Below, in pieces: positions 1 through 64,000 of a stretch of DNA of 64,000 nt. The notes under the pieces were generated by a model. It made no database searches. It was given only the letters and a program-made list of their open reading frames with translations, and had not been told where the DNA came from. The stretch comes from Anaeramoeba ignava BMAN (Eukaryota; Protista; Anaeramoebae): assembly GCA_028826165.1 (NCBI GenBank), contig JAPDFW010000065.1, forward strand, positions 372,001 through 436,000. Reading direction: 5' to 3'. Position 1 is the stretch's first letter, and every line of letters begins with the position of its first letter. The position numbers and the translations under genes were made by a program.

Positions 1-124
1 CAATAATTTCTTGATTTTGAAAAAATTCATCTGAATGAATATAACCTGGTGAGAAAATTGAAATTACCCGAATTATTATAAAAAATTTATAAAGAAATCT
101 TCCAATTTTCATATTCAAGAACAT
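1..124 (-). CDS. PIGZ: GPI mannosyltransferase 4 (PIG-Z/Smp3), 5' part; runs off window
   Basis: Manual translation from ATG at 124: MFLNMKIGRFLYKFFIIIRVISIFSPGYIHSDEFFQNQEII; GYIHxDEFFQxxE is the N-terminal PIG-Z/Smp3 motif. Confidence 0.75.
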   Translation of the reverse strand, partial: MFLNMKIGRFLYKFFIIIRVISIFSPGYIHSDEFFQNQEII

Positions 125-164
125 TTCAAAAATGAAATGAAAAAAAATGAAAACAAAATAAAAA

Positions 165-1145
165 ATTTAAATAAAGAATAATAAATAATTAAATTTGAAA
201 TTAATTTTATTTTATATTTTATCAACTTTTCTTTATTTAAAATAATCTAAAATTATTCCCAAAAATTAAATAAATTTGATAAAATATTTTAATTAAATTT
301 ATTTCAAAATTTAAATAAAGAATAATAAATAATTAACTTTGAAATTAATTTTAATTTATATTTTATCAATTTTCTTTATTTAAATTAATCTAAAATTATT
401 CTTAAAAATTAAATAAAATTAATAAAATATTTTAATAAATTTGTTTCAAAATTTAAATAAACAATAATAAATAATTAAATTTGAAATTAATTTTAATTTT
501 ATATTTTATTAACTTTTCTTTATTTAAAATAATCTAAAATTATTCCCAAAAATTAAATAAATTTGATAAAATATTTTAATAAATTTGTTTCAAAATTTAA
601 ATAAAGAATAATAAATAATTAACTTTGAAATTAATTTTAATTTTATATTTTATTAACTTTTCTTTATTTAAAATAATATAAAATTATTCCCAATAATTAA
701 ATAAAATTAATAAAATATTTTAATAAATTTATTTCAAAATTTAAATAAACAATAATAAAATAATTAACTTTGAAATTAATTTTATTTTATATTTTATCAA
801 CTTTTCTTTTATTTAAAATAATCTAAAATTATTCCCAAAAATTAAATAAATTTAATAAAATATCTTAATAAATTTGTTTCAAAATTTAAATAAAAATAAT
901 AATTAATTAAATTTGAAATTAATTTTATTTTATATTTTATCAACTTTTCTTTATTTAAAATAATCTAAAATTATTCCCAAAAATTAAATAAAATTAATAA
1001 AATATTTTAATAAATTTGTTTCAAAATTTAAATAAAAACAATAATAATTAATTAAATTTGAAATTAATTTTAATTTATATTTTATTAATAATTTCTTTAT
1101 TTAAATTAATCTAAAATTATTCCCAATAATTAAATAAAATTGAAA
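165..1145. repeat. Minisatellite A, ~144-bp unit, ~7 copies
   Basis: Anchor AAATAAA(G/C)AATAAT recurs at ~176, 320, 462, 606, 750, 894, 1039. Confidence 0.9.
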
Positions 1146-1648
1146 AGAAATTGAAATATTTTAATAAAGATAAAAATTGAAATTTAATAATTTTTAACTT
1201 GGATTTAATTTAAATTAAATTTATTTTAAATTGAATTAATATTTTTATTTATTAAATTAATATTTTTGATTATTTATTATTTCAATTTTAATTATAATAA
1301 AATATATTGAAAATAAATTTTTAAATTGGAAAATTGTTTTGTTTTAAATATTTCTTGATTTAATGAATTTTTAATAATAAATTATAATTGAATTCTTTAT
1401 TAATTCATCTAATAATAAAGAATATAAATTTAATTATTATTAATTTCTATTTTCAATTTTTATTTTGGTTTATTAACTTCAAAACATAATTTCTTCCTAT
1501 TTAATCATATTTTTAATAATATTTTTAATTTAAAATTAAATTATTTAAAATTGGATTTGTTTTTTATTTATTAATTTGAATAATTTTATTTAATTAAAAG
1601 TAAATTAAAATTGAATTGAATTTTGAAAGAAAAAATGAAAAATAATTT

Positions 1649-3488
1649 TTAAATGAAATAAGTTTCAATTTCATCAACTGTCCATTCATTATTAGAACCA
1701 GCTAAATAACTTTGATCTGCATTTGAATTTGGTTCAATTCCTTTAGGATTAGTATATTTGTAACCACAACTTGTTACAAAAGGTGAAAAATCAGAATTTA
1801 ACCAAATTCCTCCACTTCTTCCAAAACATGGACCTCTATCTAAACTATAATAAATTGCAAATTGTTCTTGTCCTTGTTTGATTGGAAATTTCTCTGGTTT
1901 TCTATTTCCTTTATTATTTCTTAATGAAAAGAGGAATGCATTTGAATCCTGTATATCTCCCCGAACTTTCTTTCTATCTTCATTTCTCCATTTTGATTTA
2001 TCAGTTGTAAATCCAACTTGAGTAAATCCTCCAAAAATATAATTTTCTTTTGTTTTGATAATAATTAATGTTTTTCCTTTATTATCACAAATTGAATGCC
2101 ATTTATTACAATCAAATCCATCTTTTTTTGTTGAAAATCCTTTTTTCATTTTAGAAAAAAATTCATTATCATTTATCCATTCTTTTAATTTCTTAAGATA
2201 TTCAATATCTTTGATAATTTCTGAATCTGAAAAAATATTCAATAATTTCTTTTCATTTTGATTTGATTTCTTAATTGATAATTTAAGATTTTGTATTTCC
2301 TTATCTTTTTGTTTGAGAATATTATCTTTCTTCTCATTTTCTGATTTTAGATTTTGAATATCTTTTTGTTTTTTCACATTTTCTAATTTTAAATTTTGAT
2401 TTTCTTTTATTGAATTCTCAATTTCCTTTGCTTTTTTTTCATTTTCTAATTTTAGATTTTGAATATTTTTCTTTATTATCAATTTCCTCTTTTTGGATTT
2501 GATTTTCTGATTCAAATGATTTGATTTTTTTTATCTTCTTTTTAATTTTCTTTTCATTTTCTTTAATTTTTGTTTGATTTTCTTGATCTTGAATTTGAAA
2601 AATAGTTTTTTGAATATCAACTAAAAAAGATTTAGGAAGAAAAAAATCAAATTGTTTTAATTTATAAAAATCTTGTTTTGGAATTGAATCTTTATCAAAT
2701 AATGAAAAAAAAGAATGAAATAATCTTTTCTTTTCAATTTCTTTTTCTTTCTTTCCTTTTAATCTTTGATTTCTTTTTTCAATCCAATTATTTAAAAATT
2801 GAAAAAAATCAAATTGAAAAATTTCTTTTTTTTCTTGTTTAAATTGAATAAATTTGATAATTTCTTCTTTAGTTAAATTGAATAAATTCTCATTATTCTG
2901 AATTTGGGAAAAATTTTGATTTATTAATTCAAAACATTTTATTTCAATTTCATTTGAATTCAAATTTCGATTTTGGAATAAAAATAGGAAAAAATTTGAA
3001 TAATTAATTGAATTTAAAATTTTTTTTTGAATAAATTCTTTCAATAAATTTAATTTAAAATAAATTGAAATTTCCAATAATTGAATAAGATTTTCTTGAT
3101 TCTCAAAAGAAATATTTCCATAATAAATATAACTCAAAATTGATTCCATTTCTTTTTTATTAAATTGATTTAAAGAAATAGAAAGAGATTCTTGCCTTAA
3201 AAACTTATTAAAAAAAGGAGATCTTGAAGATAAAATTGATTTATGAACTTTAATTTCAAAAGGATTTGATTTATTCTCAACAAAAATTGAAAAATCTTTA
3301 AATGAATTTTCTTTTAAAAGGTTTGAATAATCTTCAATTAAATTTTTTGTTACTTTTTTTTCTAAATTTTTCATTTCATTTGCATTTTCATTTTGATTTG
3401 CATTTTCAATTTGATTTTCATTTTCATTTTGATTTTCAATTTGATTTTCATTTTCAATTTGGTTATTATTATTATTATTATTATCCAT
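1649..3488 (-). CDS. BTB-coiled coil-TLDc protein (BTB type A, TLDc type alpha); one frameshift near 2465
   Basis: ORF 2439-3488 has BTB (DFSIFV..VHKSILSSRSPFF); ORF 1649-2515 has TLDc (WHSICDNKGKTLIIIKT..IFGGFT..AFLFSL..GPCFG..VDEIETY); join in an A-run restored by comparison with paralogue 20311. Confidence 0.85.
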
Positions 3489-3658
3489 TTTGTTTTTTGT
3501 TTTTGTTTTTTGTTTTTTGTTTTTTTGTTGTTTATTAAAAAAAAAGGAAAAAAATGAATTTTTTAATTTTCCGAATTTTTATTTAATTTTTTTATTTTAA
3601 TTTAAATTTAAATCTTTTTTCCTTTTTAGATTTTTTTGTTTTTGCTTTTTTTTTTAAA

Positions 3659-5452
3659 TTAAATGAAATAAGTTTCAATTTCATCAACTGTCCAATCTGA
3701 ATAAGAACCAGCTAAATAACTTTTTGCTTCATTTGTATCATGTTTTAATCCATTTGGAAGTTTATATGTTGCTCCAAAATCTGTATGTCCTTTATGTAAA
3801 TCACTCGAAATAAGAATATCAGTACAATATTGATTTCTATGATCACCAAATCTTGGACCATTACTTGAAACGTAACGAATTGCATAATCTTCACGATTTT
3901 CTTGAATTTCAAATTTTTGAGGTAAATCATTTTTTGGATTTTTTAAACTGAAAATAAATGCATTTGAATCTTTAATATATCGATTTGAACCTGATTTAAA
4001 TCCAACTTGAGTAAATCCTCCAAAAATATAATTATCTGTTGTTTTGATAATAATTAATGTTTTTCCTTTATTATCACAAATTGAATGCCATTTATTTCCT
4101 GTAAATCCATCTTTTTTTGCTGAAAATCCTTTTTTCATTTTAGAAAAAAATTCATTATCATTTATCCATTCTTGTAATTTTAGAACATATTCAATTTCTT
4201 GAATTATTGAATCTGGAAACATATTCAATAATTTCTTTTCATTTTGATTTGATTTCTCAATTGATAATTTAAGATTTTGTATTTCTTCATCTTTTTGTTT
4301 GAGAATATTATCTTTCTTCTCATTTTCTGATTTTAGATTTTGAATATCTTTTTTTTGTTTCTCAATTTCTTGTTTTTGTTTTTGATTTTCAGATTTGAAA
4401 GATGAAATTTTTTTGTCTCTTCTTTGGATCTTCTTGTCTCTCCTTTGAATTTTCTTTTCTTGTTTCTTATTTGCCCGAATCATTTTTTTTGGGATTTTCT
4501 TTTCTTTATTATCAATTTCTTCTTTTTGGATTTGATTTTCTTTTTGATTATCTTGAATAACTTTGTTTTGAATATCAACTAAAAAAGAATTGGGAAGAAA
4601 AAAATCAAATTGTTTTAATTTATAAAAATCTTGTTTTGGAATTGAATCTTTATCAAATAATGAAAAAAAAGAATGAAATAATCTTTTCTTTTCTTTTTCT
4701 TTTTCTTTCTTTCCTTTTAATCTTTCATTTCTTTTTTCAATCCAATTATTTAAAAATTGAAAAAAATCAAATTGAAAAATTTCTTTTTTTTCTTGTTTAA
4801 ATTGAATAAATTTGATAATTTCTTCTTTAGTTAAATTGAATAAGTTCTCATTATTCTGAATTTGGGAAAAATTTTGATTTATTAATTCAAAACATTTTAT
4901 TTCAATTTCATTTGAATTTAAATTTCGATTTTGGAATAAAAATTGGAAAAAATTTGAATAATTAATTGAATTTAAAATTTTTTTTTGAATAAATTCTTTC
5001 AATAAATTTAATTTAAAATAAATTGAAATTTCTAATAATTGGATAAGATTTTCTTGATTCTCAAAAGAAATATTTCCATAATAAATATAACTCAAAATTG
5101 ATTCCATTTCTTTTTTATTAAATTGATTTAAAAAAATTTTATCAATCTCATTTCGTTCTTTTAAAAACTTATTAAAAAAAGGAGATCTCGAAGATAAAAT
5201 TGATTTATGAACTTTAATTTCAAAAGGATTTGATTTATTCTCAACAAAAATTGAAAAATCTTTAAATGAATTTTCTTTTAAAAGGTTTGAATAATCTTTA
5301 ATTAAATTTTTTGTTACTTTTTTTTCTAAATTTTTCATTTCATTTTCATTTTCATTTTGATTTGCATTTTCAATTTGATTTTCATTTTGATTTTCAATTT
5401 GATTTTGATTTTGATTTGCATTTTCAATTTGGTTATTATTATTATTATCCAT
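3659..5452 (-). CDS. BTB-coiled coil-TLDc protein (BTB A, TLDc beta), intact 597 aa
   Basis: Single ORF with BTB, K/E/Q-rich coiled coil and TLDc motifs. Confidence 0.92.
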   Translation of the reverse strand: MDNNNNNQIENANQNQNQIENQNENQIENANQNENENEMKNLEKKVTKNLIKDYSNLLKENSFKDFSIFVENKSNPFEIKVHKSILSSRSPFFNKFLKERNEIDKIFLNQFNKKEMESILSYIYYGNISFENQENLIQLLEISIYFKLNLLKEFIQKKILNSINYSNFFQFLFQNRNLNSNEIEIKCFELINQNFSQIQNNENLFNLTKEEIIKFIQFKQEKKEIFQFDFFQFLNNWIEKRNERLKGKKEKEKEKKRLFHSFFSLFDKDSIPKQDFYKLKQFDFFLPNSFLVDIQNKVIQDNQKENQIQKEEIDNKEKKIPKKMIRANKKQEKKIQRRDKKIQRRDKKISSFKSENQKQKQEIEKQKKDIQNLKSENEKKDNILKQKDEEIQNLKLSIEKSNQNEKKLLNMFPDSIIQEIEYVLKLQEWINDNEFFSKMKKGFSAKKDGFTGNKWHSICDNKGKTLIIIKTTDNYIFGGFTQVGFKSGSNRYIKDSNAFIFSLKNPKNDLPQKFEIQENREDYAIRYVSSNGPRFGDHRNQYCTDILISSDLHKGHTDFGATYKLPNGLKHDTNEAKSYLAGSYSDWTVDEIETYFI

Positions 5453-5557
5453 TTTGTTTTTTGTTTTTGTTTTTTGTGTTTTTGTTTTTTAAAAAAAAAG
5501 GAAAAAAAATGAAAAAAATGAAAAATTTTAAATTCATTTTTTTTTTGTTGTTTAAAA
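5453..5557. promoter_or_regulatory. 105-bp bidirectional promoter with TTCATTTT initiator-like motifs on each strand
   Basis: AAAATGAA at ~5505-5522 (minus gene) and TTCATTTT at ~5533 (plus gene). Confidence 0.55.
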
Positions 5558-7641
5558 ATGGAACAAGATTTAAAACAAAAATTTATTAATCATTCTCAAC
5601 AACATCTTTTTGATTTTTTTAATGAATTAAATGAAGAAGAAAAAAAAAATTTTATTTCTCAATTAAAACAAATTGATTTTGAAGAAATAGATCGGATTTT
5701 TGAAACTTTTTCAGAAAATACACAAAGTAAATTTAATCAGAAAAGTTTTTACATTTGGAAAAAAAAAAGAAATTAAAAAAAATATATAAAAAAAAAATGG
5801 TAAATTTGACTTGAAAAAAATTTTAATTGAAAATTTTTTTTTTGATTAAATTTTTATTAAAAGAAAATATTCAATCACTTCAAAATCTTTTGGAACCAAT
5901 TCCAAATATTGAGAAAGTTTCAACTATGAGTTTAAAAAGACAACAAGATTTATTTGATTTGGGTTTAAAAGCTATTCAAAAAGGTGAAGTTTGTTGTATT
6001 GCTCTTGCTGGTGGTCAAGTAAATCAACATTAAAATGAACTTAGAAATTAAAATTATAATTAAATTTGAATTTGAATTTGAAATTAAATTTAAAATTCAT
6101 TTTGAAATTAAAATTAAAATTAAAATTCATTTTGAAATTAAAATTAAAATTAAAATTCATTTTGAAATTAAAATTAAAATTAAAATTCATTTTGAAATTA
6201 AAATTAAAATCAAAAATTAAAATTGAAATTAAAATTAAAATTAAAATTCATTTTGAAATTAAAATTAAAAAATTGAAATTAAAATTAAAATTAAAATTAA
6301 AATTAAAATTAAAATTAAAATTAAAATTAAAATTAAAATTAAAATTAAAATTAAAATTGAAATTAAAATTCATTTTGAAATTAAAATTAAAATTGAAATT
6401 AAAATTAAAATTAAAATTCATTTATAAAATTCATTTTGAAATTAAAATTAAAATTCATTTATAAAATTCATTTATAAAATTCATTTATAAAATTCATTTA
6501 TAAAATTCATTTATAAAATTCATTTTGAAATTAAAAGGGAACAAGACTCGGATTTGATCACCCAAAAGGAACATTAAATATCGAAATGCCATCACAAAAA
6601 AGTTTATTTGAAATGCAAGCAGAACAACTTTTAAAACTACAATCAATGGCGAAAAAAGAAGAAGCAAAAACACCAACAATTCCATGGTACATTTTAACAA
6701 GCGATTCAACACACGAAGAAACAGTGAAATTTTTTGAAGAAAATTCCCATTTCGGAATTGGAAAGGAAAACATCACATTTTTCGAACAAGGAAAACTACC
6801 AGGATTTAATTCATTAGAAGAGAAAAAAATAATATTAACAAACAAAGGAGAAATATCATTTTCACCCAACGGAAATGGGGGTATTTATAAAGCAATCAAA
6901 GACTCAGGAGTTCTTGAAAAAATGTCAAGAAAAAACATCAAATATATTCATGTTTATTCGGTTGATAATTGCCTTATCAAAATGGCAGATCCTGTTTTCA
7001 CAGGTTATTGTATTGAGGAAAAAGCAGAATGTGGAGCAAAAGTGGTCGCCAAACTTCATGCAAATGAACGTGTTGGAGTTCTTTGCAACAAAGAAGAACA
7101 TGTTCATGTTATTGAATATTCAGAAATTGGCAAGGAAAAATCTGAAATGAAGGATAAAAATGGCGATTTACTATTTAATTCTGCAAATATTTGCAACCAT
7201 TTATTCACGTTTGATTTTCTTAAGAAAATTTGTCTTGATTACTACTCAAAAATGCCTTATCATAAGGTTCAACGAATGGTTAATGGATTGAAAGACGGAA
7301 TTATTCAGCCATTTATTGCAATTAAATTTGAACAGTTTATTTTTGATGTTTTTCCGTTTGCAAAAAGTTTTGCTGTTTTGCAAGTTGAAAGAGAAAATGA
7401 ATTTTCCCCAATTAAAAACAAAACTGGAAATGATTCAATCGAAACTGCAAAAATTGCCATCTCCTCTTTGAATACAAAATTGGTTCAACAAGCTGGTGGT
7501 TTTATCGACTCTTCAAATTCAAATTTATTCGAGATTTCTCCTCTTGTTTCTTATAATGGAGAAAATTTACAAAATTTTGTTAAAGGAAAAACGTTCAAAC
7601 TTCCTTTTTATTTAAATTTAGATGCAATTCAACAAAATTAA
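5558..7641 (+). CDS. UAP1: UDP-N-acetylglucosamine pyrophosphorylase; exons 5558-5726, 5864-6018, 6538-7641
   Basis: Spliced LAGGQ|GTRLG..PKG, SPNGNGG, SVDN, EYSE, KFEQFIFDVF, EFSPIKN; both introns GTAAAT..AAAG and phase-compatible. Confidence 0.95.
6035..6530. repeat. (TAAAAT)n / TTCATTTATAAAA microsatellite filling UAP1 intron 2
   Basis: Direct inspection. Confidence 0.9.
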
Positions 7642-7779
7642 TTCTAAAAAAAAAAAGTGGAACAAAATTGAACAAAATTAAACTAAATTCATTCTTTTTT
7701 TTTCTTTAAAATTTTTTTTTTTCTCATTTCATAAATTTTCATTTTTTTTCTTTTTTCTTTTTTAATTAAAATAATCGAA

Positions 7780-9444
7780 ATGGATCCTATAATTCAAAAA
7801 CTCCAATCAAATGATTCAAATTTTATTAAATCAATTTTTATTCTTTCTCAAGTTAATCAAGAAAAAATCAACTTAATTTCACTTTCTTTAAAAAATAATC
7901 AAGTTCTAAAAGACTTGACAATACAAGAAATTAGCGTTAAATATTTCCATTTCATTTCAAAAGCTGTTGAAAAAAACAAATCAATAAAAAAACTCAATAT
8001 TTCACACAATAATTTTGGAGAAAAAGGCGCAAATGATATCAAAAAAATCATAGAAAATAACAAAGAAATTATTGAACTAAATATTGGATTCAATTCATTT
8101 GAAACAAAATCAATTGAAATTATTTGTGAAGGATTAAAACAAAATTCGACTTTGAAGAAAATCGATTTTTCTTACAATTCAATTGATGATGAAGGAATCA
8201 AATGCATTTCAGAAACGCTGAAAATCAACCAAAATTTAACATCAATAAATCTTAAAGGAAATTCAATGAAGGAAATGGGATTGAAATATTTATCTGAATG
8301 TTTGTGCTTGAATTCAACTCTGACTGAGTTGGATATTTCATATAATAAAACTGAAGGGAATTTTTTGGCAGATTTCCTCGATTCTCTTTCGCAGAATTCT
8401 GTTTTGCAAAGACTGAATATTGGATCAAATCAAATTCATCCAAAAGAAGGAAAAATAATTGGAGAAAAATTAATCAATATTAAATCACTTACTCATCTCG
8501 ATATCTCCAAAAATGAGATTGAAGACATTGCAATTGTTTCCATATCGGAATCTTTGCAAAAAACCCGCAATATAACACACTTGAATATTGCAAACACATC
8601 ATACACTCAAATGGGATTGGATCATCTTATTCAAATGCTGAAGAAAAATTTATTTATCCAAAATATTCAATTGACCCAAAGTGATCCATATGTGAAATAT
8701 AAGCTCTCAATAAATAAGCAATTCAACGACCCCTTTATTCAAGACATGGCAAGACTGTTTGAAAGAAGAGAACTCTGTGATATTGAGATCACAACCAAAA
8801 CAGGTTGCATCTCAGTTCACAAGAGTATTATGCTCTCCAGAATCGGAGAACATTGTCTCAAAAGATTGTCGCTAATATCCTATAAATACCCCAAAAATGA
8901 AGTTTACAATCTTCTTTTCTGGATATATACAGGCTTTGTTCCTGATGAGTCTTTAGTTCAATCTTTTTCTGACATTCTAAACGAGATTGAATATCAAGTT
9001 TCCAAATTTGAAAAAAAATCAAAAAAAAATGGATTAAAAAAAGATTTCAAAAAATTATATAAAAATTTCATCCCAAATGATTTTTCTATCGTTTTGGAAA
9101 CAGGAAAAGAGATCAAATGCCACAAATCGATTCTGATTGCAAGGAGCGACTTGTTTAGAGGAATGCTCATTAACGTAATTGATCCCTCAAATAAAGTTCA
9201 TGAATATCGGAATTCTTCTTTTTCTTCTATCAAATCTATTATTAAATATTTTTATTTGGATAAACTTAAACATGATATTTCTTTTCAGGCTCGAAAGGAA
9301 TTGGATGATGCTGCTGAATTCTATCAAATGTATTCAGATCTCAATTTTAATAAACTTTTGAAAAAATTTGATTTAAAAAATTTATCAAAAAAAAAGCAAA
9401 ATCGAAAAAATCTAAAAAGGAAAAAAGATTTAAAATTAAATTAA
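7780..9444 (+). CDS. Ribonuclease-inhibitor-type LRR protein with two C-terminal BTB domains
   Basis: 28-aa LxxLxLxxNxI repeats, then DIEI..VHKSIMLSR and DFSI..CHKSILIARSDLF BTB motifs. Confidence 0.88.
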   Translation: MDPIIQKLQSNDSNFIKSIFILSQVNQEKINLISLSLKNNQVLKDLTIQEISVKYFHFISKAVEKNKSIKKLNISHNNFGEKGANDIKKIIENNKEIIELNIGFNSFETKSIEIICEGLKQNSTLKKIDFSYNSIDDEGIKCISETLKINQNLTSINLKGNSMKEMGLKYLSECLCLNSTLTELDISYNKTEGNFLADFLDSLSQNSVLQRLNIGSNQIHPKEGKIIGEKLINIKSLTHLDISKNEIEDIAIVSISESLQKTRNITHLNIANTSYTQMGLDHLIQMLKKNLFIQNIQLTQSDPYVKYKLSINKQFNDPFIQDMARLFERRELCDIEITTKTGCISVHKSIMLSRIGEHCLKRLSLISYKYPKNEVYNLLFWIYTGFVPDESLVQSFSDILNEIEYQVSKFEKKSKKNGLKKDFKKLYKNFIPNDFSIVLETGKEIKCHKSILIARSDLFRGMLINVIDPSNKVHEYRNSSFSSIKSIIKYFYLDKLKHDISFQARKELDDAAEFYQMYSDLNFNKLLKKFDLKNLSKKKQNRKNLKRKKDLKLN

Positions 9445-9578
9445 ATATAAAAATTAAATAAAAATTCGGAAAATTAAAAAATTCATTTTTTTCCTTTTTT
9501 TTTAATAAACAAAAACACAAAACAAAAAACAAAAAACAAAAACACAAAACAAAAAACAAAACAAAAACACAAAACAAA

Positions 9579-11214
9579 ATGGATAATAATAATAATAACC
9601 AAATTGAAATTGAAAATGAAAACAAAATTGAAAATGAAAATGAAAATGATAAAATTTTTAATCAAAAATTACTTCAAGATTATCAAAAATTAATGCAAAA
9701 TAAAAATGAATCAGATTTTGTAATAAAAACAGGAAAAGATTCTTTTGAATTTTATTCTCATAAATTAATTTTAATTTCTCGTTCTCCTTATTTTTCTCTT
9801 CTTTTAAAAGAAAAAAATATAAATCAAATTTCATTTCCTCAATTTAAAAAAGAAAATATGGAACAAATTTTAAAATATATTTATTCAAGTCAAATTGAAA
9901 TTAAAAAAGAAAATTTAATTGATTTATTAATAATTTCAAATAAATTCCAATTAAATTTACTTTATAATTATATTGAAAATCAAATTATTAAAATTATTAA
10001 TGAAGAAAATGTTTTTAATATTTTATTATCAAATCGAAAAATTAAATCAATAAAATTAGAAAAAGAATGTTTTAATTTTATTAATAATAATCTTTCTAAA
10101 ATAAATCAAATAAAAATTAATCAAATATTAAATCAAAAACAAATTAAAATATTAATTAATCAAATAATTGAAAAACAAACAGAAATTGGAATTGAAATTT
10201 TTAATATTATTAATAATTTCCAAAATCAAATTCAAAATAAAAAAGAAAAAAAGAAAATTATTAAAGAATTTGAAAAAATAATTCTAAATAAAAACATCAA
10301 AAAAGAAGATTTAAACAAAATCCAAAAATTATCATTTCATTCAAAATTATTTCTTACTTTTATTCAAAACCAAGAAATTGATCAAAAAAACAAAGAAATT
10401 GATCAAAAAAAACAAAGAAAATCAAGAACAAAAACAAGAAAATGAAAAACAAAAGCAAGAAATTAATCAAAAAAATAAAGAAAATCAAGAACAAAAACAA
10501 GAAAATGAAAAACAAAAGCAAGAAATTAATCAAAAAAATCAAGAAATTAATCAAATCAAACTAATTTATGAAGAAATGAAATCAATTTACGAAGAAAATA
10601 AATCAATTTATGAAGAAATGAAATCAAAATATGAAGAAAAGTTACAAAAAGCATTTTCAGATTCAGAAATTATCAAAGAAATTGAAATGATGAAGAAATT
10701 AAAAGAATGGATAAATGATGAATTCTTTTATAAAATGAAAAAAGGATTTTCAACAAAAAAAGATGGATTTACAGGAAATCAATGGCATTCAATTTGTGAT
10801 AATAAAGGAAAAACATTAATTATTATCAAAACAACAGATAATTATATTTTTGGAGGATTTACTCAAGTTGGATTTATTTCAGGTTCAGATCGATATATTA
10901 AAGATTCAAATGCATTTATTTTCAGTTTAAAAAATCCAAAAAATAATTTACCTCAAAAATTTGAAATTCAAGAAAATCGTGAAGATTATGCAATTAATTA
11001 TGATTCAAGTTATGGTCCAAGATTTGGTGATTATCATGGTCAATATAATACTGATATTCTTATTCAGAGTGATTTACATAAAGGAAGAACAGATTTTGGA
11101 GCAACATATAAACTTCCAAATGGATTAAAACATAAAACAGATGAAGCAAAAAGTTATTTAGCTGGTTCTTATTCAGATTGGAAAGTTGATGAACTTGAAA
11201 CTTATTTTATTTAA
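9579..11214 (+). CDS. BTB-coiled coil-TLDc protein (BTB B, TLDc beta); +1 frameshift in an A-run near 10410
   Basis: ORFs 9579-10445 (BTB: SDFVI..SHKLILISRSPYF) and 10378-11214 (TLDc); 8 A versus 7 A in the adjacent repeat copy. Confidence 0.87.
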
Positions 11215-11413
11215 TTTAAAAAAAAAAAGCAAAAACAAAGATGAGTAATTAAAAAGAAAAAATTATTAAAAATTATTAAAGATGATTTTTTTTTATTTTT
11301 TTTTATTTTTTAATTAATTATGCCCCCAAACCATTTTTCATTTTGTGGGCAAATTCAAAAAATTTAAATAAAAATTTAAATAAATAAAAAAAAAAAAATA
11401 AAAATAAAAACAA

Positions 11414-14400
11414 ATGGAAGATGATTTATTTTCTTCAATTTATGTTTTAGAACATGCTTGTGTTTATGAATTACATGAAGTTGTTTCTTTTATTTCAAAT
11501 CGTTATCCAGAATTAGAAACAATGATTTTTTTTCAAGAAGAAACAAAACAACTTCTTACTCTTTATAATTTATTACTTGTTAATAAAAGAGAAGATTTTG
11601 AAAAATTTAAAAATAAATTAAATTTTATTAAAAATCAAAATACAAAAGCTTTTATTCAAGAACAAGTAATATATTTTAATTCTCAATATAATTTAAAAAC
11701 AAATTTATAACTCAATTTAAATAATTTAAATTTAAAATTATTTATAAAAATTTGAATAAAAAATTTAAATCAAAATAAAAAAAGAATAAAACATATTATA
11801 TTTAATATTAAGTAATATATTTTAATTCCCAATATAATTTAAAAACAAATTTATAATTTAATTAAATAATTTATATTTAAAAATTATTTATAAAAATTTG
11901 AATAAAATTTAAATAAAAATAAAAAGAATAAAACATATTATATTTAATTTAAATAATATATTTTAATTCCTAATATAATTTAAAAACAAATTTATAATTT
12001 AATTAAATAATTTATATTAAAAATTATTTATAAAAATTTGGATAAAATTTAATTAAAAATAAAAAGAATAAAACATATTATATTTAATATTAAATAATAT
12101 ATTTTAATTCCCAATATAATTTAAAAACAAATTTATAACTTAATTTAATAATTTAAATTTAAAATTATTTATATAAAATTTAAATAAAAATTAAATATAA
12201 ATAAAAAAAAGAATAAAACCTATTATATTTAATACTAAATAATATATTTTAATTCCTAATATAATTTTAAAACAAATTTATAACTCAATTAAATAATTTA
12301 AATTTAAAATTATTATTATAAATTTAAATAAAAAATTATAATTAAAAATAAAAAGAATAAAACATATTATATTTAATATTAAATAATATATTTTAATTCC
12401 CAATATAATTTAAAAACAAATATATAACTTAATTTAAATAATTTATATTTAAAATTATTATTAAAAATTTGGATAAAAATTTAAATAAAAAAATAAAAAG
12501 AATAAAACATATTATATTTAATATTAAGTAATATATTTTAATTCCCAATATAATTTTAAAACAAATTTATAACTCAATTAAATAATTTAAATTCAAAATT
12601 ATTTATAAAAATTTAAATAAAATTTTAATTAAAATAAAAAGAATAAAACATATTATATTTAATATTAAATAATATATTTTAATTCCAAATATAATTTAAA
12701 AACAAATTTATAATTTAATTAAATAATTTATATTTAAAAATTATTATTAAAAATTTGAATAAAATTTAAATAAAAATAAAAAAAGAATAAAACATATTAT
12801 ATTTAATATTAAATAATATATTTTAATTCCCAATATAATTTCCAAAACAAATCTATAACTCAATTAAATAATTTATATTTAAAATTATTATTAAAAATTT
12901 GAATAAAAATTAAATATAAAATAAAAAAAAGAATAAAACCTATTATATTTAATATTAAGTAATATATTTTAATTCCTAATATAATTTGAAAACAAATTTA
13001 TAATTTAATTAAATAATTTATATTTAAAAATTATTTATAAAAATTTAAATAAAAATAAATATAAATAAAAAAAGAATAAAACATATTATATTTAATATTA
13101 AATAATATATTTTAATTCCCAATATAATTTTAAAAACAAATTTATAACTCAATTAAATAATTTAATTTTAAAATTATTATTATAAATTTGAATAACAATT
13201 AAATTAAAAATAAAAAGAATAAAACATATTATATTTAATATTAAATAATATATTTTAATTCCCAATATAATTTTTAAAACAAATTTATAACTCAATTAAA
13301 TAATTTATATTTAAAATTATTATTAAAAATTTGAATAAAAATTAAATATAAATAAAAAGAATAAAACCTATTATATTTAATATTAAGTAATATATTTTAA
13401 TTCCCAATATAATTTCCAAAACAAATCTATAATTCAATTAAATAATTTATATTTAAAATTATTTATAAAAATTTGAATAATAATTTAAATAAAAATAAAA
13501 AGAATAAAACCTATTATAATTTAATATTAAATAATATATTTTAATTCCTAATATAATTTCCGAAAACAAATTTATAATTTAATTAAATAATTTATATTTA
13601 AAATTATTTATAAAAATTTAAATAAAAATTTTATTTAAAATGAAAAAGATAAATTATATAAACGATCCAGAAAAATGGGAAATATGATTAATATATATTT
13701 TTGAAAACAAATATAATTAATTAAATATTTTAGAATATAATTCAAGTTAAAAATTTTTGAATTTGGTTCATCAAATTGTTAAAAGAATAAAACATAAGAA
13801 ACAAATTTTCGAAATGATTTTTTTCTTCAATAATTTAAAAAACAAATTTAGAAATAAATTTTAAATTTTTATTAAGTTTAAAAATTTAATTTTCAAAATT
13901 TTATAAAAATGAAGAAAATTTTAAATGATATATAAAATCCAGAAAAATGGGAAATATGATTATCAACATAGAACAAATAAAATTCAAAAATTGTAATTAA
14001 TTTCTTTTTAATATTTCATTTTTAGTTTTTAAGAAATTAAAATAATTTTTCAATTAAATTTTTAGAACAAAACAAAAAAGGAAATAACTTTAAATAGTTT
14101 ATTAAGTTTATCCAATTTTCAAAATAGAAATTAAAATGAATTTATAAATTAAAATTAATTTATAAAATTGAAATTAAAATTTCTTTTTAATTTTCGGATA
14201 AAAGTTTTAAAATTAAAAATAATTTTTCAAATTAAATTTTTAGAAACAAAACAGAAAAAGGAAAATGAATCTCTTCTTCTTAATCCCAATCTTAAAATTA
14301 AAATTAAAATTAAAATTAAAATTAAAAATTAAAATTAAAATTAAAATTAAAAATTAAAATTAAAATTAAAATTATAATTAAAATTCATTTATAAAATAAA

Positions 14401-15737
14401 ATTAAAATTAAAATTAAAATTAAAATTATAATTAAAATCAAAATTAAAATCAAATTTAAAATTAAAATCAATATTTAAATTAAAATTAAAATTAAAATCG
14501 GATAAAAATTAAATTTAAAATTAATATTGAAATTAAAATCAAAATTAAAATCAAAATTAAAATTAAAATCAATATTTAAATTAAAATTAAAATTAAAATC
14601 GGATAAAAATTAAATTTAAAATTAAAATCAAAATCGGATAAAAATTAAAATTAATATTAAAATTAAAAGATGATGAATATCTTCCATTCCCAGTTTCATT
14701 CGAAAAATCAATCCAATTCAGAAAAGAAATTACTCAAAAATTAATCGAAAATACAAGATACTTAAGAAGTTTACAAGAACAAACATCAGTCTACACACAA
14801 CAAATCCAATTCAAAAATCAAGAAGACAAAAAAAATAAAATGGAAAATCAATACGAAAAAATAAACGGAAAATTTGATGAAACAAATAAAGAAAACGAAA
14901 AAACAAAAGAAAAAGGCTCCAAATCGAAAAAAAATAAACAAAACACAAACACGAAAAAAAAAGAAACAAACGATAACCGAAAAAAGGGGAAAACAAAAGC
15001 CAAAACAAAAAAAAAACCGAATGCAAAAAACAAAAAACCACCAAATTCAACAAAAAGAAAGAAAAATCAGACACAAACAAAGCCAAAAGGAGAAGAAAAC
15101 ATATCAATCACGAGGAGGAACATGGTCGATGGAAGAAACATATCAGCTTATCGAGGGGGTAAGAAGGTATGGAGTTGGAAGATGGTCTTTGGTTCGGGAT
15201 GATCCAAAAATTCGGATCGGATCTCATCGAACAAACCACGATTTATGTAATAAATGGCGAAACCTAACATCAAGAAGCCACGATGAAGATTTCAAGAAAT
15301 TTATCACAGAAGCAATCAACCAGAAGCATCCTGTTGTTTACCATGGAAATGACAGCGCTGAGATTACAGACGATGATATTGAAAAAAAATCCGATTTTTT
15401 GGATTCTTCTTTTGATAATCAAGATATTAAAAGAACAAAAAAATCCAATAAGAAAAATCCCCAAAATAAAATAGATCTTCCAAATGAGATTTTTGAGAGG
15501 CAAATTGAAGCTTTGGAACAACAACAAAATGAAAATTTGGTTGAGCAAAATTTTGTTATCAATCAAAATTCACGTCAATTTGAAAAGGATTTAATTCAAA
15601 AAAATCAAGATCAAAAGAATAATCAAAAATTAGCAGTTGATGTTGTATTTGAAAAAGAGAATGATTCACAATCAAATTTTGCAGAAAATTTTGAGAAGAA
15701 AGAAGAAGAAGAAGAAGAAAAAGAGAAAATGAATTAA
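11414..15737 (+). CDS. Telobox/TRF-like Myb-domain protein; exon 11414-11665 tentatively linked, last exon ~14670-15737 with one frameshift
   Basis: WSMEETYQLIEGVRRYGVGRW..RTNHDLCNKWRNL is a telobox Myb; donor GTAATA at 11666, acceptor AAAG at ~14669; middle exons (13900-14300) unresolved. Confidence 0.6.
11666..13648. repeat. Minisatellite B, ~143-bp unit, ~14 copies, starting at a 5' splice site
   Basis: Anchor GAATAAAAC at 11784, 11926, 12066, 12211, 12355, 12500, 12641, 12785, 12931, 13074, 13217, 13359, 13502. Confidence 0.92.
14292..14668. repeat. (TAAAAT/CAAAAT)n intronic microsatellite
   Basis: Direct inspection; ends at AAAG acceptor. Confidence 0.85.
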
Positions 15738-15882
15738 TTTGTTTTTTTTGTTTTTTTTTTTGAATTGAATTAAAAAATTAAAAATAAAAAAAAGTGGAAC
15801 AAAATTTAATTTAAATTTAGATTTTTAATTTAAATTTTTTGCTTTTTTTTATTTGCTTTGGAAATTGTTATAAAAAAAAATA

Positions 15883-18360
15883 TTAATTATCTAATCGATA
15901 AAAACATATTGATTGATCATCAGAAACGGAAACTAATTGTTGACCAAGAGGATCAAAACAAATATCACAAACTTGATCTTTATGAGAATCAAAAAAATGC
16001 AAGTTTTCAAAATTGCGAATATCCCAAACTTTAACAGATTTATCACTTGAACCTGTAGCAAAAATTGGAGCAGAAGGATGGAAAGCAGAAGTGAGGACCC
16101 AAGACTTGTGTGCGGAGATTGTGTTAATAGGAGTATCAGAATGGTGATAATCAAAGAGCCTAACTTGACCATCTTCAGAAGTTGTTAATAATAAAAGTGA
16201 ATCTTGAGAGAAACATAGCGAGCGTATCCCCATTGCATGAGCCTCAAATTTAGCAAAATACTCGCCAGTCTCCACATCGAAAATCGTCACAATTCCGTTC
16301 TCTGCTCCGCATCCTATTAGCTTTCCGTTTGGACTGAATTTTGCTGATAAAAGAAATTTTGCATCGCTGTCAAGTGTTCGCATTAATTTATTTGTTTGTG
16401 TCCCGAATAGATCTAGTTTCCCGTTATCCCGTCCGCATAATAATACTTCATCCCCTCCGTTAATGTCAAGCATCCATGGCTGATATGAATTCTCAAGCTC
16501 AATAATCGTTGGTGTTGTGTTGTTTTTTAAATCCCATTTTCGAAGTGTTCCATCAAATGAACTTGAAAAAATATCTTTTTATAAATAATTTTATATTTTA
16601 TAAATAATTTTATAAATAATTTTATATTTTATAAATAATTTTATAAATAATTTTATAAATAATTTTATAAATAATTTTATAATTAATTTTATAAATAATT
16701 TTATAAATAATTTTATAAATAATTTTATAATTAATTTTATAAATAATTTTATAAATAATTTAATAAATAATTTTATAAATAATTTTATAAATAATTTTAT
16801 AATTAATTTTATAAATAATTTTATATTTTATAAATAATTTAATAAATAATTTTATAAATAATTTTATAAATAATTTTATTAATAATTTTATAAATAATTT
16901 TTTAATTTTATATTTAATTTAATAAATAATTTTATAAATAATTTTATATTTAATTTTATAAATAATTTTATAAATAATTTTATATTTAATTTTATAAATA
17001 ATTTTATAAATAATTTTATAAATAATTTTATAAATAATTTTATAAATAATTTTATAAATAATTTTATAAATAATTTTATATTTATAATTTAATAAATAAT
17101 TTTATAAATAATTTTATAAATAATTTTATAATTAATTTTATAAATAATTTTATAATTAATTTTATAAATAATTTTATAAATAATTTTATAAATAATTTTA
17201 TAAATAATTTTATATTTAATTTTATAAATAATTTTATAAATAATTTTATAAATAATTTTATAAATAATTTTATATTTAATTTTATATTTAATTTTATAAA
17301 TAATTTTATTAATAATTTTATAAATAATTTTATTAATAATTTTATAAATAATTTTATAAATAATTTTATAAATAATTTTATAAATAATTTTATAAATAAT
17401 TTTATAAATAATTTTATAAATAATTTTATAAATAATTTTATAAATAATTTTATAAATAATTTTATAAATAATTTTATAAATAATTTTATAAATAATTTTA
17501 TAAATAATTTTATAAATAATTTTATAAATAATTTTATAAATAATTTTATAAATAATTTTATAAATAATTTTATAAATAATTTTATAAATAATTTTATAAA
17601 TAATTTTATAAATAATTTTATAAATAATTTTATAAATAATTTTATATTTAATTTTATAATTAATTTTATAAATAATTTTATAAATAATTTTATATTTAAT
17701 TTTATAAATAATTTTATAAATAATTTTATAAATAATTTTATAAATAATTTTATAAATAATTTTATAAATAATTTTATAATTAATTTTATATTTAATTTTA
17801 TAAATAATTTTATATTTAATTTTATAATTAATTTTATAATTAATTTTATATTTAATTTTATAAATAATTGTTTTAAATTTTGTTTTAAATTTTATAAATA
17901 ATTTTATAAATAATTTTATAAATAATTTTATAAATAATTTTATAAATAATTTAATAAATAATTTTATAAATAATTTTATAAATAATTTTTAAATTGTTTT
18001 AAATTATTTTAATTTTAATTTTATAAATAATTTTATAAATAATTTAATAAATAATTTTATAAATAATTTTGTTTTAAATTTTGTTTTAAATTTTGTTTTA
18101 AATTTTGTTTTAAATTTTGTTTTAAATTTTGTTTTAAATATTATAAATATAAAGTACATTCTGCTTGTTTTGAAACTGCTAAAGAAATAACACCTAATTC
18201 ATGACCAGTTAAAGTATTTAAAGGACTATCTGATGTTGAACCATTCCAAGTTTTAATAGTAGAATCACAAGAACCTGTTAATAATAAATTATTTTCTGCC
18301 CATTTTACTGTCCAAATTCCATCATTATGTGCTTTTGTAATTGCTTTTAAGAACAGACAT
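15883..18360 (-). CDS. WDR61: WD40 protein WDR61/Ski8; exons 18360-18158 and 16574-15883
   Basis: Exon 1 AHNDGIWTVKW..TGSCDSTIKTW..GHELGVISLAV; intron GTACTT..AAAAG; SSSFDGTLRKWD, AHAMGIRSLCFS, AHKSWVL, VSVSDDQSI; one extra A just after the ATG. Confidence 0.85.
16578..18140. repeat. (TAATTTTATAAA)n 12-mer array filling the 1.58-kb WDR61 intron
   Basis: Direct inspection; essentially no G/C over ~1.3 kb. Confidence 0.95.
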
Positions 18361-18460
18361 AAAAAAATTGAAAATAAAAAAATGAAAAAAAAAATTTAAT
18401 TTTATTTTTTTAAAAATATTTTTTTCATTTTTTTTCCTTTTTCTCTTTTAATTTTTTAAA
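18361..18460. promoter_or_regulatory. 100-bp bidirectional promoter WDR61/ENY2 with back-to-back TTCATTTT
   Basis: AAAATGAA at ~18380 and TTCATTTT at ~18424. Confidence 0.55.
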
Positions 18461-18856
18461 ATGAATAGAAGAAAAAAAAATCCTCAAAAAAATAAAAAGA
18501 AAAATCCTCAAAATCAAAATCAAAAATTAATTCAAAATAATCAACAAATTTTTGATAAACAAATACAAGAAAAACCAGAAGAATTTTTTGATAAATTAAA
18601 ATTTCAATTTGAAAATTCAAAAGAAAAAAAAAATATTGAAGAAACGTTTAGAAAAAAATTAATTGAATCAAATTGGAAACAAAAAATGGAAACTTTTTGT
18701 AATGAATTAATTGAATCAAAAGGAATTTCAAATATTTCAAAAGAAAAAATTCTAAAAAAAATGATTTTTGAAGGTCAATTAAATGTTCCTTTAGAATTAA
18801 GAAATGAACTTGAATCATCAATTAGAAGTTTTCTTGAAACAATTCAAATGAATTAA
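18461..18856 (+). CDS. ENY2: Transcription and mRNA export factor ENY2/Sus1
   Basis: RKKLIESNWKQKMETFCNELIESKGISNIS..VPLELRNELESSIRSFL matches the EnY2 family pattern. Confidence 0.8.
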   Translation: MNRRKKNPQKNKKKNPQNQNQKLIQNNQQIFDKQIQEKPEEFFDKLKFQFENSKEKKNIEETFRKKLIESNWKQKMETFCNELIESKGISNISKEKILKKMIFEGQLNVPLELRNELESSIRSFLETIQMN

Positions 18857-18919
18857 TTATTTTTATTTTTGTTTTATTTTCTTTTTTTTTTGTATTCCAT
18901 TTTAATACAATTAAATAAA

Positions 18920-19880
18920 AAGAATGAAAATAGATTTAATTTAATATTTAATTTAATAATTGATTTAAAAATATAATTTAATATTTAATTTTATTATTAA
19001 AATAATAATTTAATGTTTTAGATTTAAATATTTTATTATTTAAATATTTAACATATAAATATAAAAAATAAGAATAGATTTAATTTAATATTTAATTTTA
19101 TGTTTAAAATAATAATTTAATGTTTTAGATTTAAATATTTTATTATTTAAATATTTAACATATAAATATAAAAAATGAGAATATATTTAATTTAATATTT
19201 AATTTATAAATTAATTTAAAAATATAATTTAATATTTAATTTTATTATTAAAATAATAATTTAATGTTTTAGATTTAAATATTTTATTATTTAAATATTT
19301 AACATATAAATATAAAAAAATAAGAATAGGTTTAATTTAATATTTAATTTATAAATTAATTTAAAAATATAATTTAATATTTAATTTTATTATTAAAATA
19401 ATAATTTAATGTTTTAGATTTAAATATTTTATTATTTAAAAATTTAAACATAAAAAATATAAAAAATAAGAATAGATTTAATTTAATATTTAATTTGTAA
19501 ATTAATTTAAAAATATAATTTAATATTTAATTTTATGTTTAAAATGATAATTTATTGTTTTTAAATTTAAATATTTTATTATTTAAATATTTAACATATA
19601 AATATAAAAAAATAAGAATAGATTTAATTTAATATTTAATTTATAAATTAATTTAAAAATATAATTTAATATTTAATTTTATTGTGTTAAAATAATAATT
19701 TAATGTTTTAGATTTAAATATTTTATTATTTAAATATTTAACATAAAAATATAAAAAATAAGAATAGATTTAATTTAATATTCAATTTATAAATTAATTT
19801 AAAAATATAATTTAATATTTAATTTTATTATTAAAATAATAATTTATTGTTTTAGATTTAAATATTTTATTATTTAAAAA
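18920..19880. repeat. Minisatellite C, ~145-bp unit, ~7 copies
   Basis: Anchor TAGATTTAATTT at 18931, 19075, (19182 deleted copy), 19327, 19473, 19619, 19765. Confidence 0.9.
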
Positions 19881-20310
19881 TATTTTGAAAATTGATTTTT
19901 TTGAAATTAAAATTTTATCTTTTTTTTTGAATTAAATTGAATTAATATTAATTTGGAAATTTGTTTTTAAAATTTAAATTTATTAATAATTTTTAAATTC
20001 CAAAAAAAAAAAATTAAATTAAAAATTAAATTAAAATAATTTTCCTTTTTTTTTAATAAAAAAAATTAATAAAAAATAATAATAATTTATTAATAAATTA
20101 ATTTAAAATAATAAATTAAAAAGAAAATTAAATTAATTATTAATTTAAATTTATTCTCATTTTTTATATTTTTATTTATTTTCAAAATCCACTTTTTTTA
20201 TTTAAATTTTTTTTTTAAATTTTTTTTTCATTTTTTTCCTTTTTTTTTTAAAAACAAAAAACAAAAAACAAAAAACAAACAAAAACACAAAAAACAAACA
20301 AAAACACAAA

Positions 20311-21992
20311 ATGGATAATGATAATAATAATAACCAAATTGAAAATGCAAATCAAATTCAAAATCAAAATGAAAATGAAATGAAAAATTTAGAAAAAAAA
20401 GTAACAAAAAATTTAATTAAAGATTATTCAAACCTTTTAATTGGAAATTCATTTAAAGATTTTTCAATTTTTGTTGAGAATGGATCAAATCCTTTTGAAA
20501 TTAAAGTTCATAAATCAATTTTATCTTCAAGATCTCCTTTTTTTGATAAGTTTTTAAGAGAACAAAATGAGATTGATAAAATTTTTTTAAATCAATTTAA
20601 TAAAAAAGAAATGGAATCAATTTTGAGTTATATTTATTATGGAAATATTCCTTTTGAGAATCAAGAAAATCTTATTCAATTATTGGAAATTTCAATTTAT
20701 TTTAAATTAAATTTATTGAAAGAAATTATTCAAAAAAAAATTTCAAATTCAATTAATTATTCAAATTTTTTCCAATTTTTATTCCAAAATCGAAATTTAA
20801 AATCAAATGAAATTGAAATAAAATGTTTTGAATTAATAAATCAAAATTTTTCCCAAATTCAGAATAATGAGAATTTATTCAATTTAACTAAAGAAGAAAT
20901 TATCAAATTTATTCAATTTAAACAAGAAAAAAAAGAAATTTTTCAATTTGATTTTTTTCAATTTTTAAATAATTGGATTGAAAAAAGAAATAAGAGATTA
21001 AAAGGAAAGAAAGAAAAAGAAATTGAAATTGAAAAGAAAAGATTATTTCATTCTTTTTTTTCATTATTTGATAAAGATTCAATTTCAAAACAAGATTTTG
21101 ATAAATTAAAAACAATTTGATATTTTTCTTCCAAATTCTTTTTTAATTGATATTCAAAAAACTATTTTTCAAATTCAAGATCAAGAAAATCAAACAAAAA
21201 TTAAAAGAAGAGATAAAAGAATCAAATCATTTCAATCTGAAAACCAAATCCAAAAAGAGGAAATTGATAATAAAGAAAAGAATATTCAAAATCTAAAATC
21301 AGAAAATGAGAAAAGAAAGATAATATTCTCAAACAAAAAGATGAAGAAATACAAAATCTTAAATTATCAATTGAGAAATCAAAACAAAATCAAAATAAAT
21401 TATTGAATATTTTTCAGATTCAATAATTATTCGAGATATTGAATATGTTAAGAAATTAAAAGAATGGATAAATGATGATGAATTTTTATAAAATGAAAAA
21501 AGGATTTTCAGTAAAAAAAGATGGATTTACAGGAAATAAATGGCATTCAATTTGTGATAATAAAGGAAAAACATTAGTTATTATCAAAACAAAAGAAAAT
21601 TATATTTTTGGAGGATTTACTCAAGTTGGATTTACAACTGATAAATCAAAATGGAAAGAAAAAGATATCAATAAAAGAAATGGGTTTATTCCAGATAAAA
21701 ATGCATTTCTCTTTTCATTAAGAAATGATAAAGGAGATAGAAAACCAGAGAAATTTCCAATTAAAAAGGAGAAGAACAAACAGCAATTTATTATGATTTA
21801 GATAGTGGTCCATGTTTTGGAAGAAGTGGAGGAATTTGGTTAAATTATGATTTTTCACCTTTTGTAACAAGTTGTGGTGAATTTTATACTAATCCTAAAG
21901 GAATTGAACCAAATTCAAATGAAGCTAAAAGTTATTTAGCTGGTTCTTATGATGAATGGAAAGTTGATGAAATTGAAACTTATTTCATTTAA
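20311..21992 (+). CDS. BTB-coiled coil-TLDc protein (BTB A, TLDc alpha); several frameshifts (error or pseudogene)
   Basis: Near-identical inverted paralogue of 1649-3488; indels near 21110, 21310, 21410, 21765; ends ETYFI-TAA at 21992. Confidence 0.75.
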
Positions 21993-22890
21993 AAATTATT
22001 TTTCATTTTTTCTTTCAAAATTCAATTCAATTTTAATTTACTTTAAATCAAATTAAATTATTCAAATTAATAAATAAAAAACAAATCCAATTTAAAAAAT
22101 TTAAATTTTAATTAAAAAATATTATTAAAAATATGATTAAATATGAAAAATTGTTTTTTGAAGATAATAAACCAAAATAAAAATTGAAAATAGAAATTAA
22201 TAATAATTAAATTTAAATTATTTATTATTAAATAAATTAATAAAGAATTCAATTAAAATTTATTATTAAAAATTTATTAAATCAAGAAATATTTAAAACA
22301 AAACAAAATTTTCCAATTTAAAAATTTATTTTCAATATATTTTATTATAATTAAAATTGAATAATAAATAATCAAAAATATTTTAAATAAAGAAATATTG
22401 ATAAAATATATATTTAATATTCTTTATTTAAATTTGAAATAAATTAATTAAAATATTTTATTAATTTTAAAATATTTAAATATTCTTTATTTAAATTTTG
22501 AAATAAATTAATTAAAATATTTTTTATCAATTTTATTTAAATTTTTGAAATAAATTTTAAATTATTTTAAATAAAGAAATATTATTTAAAATAAAAAAAT
22601 ATATAAAATAAAATTAATTTCCAATTTAAATATTTATTATTCTTTATTTAAATTTTGAAATAAATTAATTAAAATATTTTATTAATTTTATTAAATTTTT
22701 GGGAATAATTTTATATTATTTTAAATAAAGAAATATTAATAAAATATATAAAATAAAATTAATTTTATCAATTTTATTAAAATTAATTTTATATTATTTT
22801 AAATAAAGAAATATTGATAAAATATTTATTATTCTTTATTTAAATTTTTATTTTTCATTTTTTTCATTTTTTTTCATTTTTATTTTAAAA

Positions 22891-24354
22891 ATGGAAAATT
22901 ATTTAAATTTAGAAAAACTTTCAAATGATTTAAAAAATTTATTTCAAAATCAAAATCAAAATCAAAAAGAAGAAGAAAGTTATTTTGATTTTGAAATATT
23001 TTGTGAAGAAAATAAAATTTCATTTAAAACTCATAAATCAATTCTTTCTTCAAGAAGTCAATATTTTAAATCACTTTTCAATTCTAAAATGAAAGAATTT
23101 CAAGAAAATAAATTAATTCTAAAAGATTTTTCAAGTTCAATTCTATTTCCAATTTTGAATTATTTTTATTCAGGAAAAATTGAAATTAATTCAGAAAATG
23201 CAATAGAAATTTTAATGTTTTCTTCAAAATATTTAATTGATGAATTAATTGAAATTTGTTCAAACTTTATTAAAAATAATTTACAAATTGAAACTGTTAT
23301 TGATATTCTTAAATTATCTGAAAGAATGAACTTAAATCAATTATTTGATTTTTCTTATCAATTTATTTTTGATAATTTTTATAAATTTATCAAAACTCCA
23401 TTTTTTCTTGAACTTGAAGAAAATCATTTAAATTCAATTTTATTAAATGATAAAATCCGAATAAATGAATTTGAACTTTTCCAAACAATAATAAAATGGG
23501 GAAAACATAAATCAAATATTAATCAAGAAAAAGAACTAGAAAAACAAGAAAAAGAAAAATTACAAGATCAAATTTCAAATATTATTCAAAAAATCAGATT
23601 TATTGATTTTTCAGATCAACAAATTGAAGATATATTAAAAGAAGAATTAATTCCAAATCAAATTTCACAACAATTAAATAAATTACTAATAATTAAAAAT
23701 CAAGAAAATGAAGAAAAGTTAAAACAATTTATTGAAAATCAAAATTCATTAATTTTCAAAACAAGAATTGAATTAAATTCTTCAACAATAATTCAAGATA
23801 TAAAACAATTAAAGCAATTAAAAGAATGGATAAATGATAATGAATTCTTTTATAAAATGAAAAAAGGATTTTCAGCAAAAAAAGATGGATTTGATTGTAA
23901 AAAATGGCATGATAAAGTTGATAATAAGGGAAAAACATTAATTATTATCAAAACAAAAGATAATTATATTTTTGGAGGATTTACTCAAGTTGGATTTACA
24001 AATGATAAATCAAAATGGAATGAAGATTATGAAGATGAAGATGGATGGATTAAAGATAAAAATGCATTTCTCTTTTCATTAAGAAATGATAAAGGAGATA
24101 GAAACCCAGAGAAATTTCCAATCAAAAAAGGACAAGAACAAACAGCAATTTATTATGATTTATATAGAGGTCCATGTTTTGGAGCAAATGGAGGAATTTG
24201 GTTAGATTCTAATTTTTCACCTATCGTAACAAGTTGTGGTGAATTTTATACTAATCCTAAAGGAATTGAACCAAATTCAGATGAAGATCAAAGTTATTTA
24301 GCTGGTTCTTATGATGAATGGATTGTTGATGAAATTGAAACTTATTTCATTTAA
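22891..24354 (+). CDS. BTB-BACK-TLDc protein (BTB C, TLDc alpha), intact 487 aa
   Basis: DFEIF..THKSILSSRSQYFKSLF; BACK (FLELEE..NEFELFQTIIKWG..IRF); TLDc. Confidence 0.92.
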   Translation: MENYLNLEKLSNDLKNLFQNQNQNQKEEESYFDFEIFCEENKISFKTHKSILSSRSQYFKSLFNSKMKEFQENKLILKDFSSSILFPILNYFYSGKIEINSENAIEILMFSSKYLIDELIEICSNFIKNNLQIETVIDILKLSERMNLNQLFDFSYQFIFDNFYKFIKTPFFLELEENHLNSILLNDKIRINEFELFQTIIKWGKHKSNINQEKELEKQEKEKLQDQISNIIQKIRFIDFSDQQIEDILKEELIPNQISQQLNKLLIIKNQENEEKLKQFIENQNSLIFKTRIELNSSTIIQDIKQLKQLKEWINDNEFFYKMKKGFSAKKDGFDCKKWHDKVDNKGKTLIIIKTKDNYIFGGFTQVGFTNDKSKWNEDYEDEDGWIKDKNAFLFSLRNDKGDRNPEKFPIKKGQEQTAIYYDLYRGPCFGANGGIWLDSNFSPIVTSCGEFYTNPKGIEPNSDEDQSYLAGSYDEWIVDEIETYFI

Positions 24355-24866
24355 AAATTATTTTTCATTTTTTCTTTCAAAATTCAATTCAATTTTAATT
24401 TACTTTCAAATCAAATTAAATTATTCAAATTAATAAATAAAAAACAAATCCAATTTTAAAAATTAAATTTAAATTAAAAAATATTATTAAAAATATGATT
24501 AAATATGAAAAAATTGTTTTTTGAAGATAATAAACCAAAATAAAAATTGAAAATAGAAATTAATAATAATTAAATTTAAATTATTTATTATTAAATAAAT
24601 TAATAAAGAATTCAATTATAATTTATTATTAAAAATTCATTAAATCAAGAAATATTTAAAACAAAACAATTTTCCAATTTAAAAATTTATTTTCAATATA
24701 TTTTATTATAATTAAAATTGGAATAATAAATAATCAAAAATATTATTTCAATAAAATAAAATTAATTTTAATTTTAATTATTTAATATTCTTTATTTCAT
24801 TTTTGAAATGAACGCAAATTAAAAATTCAAATTGATTAAGAAAAAAAAGAAAGAAAAAAAAGAAAA

Positions 24867-25349
24867 TCATTTCAATTCAACATTTTCATTTTTTTGGATA
24901 GAATTACTATAAATGACTTCAAGAGAATGAAAAGTAATTTCATTAAAATTATCAATTTTCTGAACATTAAGAGGAGAAAATATTTTGATTTTGAGGATTA
25001 ATTCTTGCAAAAACTTTAACATAATCACCAGCTTGAACTTTTTGGAAAATTTTAACTCCAGAAAATAGTTTAATTTGAGTCATTCCAGTTCCATCATCAA
25101 GAACAAGAGTTGGTGTTGGTTCTTCATGGATTGATAAAATATGTGCTATAAAAAAAACTGGAATATTTACTTTCATATTTATTTCTTCATTTTGTTTCTT
25201 TTTATTGTTTCTTCTTTTATTTCTTCTTCTTTTATTTCTTCTTCTTTTATTTCTTTTATTTGTCTAATCATTATTGGTAAAAAAGTTTTTCTTTTGTTTG
25301 TTTTTTGTTGTTTTTGTTCTTCTGTTTTTATTGATGAAGTTTTTTCCAT
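24867..25349 (-). CDS. RPA2(RPA32)-like OB-fold protein, no winged-helix tail; two frameshifts
   Basis: FLPIMIRQI, LDDGTG, GDYVKVFA, and after a frameshift IDNFNEITFHSLEVIY, all typical of the RPA2 OB fold. Confidence 0.7.
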
Positions 25350-25444
25350 TTTTAATTTTGAATTTAAAAAATAAAAATGATTTAAAAAAAAATAATTAAA
25401 AAAAAAAATAAAAAAGGATTTTTTAACGTATTTTCTTTTTAAAA

Positions 25445-27096
25445 TTAAATAAAATAAGTTTCAAGTTCATCAACTGTCCAAGATGAATAAGAACCAGCTA
25501 AATAACTTTTTGCTTCACTTGTATTATGTTTTAATCCATTTGGAAGTTTATATGTTGCTCCAAAATCTGTTTGTCCAGATTGTAAATCACTAAAAATACG
25601 AATATCAGTATTATATTGACCTCTATTATCACCAAATCTTGGACCTTCACTTGAATCATAAAGAATTGCATAATCTTCACGATTTTCTTGAATTTCAAAT
25701 TTTTGAGGTAAATCATTTTTTGGATTTTTTAAACTGAAAATAAATGCATTTGAATCTTTAATATAATCTCCATCTGAACCTGAAATAAATCCAACTTGAG
25801 TAAAACCTCCAAAAATATAATTATCTGTTGTTTTGATAATAATTAATGTTTTTCCTTTATTATCACAAATTGAATGCCATTTATTTCCTGTAAATCCATC
25901 TTTTTTTGTTGAAAATCCTTTTTTCATTTTATAAAAGAATTCATCATCATTTATCCATTCTTTTAATCTCTTCATCATTTCAATTTCTTTGATAATTTCT
26001 GAATCTGAAAATGTTTTTTGTAACTTTTTAATCTCTTCATAAATTGGTTTCATTTCTTCATAAATTGGTTTCATTTGATTAATTTCTTGTTTTTGTTCTT
26101 CAATTTCTTTGTTTTTTTGATCAATTTCTTGTTTTTGTTCTTGAACTTCTTGTTTTTGTTTTTGAATTTCTTGTTTTTGTTTTTCATTTTCTTTGTTTTT
26201 TTGTTCAATTTCTTGATTTTTTTGATTAATTTCTTGTTTTTGTTTTTGTTTTTCAATTTTCTTGTTTTTGTTTTCAATTTTCTTGATTTTTGATTAATTT
26301 CTTGGTTTTGAATAAAAGTAAGAAATAATTTTGAATGAAATGATAATTTTTGGATTTTGTTTAAATCTTCTTTTTTGATGTTTTTATTTAGAATTATTTT
26401 TTCAAATTCTTTAATAATTTTCTTTTTTTCTTTTTTATTTTGAATTTGATTTTGGAAATTATTAATAATATTAAAAATTTCAATTCCAATTTCTTTTTGT
26501 TTTTCAATTATTTGATTAATTAATATTTGAATTTGTTTTTGATTTAATATTTGATTAATTTTTGTTTGATTTATTTTAGAAAGATTATTATTAATAAAAT
26601 TAAAACATTCTTTTTCTAATTTTATTGATTTAATTTTTCGATTTGATAATAAAATATTGAAAACATTTTCTTCATTAATAATTTTAATAATTTGATTTTC
26701 AATATAATTATAAAGTAAATTTAATTGGAATTTATTTGAAATTATTAATAAATCAATTAAATTTTCTTTTTTAATTTCAATTTGACTTGAATAAATATAT
26801 TTTAAAATTTGTTCCATATTTTCTTTTTTAAATTGAGGAAATTCAATTTGATTTATATTTTTTTCTTTTAAAAGAAGAGAAAAATAAGGAGAACGAGAAA
26901 TTAAAATTAATTTATGAGAATAAAATTCGAAAGAATCTTTTCCTGTTTTTATTATAAAATCTGATTCATTTTTATTTTGCATTAATTTTTGATAATCTTG
27001 AAATAATTTTTGATTAAAAATTTTATCATTTTCATTTTCAATTTGATTTTCATTTTCATTATCATTTTCAATTTCATTTTCAATTTCATTTTCCAT
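25445..27096 (-). CDS. BTB-coiled coil-TLDc protein (BTB B, TLDc beta); frameshift(s) in coiled-coil repeats
   Basis: ORFs 26071-27096 and 25445-26074; inverted paralogue of 9579-11214. Confidence 0.85.
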
Positions 27097-27250
27097 TTTT
27101 TTTGTTTATTAAAAAAGAAAAAAATGAATTTTTTAATTTTCCGAATTTTTATTTAATTTTTATTTTTAATTAGTTTTTTTAAAAATTGAATTAAATTTGA
27201 ATTGAAAAAAAAAGTTAAAATTAAAATTAAAATTTCAAATTTAAAATTAA

Positions 27251-28222
27251 TTAGTAACCATTAGTAGATAAATAAGAAGATAATTCATTCATAATTTCAA
27301 CTGATTTTGTTGATTTCATAGTTTCATCATAAAGACCAATTAAAACTGTTTGTTTTGTTTTAATACAAATTGCTCCTACTGGTCCTTTTTTTGCTGTAAT
27401 TATTGTAGATTCTGCTCTTGTTACTGAATATTTCATCCCATTGATATGAAGTCCTTCAGCAAGTAAATTTGGTAAATCTTCAAATGAATTGATTATTTTA
27501 GTTATTTCTCCGCTATCAATCTTTTCATTTCAAAATTTAAAATTAAAATTAAAATTAAAATTAAAATTAAAATTAAAATCAAAATTAAAATTAATATTAA
27601 AATTAAAATTAAAATTTAAAATTAAAATTAAAATTAAAATTAATATTAAAATTAAAATTAAAATTAAAATTAAAATTAAAATTAAAATTAAAATTAAAAA
27701 TTAAAAAAATTAAAATATTAAAAATTAAAATTAAAATTAAAATTAAAATTTAAAATTAAAATTAAAATTAAAATTAAAATTAAAATTAAAATTAAAATTA
27801 AAATTAAAATTAAAATTAAAATTAAAATTAAAATTAAAATTAAAATTAAAATTAAAATTAAAATTAAAATTAAAATTAAAATTAAAATTAAAATTAAAAT
27901 TAAAATTAAAATTAAAATTAAAATTAAAATTAAAATTAAAATATACTTTAAATCCTTTTGAAGAGGCAAGGATATCACCAGAATATCCTAAAATACAAGC
28001 TTGTGAAATCTATTAAAGAATTTATTTATTTATTTTTGTTTATTTTTTTGTTTAAATTTTATTAAAAATTCTTATGAATAAAATTTTTCATTCAATTTGC
28101 GTTAAAAAATTTGCTTTATTTTGGTTTTAAATTGGTTATTATTTTATTAATTAAAGATTAAATATTTTTACATGTCCAGAACCAATTAATTGTTCTTCTA
28201 TAAAAGAATCCCAATTTGACAT
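27251..28222 (-). CDS. Profilin; exons 28222-28172, 28009-27947, 27520-27251
   Basis: MSNWDSFIEEQLIGSGH|ISQACILG..ASSKGFK|..GLHINGMKY..KKGPVG..KTKQTVLIGLYDE..YLSTNGY; GT-AG introns in phase. Confidence 0.93.
27535..27942. repeat. (TAAAAT)n microsatellite in profilin intron 2
   Basis: Direct inspection. Confidence 0.95.
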
Positions 28223-28319
28223 TAAAAAACAAACTAAAAAAAAATTTAATTAAAAAAACAACAAAGAAAAAAAATGAAATTTTCTTTTTTTAAAAATTTT
28301 CAATTTAATTATTTTGCTT

Positions 28320-29797
28320 TTATTTATAATTTATTTTAAAATTAAATTTGAAAAAATAAGAAATACTTGATTAGAATTGATATTTTATTAATTAAAAATT
28401 TATATTTTGTTGAATAAAATATTTTATTAATTTTATATTAAAATTTAAATAAATATTTATTAATAATTTATTTATAATTTATTTTAAATTAATTTGAAAA
28501 AAAGAAATACTTAATTAGAATTTATAATTTATTAATTAAAAATTTATATTTTGTTGAATAAAATATTTTATTAATTTTATATTAAAATTTAAGTAAATAT
28601 TTATTAATAATTTATTTATAATTTATTTTAAATTAATTTGAAAAAGAAATATTTGATTAGAATTGATAATTTTATTAATTAAAAATTTATATTTTGTTAA
28701 ATAAAATATTTTATTAATTTTATATTAAAATTTAAATAAATATTTATTAATAATTTATTTATAATTTATTTCAAATTAAATTTGAAAAAGAAATACTTGA
28801 TTAGAATTTATAATTTATTAATTAAAAATTTATATTTTATTAAATAAAATATTTTATTAATTTTATATTAAAATTTAAATAAATATTTATTAATATTTTA
28901 TTTATAATTTATTTTAAATTAAATTTGAAAAAGAAATACTTGATTAGAATTGATAATTTATTAATTAAAAATTGATATTTTGTTGAATAAAATATTTTAT
29001 TAATTTTATATTAAAATTTAAATAAATATTTATTAATAATTTATTAATAATTTATTTTAAAATAATTTGAAAAAGAAATATTTGATTATAATTGATATTT
29101 TATTAATTAAAAATTTATATTTTGTTGAATAAAATATTTTATTAGTTTTATATTAAAAATTTAAATAAATATTTATTAATAATTTATTTATAATTTATTT
29201 TAAATTAATTTGAAAATAAAAATATTTGATTAAAATTGATAATTTATTAATTAAAAATTTATATTTTATTAATAAAAAAATTTATTTAATTATTTTTTAA
29301 TTTATTTATAATTTATTTTAAATTAATTTGAAAAATAAAAATATTTGATTAAAATTTATAATTTATTAATTAAAAATTTATATTTTGTTAAATAAAATAT
29401 TTAATTAGTTTTATATTAAAATTTAAATAAATATTTATTAATAATTTATTTATAATTTATTTTTAATTGAAAAAAAAATTTACTTGATTTTATTGAATTA
29501 ATTAAAATTGATATTTTATTTAAATAAAAAATATTTTTAGTTTTTATATTAAAATTTAAATAAATATTTACTAATAATTTATTTATAATTTATTTTAAAA
29601 TAACTTGAAAAAAGAAATATTTGATTAGAATTGATAATTTATTAATTAAAAATTTATATTTTGTTAAATAAAATATTTAATTAGTTTTATATTAAAATTT
29701 AAGTAAATATTTATTAATAATTTATTTATAATTTATTTTAAAATTAATTTGAAAATAAGAAATACTTGATTATAATTGATAATTTATTAATTAAAAA
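28320..29797. repeat. Minisatellite D, ~143-bp unit, ~10 copies
   Basis: Anchor AAATA(C/T)TTGATT at 28361, 28505, 28647, 28791, 28934, 29076, 29220, ~29339, ~29478, 29615, 29760. Confidence 0.9.
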
Positions 29798-29824
29798 TGA
29801 AAAAAATTAACAAAAAAAATATTC

Positions 29825-31305
29825 TTAAATGAAACCACATTCAATTTCATCAACAACCCAGTTATTATAAGAACCAGCTAAATATCTTTTAGCTTCATTT
29901 GTTTTTGGTTCAATCCCATTAGGCAAATTATAAGTATAACCAAAATTAGAGTCACCAGGTTGTAAAATCAAATTTAAAGAAAAATCAGAATAATAACGAC
30001 CACCAAAAATTGGACCAAAACTTGAATAATCATAATAAATAGCAAAATTCTCTTTTCCTTTTTTAATTGGAAATTTCTCAGGTTTTCTATCATTATTATC
30101 ATTTCTTAATGAAAAAATAAATGCATTTGAATCTGGAATTGAACCTTCAGCATAATTTCTATCAATATCTCTCCATTTGGATTTATCAGTTGTAAATCCA
30201 ATTTGAGTAAAACCTCCAAAAATAAAATTATCTTTTGTTTTGATAATAATTAATGTTTTTCCCTTATTATCAACTTTATCATGCCATTTTTGAGAAGAAA
30301 ATCCATCTCTTTTTGCTGAAAATCCTAATTTCATTTTGGAAAAGAATTCATTATCATTTATCCATTCTTTTTAATTTTTGAAATTGTTTTCTTTCTTGAA
30401 TTATTGTTGATCTGAATCGTGATTGGAAAATTAATGTATTTTCTTTTTGAAGGAATTCTTCTATTTCTTTTTGATCATTTTCATTTTGAAGGTTTTGGAA
30501 TTGAACTAATTTTTGTGAAATTTGATTTGGAATTAAATCTTCTTTCAAAATATCTTCAATTTGTTGATCTGAAAAATCAATAAATCTGATTTTTTGAATA
30601 ATATTTGAAATTTGATCTTGTAATTTTTCTTTTTCTTGTTTTTCTAATTTTTTTGTTTGATTAATATTTGATTTATGTTTTCCCCATTTTATTATTGATT
30701 GGAAAATTTCAAATTCATTTGTTTGAATTTCATTATTTGATAAAATTGAATTTAAATGATTTTGTTCAAGTTCAAGAAAAAAAGGAGTTTTGATAAATTC
30801 ATCAAAATTATCAAAAATAAATTGATAAGAAAAATCAATTAATTGCTTAAAATTTATTGTTTCAGATAATTTAAGAAGATCAACAATAGTTTCAAATTCT
30901 AAATTATTTTTAATAAAGTTTAAACAAGTTTCAATTAATTCATCAATTAAATATTTTGAAGAAAACATTAAAATTTCAACTGCATTTTCTAAATTAATTT
31001 CAATTTTTCCTGAATAAAAATAATTCAAAATTGGAAATAGAATTGAACTTGAAAAATCTTTTAGAATTAATTTATTTTCTTGAAATTCTTTCATTTTTAG
31101 AATTGAAAAGTGATTTAAAATAATGACTTCTTGAAGAAAGAATTGATTTATGAGTTTTAAATGAAATTTTATTTTCTTCACAAATTATTTCAAAATCAAA
31201 ATAACTTTCTTCTTCTTTTTGATTTTGATTTTGATTTTGATTTTGATTTTGAAATAAATTTTTTAAATCATTTGAAAGTTTTTCTAAATTTAAATAATTT
31301 TCCAT
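29825..31305 (-). CDS. BTB-BACK-TLDc protein (BTB C, TLDc gamma); +1 frameshifts near 31095 and 30370
   Basis: Three overlapping ORFs colinear with paralogue 22891; extra A in two A-runs. Confidence 0.85.
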
Positions 31306-31382
31306 TTTTAAATAAAAAAATGAAAAAAGAAAAAATGAAAAAATTTTTCCAATTCATTTTTTTCTTTTCAATTTAATTTAAA
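31306..31382. promoter_or_regulatory. 77-bp bidirectional promoter with back-to-back TTCATTTT
   Basis: AAAATGAA at ~31318 and ~31333, TTCATTTT at ~31353. Confidence 0.55.
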
Positions 31383-33093
31383 ATGAATGGTAGATGGTGT
31401 AATATTGAAGGAAAATTTTTTAAAATTGAAGAAACTGAATGGAAAAAATGTAAAAAAAATGAAGATTATTTTCAAATTGATGGAATTCCACTTGTTGTTT
31501 CTTTAATTCCAATAAATACAGCAATTTTAAATCAAAAAAATACAGAAATTTGGGTTTCAAAATTTGGAGTTGAAAGAAATTTAATAGAATTTAATAAACT
31601 TATTAAATCAACACAAAAAAAAAATCTTCCAATGATTAATCATTTTAATGATACTTATGAAAATATAAAAATGAAAATGAAAATCAAAATCAAAATCAAA
31701 ATCAAAATCAAAATCAAAATCAAAATCAAAATCAAAATATAAATCAAAATATAAATATAAATCAAAATCAAAATCAAAATATAAATCAAAATCAAAATAT
31801 AAATAAAAATCAAAATCAAAATCAAAATCAAAATCAAAATCAAAATCAAAATGAAAATATAAATCAAAACCAAAATCAAAATGAAAATATAAATCAAAAT
31901 ATAAATCAAAATCAAAATCAAAATCAAAATATAAATATAAATCAAAATCAAAATCAAAATCAAAATGAAAATATAAATCAAAATCAAAATCAAAATGAAA
32001 ATCAAAATCAAAATATAAATATAAATCAAAATCAAAATCAAAATGAAAATATAAATCAAAATCAAAATCAAAATCAAAATGAAAATCAAAATCAAAATCA
32101 AAATCAAAATCAAAATCAAAATCAAAATCAAAATCAAAATCAAAATAAAAATGAAAATATAAATCAAAATCAAAATCAAAATCAAAATCAAAATCAAAAT
32201 ATAAATCAAAATGAAAATCAAAATCAAAATGAAAATCTAAATCAAAATCAAAATGAAAATATAAATCAAAATGAAAATGAAAATATAAATCAAAATCAAA
32301 ATATAAATCAAAATGAAAATATAAATCAAAATCAAAATCAAAATATAAATCAAAATCAAAATCAAAATGAAAATCAAAATCAAAATATAAATCAAAATCA
32401 AAATGAAAATGAAAATATAAATAAAAATGAAAATATAAACCAAAATGAAAATATAAATCAAATTCAAAATATAAATCAAAATGAAAATATAAATCAAAAT
32501 GAGAAAGAAAAAGAGAAAGAGAAAGAAAAAGAGGAAGAAAATTTAGATGAAACAGAAACATTAAAACAATTTGAATGCAATATCTGTTTTGGTATTGCTG
32601 AAACACCAACAGTTCTTCCCTGTAGTCATTTATTCTGTTATTCTTGCATAACACAATGGCTTCAAATCAAACAAGAATGCCCAGTTTGCAAAGAACCTTT
32701 TACAATTTCAAATATTATTCCAGTTTCAGGAAGAAATTATGAAAATACTTCAAATTTTCAAAGAAGATTTCTTCAAAGAAGACGCAGACATTCTCACAGA
32801 AATATTACCTCAAATACTGATAATCTTACTTTTAGTATTGGATTTGGAACTCTTCCTTCTTCAGTTGGAATTTTATTTGTAATTCATTTCAATCATTTTT
32901 TATTTTGTTTCTTTTTGAAATAATTTTTTTCACTCATTTTTTGTTTTTAAATTTTTATATTTTCTTTTTTTTTTTTTAGGATACAATTTCTTCAATTAAT
33001 CCTAGATTATCTCAACATCAAATCCATAAAATTTATTCAAGAATTTTAATTTTTATGACTTTGTTGATTTTTTTGACACTTTTGAGTCTTTAA
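31383..33093 (+). CDS. RNF5/RMA1-like RING E3 ligase with long poly-NQ tract and C-terminal TM; intron 32879-32979
   Basis: FECNICFGIAETPTVLPCSHLFCYSCITQWLQIKQECPVCK..IIPV (C3HC4); hydrophobic tail RILIFMTLLIFLTLLSL; frameshift near 31668 into the (AATCAA)n frame. Confidence 0.78.
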
Positions 33094-33179
33094 AAATTTG
33101 AAATTTTAAATTGGATTTTGAAAGATTAATTCTTTTTTTCTTTCTTTAATTTTCTTAAATAAATGGGAAATTTCATTTA

Positions 33180-34140
33180 AATTTCATTTTGATTTCATTT
33201 AAATTTGATTTTAAATTTGATTTTAAATTTAATTTTAAATTTGATTTTAAATTTAAATTTGATTTTAAATTTGATTTTAAATTTGATTTTAAATTTGATT
33301 TTAAATTTGATTTTAAATTTGATTTTGAATTTGATTTTAAATTTGATTTTAAATTTGATTTTGATTTTAAATTTAAATTTGATTTTAAATTTCTTTTAAA
33401 TTTAAATTTGATTTTAAATTTCTTTTAAATTTAAATTTGATTTTGATTTTAAATTTGATTTTAAATTTCTTTTGATTTGATTTTAAATTTGATTTTGAAT
33501 TTAAATTTGATTTTAAATTTCTTTTGAATTTCATTTAAATTTAAATTTGAATTTCTTTTAAATTTCATTTAAATTTAAATTTGATTTTAAATTTGATTTT
33601 AAATTTGATTTTAAATTTGATTTTGATTTTAAATTTGATTTTAAATTTGATTTTGAATTTGATTTTGAATTTGATTTTAAATTTGATTTAAATTTGATTT
33701 TAAATTTGATTTTAAATTTGATTTTAAATTTGATTTTAAATTTGATTTTAAATTTGATTTTAAATTTCATTTAAATTTAAATTTGATTTTAAATTTGATT
33801 TTAAATTTGATTTTGATTTTAAATTTGATTTTAAATTTGATTTTGATTTTAAATTTGATTTTAAATTTGATTTTAAATTTCTTTTTAAATTTGATTTTAA
33901 ATTTCTTTTTAAATTTGATTTTAAATTTGATTTTGATTTTAAATTTGATTTTAAATTTGATTTTAAATTTAAATTTGATTTTAAATTTAAATTTAATTTT
34001 AAATTTGATTTTAAATTTCTTTTTAAATTTGATTTTAAATTTGATTTTGATTTTGATTTTGAATTTCTTTTAAATTTGATTTTAAATTTCTTTTGAATTT
34101 GAATTCCTTTTGAATTTGAATTCCTTTTGAATTTGAATTC
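33180..34140. repeat. (TTTGATTTTAAA)n 12-mer/6-mer array between convergent genes
   Basis: Direct inspection. Confidence 0.92.
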
Positions 34141-34141
34141 C

Positions 34142-35806
34142 TTAAACAAAATATACTTCAAATATTTTGACTTCCCATCTTTTTAATGATCCTGCTAAAT
34201 AAGATTTTGAATCATTTGAGTTTGGTTTAATTTCATCACCAATTCCATAAGTATAACCAATATTTGTTACACCAGATTTTAGACTTGAATTAAAAACCAA
34301 ATCAGGAGTTATTTTTCCATTTCCACCAAAATAAGGACCTTTTTGAGCATTATAAAAAAGTGCATATTTTTCTTTCCCTGGAAGAATTGGAAATTGTTTA
34401 GGTTCTTTATCAGGGTTTTTAAGACTGAATAAAAAAGCTTTTGGATCTTCAATAAATTCATTGTTTTTATTGGATTGAAATCCAACGGTTGTATATGCTC
34501 CAAAAATATAATCGTCAGTGGTTCTAACTAAAATTAATGTTCTTCCTTTATCATTTACTTTCCCATAAAAATTTTCACTTGAAGAACTATCAAACTCCTT
34601 TAATGAAAATCCAAGGTTCATTGTAAACAAAAACTCATTATCATCAACCCATTTTTGAAGTTGTTGGTCTTCTTCTTCATTTTCAATAATTTCGGAAAGT
34701 AAAAACATTCTTGTTGATTTATAAGTTAAAATTTGAGCATCTTTAGCAAGGTCTTTTAATTTTTTAATTTCTCTCATACTTAATTGGATTTTTCCTTCTT
34801 TATTTTCAATTTCTTTTTTTTGATTATCTATTTCTATATCTTTGGCTTGAATCTCTTCGTTTTTGCTTTCAATTTTCTTGTTTTTTATTTCGTTATCATC
34901 TTTCTGTTTTTTTAAATTTTCATTTAATTTCCAAATTTGAAATTGTGTTATTTTCGACATGATTTTGTAGATAATTTCATCAGGAAGTTTTATAAATTTT
35001 TCTAAGTCTTTTTTGATTTCAAAATTTGATTTGAGATCTTTCACAGATGATTCTGGAAAATGAAATATTTCATTCAATAGTTTTTCGAAATCCTTTTCAT
35101 CATTTAGTTTTTCAAGTGGATTTCTTTCAATTTGATGTTGAGTCCAATTGAATAAAATTTGGATAATTTGAATGAAATATTGATTTTCTTCAATTATTTT
35201 TTTACTTAAATCTGTAATTTGTTGTTTTGATAATTCTAAAATATCTGGATTTTTTAGTATTTCTGCTGTTTTTTGATTCTGTTCATCAAAAACATTATTA
35301 TCGTCATCATCATCATCATAAATTCTTCTTTTGAATTTTGAATAAATAAAATTAATGCAAGAATCTTTGAGTTTTGAAGAACTAAATTTTTCACTTTCTT
35401 GGAGTATTTTGAAAGCATTTGTTTCATCAATAAATTCATCTAATTTTTTGACTATTCTTATTTTCAATGAATGAAGTTGGAAAATAGTTGAATATTTATA
35501 AATATCAAGAATATTTGAAGAATTAAATTCAATTTCATCAGTGTAAATAAAATTTAAAATTTGCTTCATAGTTTCTGAACTAATTTGAATTTTGATTTCG
35601 TTAATGTTTTTTTCTTTTAAATATTGATAGAAATAAACAGATCTTCCACTTAAAATTGATTTATGCGCTTTAAAATATCCATCTTTTGTGTGAATTGTAA
35701 AATCTGAAAAAATTTCTTTTTCAAAAATATTTCTTAAATTTTGTGTATAAATTTTTTTTTCTTCTTTTTCTTCTTTTTCTAATGTAATTTGATCGTTTTT
35801 ATCCAT
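34142..35806 (-). CDS. BTB-coiled coil-TLDc protein (BTB D, TLDc delta), intact 554 aa
   Basis: FSDFTI..FKAHKSILSGRSVYF; DKGRTLILVRT..IFGAYT..AFLFSL..GPYFG..FEVY. Confidence 0.92.
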   Translation of the reverse strand: MDKNDQITLEKEEKEEKKIYTQNLRNIFEKEIFSDFTIHTKDGYFKAHKSILSGRSVYFYQYLKEKNINEIKIQISSETMKQILNFIYTDEIEFNSSNILDIYKYSTIFQLHSLKIRIVKKLDEFIDETNAFKILQESEKFSSSKLKDSCINFIYSKFKRRIYDDDDDDNNVFDEQNQKTAEILKNPDILELSKQQITDLSKKIIEENQYFIQIIQILFNWTQHQIERNPLEKLNDEKDFEKLLNEIFHFPESSVKDLKSNFEIKKDLEKFIKLPDEIIYKIMSKITQFQIWKLNENLKKQKDDNEIKNKKIESKNEEIQAKDIEIDNQKKEIENKEGKIQLSMREIKKLKDLAKDAQILTYKSTRMFLLSEIIENEEEDQQLQKWVDDNEFLFTMNLGFSLKEFDSSSSENFYGKVNDKGRTLILVRTTDDYIFGAYTTVGFQSNKNNEFIEDPKAFLFSLKNPDKEPKQFPILPGKEKYALFYNAQKGPYFGGNGKITPDLVFNSSLKSGVTNIGYTYGIGDEIKPNSNDSKSYLAGSLKRWEVKIFEVYFV

Positions 35807-35967
35807 CTATTTTAATTAATAACAAATAAAAATTAATAAAATTAAAAAAAAAGGAAAAATATAAATAATAAAAATAAATAAACCTTATTAAAGAAAAAAT
35901 AAAAAGAAAAAAAATGAAAAAAATATTTTTCCTTTTTTTAATTAATTTTAAAAAAAAAAAAGAAGAA

Positions 35968-36328
35968 TTTGAATTTGAATTTTAATTGAATGAATTTGAA
36001 ATTGAATTTGAATTTGAATTTAAATTTGAATTTGAATTTGAATTTGAATTTTGAATTTGAATTTCTTCTTGATTTTGAAATTGAATTTGAATTTGAATTT
36101 GAATTTGGTTTTGAATTTCTTCTTGATTTTAAATTTTGAAATTGAATTTGAATTTGAATTTTGAAATTGAAATTGAAATTGAAATTGAATTTGAATTTCT
36201 TCTTGATTTTAAATTTGAATTTGAATTTGAATTTAAATTTGAAAATGATTTTAAATTTGAAATTGATTTGATTTTGAATTTGATTTAAATTTGAATTTGA
36301 ATTTGAATTTGAAATTGAATTTAAATTT
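35968..36328. repeat. (GAATTT)n hexamer array at the tandem-duplication junction
   Basis: Direct inspection. Confidence 0.85.
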
Positions 36329-36330
36329 CC

Positions 36331-37972
36331 TTAAACAAAATATGTCTCAAATATTTTGACTTCCCATCTATTTGATGATCCAGCTAAATAAGTCCTTGAA
36401 TCATTTGAATAGAGTTTAATTTCATCACCAATTCCATAAGTATAACCAATATTTGTTACACCAGATTTTAGATTTGAATTAAAAATCAAATCAACAGGCG
36501 CTCTTCCATTTCCACCAAAACAAGGACCTTTTTTAGCATTAGAATAAAGTGCATATTGATCTTTCCCTGGAAGAATTGAAAATTGTTTAGGTTCTTTATC
36601 AGGGTTTTTAAGACTGAATAAAAAAGCTTTTGGATCTTTAGTAAATTCATTGTTTTTATTGGATTGAAATCCAACGGTTGTATATGCTCCAAAAATATAA
36701 TTTTCAGTGGTTTTAACTAAAATTAATGTTCTTCCTTTATCATTTACTTTCTCGTAAAATTCTTTATTTGAAGAATCCAAATCCTTTAATGACAATCCAA
36801 GTTTCATTTTAGTCAAAAACTCATTATCATCAACCCATTTTTGAAGTTGTTGATCTTCTTCTTCATTTTCAATAATTTCGGAACGTAAAAACATTCTTGT
36901 TGATTTCAAATTTGAGTTTTGTGCATTTTTGGCAATTTCTTGTCTTAAATTTTCTATTTCTTTCATACTTAATTGGATTTTTCCTTCTCTGTTTTCAATT
37001 TCTTTTTTTTGCTTTTCTATTTCCATTTCCTTTTTCTTAATTTCTTCTTTCTGGTTCTTGATTTTGTTCACTTTTTTTTCGTTATCATCTTTCTCTTTGT
37101 CTAAATCGTCATTTAATTTCCGAATTTCAAATTGATTTATTTTCGACATGATTTTGTAGATAATTTCATCTGGAAATTTTATAAATTTTTCTAAGCCTTT
37201 TTTGGCTTCAAATTTTGATTTGATATCTTTCACAGATGATTCTGACAAATTTTTAATCATTTCATCCATTAGATTTTCGAAATCCTTTTCATATTTGAGT
37301 TTTTCAAGTGGATTTTTTTCAATTTGATGTTGAGTCCAATTGAATAAAATTTGGATAATTTGAATGAAATATTGATTTTCTTCAATTAGTTTTTTACTTA
37401 AATCTGTAATTTGTTGTTTTGATAATTCTAAAATATCTGGATTATTTAGTATTTCTGCTGTTTTTTGCTTCTGTTCATCATCACCATCAACATCTTGGCT
37501 CTTTTTCAATTCTGAATAAATAAAATTAATGCAAGAATCTTTGAGTTTTGAAGAACTAAAATTTTCACTTTCTTGAAATATTTTGAAAACATTTGTTTCA
37601 TCAATAAATTCATCTAATTTTTTGACTATTTCTGTTAATAATGAATGAAGTTGGAAAATAGTTGAATATTTATAAATATCAAGAATATTTGAAGAATTAA
37701 ATTCAATTTCATCAGTGTAAATAAAATTTAAAATTTGCTTCATAGTTTCTGAATTAATTTGAATTTTGATTTCGTTAATGTTTTTTTCTTTTAAAGTATT
37801 GATAGAAATAAACAGATCTTCCACTTAAAATTGATTTATGCGCTTTAAAATCCTCATCTTTTGTGTGAATTGTAAAATCTGAAAAAATTTCTTTTTCAAA
37901 AATATTTCTTAAATTTTTTGTATGAATTTGTCTGCTTGCTTTTTCTAATGCAATTTGATCGTTTTTATCCAT
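36331..37972 (-). CDS. BTB-coiled coil-TLDc protein (BTB D, TLDc delta), tandem duplicate; +1 frameshift near 37795
   Basis: ORFs 37775-37972 and 36331-37824 colinear with 34142-35806; upstream flanks near-identical. Confidence 0.87.
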
Positions 37973-38156
37973 CTATTTTAATTTATAACAAATAAAAATT
38001 AATAAAAATAAAAAAAAGGAAAAATATAAATAATAAAAATAAATAAACCTTATTAAAGAAAAAATAAAAAGAAAAAAAATGAAAAAAATATTTTTCCTTT
38101 TTTTAATTAATTTTAAAAAAACAAAAAAAAAAAGAAGAATTTGAAAGAAGATTATT

Positions 38157-41100
38157 TTATAAATTATCTGTCAAAATTGAAACTAATCTTTGTCTGTCAA
38201 CAATTATAGAAAGATTATCAAAATTTTTAAGTTGAAAAAGGAAATCTAATAATTGTAATTTTTTCATTCTTTCAATTCCAGTAACTTTTTATTTTTATTT
38301 ATTTAAATTAAAATTTTTTTTCCGAATTTTTATTTTTTAAAAAATAATAAAATAAAATAAAATAATAATTTACCTGAATTTCTTGCAAGTTTATTTAAAG
38401 CTGCAAGTGAATAATCATTAATTTTTTCAAGATTTCTAAAATTAAATAATGCTGTAATTATTAATTCAATTCCTTCAAGTTCAACAATTTTTTGTGCATT
38501 TTCTTTTTATTATTTTTATTTTTTATTATTATTTTTTTGATTAAAATTTAATTTCAAAATTTTATTGATTTCAAAATTACTTGAACTTTTAGAAATATTT
38601 CCAAGTGCTCCAAGAGCATTATATTGAATTTCATGATTTCTTGAAAAATTTTTAACTGATTGTATTATTGCTTCAATTCCTTTTTTTTCTCTAATTTCAT
38701 CTAAAAATTCTAAATAAAAGTGAAAAATTTTTTTGAATTAAATTTTAGATTAAATTTTAGATTAAATTTTAGATTAAATTTTAAATTAAATTTTGGATTA
38801 AATTTTAGATTAAATTTTAAATTAAATTTTAGATTAAATTTTGAATTAAATTTTAGATTAAATTTTAAATTAAATTTTAAATTAAATTTTGGATTAAATT
38901 TTAAATTAAATTTTAAATTAAATTTTGGATTAAATTTTGGATTAAATTTTAAATTAAATTTTGGATTAAATTTTGGATTAAATTTTGGATTAAATTTTAA
39001 ATTAAATTTTAGATTAAATTTTAAATTAAATTTTGGATTTAATTTTGGATTTAAAGTTTTTACCATCACCAATCGCCATTCTTAATAAAATTCCACAACC
39101 ATTTGTTTGTAAAACATCATCATATATATATTTATTCATTATTGAAATTATTATTTCAATTCCATTTAATCTAAAAATTTCTTTTCGATTTTCTTTTTTT
39201 ATTTTATAATTTTTTAATTGAATTATTTTTTTATTAAAGAAAAAAAAAAGGATTTTAATAAAAATACCTTCATTAACTATTACAGTTAATAAAATTGAAG
39301 ATCCACGTTTTCTAATAATTTGATCATTAGGAAATTTTTTCATTGAAAGTAAAACTATTCCAATTCCAGGAATTATTAAATTTTCTATTTTTATTTTTAT
39401 TTTTAAATTTAAAATCGGAAAAAAATTTTATTAAAATCGGAAAAAAAAAATTTAATTATTTTAATTATTATTATTATTAAAAATAATACCTGATTCTGTT
39501 ATAAGATGACACAAATTATCAATATAATCGCTTTGTGTAGCTTGATCATCTGGTAAATCTTTCATTCTTTCAATACACCAATTAATCATTGATGTTTCTT
39601 GATCTTTTAATTTTAATTTTAATTTAAATTTTAATATTAATTTTAATTTTGATTTTAATTTTAATTTTAATTTTAATTTTAATTTTAATTTTAATTTTAA
39701 TTTTAATTTTAATTTTAATTTTAATTTTAATTTTAATTTTAATTTTAATTTTAATTTTAATTTTAATTTTAAATTTAATTTTAATTTTAATTTAAATTTT
39801 AATTTTAATTTTAATTTTAATTTTAATTTTTTTACTTATATTTTGAGGAATTATTTCTTCTTTTAATTTTTGTTGATTATTATTTTGATTTTGATTTTGA
39901 TTTTGATTTTGATTTTGATTTTGATTATTTTTTTCTTGTAAACTTTTTTTATATAATTCAGTTAAATTTTTAAAACTTTCTAAATCTTGATCTATTAAGA
40001 AAATTTTGAAATTGAAAAGAAAAACAAATTTGTTTTAAATTAATTAAATTTCCTTATTTAAAAATTAAATATATTTAAAAAACAAGTTTTACTTTGAGAA
40101 TCAGAGGTTATTGCTGTCATAATTTTTGAAAAATTTTTTTCTAAATCTTTTTCATTTTGATTATTTTGATTATTTTGATTATTTTGATTTTGATTTTGAT
40201 TTTGATTTTGATTTTGATTTAAATCTGGTTCTGATTCTGATTCTGGTTTTAATTCTGATGTTGAATTTGATTCTGATTTTGATTTTGATTTTGATTTTGA
40301 TTTTGATTCTGATTCTGATTTTAATTTTGATTTTGATTTATATTTAGATTTTGATTTTGATTTTGGTTTTGATTTTGATTTTGATTTTGGTTTTGAATCT
40401 TGTTTTGATTTTGATTTTGAATTTGAATTTGAATTTGATTTTGAATCTTGTTTTGATTTTGATTTTGAATTCGAATCTTGTTTTGAATCTTGTTTTGATT
40501 TTGATTCTAATTCTAATTCTGATTCTGATTTTGTTTTTGATTCTGATTTTAAATCAGAATTTGATTTTGATTTTGAATCTTGTTTTGATTTTGATTTTGA
40601 ATTTGAATTTGAATTTGATTTTGATTTTGATTTTGATTTTGAATTTGAATTCGAATCTTGTTTTGAATCTTGTTTTGATTTTGATTTTTGTTTTGATTTT
40701 TGTTTTGATTTTTGTTTTGATTTTGATTTTGATTTTAATTTTTGTTTTGAATCTTGTTTTGATTTTGAATTTGAATTTGAATTTGATTTTGATTTTGATT
40801 TTGATTTTGATTTTGAATTTGAATTCGAATCTTGTTTTGAATCTTGTTTTGATTTTGATTCTAATTCTAATTCTGATTCTGATTTTGTTTTTGATTTTGA
40901 TTTTAAATCAGAATTTGATTCTGATTCTGTGACTGTTTTTGATTCTGATTCTGTGACTGTTTTTGATTCTAATTCTGATTCTGATTCTGATTTTGTTTTT
41001 GATTTTGATTTATATTTATATTTATATTTTGATTTTGATTTTGATTTTGATTTTGATTTTGGTTTTGAATCTTGTTTTGATTTTGAATTTGAATTTGAAT

Positions 41101-41889
41101 TTGATTTTGATTTTGAATCTTGTTTTGATTTTGATTTTGAATTCGAATCTTGTTTTGAATCTTGTTTTGATTTTGAATTTAATTTTGATTTTGATTTTGA
41201 TTTTGATTTTGAATCTTGTTTTGATTTTGATTCTAATTCTAATTCTGATTCTGATTTTGATTTTGATTTTGATTTATATTTAGATTTTGATTTTGATTTT
41301 AAATCTTGTTTTGATTTTGAATTTGATTTTGAATCTTGTTTTGATTCTTTTTTTGGTTTTGATTTTAATTTTGATTTTGAATTTGATTTTGATTTTGATT
41401 TTAAATTTGATTTTGGTTTTGATTTTAAATTTGATTTTGATTTTGATTTTGATTTTGATTTTGATTTTGATTTTGATTTTGATTTTGTTTTGATTTTGGT
41501 TTTGATTTTGATTTTGATTTTGGTTTTTGATTTTGATTTTGGTTTTGATTTTGATTTTGAATTTGATTTTGAATTTGAATTTGAATTTGAATTTGAATCT
41601 TGTTTTGATTTTGATTTTGATTTTGAATTTGATTTTGATTCTGATTTTGAATTTGATTTTGGTTTTAATTTTGGTTTTGAATTTGAATCTTGTTTTGATT
41701 TTGGTTTTGGTTTTGATTTTGATTTTGATTTTGGTTTTGATTTTAATTTTGAATTTGAATCTTGTTTGAATTTGATTTTGGTTTTGGTTTTGATTTTAAT
41801 TTTGATTTTGATTTTGGTTTTGGTTTTGAATCTTGCTTTGAATTTGATTTTGATTTTGGTTTTGATTTTGATTTTGAAATATTTTGCAT
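38157..41889 (-). CDS. Armadillo-repeat protein (aardvark/LRRK2-N-like) with long low-complexity N-terminus, ~8 exons, copy 1
   Basis: Spliced exons give GIGIVLLSMKKFPNDQIIRKRGSSIL, NGIEIIISIMNKY..QTNGCGILLRMA, KGIEAIIQS..QYNALGALGNIS; GT-AG introns; N-terminal repeat frame not resolvable. Confidence 0.72.
40150..41880. repeat. Degenerate (GATTTT/GAATTT/GAATCTTGTTTT)n tract, probably coding Q/N/S/K/D on the minus strand
   Basis: Runs directly into the NQNEKDLEKNFSK exon with no acceptor; counterpart at 43950-45780. Confidence 0.8.
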
Positions 41890-42034
41890 TGATTTGATTT
41901 TTTAATTGCTAATTTAGTTTTACAATGAAATTGTTTTAAAAATGAAAAGAAAAAAAATGAAAAAAATATTTTTCCTTTTTTTTAATTAATTTTAAAAAAA
42001 CAAAAAAAAAAGAAGAATTTGAAAGAAGATTATT

Positions 42035-45000
42035 TTATAAATTATCTGTCAAAATTGAAACTAATCTTTGTCTCAGAAAAATTATTTTAGGGTTATTAAA
42101 ATTTTTAAGTTGAAAAAAGAAATCTAATAATTGTAATTTTTTCATTCTTTCAATTCCAGTAACTTTTTATTTTTTTTATTATTTATTTTAATTAAAATTT
42201 TTTTTCCGAATTTTTATTTTTTAAAAAATAATAAAATAAAATAATAATTTACCTGAATTTCTTGCAAGTTTATTTAAAGCTGCAAGTGAATAATCATTAA
42301 TTCTTTGTGAATTTCTAAAATTAAATAATGCTGTAATTATTAATTCAATTCCTTCAAGTTCAACAATTTTTTGTGCATTTTCTTATTATTTTTATTTTTA
42401 TTTTTATTTTTTTGATTAAAATTTAATTTCAAAATTTTATTGATTTCAAAATTACTTGAACTGTTAGAAAGATTTCCAAGTGCTCCAGTAACATTATATT
42501 GAATTTTCTCAACGTTTGGGAATTGTTTGGAAGATTGTATTATTGCTTCAATTCCTTTTTTTTCTCTAATTTCATCTAAAAATTCTAAATAAAAGTGAAA
42601 AATTTTTTTGAATTAAATTTTGAATTAAATTTTAAATTAAATTTTAAATTAAATTTTAGATTAAATTTTAAATTAAATTTTGAATTAAACTTTAGATTAA
42701 ATTTTAAATTAAATTTTAAATTAAATTTTAAATTAAATTTTAAATTAAATTTTAAATTAAATTTTAAATTAAATTTTAAATTAAATTTTAAATTAAATTT
42801 TAAATTAAATTTTAAATTAAATTTTAAATTAAATTTTAAATTAAATTTTAAATTAAATTTTAGATTAAATTTTAAATTAAATTTTGAATTAAATTTTAAA
42901 TTAAATTTTTAGATTAAATTTTAAATTAAATTTTAAATTAAATTTTAAATTAAATTTTAGATTAAATTTTGGATTTAAAGTTTTTACCATCATTAATTGC
43001 CATTCTTAATAAAATTCCACAACCATTTGTTTGTAAAACATCATCATATATATATTTATTCATTATTGAAATTATTATTTCAATTCCATTTAATCTAAAA
43101 ATTTCTTTTCGATTTTCTTTTTTTATTTTATAATTTTTTAATTGAATTATTTTTTTATTAAAGAAAAAAAAAAGGATTTTAATAAAAATACCTTCATTAA
43201 CTATTACAGTTAATAAAATTGAAGATCCACGTTTTCTAATAATTTGATCATTAGGAAATTTTTTCATTGAAAGTAAAACTATTCCAATTCCAGGAATTAT
43301 TAAATTTTCTATTTTTATTTTTATTTTTAAATTTAAAATCGGAAAAAAATTTTATTAAAATCGGAAAAAAAAATTTTAATTATTTTAATTATTATTATTA
43401 TTAAAAATAATACCTGATTCTGTTATAAGATGACGTAAATTATCAATATAGTCTCTTTGTGTAGCTTGATCATCTGGTAAATCTTTCATTCTTTCAATAC
43501 ACCAATTAATCATTGATGTTTCTTGATCTTTTAATTTTAATTTTAATTTTAATTTTAATTTTAATTTTTTTACTTATATTTTGAGGAATTTTTAATTTTA
43601 ATAATTTTTAATTTTTAATTTTTTTACTTATATTTTGAGGAATTATTTCTTCTTTTAATTTTTGTTGATTATTATTTTGATTATTATTTTGATTTTGATT
43701 TTGATTTTGATTTTGATTATTTTTTTCTTGTAAACTTTTTTTATATAATTCAGTTAAATTTTTAAAGCTTTCTAAATCTTGATCTATTAAGAAAATTTTG
43801 AAATTGAAAAGAAAAACAAATTTGTTTTAAATTAATTAAATTTCCTTATTTAAAAATTAAATATATTTAAAAAACAAGTTTTACTTTGAGAATCAGAGGT
43901 TATTGCTTTCATAATTTTTGAAAAATTTTTTTCTAAATCTTTTTCATTTTGATTATTTTGATTATTTTGATTTTGATTTTGATTTTGATTTTGATTTTGA
44001 TTTATATTTTGATTTTGATTTTGATTTAATTCTGATTCTGATTTTGATTCTGATTTTAATTCTGATGTTGATTCTGATCCTGAAGTTGATTCTGAATCTG
44101 AAATTGGATCTGAATCTGAAATTGATTTTGATTTTGATTTTGATTTTGAATTTGATTTTGATTTTGATTTATATTTATATTTAGATTTTGATTTTGATTT
44201 TGATTTTGATTTTGATTTTGATTTATATTTAGATTTTGATTTTGATTTTGAATTTGAATTTGATTTTGAATTTGATTTTGATTTTGATTTTGATTCTGAT
44301 TTTGGTTTTAAATTTGATTTTGATTTTGATTTTGATTTTGATTTTGATTTTGATTTTGATTTTGAATTTTGTTTTGATTTTTGTTTTAAATCTTGTTTTG
44401 AATTTGAATTTGAATTTGAATTTGAATTTTGTTTTGATTTTTGTTTTAAATTTGAATTTGATTTTGATTTTTGTTTTGAATCTTGTTTTGAATTTTGTTT
44501 TGATTTTTGTTTTGATTTTGATTTTTGTTTTAAATCTTGTTTTGAATTTGAATTTTGTTTTAAATCTTGTTTTGATTTTGAATCTTGTTTTGAATCTTGT
44601 TTTGATTTTGATTCTAATTCTAATTCTAATTCTAATTCTGATTCTGATTTTGTTTTTGATTCTGATTTTAAATCAGAATTTGATTTTGATTTTGAATCTT
44701 GTTTTGATTTTGATTTTGAATCTTGTTTTGATTTTTGTTTTGATTTTTGTTTTGATTTTGAATTTGATTTTAATTTTTGTTTTGAATTTGAATTTGATTT
44801 TGAATTTGAATTTGAATTTGATTTTGATTTTGATTTTGATTTTGAATCTTGTTTTGATTTTGAATTTGAATTTGATTTTGAATTTGAATTTGAATTTGAA
44901 TTTGATTTTGAATTTGAATTTGAATTTGATTTTGATTTTGATTTTGAATCTTGTTTTGAATCTTGTTTTGAATTTTGTTTTGATTTTGATTCTAATTCTA

Positions 45001-45787
45001 ATTCTAATTCTAATTCTGATTCTGATTTTGTTTTTGATTCTGATTTTAAATCAGAATTTGATTTTGATTTTGATTTTGATTTTGATTTTGAATTTGATTT
45101 TGAATTTGATTTTGAATTTGATTTTGAATTTGATTTTGATTTTGATTTTGATTTTGATTTTGATTTTGAATTTGAATTTGAATTTGATTTTGATTTTGAT
45201 TTTGATTTTGGTTTTGATTTTGAATTTGAATTTGATTTTGATTTTGATTTTGATTTTGATTTTGATTTTGATTTTGGTTTTGATTTTGATTTTGATTTTG
45301 ATTCTGATTTTGATTTTGATTTTGATTTTTGTTTTAAATCTTGTTTTGAATTTGAATTTGAATTTGATTTTGATTTTTGTTTTGATTTTTGTTTTAAATT
45401 TGAATTTGATTTTGATTTTTGTTTTGATTTTGTTTTTGATTCTGATTTTTGTTTTAAATTTGAATTTTGATTTTGATTTTTGTTTTAAATCTTGTTTTGA
45501 TTTTGAATTTGAATTTGATTTTGATTTTGGTTTTGATTTTGGTTTTGATTTTGAATTTGATTTTGAATTTTGTTTTGATTTTGATTTTGATTTTTGTTTT
45601 AAATCTTGTTTTGAATTTTGAATTTGAATTTTGAATTTGATTTTGAATTTGATTTTGAATTTGATTTTGATTTTGATTCTGAATTTTGTTTTAAATCTTG
45701 TTTTGATTTTGAATTTGATTTTTGTTTTAAATCTTGTTTTGATTTTGATTTTGAATTTGATTTTGATTTTTGTTTTAAATTTTGCAT
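42035..45787 (-). CDS. Armadillo-repeat protein, tandem copy 2
   Basis: Same exon/intron structure as 38157-41889; both start ATGCAAAAT. Confidence 0.72.
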
Positions 45788-45905
45788 TTTTATTTAAAAA
45801 CGGAAAAAAAAAAATGAAAAAGAAAAAAACGGAAAAAAAATATTTCTCCTTTTTGTTTTTTATTTTTATTTTTATTTTTATTTTTATTTTTATTTTTATT
45901 TTTAT

Positions 45906-45937
<32 letters not shown>

Positions 45938-46043
45938 TTTATTTTTATTTTGTTTAATTTTGATCAAAATGATCTAAAAAATGGAAAAAAAAAATTTTTT
46001 TTTGTAGATCATTTTTCTTCTTTTTTTTTCCTTTTTTAAAATT

Positions 46044-49000
46044 ATGAACTCCTTTTTAAAATTAATTTTTTTAATTGTTTTGATAAAAAAAGTTTATTTA
46101 ATTGATTCATTTAATTCAAAAACAAATGAAGAACAAGAAGAATGGATTAAAATGAAGCAAATTTCAGAAAAATTAATAGAAACTTCATTCAAAACAAAAA
46201 CAATGAATCTTTCAATTCCAATTTTAATTCCTTTAAATTTAACGATTTTTCAAATTTGTGAAACGAATCCAATTGAATTTTTCAAACCAAATATTAAAGT
46301 ATTAACAGTTTATTCAATTTTTGCAAAAAAAGAAGATTGGAATTTTTTTGCTTTTTTTGATCTTTTTGAAAATTGTTTTAGTAATTTTTTTTTTTTGAAT
46401 TTGAACTAATCAAAAAAATATGGATTAAAATTTCAAATTAAATTTTTTTTTAGAAATTGAAAATGAATTTAATCAATGTTTAAATGTTACTCAAGAAAAT
46501 AATTGTGAAGAAATTGAATCTAAAATGATATTGAAAAATTTTAGGTAAAAAAACAAAGGAATTCAAAAATAAAATAACTTTCTCATTTTTCCTTTTCATT
46601 TCAAATAAAACAAAAAGTGGAATTTCTCAAAATGTTTTGGAATTAGTTCAAAATAATCAATTAATGGATCAAAACTTGAACAAAATACTTTCAAAAAAAG
46701 AATTATTGTTATTTTATGATGAATTGATTGTTAATATAAGCAATATTCTGATTAATACAAACGATAGTGAAAATAAAACAAAACTTTATGAAAAAAATGG
46801 GATTGCTTTTGAAAAATTTGCAGAAACATCATCTTCACAATTTCAAAATATTTATAACCTTACAGAGTCATTAACACATAATATACAACCTAATAAAACA
46901 GATTTTAGTGAATTAAAATTGCAAATTTCAATGATGGAAATTGAAGCAGAAAAGAAAGAAGATATTAATAATTTAATAGAGAATTCTGAGAATATTTTGA
47001 ATATAAGTTTAAATCAAACTTTTTCAAGAAACACTATTTCTTAATATTTCAAATTCGACTGACAGTATAAAAGTCTTTAACAGAAAACCAAATTTTGGGG
47101 TTTTCAAATATTACAAATGCAACAAATTTATTATTAAATTGTTTTGATGGATCATATAATTTATCACTATCAGAATTGGAGATAATAAGTAGTACTGTTT
47201 CAAATTTATTGGCATATCATTCAGTAACATTTTATATACTTTTGATTGTGGAAGAAAGTGTATTTACTTGGACGATTGATAGAATTAATCAAAATAATTG
47301 TGATGGGAGAAATGGATCAACAAACAACACAATTTGTCAGGAGAATGAATGGGATCCAGATAGTTTTTTGCAGTGGGTTTCTCAAGAAAGATTGAAAATC
47401 TCAGATATTAATAATCATTTATCTTCAATTTCACAAACAATTTCCAATATGAATTCTTCATCAGATTTAGTTTTAAAATGTTTGAATAAGATTATCGAAG
47501 AAAGGATGATTGACTTGGAATATTTTTCAAGCTTAGCATTTGAAGAAGAGTATTTACTTAGTGATGTTAGTTTTTGTTTTCAAATCAGAAATTATTCTGA
47601 GTTAATTGATTTGGAAGTTATATTTAATCATTCTATGATAAATGGAGTTGAGTATAATAGCTATGAAAGTCTAGAAATAGGACTTGAAGTAGGAAATGTT
47701 GTGAATATTAGTGAAGAACTTCCATTTGCTTTTGATAAATACACCATTTTAGAAATTTATGATTCAGAAAATTATTCACAAAATATTCACAAAAATATTC
47801 ACAAAATTATTCACACAAATATTCAGAAAATTATACAAATCAACTTCAATTAACAGAAGAAGAATGTTATTCAACATGTTTAGCAGGAGGATATTATTGC
47901 AAAAAATATACATTTCCAATGACATACTATCAATGTGTGATTACAGAAGCAGGATATTACTCACCAGAAGGAGAATACATGGAAGCAGTTTGCATAAATG
48001 CAGGAACATCTGAAGTAGTTTACACAGAAGAAGGATGGACAAATTCAAGTTGTCCATTTCTTTGTTCAAAACCAAAATATTTTAAAACAGGAGGCCAATC
48101 CTTCGATCTAGGAATTGCCGAATGTATTGAAGCTCCAATTGGAACATACTCACCGGCTCTTGACAACAATCTTTATAATTGCACATTTCCATTTCCAAAA
48201 ACCAAGAAATTCTATATTTTTGTTTCAAATTCAGATAGTGATAATTGCACTACAAATCCCAGAATTCAAGCAATACAACCTTTTCCTTTGGATTCTTGGA
48301 TTCTTCCAAACACAAATTCATCGAATTATCTTCTTACCCTTAATTCTTCTTCTACTATTCAAATGTGGATCAATATCACTTCCAACCAAACTTGTGATCC
48401 TGTTTTTGGAAATGAGTCAGAATTCAATTTTTTTGGTGTGAATGATCTTTGGCATCTTTCTCTTGTTTCTTCAAACGATATCAACTGCACATCATATTTC
48501 AAATTTGTTGTTTATGATAATTTCTTAAATACCTCTTATCAATATTTAAGTCGAAATTGGTCTTTTTTAGATGGAAATGTTCCTCATTTTTCAATTGATC
48601 CAAAATTTGGATCGAATCTCAATCATTTCAACAAGAAATTCACTCATATTTGCATTACAACAAATGCTCAAAATGAAATTTTCATGTTTGTCGATTCAGA
48701 ATTTATTGGAAAATTTCAATTCAATTCACCAGTGATTTCAAATCAAACAGAAGAAGATTTTTTTTGGTTTATTGGAGGAAATGAACCAAGAACTAAACTC
48801 CTAAATGCGCAGCTTGATGAAATCATGATTTTTCATGAAATGATACCAACACAATTCCAGGGGTTTTTTTTCACACAAAATTATTACGAAAAAACATGTT
48901 CTCCATTAACAGAAAAAATGATTAACAAAGAGAAATGTATTTTTCAGTGTAATGTTGGTAGATTTTTTAATGGATCCAGTTGTGAATGTGATGATTCTAA

Positions 49001-52000
49001 TCATGAAATTTGTCTTGGGAAATGTGTACCGAAATGTCCTAATAATATGATGAGAAAAGAAGAGGATTGTAACTGTATATGTGAAGCTGATTCAGTTGAA
49101 GTTTGGTTTACACAAACAGTTGTAATTTCAACTCAAGCTCTTTGGAATTCATCAGAGAATTACTTTCCTCAAAACAATGAAGTCAATGGAAACGCATATA
49201 ATCTTGTTGGATTGAATGAAGTGGAGTTTTTTGATGTTTTCGGAACAAAAATAATCCCAGTTAGTTGTGATATGAGTAGCAATTATTCCCCTTTGTATAA
49301 TTGCCAAAAATTATTTGATAACTGGAAAGAAAATGACCAATACGGCTGGATATCTGGAACAAACACATCAGGATATGGATGGGTTTCTTTTCAATTTCAG
49401 GAAAAAATCATGATTTCAAGGATAATTATTTACAATAAAAATTCCACTTTTGGAATTCGGAAATTTTCAATTTATTCAAATTCTTCGATTGTCAATCAAC
49501 AATTCCAAGAAGATTCAATTATCATTCATGACGAACTCGTTGCCGATGAGAGACATGTTCTTGATGATCGAAAAAACACATCCAAATTTGCTGAATCTCT
49601 TGCATGTTTTTCATGTTCATCACAAAATCAAGATTTAATTAGTTCAACAATTTTTCTCAGTACAGAACCTCGCACAAGTCTCGAGAATTGTCAGTGTGTT
49701 TATGGAACAATTCGAAGAAGAGAGAAATGTCTTGGTCCTATGCCTGCACCTACTCTTTATCCTCCTTCTGGAGATTATCTTGTTGACTCTATAAATATTA
49801 CAGCTTCTTCAAACATACAAAGTGAAGAATATGATCCACCAATTTTAGTCAAATATACAATTGATGGATCCCCAGTTACACAATACTCCGCAGATTTGAT
49901 TTCTTTTCAACCTCCAGTTTTTTACTCTACAATAATCACTGCAGCAAATTATCAAGAAGGAAGAGGAATTGGTTTATCTGCAGTTGGAACATACACTATT
50001 TTCGGGAAATTGATCCCAGAAATTTCACCAGAAAGTGGTACATATGTCACTAATATTTCTCTTAACATTTCATGTAAACAAATCCCTATAACAGAATCAT
50101 CGCCTTTGATAAGGTTTTCTCTTGATAATGGAGAAAATATCCAAAATTATTCTGATCCTCTTTTTTTCAATACTTCTTCTTCTGTTAAAGAAATCAATGT
50201 TTCTATTTATTGTTCAAGTAGCTTTTATTTTCCATCTTATTTGGTGTCAAAATTCACAATTGTTCCCAAGGTTCCCAATCCCGAAATCTTATTTAATTCA
50301 CTACCAAATCAAACATTTTATAATGAAGCTCAAGCTCATTTTCAGAGAAACAACTCTTTCGGAGAAATATCATCATTTGTTTATTATTCAATTGACAATC
50401 AAGATTTGGACATGATTTATGATTTCAACCCTGTTAATTATACATTTCCTATTCGATGCAATGAAACTTCAATTTCTTGTGATCCAACAATTTATTTTGT
50501 GGGAAAATATCAAAATTGGGGTGATTCTGATATCATGCAAATCACAATACACATTGAAGTGAATCTTACCGATTTGATTCCTAGTCTTATTGATGTTGAA
50601 TGTGGCGGCAAAATGGCTTATGTTGCAAATCCAGTTGTTCTTAGTCACACTGATGATCCAACAATTTTGACAAGAATAACAACTGATAATTCTTCAGTTT
50701 TGAATACTTCAGATCTTGTTAGCAATGGAACTATTCTTCATTTTGATCAAATTGGATCCACTTTTGTTATTAGATTAAAAAATTTCAAACAAGTCGAAGA
50801 TCAAGAATTTTCTAGTCTTGAATTTTATTGCCAATTTACAATACAAGAAATTGCTCCTGATCCAATATTTACACCTGAAAATGATTCTTTTTTTAATTAT
50901 GTTATTTTTACTCTTCAATCTTCATTTTATGGGAATTATATTTATTATGAATGTGATGGAACTATGCAACCTAATGTTTTATTTACTTATCCTGTTAATT
51001 TATCAATTAATTATGATTTGTATGAAAATGTTGTTTATAATTGTTCTGCAATGACAAAACCTGATGGAGTTTATTCAAGTGATCTTGTAATAAAGCAATA
51101 TAATATTTTAGCTAAATTATCAAATCCAATAATTTCTACAAGAATTCAAAATCAAAATCAAAATTTAAATTTCAATTTAAATCAAAATCAAAATCAAAAT
51201 CAAAATCAAAATCAAAATCAAAATTTTACATTTGAAAACTTTGTTTATGTTGATATTTCATGTATAAAAGAAGAAGGATCAATTCCATTATTTACATTAG
51301 ATGGAACAATTCCAAATGAAAATTCAACAATTTTTGAAACAACAATATTTATCAATTATAGTGTAACAATTTCTGCAATTTGTTTTAAAGAAAAAGCAAT
51401 AAAATCTGAAATTATAACTCAAAATTATGAAATTATTGAAGTAATCCCAACTCCAATAATACAAACTTCTAATAACTTAACAATTGCAAATGAATCATCA
51501 ACAATAACAATTTTACACAATAATTCTTATTTTCAAGATCATCCTTTCCATATTTTTTATACACTTGATGATTCTGAACCTTTTTGGGAAAATTCAACAG
51601 AATTTTCATCTTCATTTAACATTTCAAATTCGGGAACAAATGTTATTCGAGCAATTTCTTGTTATAACAAATCAGAATTTTATTCATCAAATAATTATCA
51701 AAATTCATTCCAAAAAAATTCATTCCAAAATGAATTAGATCCAAATATTAAATGTTCAAATCAATCAGTTTTATTCTTAACAATTTATCATTTTTTAAAA
51801 CCAATTATTTTGAATCCACCAAATGGATCTTTCTTAAATGAATCAAATGCAAATATTGAAATTAAATCACCAACAAATGACACTAGAATTCTTTATTATT
51901 TTGAAAGCAATCCAGAAAATGTGTTTGTTTATTCAAATCAAATTAATATTTCGAAAAATGAATCAATAATCAATATTCAAACAAGTAAAAATTATCATTT

Positions 52001-52259
52001 TGATTCCCAGAATTTATCTGTTGTTTATTATCTCAAATTCAATCCTCATCAAGATTTTGGAAAATCAAATCCAAAATCAAATTGGAAATTTTTTGCCTTC
52101 TTTTCAATTCCACTTTTTTTCATTTCTTTTTCAATTATAATTTATCGATTGAAAAAATATCATAATCAAAAAATGAAACAGAATCGATTTTATATTGAAA
52201 AAGAAAATTATCCAAAATTAATTCATTTTCAAAAATTAGGGAAATTGATTTATGATTAA
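46044..52259 (+). CDS. ~2000-aa type I cell-surface protein (signal peptide, Cys-rich repeats, LamG-like, discoidin-like, CHB_HEX_C_1/FN3-associated repeats, TM); introns 46381-46453 and 46545-46617
   Basis: Hydrophobic N-terminus; CIEAPIGTYSP; FTHICIT..FVD..IGG..LDEIMIF; repeated PxxxPxSGxY..YT(I/L)DGSxP; TM FFAFFSIPLFFISFSIIIY then RLKK; frameshifts near 47020, 47070, 47800. Confidence 0.78.
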
Positions 52260-52378
52260 TTTAATAAAGAAAAAAAGCAAAAAAAAAAATTTTGAAAAAA
52301 AAAATTCTAAATGAAAAGAATTCATTTTTTTTCTTTTTTTAAAATTATAAAAAAAAAAGTTTTTCAATTTATTTTCAA

Positions 52379-54637
52379 ATGAAATTATTACTTGTTCTTG
52401 CAGAATTTGAAGAAAATAAAGGACCAATTATAATTTTTTGCACTCAATTAATTCCAAATAAAATTCCAACAACAATTTTTTCAAAAACAACAAAAAAAGA
52501 AATAATTACAAAAGAAGATTTATTAAATTGTTATTTTATAACAACAAATAAAGTTGATCCACCATTAAATCAAATAATTCAAAGTGAATGCACAAGAACA
52601 TTAAGTTGTGAAATTCCAGGATTTAATCAAATAATGCTTTTTTCATCTGAAGAAACTCAATTTACAACTCTTTCTCATTTGTTTTTTAAACAAGATATTT
52701 TGGCTAGAGGTTCAAAAAGATTATATTCAATTTTTTTCTTAATTAATAATCAAGATTTTGTTGTTAAAAATTATGAATTTATTTCAAGTTTACTTTTAAA
52801 ATTTGAAGAGCATTTTTTAAAATTTGATATAAATAATGAACATTTAAACAATGAAAATTTAAATCAAAATCAAAACAATGAAAATATAAACAATGAAAAT
52901 TTAAATCAAAATCAAAACAATGAAAATTTAAATAATGAAAATATAAATAATGAAAATTTAAATAATGAAAATATAAACAATGAAAATATAAACAATGAAC
53001 ATATAAATAATGAAAATTTAAATCAAAATCAAAATAATGAAAATTTAAATAATGAAAATTTAAATAATGAAAATTTAAATAATGAAAATTTAAACAATGA
53101 AAATATAAACAATGAACATATAAATAATGAAATTGAAAATCAAAATCAAATTCAAAATAAAATTCAAATTCAAAATAAAATTCAAATTCAAATTCAAAAT
53201 CAAAATCAAAATCAAAATCAAAATCAAATTCAATTTGAAAATCAAAATCAAAATAAAAATCAAATTGAAAATCAAAATCAAATTCAAATTCAATTTGAAA
53301 ATCAAAATCAAAATCAAATTGAAAATCAAAATCAAATTGAAAATCAAAATCAAAATCAAAATCAAAATGGAAATGAAAATCAAAATCAAAATCAAAATCA
53401 AATTGAAAATCAAATTGAAAATCAAATTCAAATTCAATTTGAAAATGAAAATCAAAATGAAAATTTATTGCAAAATAAAAAAAAAATTCATTCTCAAGAT
53501 GTTTTGTTTCAAACACTTCATCTACAATCAAGTATTTCTTTTAGTAGAATTCCAATCAAAAAAAAATCAAAAGAAGCACAAATTGAATATCAAAAAACAA
53601 GAATGATGGAATATTATCATAAATTTTCAGTTTTTGCTTTAAAATCAATTTATATTCATGAAAGTACTTTTGATTCTCCAAAAATATCAAAAAAATTTTG
53701 GGATGAACAAGATTCAGAAAAATTTCTTAAATTTAAACTAAAAATCAAAGATTTGGAAAATGATTTTTTTGAAAAAATTAATTCCATTTTAGATATTTTT
53801 ACACCCGAATCTGTTAGAATAATTATTTTTAATTTAATTGTTGGAAATCATATACTTATTAAAGGTAGAATATATATATATATAAAGAAAAAATGGTTTT
53901 TATTAAAATTATTATTTTTATTTATTATTTTTATTAGGAACATCGGATAACAAAAATATTATCAATGGATTAATTTTTCTGATTTTAGTTTGTGGAATTT
54001 TTTTTATTTAAATTTAAATTTTAATTTAATTTAATTTATTTTTTATTTTTAGGGATTATTACCTTTAAATTCTTTCAATTCTTGTTTTCTTTTAAAAAAT
54101 TTTCAATTGATTTCAAATTCAGCAATTTTAGGATTTGAATCAAATATAAATATTCCAAAAACATTACCATTAGATTCATTTTGTTTAATTGATATTTCAT
54201 CAAAAACATTAAAAGCAAAATCAAAAAAACAAAAAATAAGAATTCAAAATCCACATTTCAAAAGCAAAATAAATTCAAAAAATTTTCCAAAAAAAATATT
54301 TTATGTTCAAACAACAAAAATATTTCGATCCAAAAGTTTGTCATGTAATGGAGTTTTTGCAGAAACAGATTTAGGAGAATACTTAATGTTTATACTTAAT
54401 AAAATAAGAAGAGAAAATTTACAAAAAGAAATGATTTGGAATCAATTTAAAAAATGGATTCATAAAGCAATTCTTTTTAAAGCCTTCCAAAAGCATTCTT
54501 CTCAACTTTTTCAATATTCTCAATTTTTAGTAAAATCTTTGGAATTAGTTTATCCATTTGATGATATAGTTGTTCAATTTTTTTATCAATATATCCAAAG
54601 ATATGAAGATGAAGAATTTTTTTCTTCAATTTTATAA
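52379..54637 (+). CDS. FLCN: Folliculin; introns 53865-53937 and 53988-54052
   Basis: LAEFEENKGPIIIFCTQ, CTRTLSCE, DILARGSKRLYSI, IIFNLIVGNHILIKG; spliced frames compatible. Confidence 0.88.
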
Positions 54638-54868
54638 ATTAAAAATGGATTAAAAAATCTAAAAAAATTTTCTTTTAATTTTATAAAGTAACATGAAATG
54701 AAAAGAAATTTAAATTCAAAAAAATGTTTTTTATTTGAATTTTATTTAGTAAAATGAAATGAAACCAAATCAAATTCTTTTTTTGTTTTGTTTTTTTTAA
54801 ATTAAAAAAATTTTTTTTTTCATTTTTTTTTTTTTCATTTTTCTCTTTCATTTTTTAAAAAAAAGAAA

Positions 54869-57800
54869 ATGCAAAATTTATCTTTAATTAATCAAAAAAA
54901 ACATGAAAATTTAAACTTAAATGATTTTGCAAAAAATTTAAAACCCATTTTTGAATACAATACAATTTTACAATCAATTTTCACACTTGATTCAGATAAA
55001 ATGCTTTTTCATTATTCATTAAACCCAAAGGAAATAATATCAAAAATTCCATTGATTTCAAATGAGGATGAATTAATATCATTATTTTTCAATGTTGAAC
55101 AGAATTATCTTTATTTAATTTATCAAAATGGAGAAGTTTTACGTTTTTCACAAGAAACGGAAATGGTTGAAAATTTCACAAAAATTCCTTCACGAATTCA
55201 AACTATTCAATGGAGTCCTGACCAACAATTTGGTGTTTATCTGACTTTTGATAATGACTTAGTCTTGATTTCAAATGAATTTAAAACATTGTCATCTTTT
55301 CAACTTGAAACAATGATTCCTGAATTCGAAGAAAATCAAAAAAAGGAAATTAAAGAAATCAATCCTCTTTTTATCCCATATTTAGAAGGAACATTAAAAT
55401 ATAAAATTGAAGAAGATGATTTAATTGAAAATTCAAATGAAAAAATAAAAGAAGATTTAAAAGAGAATTTAAAAGAGAATTTAAAGGAAAATGTAATTGA
55501 AGATCTAAAAGAGGATTTAAAAGAGGATTTAAAAGAACCTCCTCAAAATACTGCTTCAATTTCTTTTAGAGGAGATTGCCAATTCTTTGCTGTTTCCTTT
55601 TTCAGTATTAAACAACAAAGAACAATTCTTGCAACTTTTCATTCGGATGGAAAAATATTTGCAATTGCCAAAGATTGTTCAAGGAAATTAATTAATAAAC
55701 CAATCACTGTTTCTTGGAAAACAAATGGGAATTTAATTGCGATTTTATCAGATGACAAGGAATCAAATATCAAAATTAGATTCAAAGAAAAAAACATGCT
55801 TTTTAAAAATGAGGAAATTCAATTGGAAAATTCAGTTGATGATGTTTTACAAATGGAATGGAATTTCGAATCAAACATTCTAGCGTTATTGCTTCAAAAA
55901 GGAAAGGAACAATGGATCCAGTTATGGACATTTGGCAATTATCATTGGTACAATAAGCAACAAATTGCACTTGATTCAGGAACACATTTTATCAAATGGG
56001 ATTATGAAAAACCCAATTTACTTCGATGCTTAGATCAGTTTGGAATTCTTCAAGAGTTTGAATTGTGTTTTGAAGTTAATTGTGGGATGGAATTGTCGAA
56101 TATTGCGGTTATTGATGGAGACAAAATTTTATTCACTCCCTTCAAAACTAAAGTGATTCCTCCGCCAATGTTTGATCATTTCTTGCAATTCCCTAATGAA
56201 ACAGTCCAATCAGTATCATTTCTCAATGAAAAAGTAAATGAATATGCAGATTCAATGAAAAAGAAAATTAACAACAACAATAAGAATAAGAATAATGATA
56301 ATGATGATGATGAAGATGTTTTTTTAATTACAACCGAACCTTTATCACAAATCAGAATTTATCGAACAGATAAAAAAGAAAAAAAGGAAAATAACTACAA
56401 ATTAATTGGAGAGATGATAGATGAAAACCGGATGAGAAACATTCTTTTACTTTCACATTTAAATTATGAATTATTTACTATTGCAGGAGTTCAAGAAACA
56501 AAATTCGAAAACGAAATTGTAGACGAAGTTATTTTTCTCGTTTTAATGATCGAAGATAATGAACTGAAAATAATGGAAAGTTTCCACAATGTTTTTGAAA
56601 AGCCAATTATTCGGCTATTCAAATCAAGATTGGATCAAAATTCATTTTTTGCAGAAACAAATGATGGAGTGATTTACAAAATGACAAAAGAATTTGAAGA
56701 AATAACTCAAGAGGAATATCACAATTTACCCGAAAGATGCATATTTACGAAATCAGCAATTTTATATTCAGCTTTTAAAAAAGAGGAAAATCCGCTAGAA
56801 GCGTTCAATATCGGAGTTGATTCACAAGAAAATACTCAAAATCAAATGGTTGAGAAAAAGGAAATTATTGTTTCTTTATCAGAAAGTGGGAATTTGTATC
56901 TGAATTCAGGAATCCTTCTTTCTGGAGAATGCACATCTTTTGATGTTGAGAAAAACTTCTTGATATTCACAACACTTGATCATTATATCAATTTCATGCC
57001 GCTTTTTGGATACAATTATGAGCATCTTGACAAGGTTGTTGAGAAAATGAAAAACAAAAACAAGTTGAAAAGATTTGCTGAAACAAATCGAAGAATTGAA
57101 AGAGGATCATTTATTTTGCGTTCTTTAAAAGATAAGATTATCTTCCAACTTCCGCGAGGAAATCTGGAAACTATTTATCCAAGAGCTTTAATATTGCAGC
57201 ATGTCAAAGAGGAACTACAATACACAAACTATTTGGAAGCGTTTGAGAAATGCAAAAGACATCGAATTGATTTTAACATTATTATTGATTTTGATCCTCA
57301 AAAATTCCACAATGAAATTGATCAATTTCTTATGCAAATTAAAGACCCAAAAAAGATTGAAATTTTCATTTCCTCGTTAAATGAAGAGGATTCATCAAAA
57401 CAAAAATACACCTTTTTCAAATCATTTGAACGGATTGGAAAAACACGAATTGAGAAAATTTGCGATAAATTAATTCATGAAATGGATGAATCACATGAAA
57501 TCAAAAACAATAAAGTATTTAGTGTCTGCAAAAGTCTAAGGAAACAAATGAAAAAAGCAGATGCGAAAAAATACATTCACCAGATATTACTGACTTATAT
57601 CAAATCAAACGAGATCCAGAAAATGATTGTGAAATATCGCGATTTGCTTGTTCGAGATACAAAGTTTGAATTGGGAGAAATTGATTATGTGATTTTTAAT
57701 GCAGGAGTGGAAAAATTAATTCGCTCTGCACTTGAAGAGCGTGATTTCGAGCTCACAAGTCTTTTGATGCAAAAATCACAAGCAGATCCAAAAGAATATC

Positions 57801-59167
57801 TTCCATTCTTGTCTGAATTGCAAAAGAAGCCTGATATCGAGCAAAGAATTGAGATTTATGAATATTTGAAAATTCCAACAAAAATTATTGATGTTATTTT
57901 GGAAATGAAAGAAGTTTCACCCGATTTAAGTCAGAAATTACTCAATGTGATAAAGGAAAACAATCTGTATAAATACGCACTCAAAATATTATCCAAAAAG
58001 CTTTCTTCTTTAACTTCTCAAAAGCAAACTGAGGATGCTGATATTGGATTTGGTGGGTTTATGGATTTCGATCAAGATTTGCAAGATGAAAATCAAATTG
58101 AACAGGAAAAGCAAGAGAAAAATTTGGATTTGGAAAAAATGGAATCATTTGAAAAGATTCACAAAATTATTTGGAAAGAATATGGAGATTTTTTAAGCGA
58201 AAACAAAGAAGATGAATCTGCAGCTTTTGCTTATTTATTAGGAAATGATAAAGAAAAATCAATCGCAAAATTCAAACATCTTTGTGATTGGAAAATGGCA
58301 CTTAGTTTATTCGATAATCAAAATTGGGAAAATTTTGTTCAATTTGCAGAAGAATTGGCACAATTATTGAAACAGAGAAATTTATATGAAGATTCATCAA
58401 CAATTTTATTACAATATTCAATTTCATCAGAACCTTCAAAAGATGAAAAAAAAAGTAAAATTGTTTTGGAAGCTGTTAAATTATTACTCAAAGCAGGAAA
58501 ATATATTGAAGCATTAAGAATATGCAACTTAAACAAGGAAAACCAAATGATAGAAGAAGAAATTCATCCTTTAGTCATTTTGAGTTATCAACAATTATTA
58601 TCCCAAATTTTGCAAAAGAAGGAACAAATTCAAAACCAAAAAAGAAAACTCGATCTTGCTCAACGAAGAAAGCTTATGATCCCCAATTTATTATCTCAAG
58701 AACAACCCACAGTTCATGATAATTCGGATAGTTTTTCCGAAACTGAATCCTTTTTCTCAAGTAAAACAACAACTGAATCTTTTGAGAAATCAAGTCAAAT
58801 TTCAATTTTAAGCAAAAAAAATCAAAACAAGAAAAAGAAAAAGAAAAAGAAAAGACCTCAAAAAGTTCAAACAAAAAACAAAAAAGGTGAAGAAAGTCTT
58901 ATTGAGGATCTATTCAAAATTAAAAATTCAGACCATATTTTTAATGAAGTTCTTAATCTTTCAAAGATTTTATTGTTTTTTGATCATGATTTTGAAGTAT
59001 CTCAATTACAATCTAATTCTCAACAACTTTTTCAAGTTATTACTCAATGTGAAAATGTTAAATTGATTTCAGAACAAATTCAAAATTTCCAATCAAAAAC
59101 TTTCAAACAAGAATCTCAAAAGAAAATTAAAAAAGAACAATTTTGGAAATTGGAATTTTTAGATTAA
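54869..59167 (+). CDS. ELP1: Elongator complex protein 1 (Iki3/IKAP), intronless
   Basis: WSPDQ, SFRGDCQFFAVS, WTFGNYHWYNKQ, VIPPPM, RRIERGS, QLPRGNLETIYPR, RHRIDFN, SQADPKEYLPFL. Confidence 0.96.
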   Translation: MQNLSLINQKKHENLNLNDFAKNLKPIFEYNTILQSIFTLDSDKMLFHYSLNPKEIISKIPLISNEDELISLFFNVEQNYLYLIYQNGEVLRFSQETEMVENFTKIPSRIQTIQWSPDQQFGVYLTFDNDLVLISNEFKTLSSFQLETMIPEFEENQKKEIKEINPLFIPYLEGTLKYKIEEDDLIENSNEKIKEDLKENLKENLKENVIEDLKEDLKEDLKEPPQNTASISFRGDCQFFAVSFFSIKQQRTILATFHSDGKIFAIAKDCSRKLINKPITVSWKTNGNLIAILSDDKESNIKIRFKEKNMLFKNEEIQLENSVDDVLQMEWNFESNILALLLQKGKEQWIQLWTFGNYHWYNKQQIALDSGTHFIKWDYEKPNLLRCLDQFGILQEFELCFEVNCGMELSNIAVIDGDKILFTPFKTKVIPPPMFDHFLQFPNETVQSVSFLNEKVNEYADSMKKKINNNNKNKNNDNDDDEDVFLITTEPLSQIRIYRTDKKEKKENNYKLIGEMIDENRMRNILLLSHLNYELFTIAGVQETKFENEIVDEVIFLVLMIEDNELKIMESFHNVFEKPIIRLFKSRLDQNSFFAETNDGVIYKMTKEFEEITQEEYHNLPERCIFTKSAILYSAFKKEENPLEAFNIGVDSQENTQNQMVEKKEIIVSLSESGNLYLNSGILLSGECTSFDVEKNFLIFTTLDHYINFMPLFGYNYEHLDKVVEKMKNKNKLKRFAETNRRIERGSFILRSLKDKIIFQLPRGNLETIYPRALILQHVKEELQYTNYLEAFEKCKRHRIDFNIIIDFDPQKFHNEIDQFLMQIKDPKKIEIFISSLNEEDSSKQKYTFFKSFERIGKTRIEKICDKLIHEMDESHEIKNNKVFSVCKSLRKQMKKADAKKYIHQILLTYIKSNEIQKMIVKYRDLLVRDTKFELGEIDYVIFNAGVEKLIRSALEERDFELTSLLMQKSQADPKEYLPFLSELQKKPDIEQRIEIYEYLKIPTKIIDVILEMKEVSPDLSQKLLNVIKENNLYKYALKILSKKLSSLTSQKQTEDADIGFGGFMDFDQDLQDENQIEQEKQEKNLDLEKMESFEKIHKIIWKEYGDFLSENKEDESAAFAYLLGNDKEKSIAKFKHLCDWKMALSLFDNQNWENFVQFAEELAQLLKQRNLYEDSSTILLQYSISSEPSKDEKKSKIVLEAVKLLLKAGKYIEALRICNLNKENQMIEEEIHPLVILSYQQLLSQILQKKEQIQNQKRKLDLAQRRKLMIPNLLSQEQPTVHDNSDSFSETESFFSSKTTTESFEKSSQISILSKKNQNKKKKKKKKRPQKVQTKNKKGEESLIEDLFKIKNSDHIFNEVLNLSKILLFFDHDFEVSQLQSNSQQLFQVITQCENVKLISEQIQNFQSKTFKQESQKKIKKEQFWKLEFLD

Positions 59168-59261
59168 AATATTTCCCAAAAAAAAATTTTTTTTTTCTTC
59201 TTTTCAAAAAATTAAAAAATCCAAAAAATAATTTCTTTCCTTTTTTTTTTATTTTCTGTTT

Positions 59262-61314
59262 TTATAATTCTTTTTCTTCTTTTAATTCTTTTAAAAGAAA
59301 TTTTTTTAATTCTTCTAAATTTTTACTTTCTTTAAATTCAATTGGTTCATTTTTTTCATTTTTTTTGAAAAGGAAAATTGAAGGTAAAAAATTATAATGA
59401 AAATTATCTGGAAGATCATTTTGTGAAATATCAATTTGAGCAAAAATTAAGTTATTCTTTTTCTCAAAAAATTTAGCAAGTTGTTTAAATATTGGTTGAA
59501 ATTCTTGACAAGTTTCTTTTTGGAAAAGAAAAAAAAATTTTTTTTTTAATAATTTGAACTAGCAAAAAAACAAATTGATTATTTTTATTATTATTTTTTA
59601 CGATGAAGTTTTGAAGTAATTAAAACAAGAACATTATTTTCATTTTCAATAATTGATTTATTCCAAGTAGTATAAGCAACTTTGAGAATATTATCTTTAA
59701 AATCTAAATTTGTTTCTGGTTCACTTCTATGATTATATTCTAATTTTTTGTTTAAAAATCTAAAAACAAAAAAATGAGAAAAGAAGAAAAAAAAATGAGA
59801 ACAAGAAAAATTACTTTGTAATAAATTCTTCAACTTTTTCAAATCTTTCTGAATTAAATGGATAAAATTTCCTCTAAATAAAATTCAAAATGAAAAATTA
59901 ACAAAAAAAAAACTTGATTAAATTAAAAATCCAAAAATTAATTTACATTAACCCAACTTTCTACAATTATAAAGTTTGTTTCTTGTGATTTAAATCCAAA
60001 AAACTGACCTAATCTTGGGAAACGATTAATATCAAACCAAGCAAATTTGATTTGATTTTTAAAATATTTTGCTAATTGAGTAAATGATGACATTAAATAA
60101 TATTTATTTTCATAATCAAAAGAAGCAATTGCTACAGGTTCTTTTTCTTTTTCAATAAACTCTTTAATATTATTTTCTGTCAATTCTTCAAGAACTGGTT
60201 GAAAATTTTGAACCAAAAACTAAAAAGGAAAATTTAAATTTTTGTTCCACTTTTTTTTTCAAATAAATAAATAAATAAACCTCTAAAATTGGTTTTTCTG
60301 TGAAATTTTCTAAATAATGAACTATTAAATCATCATCAAAATGTCGATAAAAAAGGATAGATGGAGTTTTTTTAATTTGCCAAATTTTTTTAATTTCTGA
60401 AGAAGCATTTACAATAACACCAAATAAAAAAGTAACAAGATCTTCTCTTTTTGAGAGATTTTCAATTATATTTAAATCTAAAAACCAAAAAAAAGAATAA
60501 TTTTTAAATTATTTTTATATAATTTTTAATTTTAATTTGATTACAATTTGTATTAAGTTCATTAAGAAAAAATATTGAAACATAAGGAAATTCCCATAAA
60601 AATCTTTCAATATCTTCATTTGAATTTAAAAAAGTAAACCAAGAATAACGAATTCTAAATTGAAAATTGAAATTAATTTAATTTGAATATAAAAATAAAT
60701 ATAAATATACTTTGCGAGATAAAGAACTAAAGGAGTAATTTCAATATCAAAAGGATAATCAATAAATGAATTTTTTTCTTTAAAAATTTTTAATAAAGGA
60801 GTTTTTGAAATATTAAATTGATTTGAAATTTTTTGATTTTCTTCAATATTTAAAACTCCAAATTTTAAATCTTGAAAAGTTGTTGCAACAAATTGAAGGT
60901 TTTTTAAAATCTTTTTTAAATTAAATATTGAAATAAATATTAAAATAAATATTAAAATAAATTTTGAAATAAATATTAAAATAAATATTAAATAAATATT
61001 AAAATAAATATTAAAATAAATATTAAATAAATTTTGAAATAAATATTTAAATAAATTTTATAATAAATATTGAAATAAATATTAAAATAAATATTAAAAT
61101 AAATATTATAATTAATATTAAAATAAATATTAAATAAATTTTTTACTTGTTCTGAAATATTTGTTTTTGAAAATAATATAATTTTAATTGATTCATAAGA
61201 AAGAAATTGATCAAAATTTAATTCATTAAGTGAAAAAATTGGATTTGTTTTGTTTTGACAAGAAATTAAAATGAAAAGAAAAAAGAAAATAAAATGATTC
61301 ATTTTCATTTTCAT
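59262..61314 (-). CDS. PDI-family multi-thioredoxin-fold ER protein, multi-exon, lacking CxxC
   Basis: Signal peptide MNHFIFFFLFILISC; LNELNFDQFL, ELTENNI, IFAQIDISQNDLP..PS; C-terminal EKEL. Confidence 0.72.
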
Positions 61315-61419
61315 TTATTGTTTTTTTTTTTGGAAAAGAAAAAAAAAGAAAAAGAAAAAAATGAATTTTTTAAAATGAATTTTTTTAAAATGAATTTTTT
61401 TGAGAAATTATAAAAATAT

Positions 61420-63639
61420 TCATTTCTTTTTTCCACCTTTTTTTTGATTTGTTTGAGTTTGGTTTTTTTGATTGTTTCTTTGGTTTTTTTGATTTGGATT
61501 TTTTTGATTTGGATTTTTTTGATTTGGATTTTTTTGATTTGGATTTTTTTGATTTGGATTTTTTTGATTTGGATTTTGATTTGTTTGATTTCCTTTTCCT
61601 TTTCCTTTTCTCTTTCCTTTTCTTCCTTTTGGTTGTTCATCTTGTGTAACTTGTTGATTTTGTTGATTAGAAACTGAAATATCTGCATTTCCTTCAGTAA
61701 TTTTTTGAACATCTTTCATTAAAATATCATAATTTCCTGGAATAACACCAATTTCAAAAACATCTTTGATTTTGATTTTTATTTTGATTTTAATTTTAAT
61801 TTTGATTTTGATTTTGATTTTGATTTCGATTTTAATTTTAATTTTGATTTTCAATTTTGATTTGATTTTGATTTTGATTTTGATTTTGATTTTGATTTTA
61901 ATTTAAATTTTAATTTTAATTTTAATTTTGATTTTGAATTTTGATTTTGATTTTGATTTTGATTTTGATTTTGATTTTCAATTTTGATTTTGATTTTGAT
62001 TTTAATTTTAATTTTAATTTTGATTTAAATTTAAATTTTGATTTTAATTTTGATTTTGATTTTGAATTTTGATTTTGATTTTGAATTTAATTTTTGAATT
62101 TGATTTTAAATTTGATTTTAATTTCAATTTTGATTTTGATTTTGATTTTGATTTTAATTTGAATTTTGATTTTAATTTTAATTTTGATTTTGATTTTGAT
62201 TTAATTTTAATTTTGATTTTGATTTTGATTTTGATTTTGATTTAAATTTTAATTTTGATTTTGATTTTAATTTTAATTTTAATTTTGATTTAATTTTAAT
62301 TTTGATTTTGATTTTGATTTTGATTTTGATTTTGATTTTGATTTTGATTTTGATTTTCAATTTTGATTTTGATTTTGATTTAAATTTTGATTTTGATTTT
62401 AATTTAAATTTTGATTTAAGTTTTGATTTTGATTTTAATTTCAATTTTAATTTTAATTTTGATTTTGATTTTGATTTTGATTTTAATTTTGATTTTAATT
62501 TTGAATTTAATTTTGAATTTGATTTTGATTTTGAATTTTGATTTTGATTTTGATTTTAATTTTGATTTTGATTTTAATTTAAATTTTGATTTTGATTTTG
62601 ATTTTAATTTGAATTTTGATTTTAAATTTTGATTTTGATTTTGAATTTGATTTTGATTTTGATTTTCAATTTTAATTTTGATTTGATTTTGATTTAAATT
62701 TTGATTTTGATTTTAATTTTAATTTTGATTTTGATTTTGATTTTGATTTTGAATTTAATTTTTAAATTTGAATTACAATGACTTGGAGTATATTTTTCTC
62801 TATTAACAGTTGCCCTTTTAAAATTAATTAAAAAAAATAAAATCAAATCAATAAATTTTCAAAAAAGAATTATTTGAGAAAAAATAATTTACCATTTTCG
62901 AATAATTCCTTGTGATTGACCAAGATATTTATGAGGAATTTTCAATATTGCTTCAATTTCTACTTTTTTAACAGATAAAATTCCTGGAAGTTTTTTCAAT
63001 ATTTCTGTCATTTGTTCTTCAACAGGTTGATTCATATCAACATTAACTTTTGCATCTACAAGTGCATTTTCAATTCTTACAATCTTTTTTATAAAGAAAA
63101 TATTTTGGAAAATTCACAAATCCAAAAAAATTAATTGAAAATTTTTCAAAAAATTTGTTTTGAAATTAAGAATTAAAAATTTGAATAATTTAACGTTAAA
63201 TGTTTTGGAATAAATTCAACAAACAGGATGAGATTGGTTTGTTTTGGGATCAACAAAATATTTATGGATATAATTAATAATTTCTGCTTTTTTTTTATCA
63301 GTTTTTTCTTTTCTTTCATTTGAAGATAAATTAAGTTCTCCTTTATCTAAAATTGTAATAATACATGCATTTTTATCATCAGTTCCGAATGCTGAAATTA
63401 AATCTTGGTTTGATGCTTGAGTTAAAGCTCTATGATCAAGAAAAATCTAAAAAAAATTTTTTAAATTGAATTTTTTTAAATTGAATTTTTTTTAATTTAA
63501 AATTTACTGCATCTGATTCAAGAACATCATTTAATTTGCATTTATTATTTCTGTAATTTAAAACTGTTCCTGGTTTTGTTAAAATTTCAAATTTCTTTTT
63601 TTTAATTTTATAACGAACAATTTGATATTTTTCTGCCAT
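61420..63639 (-). CDS. SBDS: SBDS/Sdo1 ribosome maturation factor family; introns 63447-63507, 63084-63224, 62815-62892, 61764-62776
   Basis: IVRYK..KFEIL, DLISAFGTDD, ILDKGELNLSSNERK, VDPKTNQSHP|IVRIENAL, IPGNYD; all junctions in phase. Confidence 0.9.
61765..62765. repeat. (GATTTT/AATTTT)n microsatellite filling SBDS intron 4
   Basis: Direct inspection. Confidence 0.93.
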
Positions 63640-63715
63640 TTATTTTTAAATTTTTAAATTTTGAAAAGAAAAAAATGAAAAATGAAAAAATGAAAAAATT
63701 AAAAAAAATAAAAAA

Positions 63716-64000
63716 TTAATCCATTTTTTTTGTTAATCCAACTTTGCACATATTTGCAATCATTCCAGATAATTGAATTAAAGTTCCATTTCCATTAACA
63801 ATTCTAAGATGAGTATTTGAAATTATCCTCAAAAATTCAAGTAAAATTTGTTCATCAATTTCTAATTTTCTTGAAACTCTAAACATTGTATTAATAATAT
63901 CCGTTGCAGAATATCCTTCATTCCATAAAGATACAAGTAATTTTTGTGCTTCTTTTATATTTCCATTCGAACATTCTTTTGTGATTGATTCAACAACTCC
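63716..64000 (-). CDS. RFC2: Replication factor C small subunit (human RFC2/yeast Rfc4), 3' end
   Basis: Manual translation: LWNEGYSATDIINTMFRV..LEFLRIISNTHLRIVNGNGTLIQLSGMIA. Confidence 0.88.
   Translation of the reverse strand, partial: GVVESITKECSNGNIKEAQKLLVSLWNEGYSATDIINTMFRVSRKLEIDEQILLEFLRIISNTHLRIVNGNGTLIQLSGMIANMCKVGLTKKMD

Follow-up and report, generated by a model that had tools for sequence, protein, structure and literature searches.

The BTB-TLDc genes of Anaeramoeba ignava are, taken as a whole, best explained as a birth-and-death family of BTB-BACK-TLDc adaptors, a reading to which we give a probability of about 0.6. The N-terminal half of each type is nearly constant and is kept young by concerted evolution, whereas the distal part of the TLDc domain is older and varies at single fixed positions and in loops under strong positive selection. 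Most of the diversity comes from positive selection inside this TLDc tail; the shuffling of tails among N-terminal types proceeds in the germline over evolutionary time and contributes to diversity only in second place. Our literature search found no paper on Anaeramoeba BTB-TLDc genes and none on hypervariable TLDc families, and TLDc in the role of a hypervariable module seems to be undescribed so far.

The BTB-TLDc genes of the window

The stretch analysed (the window) comprises 64,000 nt of A. ignava BMAN contig JAPDFW010000065.1 (positions 372,001-436,000, forward strand; GCA_028826165.1), and all coordinates are positions within it. Genome-wide DNA analyses rest on 60 loci (L001-L060), coordinate tables and public proteins. 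The family is a large lineage-specific expansion in A. ignava, with ∼556 TLD candidates in 42.8 Mb; A-type N-termini are present in at least 40 copies at 94-96% nucleotide identity and C-type N-termini in at least 40 copies at 88-91%.

All nine genes of the preliminary description were recovered at their positions and with the assigned combinations of N-terminal type (A to D) and TLDc type (alpha to delta): A-alpha, B-beta and D-delta twice each, A-beta, C-alpha and C-gamma once (Table 1). Its four-by-four classification is recognizable, yet it is a local sample of a far larger continuum, and type D takes no part in any exchange. Only g2, g5 and g8 have intact reading frames; the other six of the nine genes carry from one to three or more frameshifts, located in homopolymer or repeat tracts, so some of them may be pseudogenes.

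Table 1. BTB-TLDc genes, flanks and shared-block copies in the window
Feature	Position	Strand	Description
g1	1649-3488	-	A-type BTB-BACK with coiled coil and alpha TLDc; B-type 5' flank; one frameshift (between 2442 and 2530)
g2	3659-5452	-	intact 597-aa chimera, A-type BTB-BACK and beta TLDc
g3	9579-11214	+	B-beta; one frameshift within 10315-10442
g4	20311-21992	+	A-alpha; at least three frameshifts
g5	22891-24354	+	intact, 487 aa, C-type BTB-BACK and alpha TLDc; canonical Cul3 motif present
g6	25445-27096	-	B-beta; one frameshift within 26074-26293
g7	29825-31305	-	C-gamma; two frameshifts (31075-31184, 30357-30370)
g8	34142-35806	-	intact D-delta
g9	36331-37972	-	D-delta, tandem copy of g8 (89%); one frameshift within 37778-37824
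g2-g1 spacer	3489-3658		93% copy of the g3 5' flank (9379-9553)
alpha 3' flank of g5	24355-24790	+	93% to the flanks of g1 (1214-1648, minus) and g4 (21993-22453)
shared block, g2	3998-4177	-	first half of TLDc
shared block, g1	2009-2188		
shared block, g3	10696-10875		
shared block, g4	21454-21633		
shared block, g5	23818-23997		
shared block, g6	25787-25966		
shared block, g7	30194-30373		

Cullin docking and possible ligands

The role of E3 substrate receptor proposed earlier for these genes is plausible, with the canonical Cul3 motif confined to type C. This motif, phi-x-E in the alpha3-beta4 loop (PMC3616122), occurs in 76 of 79 C-type proteins and in none of 58 A-type proteins, and is missing in B and D; in all three types that lack it, the loop itself is shorter by 3-5 residues. 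Pfam identifies BTB in all types and BACK in type C, and the predicted structure of type A matches the BTB-BACK of KLHL11 and KBTBD2 (TM 0.6-0.7). At least eight matches to the cullin neddylation domain, counted without regard to cullin class, were found in A. ignava. Judged by the motif, Cul3 binding is well supported for type C only. Type C proteins would dock on a Cullin3-type ligase and ubiquitylate the targets that they bind, and types A, B and D may dock non-canonically or through heterodimers, or serve as binders only.

As a whole, the family resembles an inherited repertoire with which many different targets could be recognised. A more specific version, which we hold tentatively and at less than even odds, is a germline intracellular recognition repertoire of a single-celled eukaryote in which TLDc would serve as an antibody-like scaffold, diversified by positive selection at fixed surface positions, tail swaps between BTB types and 3-nt micro-exon arrays, and would direct ubiquitylation to proteins of symbionts, prey or viruses. 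Arrays of putative 3-nt micro-exons are located inside the variable loop of ∼40 sister genes outside the window. The least certain part is the nature of the ligands, which might be fast-changing foreign proteins of bacterial symbionts, prey, parasites or viruses.

TLDc is a conserved domain known for binding V-ATPase, as it does in Oxr1, NCOA7 and mEAK7. The family could accordingly regulate or ubiquitylate V-ATPase on phagosomes or symbiosomes, with the conserved block as V-ATPase contact and the variable face reading a second ligand. The TLDc fold does match that of V-ATPase-bound Oxr1, NCOA7, mEAK7 and Rtc5, and the equivalent of NCOA7 G815, which is required for V-ATPase binding (PMC8608904), aligns to a glycine of the block conserved in at least 90% of sequences. 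However, identity is only 9-18%, G815 also has a structural role as the glycine of a bend, and the S817 equivalent varies; moreover, one conserved target does not need hundreds of hypervariable copies. The hypervariable surface fits badly with a conserved V-ATPase target, and we regard this reading as unlikely.

Selection on the TLDc tail

In the adaptor family as we read it, selection is a stronger signal than swapping. Identity drops from 91% in the N-terminus to 74% in the C-terminus for type A, whose N-terminal diversity is lowered because its loci were picked partly by N-terminal similarity, and from 79% to 53% for type C; silent diversity is 0.034 in the N-terminus versus 0.178 in the tail. 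Three recent beta tails have 15-18 amino-acid differences and 0-2 silent codons, and pairs within the window show 0-2 silent versus 15-28 amino-acid changes. The N-termini of g3 and g6, for example, are 99% identical, and their tails differ by 15 residues, none of the codon changes between them being purely silent. Model M2a assigns omega 5.5 to 7.6% of tail codons (2dL = 86) and omega 0.08 to 63%, these site-model values being inflated by recombination. The sites at which the window pairs differ are also variable, independently, in the C13 cluster (Fisher p = 2e-4). The N-terminus is far more conserved than the tail, but M2a returns a positive signal there as well (omega 4.2 at a few sites), some of it in indel-rich loops that align badly. 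Strand alternation suggests that the nine selected sites make up one surface, a putative ligand-binding site. At the main variable sites, no donors for micro-conversion of the beta variant codons were seen among 36 paralogues (less than one tenth of the family).

It could be argued that all this is a neutral by-product of a repeat-rich genome that duplicates and converts genes, many of them decaying, and that variability reflects relaxed constraint or mutational hotspots. The frameshifts and the A-type N-terminal dN/dS of ∼0.75 agree with such a view, but strongly constrained tail codons would not be expected next to fixed positions with omega 5.5, nor would silent change be nearly absent beside multi-base codon changes. 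We consider this explanation improbable.

Exchange of tails between N-terminal types

The preliminary description had partner identity changing within a shared block of ∼180 bp, and all four mapped switches indeed fall in this block or at its edge: 4184/4038 in g2, 2078/2049 in g1, 21564/21593 in g4 and 23961/23966 in g5, the last from g7-like to g1/g4-like (permutation p ≤ 0.0002 each). Over these 180 nt, types A-C share 84-99% identity with one another and 65-69% with D, and the lack of exchange between g8 and types A-C is due to this divergence. Separate BTB and TLDc trees are incongruent, as shuffling predicts, with congruence rejected by AU tests (p = 4e-4, 2e-81 and 1e-5); A tails do not form one clade (p = 1e-5), and the PHI test detects recombination (p = 0.002-0.003). 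The beta TLDc of g2 is derived from the B lineage. In the block, a single starred clade unites g1-g4 and g6, and g3/g6 show just 79% identity to their C13 relatives; the g3 block was overwritten by an A-like one. Signals for the direction of the alpha swap conflict, the 3' flank being A-like, whereas a motif in the tail and a placement in the tree with weak support are C-like.

That 3' flanks travel with the TLDc type, as claimed before, is clear only for alpha (435-860 bp at 84-93%); g2 and g3 have only ∼30 bp of beta flank in common, and delta flanks share nothing. Conversion is also seen in 5' flanks and BTB loops. In the spacer between g2 and g1, the g3-like copy of a 5' flank meets the first ∼30 bp of the beta 3' flank via common A-rich microhomology. 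Tails and 3' flanks are carried across N-terminal types by ectopic gene conversion or by unequal crossover, in many cases between neighbouring paralogues; these events start or resolve in the conserved first half of TLDc and also overwrite the block itself.

Such events are infrequent. A cross-type nearest neighbour was found for 12 of 178 sampled tails (∼7%), so swapping is occasional, homology-dependent gene conversion and not a programmed shuffler. Of the recombination-diversified system proposed earlier, recombination between paralogues stands and free combinatorial exchange does not. Swapping brings little new specificity, since a tail lands on another nearly constant scaffold, and by itself is ordinary multigene-family evolution.

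A dedicated combinatorial system, with the block as a programmed recombination site and BTB × TLDc pairs made freely, perhaps somatically, seems very improbable to us. Clustering of the four switches at one 180-bp block and recurrence of cross-type pairs at other loci of the genome might speak for it, but the block is no more than the best-conserved stretch, the sole one similar enough between types, and switch points within it are variable and patchy. Type D (67%) never swaps, tails still match N-terminal type strongly (19 label changes versus 54 with shuffled labels), and 5' flanks and BTB loops are converted as well. No signal sequence turned up in the window, nor a recombinase gene among those of its ORFs that were examined. 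Site-specific shuffling of the V(D)J, VSG or shufflon kind was rejected on the differing, patchy breakpoints and the lack of a dedicated enzyme in these ORFs. A diversity-generating retroelement, which is adenine-specific and uses an invariant template, was rejected as well: changes affect each of the three positions in the variable codons, and codons for Trp, Met, Glu, Gln and Lys are among them.

Misjoins at the shared block could have produced the A-beta and C-alpha genes, given junctions in near-identical sequence and a long-read assembly with residual indel errors (PMC11550330), but they would copy donors exactly, and the g2 tail is 91-92% identical to g3/g6, alpha tails are 87-88% identical to each other, the g2 N-terminus is at most 96% identical to any copy and the longest exact match between any two of the nine genes (199 bp) is far below long-read length; with chimeric halves just 87-96% identical to any donor, misassembly can, on sequence grounds, hardly be credited.

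Comparison with known systems

Among known systems, the closest to the adaptor family described here is that of the MATH-BTB and F-box ubiquitin-ligase adaptors of nematodes and plants, which exist in hundreds of copies with birth-death evolution and combine a conserved cullin-binding end with a substrate-binding end under positive selection; a function in the detection of foreign proteins has been proposed for them (Thomas 2006 via PMC4334554). BTB-TLDc genes likewise form a large lineage-specific expansion with positive selection in the proposed substrate-binding tail. They differ from those families in having TLDc as variable module, in belonging to an anaerobic protist, in swapping tails across divergent BTB types and in the absence of the canonical Cul3 motif from the large A type. 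Plant NLRs and MHC are multigene families diversified by ectopic gene conversion; mosaic paralogues, homology-dependent exchange and diversifying selection on a binding surface (here putative) are shared with them, although the domains differ.

Insect BTB-BACK-TLDc genes (Bmmp, CG7102) and Mucoromycota BTB-TLDc clusters have the same domain architecture. For the insect genes, a role in developmental regulation has been described (bioRxiv 10.1101/2021.07.26.453796), and our literature search returned no report of hypervariability or module exchange in them. V-ATPase-binding TLDc proteins (Oxr1, NCOA7, mEAK7, Rtc5 and TBC1D24) have the same fold (TM ∼0.7) and the conserved bend glycine, but differ in being few in number with a conserved interface, in contrast to the hundreds of copies and hypervariable sites of A. 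ignava.

A. ignava houses bacterial symbionts. In its hundreds of BTB adaptors, TLDc is hypervariable and would act as a binding module. Should the tails bind foreign proteins, the idea of ubiquitin adaptors as innate immune receptors would extend from worms and plants to metamonads, the genes would be candidates, open to experiment, for the means by which the host controls the Anaeramoeba symbiosome, and the tail itself would be a small natural scaffold with defined variable positions.

Genes and assembly

Nine BTB+TLDc genes (g1–g9) were found at all positions at which the preliminary description had placed them, and all named protein relatives come from Anaeramoeba ignava. The reading frame is uninterrupted in only three of the nine; the frameshifts of the others fall within A-runs or repeats and may represent long-read errors or decay, the assembly having been made with Nanopore plus Pilon (PMC11550330). 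The genome comprises 42.8 Mb in 147 contigs, the window being C66:372001-436000. Minisatellites lie 3' of several genes, g1 and g7 included, and a duplicated segment of ∼100 codons sits inside a zone (39600-45800) that is strongly strand-skewed and rich in long repeats of 6 bp. The 1446-aa ORF probably encodes a surface protein.

Coordinates of features in the window and of related loci elsewhere in the genome (G000, whole genome; L, family loci outside the window; C, contigs)
Feature	Position	Strand	Remarks
g1 BTB+TLDc	1649-3488	-	A-alpha; frameshifted
g2 BTB+TLDc	3659-5452	-	A-beta; uninterrupted
g3 BTB+TLDc	9579-11214	+	B-beta; frameshifted
g4 BTB+TLDc	20311-21992	+	A-alpha; frameshifted
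g5 BTB+TLDc	22891-24354	+	C-alpha; uninterrupted
g6 BTB+TLDc	25445-27096	-	B-beta; frameshifted
g7 BTB+TLDc	29825-31305	-	C-gamma; frameshifted
g8 BTB+TLDc	34142-35806	-	D-delta; uninterrupted
g9 BTB+TLDc	36331-37972	-	D-delta; frameshifted
LRR plus BTB gene	7780-9444	+	directly 5' of g3
Intergenic minisatellites	162-1141, 11601-13653, 19081-19878, 28319-29798		period 143-146 bp
Duplicated ∼100-codon segment	38710-39343, 42595-43267		adjoins 12-bp repeat
1446-aa ORF	47919-52259	+	LamG-like, Fn3-associated repeats, C-terminal hydrophobic segment
UDPGP-family pyrophosphorylase	5550-7641		ordinary neighbour
Myb protein	14874-15737		ordinary neighbour
WD40 protein	15883-16473		ordinary neighbour
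ENY2	18461-18856		ordinary neighbour
Folliculin-like	52379-54637		ordinary neighbour
ELP1	54869-59167		ordinary neighbour
Intron arrays in TLDc variable loop	L040:3034-3780, L058:2889-3768, L042, L047, L054		
Further intron arrays	G000 C21:67781-71266, C35:358412-361314, and others		
Single ∼176-nt intron copy	L056:3145-3327		A-type gene
Four tandem TLDc domains	G000:C104:866780-868927		one ORF

Mosaic genes and the extent of exchange

The proposed mosaicism is genuine. Sliding identities change partner within the first half of TLDc. Informative-site tests place the switch points at 4184/4038 (g2), 2078/2049 (g1), 21564/21593 (g4) and 23961/23966 (g5), with permutation p≤0.0002 for each. Separate trees of the two halves, one of the checks that the preliminary description had asked for, are in conflict. 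In the BTB tree (54 genes) g2 belongs to the A clade (100/100); g5 falls among the C genes. The tree of tails (the distal TLDc halves) unites g2 with g3, g6 and a B-like gene cluster of contig C13 (99/98); g1, g4 and g5 form a single clade there (100/100). On the BTB tree AU tests reject both g2+g3+g6 (p=4e-4) and g1+g4+g5 (p=2e-81), as well as a third conflicting group from elsewhere in the genome, L005+L016+L018 (p=1e-5). Misassembly of the chimeras is unlikely, since no half copies an existing donor (87–96% identity) and the longest exact match is only 199 bp.

Because the next relatives of both halves sit in the C13 cluster, B-beta is the old pairing and g2 is therefore the chimera. For the direction of the alpha swap the evidence points both ways: the 3' flank resembles those of the A family (85–89% to ∼20 A genes), but the tail has one C-like motif and a tree position that is C-like, though weak.

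Exchange covers more than had been noticed, namely the 180-bp block common to types A–C and the 5' flank. In the block tree g1, g2, g3, g4 and g6 make one starred clade, and the block of the B genes g3 and g6 is 94–97% identical to local A genes versus only 79% to their C13 relatives; the block has thus undergone conversion. The 5' flank of g1 is B-type. The g2–g1 spacer reproduces the g3 upstream flank at 93% identity, joined at an A-rich microhomology to the start of a beta 3' flank; it resembles the junction left by head-to-tail duplication of a B-beta unit, which would have been overwritten later. It also includes a copy of the last ∼65 coding bases of the LRR plus BTB gene. The suggestion that the 3' flank follows the TLDc type holds strongly for alpha (435–860 bp), extends over ∼30 bp for beta and fails for delta. 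The D genes, whose block is 65–69% identical, take no share in exchange, as would be expected if it is homology-dependent. In another pair of loci, L045 (C45) and L059 (C129), the TLDc halves are nearly identical and the N-termini non-sister, a pattern indicative of exchange between contigs.

Family size and frequency of exchange

A Pfam TLD search of the genome gave 556 candidates, and 150/150 of those scored were above the cut-off. N-termini are dispersed across many contigs (at least 40 of type A and at least 40 of type C). The nearest neighbour carries another N-type for 12 of 178 tails, and the tail tree requires 19 N-type changes versus 54 with shuffled labels; exchange thus recurs, but only occasionally. 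A single clade of A tails is rejected (p=1e-5). Silent diversity among 17 A genes, chosen partly by N-terminal similarity, amounts to 0.034 for the N-terminus versus 0.178 for the distal tail, and the PHI test detects recombination (p=0.002–0.003). The identity gap recurs in 60 proteins chosen by whole-length score (91% N-terminal versus 74% C-terminal). Front halves are either homogenised or of recent spread among older tails.

Family members P0002–P0239 are mostly misnamed 'PEP-CTERM sorting domain-containing protein' by NCBI, which hides the family in databases. One A. ignava ORF has four tandem TLDc domains, and the unrelated metagenome proteins P0240, P0241 and P0244 have 6–8 TLDc-like repeats.

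Selection on the TLDc tail

Selection on the tail is the main source of diversity. Tails combine an invariant scaffold with single positions that vary among up to ten residues. In our own implementation of M1a/M2a, in which omega is open to inflation by recombination, 7.6% of distal codons have omega 5.5 (2dL=86) and 63% have omega 0.08; nine distal sites have posteriors above 0.95. The N-terminus is also positive, partly at indel-rich loops. Model-free counts agree with this signal of tail selection: over 112 codons the tails of g2, g3 and g6 show 15–18 amino-acid differences and 0–2 silent-only codons, half of the codon changes involving at least two bases, and those of g1 and g5 show 28 and 2, respectively. 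The N-termini of g3 and g6 have 6 and 2 in 239 codons. The C13 cluster varies independently at the same tail positions (Fisher p=2e-4).

The TLDc structure model (pLDDT 92) matches NCOA7, OXR2, mEAK7 and Oxr1 at TM ∼0.7, the longest variable loop being the counterpart of the glycine-rich bend of NCOA7. Four selected sites (model residues 88, 130, 143, 152) lie on short strands and alternate with conserved hydrophobic residues, from which we infer that they may form one exposed face.

Intron arrays in sister genes

In five A-type loci outside the window the phase-1 intron of the variable loop is a tandem array of ∼176-nt copies separated by three variable bases, putative micro-exons. The junction pattern has 306 exact genome-wide matches with 3 nt and 13 with 4 nt (controls, 1 each), and zero with spacings of 5–30 nt; the donor site is present in 39 TLDc genes. 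Among the first 100 matches listed, tallied by eye, there are 23 different triplets, and 89 of the matches have a middle T, the middle base being the wobble base in this intron phase. The nine window genes all lack such an array, and NCBI gene models skip the whole array in 4/4 checked. L056, with one intron copy and no micro-exon, is probably the ground state.

Proposed role

The Cullin3 adaptor assignment made earlier finds good support in type C only. Type C combines BTB and BACK with the phi-x-E Cul3 motif (PMC3616122) in 76/79 proteins, and the genome contains at least eight cullin matches; its prediction as a CRL3 adaptor is therefore well founded. The predicted fold of type A is also BTB-BACK, but the motif is absent in 58/58 type A proteins and in B and D, so these types are not filed as Cul3 adaptors. 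Two alleles of the alpha3-beta4 loop, differing in length (g1 versus g2 and g4), segregate among A genes; both sit exactly where Cul3 would bind, neither with the canonical motif.

Regulation of V-ATPase is improbable as the main role. NCOA7 needs one glycine for V-ATPase binding (PMC8608904), and its equivalent is kept, within the block; however, this glycine is also structural, identity is just 9–18%, and known TLDc–V-ATPase interfaces are conserved (PMC8804929).

The BTB-BACK-TLDc architecture is already known in insects and fungi, and the evolutionary pattern in MATH-BTB and F-box families. In the literature searched we found no family of hundreds described in which TLDc is the hypervariable module under positive selection, and this is apparently new. 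The observation made in the preliminary description is confirmed, and its interpretation supported in part. We favour, with a probability of about 0.6 and by analogy, a recognition repertoire resembling nematode MATH-BTB and F-box adaptors, with gene conversion as secondary mixer; in those adaptors the substrate-binding domain is under selection and the cullin-binding domain is not (PMC4334554). Where a tail passes between types A and C, the fate of a bound ligand could change with it.

Follow-up and report, generated by a model that had tools for sequence, protein, structure and literature searches.

Three closely related genes of the amoeba Anaeramoeba ignava BMAN raise the question of why a TLDc domain should accumulate amino acid changes at a few positions while its silent sites hardly change, and of whether such a domain may serve as a variable recognition module. 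The genes lie in the stretch of 64,000 nucleotides analyzed here (contig JAPDFW010000065.1, positions 372,001 to 436,000 of the forward strand), hereafter called the window. They were compared with one another and with their relatives in the 42.8 Mb assembly.

The BTB-TLDc cluster and its family

The window is extremely AT-rich, with a GC content of 8-32% per 2 kb, and nine BTB-TLDc paralogues are found between positions 1649 and 37824, on both strands. Genes of the cluster share one layout, with a BTB/POZ domain at the N-terminus, a lysine/glutamine-rich coiled-coil linker, and a TLDc domain at the C-terminus. Three of them are the beta copies, called A, B, and C; the other paralogues are at 1649-3488, 29825-31181, 34142-35806, and 36331-37824 on the minus strand, and at 20311-21989 (broken) and 22891-24354 on the plus strand.

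Copy A (3659-5452, minus strand) is the sole uninterrupted beta gene and encodes 597 aa comprising BTB, coiled coil, and TLDc. It is a chimera in which an alpha-type BTB half, separated from the genes at 2439-3488 and 20311-21120 by a pN of 0.03, is joined to a beta-type TLDc. Copy B is divided between two reading frames, the BTB half and the start of the coiled-coil linker occupying 9579-10445 (plus strand) in a frame unlike that of the TLDc half, whose ORF runs from 10378 to 11214 on the same strand. The frame changes at an A8 run (10405-10412, plus strand), where the preceding repeat unit has A7, one A fewer; a read-derived contig of run X1 covers 10373-10437 with 0 differences and 0 gaps and carries the frame break. 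Copy C (25445-27096, minus strand) likewise consists of a BTB half (26071-27096) and a TLDc half (25445-26074), and its single-base frame break is near an A5 run at 26287-26291. Judged from these breaks in their linkers, copies B and C may not give rise to a full-length protein. All three copies keep an open TLDc frame despite the very high frequency of stop codons in this genome.

The domain assignments are clear, as PF07534 (TLDc) matches copies A and B with 74.4 and 78.1 bits, respectively, at a cut-off of 24.5. In copy B the domain comprises 173 codons (10693-11211, plus strand; E = 1e-21), and their numbering is used as the reference throughout. PF00651 (BTB/POZ) matches copy A with 51.5 bits and two other scanned paralogues with 67.8-80 bits. 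Among the four proteins scanned, a Pfam match to BACK was obtained only for the paralogue at 22891-24354; copy A and the TLDc half of copy B gave no BACK/3-box match in Pfam, a search that a short 3-box may escape. The AlphaFold2 model of the TLDc domain, built from the family alignment, has a pLDDT of 95.4 and a pTM of 0.91, and the top 16 Foldseek matches to it are all TLDc structures, with E values down to 1.7e-9 and TM scores of 0.60-0.75. They include NCOA7 (8AR6), OXR2 (4ACJ), mEAK-7 (7U8O), Skywalker (6R82), and Oxr1 (7FDE), at 15-21% identity.

The beta copies belong to a large family. At least 153 scored TLDc matches, drawn from 663 first-look candidates, are present in the A. ignava genome; 150 loci were taken, and the 144 with intact TLDc reading frames entered the codon alignment. 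A word-index search with the intact beta gene returned 232 proteins at E <= 1e-10, and the 120 matches listed of these are all from Anaeramoeba ignava and bear automatic names only ("pep-cterm sorting domain-containing", "BTB domain-containing", or "TLDc domain-containing").

Selection on TLDc positions

Among the roughly five segments of the TLDc domain that are hypervariable, the largest is a block at codons 100-153, which corresponds to 10990-11151 in copy B (plus strand). A DNA search of the organism's own genome places the equivalent blocks of copies A and C at 3722-3883 and 25508-25669, both on the minus strand and both 87% identical to that of B. In the short-read-derived contigs of the source sample, which are fragmented and come from one sample, the B sequence at 10966-11118 shows no difference; a second sample (X5) has no coverage of the block, and a search for RNA runs returned none.

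For this block, the first-pass annotation had given a residue pattern for the three copies, with seven sites in three states, several multi-base codon swaps, and a single synonymous change, and had read it as strong diversifying selection on a ligand-binding face. A codon alignment of the trio (A over its whole length, B at 10378-11214, and C at 25445-26074) reproduces the residue pattern exactly. The three-state sites are codons 102, 107, 114, 125, 132, 148, and 150; the swaps CGT/AAT/CTT, TCG/CAG/TTT, and CAT/AGA/CAA are all seen; and just one codon, 103 (TAC/TAT), is purely silent. Codons at which the amino acid varies make up 14 of 54 in the block versus 13 of 119 in the rest of the domain (Fisher p = 0.022). 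When B is compared with C, pS stays level over the length of the gene, at 0.030 in the BTB half and 0.035 in TLDc, which provides a within-gene control; the corresponding values of pN are 0.031 and 0.065, and in the block pN reaches 0.147.

The trio taken by itself is too small to carry the interpretation at the level of the block. A three-taxon maximum likelihood codon model yields a block omega of 2.0 (MG94-F3x4) or 1.0 (GY94-F61), and neither departs significantly from 1 (LRT 2.6 and 0.0, respectively); a claim of selection on this ground alone was dropped as underpowered. Block and rest nevertheless differ in omega (LRT 22-24), the rest having values of 0.24-0.48. Moreover, when block sites are chosen from non-beta sister pairs alone (n = 14), omega at these sites in the trio is 5.3 under MG94 (LRT 12.7) and 2.7 under GY94 (LRT 4.7). 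The strong diversifying selection first proposed thus stands as a site-specific effect that is replicated in the family, and falls short as a trio block omega significantly above 1.

Many family pairs located on different contigs have a pS of 0.01-0.04 and a pN of 0.07-0.13, and among 32 non-overlapping close pairs the nonsynonymous differences stack in the same columns, while silent ones are near zero everywhere. To keep the argument from being circular, sites were classified with one data set and omega was estimated with another. In the 31 close pairs outside the beta group, the sites that vary in the trio have an omega of 3.49 (MG94) or 1.87 (GY94-F61), with LRT values of 130 and 29, and the whole block has 2.38 or 1.31 under the same two models. 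The result is similar in 16 sister pairs whose members both occupy open frames of 413-669 aa. There, the 14 trio-variable block sites reach an omega of 4.51 (MG94, LRT 90) or 2.80 (GY94, LRT 37), sites picked by training on the nine other pairs reach 3.95 or 2.19, and the remaining sites have 0.23-0.65.

A per-site likelihood-ratio test was applied to the 26 sister-leaf pairs of the maximum likelihood tree, whose paths do not overlap; these pairs are mutually independent, although recombination between paralogues could still distort single pair distances. The diversifying reading called for sites with dN/dS above 1 in the full family, and the test found 26 among 173 at q < 0.05, namely codons 28, 49, 65-68, 70, 92, 98, 99, 102, 104, 107, 110, 113, 115, 119, 120, 123, 125, 132, 137, 147, 148, 160, and 161. 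Individual sites reach an omega of 7-13, and in null simulations (n = 6; omega equal to 1 or a mixture of values <= 1) no site passed q < 0.05. Fourteen of the 26 fall inside the block (hypergeometric p = 0.008), and of the 14 block sites that vary in the trio, nine passed the test.

The same contrast is apparent from counts that involve no model. In the sister pairs, 3.0% of fourfold third positions differ, and at codon positions 1+2 the figure is 31.5% for selected codons versus 3.6% for all other codons; in the trio, the values are 1.4% for fourfold sites, 23.7% for selected positions 1+2, and 4.8% for the others. The effective number of residues is 7.9 at the selected sites and 2.4 elsewhere, and Y, W, R, H, N, and D are abundant at the selected sites.

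Besides the block, the hypervariable segments of copy B, all on the plus strand, are a minor one at codons 27-30 (10771-10782), with an omega of 3.0 at site 28 (q = 0.017); a loop at codons 62-70 (10876-10902), with omega values of 3-9 at sites 65, 66, 67, 68, and 70, which bears insertions in other subfamilies; a segment at codons 92-99 (10966-10989) that adjoins the block upstream, with values of 2.4-5.7 at sites 92, 98, and 99; and codons 160-161 (11170-11175), with values of 4.6 and 3.7. In the predicted structure, the block comprises a strand (101-103), a loop (104-121) that is the least confident part of the model (mean pLDDT 77), two further strands (122-124 and 130-133), and a loop before the helix at 150-153. 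Two pairs of selected sites, 102/104 and 123/125, are spaced i, i+2, as residues on the same face of a strand would be, and the 26 selected sites are distributed over coil (16), strand (7), and helix ends (3), with a mild enrichment in coil.

We conclude with high confidence that specific TLDc positions are under recurrent diversifying (positive) selection. This conclusion is supported in the family and, for the trio itself, moderately.

Alternative explanations of the pattern

Neither gene conversion nor concealed silent change nor the decay of pseudogenes explains the pattern, although each of them finds some footing in the data. The variable sites might be merely unconstrained (omega about 1), with silent divergence underestimated through third positions under selection or strong mutation bias, which are 91% A/T in these genes (A 0.40, T 0.51, C 0.04, and G 0.06). 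Raw NG86 pN/pS is indeed biased upward in an AT-rich genome, being about 1 even in the conserved BTB half, and was used for description only; omega also depends on the model, GY94-F61 values being about half of those from MG94, and at the level of the block it is close to 1 under GY94. This explanation is nevertheless improbable, as both models correct for composition and still return 1.9-2.8 (GY94) or 3.5-4.5 (MG94) at independently defined sites, with LRT values of 29-130. Single sites at 7-13 are likewise at odds with mere absence of constraint, and the difference at positions 1+2 of the selected codons is ten times that at fourfold sites. Silent differences are, furthermore, readily visible against distant paralogues, where they affect 15-29% of the codons for identical residues; this calibrator (14.6% overall and 28.8% in the block) rules out that codon bias hides silent change. 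The underestimated silent rate remains the main quantitative uncertainty, and the two codon models bracket its effect. An attempt to use the 3' flank as a neutral yardstick was abandoned, since homology between the copies stops about 25 nt past the stop codon.

Exchange between paralogues does occur in the cluster, as the chimeric copy A demonstrates, and non-allelic gene conversion could have homogenized the flanks around an old block or imported short tracts into it (templated diversification). The end of the trio homology about 25 nt beyond the stop codon agrees with such a process, and in the comparison of the beta copies with the C13 cluster, pS is lower in the block than in the rest, which hints at an older exchange. 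Silent differences in identical-residue codons amount, however, to 1.6-1.8% in the block and to the same 1.6-1.8% outside it, whereas tracts derived from distant paralogues would bring a silent difference of 15-29%. Because the silent rates match inside and outside, and in view of the calibrator, the block is not older than its surroundings and its silent change is not concealed by codon bias. Donors were also sought directly, and private 18-21-mers have almost none among the paralogues sampled. Of about 110 21-mers private to each copy, 0, 3, and 0 were found in the other paralogues taken or in the rest of the window, and the three shared ones are matches to the C13 cluster, which is the nearest outgroup, and would be expected where ancestral states were retained. 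Genome-wide, the only block matches at >=87% are the three beta copies, followed by the C13 cluster at 75-81%. Conversion from diverged paralogues is thus ruled out by the equal silent divergence, as well as by the searches for donors with k-mers and across the genome. Nor could three copies produce three-state sites by exchange among themselves, and shuffling inside a young subfamily would still require the variants to arise within the same short silent-site time, so that gene conversion is quite improbable as the source of the pattern. Relaxed constraint in B and C, as decaying pseudogenes whose amino acid excess reflects neutral drift, is highly improbable. It would accord with the one-base frame breaks at the A-runs of both copies, that of B being seen in read-derived contigs as well, and with the roughly one third of family matches that sit in short open frames by our reading of the open-frame column. 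Against it, the changes are concentrated in the block and the rest of the trio TLDc is constrained, as the omega values given above attest; the TLDc frames have remained open in all three copies despite the abundance of stops; and neutral drift cannot yield an omega significantly above 1. At the family level, pseudogene relaxation is ruled out by the 16 open-frame sister pairs, where the same sites have an omega of 2.8-4.5.

Putative function and related systems

Diversifying selection can be attached to a reading of the family as substrate adaptors, and the two together are probable. After recent duplication, TLDc gains amino acid changes at about 26 fixed positions several-fold faster than silent ones, while the hydrophobic scaffold and the BTB half are kept by purifying selection. 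The selected positions would form a surface that contacts a target, and BTB would bring the partner bound by TLDc to a Cullin-3 ligase. In that case, the family would represent a germline-encoded repertoire of variable substrate adaptors, whose possible targets are proteins of prey, of pathogens, or of the bacterial symbionts housed by the amoeba.

The proposed recruitment to Cullin-3 is supported by a CUL3 orthologue in the genome (ORF L153:1759-3195), whose best match among solved structures is human CUL3, at E = 4e-119 versus 2e-101 for CUL4, and whose N-terminal docking region is encoded in separate upstream exons. The other cullins comprise three intact CUL4-like ORFs (L151, L152, and L156), a 421-aa N-terminal ORF of a split CUL4-like gene (L155), and one CUL2/1-like ORF (L154). 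A putative Cullin-3 adaptor function of the BTB-TLDc family is plausible, if a little short of probable. More tentatively, the proteins might be germline-encoded intracellular variable receptors, in which a paratope-like TLDc surface, with its abundance of Y, W, R, H, N, and D, would recognize many different foreign or symbiont proteins and deliver them to Cullin-3. The variable surface predicted in that case would overlap the V-ATPase face of canonical TLDc domains, and its role might lie in innate immunity or symbiont management.

The same selection could arise from another biology, in which V-ATPase binding is kept and the contact face is engaged in an arms race with effectors of symbionts or pathogens. 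Such effectors would act on the proton pump or imitate TLDc proteins, and no multitude of substrates would be recognized. TLDc has been described as a V-ATPase-interacting module (PMC8608904), and the solved TLDc complexes among the fold-search matches (mEAK-7, NCOA7B, Oxr1, and Rtc5p) are all with V-ATPase. Anaeramoeba also houses bacteria in symbiosomes, and a preprint reports a Legionellales symbiont in A. pumila (bioRxiv 10.64898/2026.04.11.717937). The cryo-EM study of mEAK-7 identifies the residues of TLDc in contact with V-ATPase (PMC9263379). In a weak HMMER alignment that reaches E of about 0.01 and covers the N-terminal half only, the mEAK-7 contacts P316/Q317 fall on the selected codons 66/67, and G276/H277 fall on the conserved G25/F26, which adjoin the selected site 28. 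From the aligned residues there are hints, to be taken as a lead only, that the variable surface may overlap the usual partner-binding face. V-ATPase subunits are, however, highly conserved, and one conserved partner creates no obvious need for more than 150 diversified binders. The fusion to BTB, moreover, suggests recruitment to a ligase over regulation of a pump, and an arms race at the V-ATPase contact is unlikely.

The substrate-adaptor reading of the A. ignava family finds its closest parallel in the MATH-BTB and F-box substrate adaptors of nematodes and plants, reportedly the subject of a study by Thomas in Genome Research in 2006. Both are lineage-specific, tandemly clustered expansions of a ubiquitin-ligase adaptor architecture, and both combine a conserved docking domain (BTB) with positive selection that is confined largely to a few positions of the presumed substrate-binding domain. 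As in such adaptor families, omega in the A. ignava BTB-TLDc genes exceeds 1 at specific sites outside BTB, and BTB is conserved. They differ in that the variable domain is TLDc here and not MATH or FTH/FBA, that docking to Cullin-3 is presumed, and that the genes belong to a free-living, anaerobic amoeba of the metamonads. Another parallel is offered by the B30.2 (PRY-SPRY) domains of TRIM5alpha and the finTRIMs, which have hypervariable loops under positive selection in an expanded family. Both cases pair a beta-sandwich recognition domain with an E3-related module and show hypervariable segments and family expansion. The folds are different, however, and so is the ligase chemistry, with RING in the TRIM proteins versus BTB/cullin here.

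Among TLDc proteins themselves, expansions of 22-30 members, partly tandem duplicates, have been reported in the ciliates Tetrahymena utriculariae and Paramecium bursaria and were read as protection against oxidative stress (PMC11834939). Both these and the A. ignava expansion occur in protists with endosymbionts. The T. utriculariae TLD genes are mainly under purifying selection, with 84 of 236 codons negatively and 2 positively selected by FEL (PMC11834939), whereas A. ignava has at least 153 copies that are fused to BTB and have omega above 1 at 26 of 173 sites. Unlike the ciliate paralogues, those of A. ignava are not mostly under purifying selection in TLDc. With OXR1, NCOA7, mEAK-7 (TLDC1), and TBC1D24, the A. 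ignava domain shares the fold (TM about 0.7) and the Pfam TLDc assignment at about 15-21% identity. To our knowledge, none of these canonical proteins is hypervariable or fused to BTB. They are conserved V-ATPase binders with few members per genome (PMC9263379, PMC8608904). The literature searched contained no paper that combines Anaeramoeba with TLDc or BTB, and none that describes a TLDc domain as the variable end of an adaptor repertoire.

TLDc is usually regarded as a conserved, low-copy domain that binds V-ATPase and is related to oxidative stress. A. ignava presents a contrasting picture, in which hundreds of copies diversify at the same two dozen positions and retain a conserved BTB handle. 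The selected positions provide a map for binding experiments and may show on which face TLDc domains in general are able to bind proteins. If the adaptor interpretation is true, a new fold would join the evolvable recognition modules of eukaryotes, next to LRR, MATH, FBA, and SPRY, and an amoeba with bacterial symbionts inside its cells would possess a large recognition system. Should the proteins also act as receptors, they would represent a kind of innate immunity or symbiont management undescribed for any TLDc protein.

Domain exchange involving the beta copies

The BTB and coiled-coil half of copy A (3659-5452, minus strand), one of the three beta BTB-coiled coil-TLDc paralogues of the window, resembles two "alpha" genes (2439-3488 and 20311-21120), with a nonsynonymous divergence (pN) of 0.03, and its TLDc domain is of the beta type. 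Copy A is a chimera in which an alpha-type BTB/coiled-coil half is joined to a beta-type TLDc, with the crossover located at about 4100-4150, between TLDc codons 13 and 27. Exchange of entire domains is a process that occurs inside the window cluster. The similarity among the three beta copies ends about 25 nt past the stop codon (11215-11240 in copy B, and the paralogous positions in copies A and C), and the homogeneous unit that they share is essentially the coding sequence alone.

The beta copies were also compared with their nearest relatives, six loci on contig C13 (L004-L007, L144, and L149). In this comparison, the silent divergence (pS) of the hypervariable block, TLDc codons 100-153, is 0.07-0.17, below the value of about 0.30 found in the remaining TLDc domain. 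This low block pS is a hint that the beta cluster and the C13 cluster exchanged the TLDc 3′ half at an earlier date.

Frame changes in the BTB-TLDc linker

Several members of the cluster shift frame within the A-rich linker that separates the BTB and TLDc domains. The change involves a single base at an A-run in copy B (10405-10412, plus strand) and in copy C (about 26287-26291, minus strand), and two other frame changes lie in the A-rich linker at 2439-2515 and 30334-30354, both on the minus strand. The extra A of copy B is also present in read-derived contigs. Genome-wide, short open frames hold roughly a third of the TLDc family matches, by our reading of the open-frame column. The frame-shifted members may be either dead genes or genes rescued through slippage at the A-runs.

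Cullin genes

The CUL3 orthologue L153 (G000:C58:18893-23947) is split into pieces with stops between them, and the piece that holds profile positions 1-100 is followed downstream by the next one only after about 2.5 kb. Long introns could account for this arrangement, as could an intein, inteins having been reported in Anaeramoeba (PNAS 2023, PMC10710043). Four other loci (L151, L152, L155, and L156) gave their top scores against human CUL4A/B; the cullin ORF is intact in three of them, and the fourth, a split gene, was tested through its 421-aa N-terminal ORF. Such a multiplicity of CUL4-like genes in A. ignava is unusual.

Apparent dispersed amplification of TLDc copies

Single-linkage clustering at pS < 0.05 unites 40 of the 144 TLDc copies aligned genome-wide into one cluster (among loci L021-L135), with a median pS of 0.065 and a median pN of 0.111. 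These copies occupy 40 separate loci spread over many different contigs, which looks like a recent and dispersed burst of amplification.
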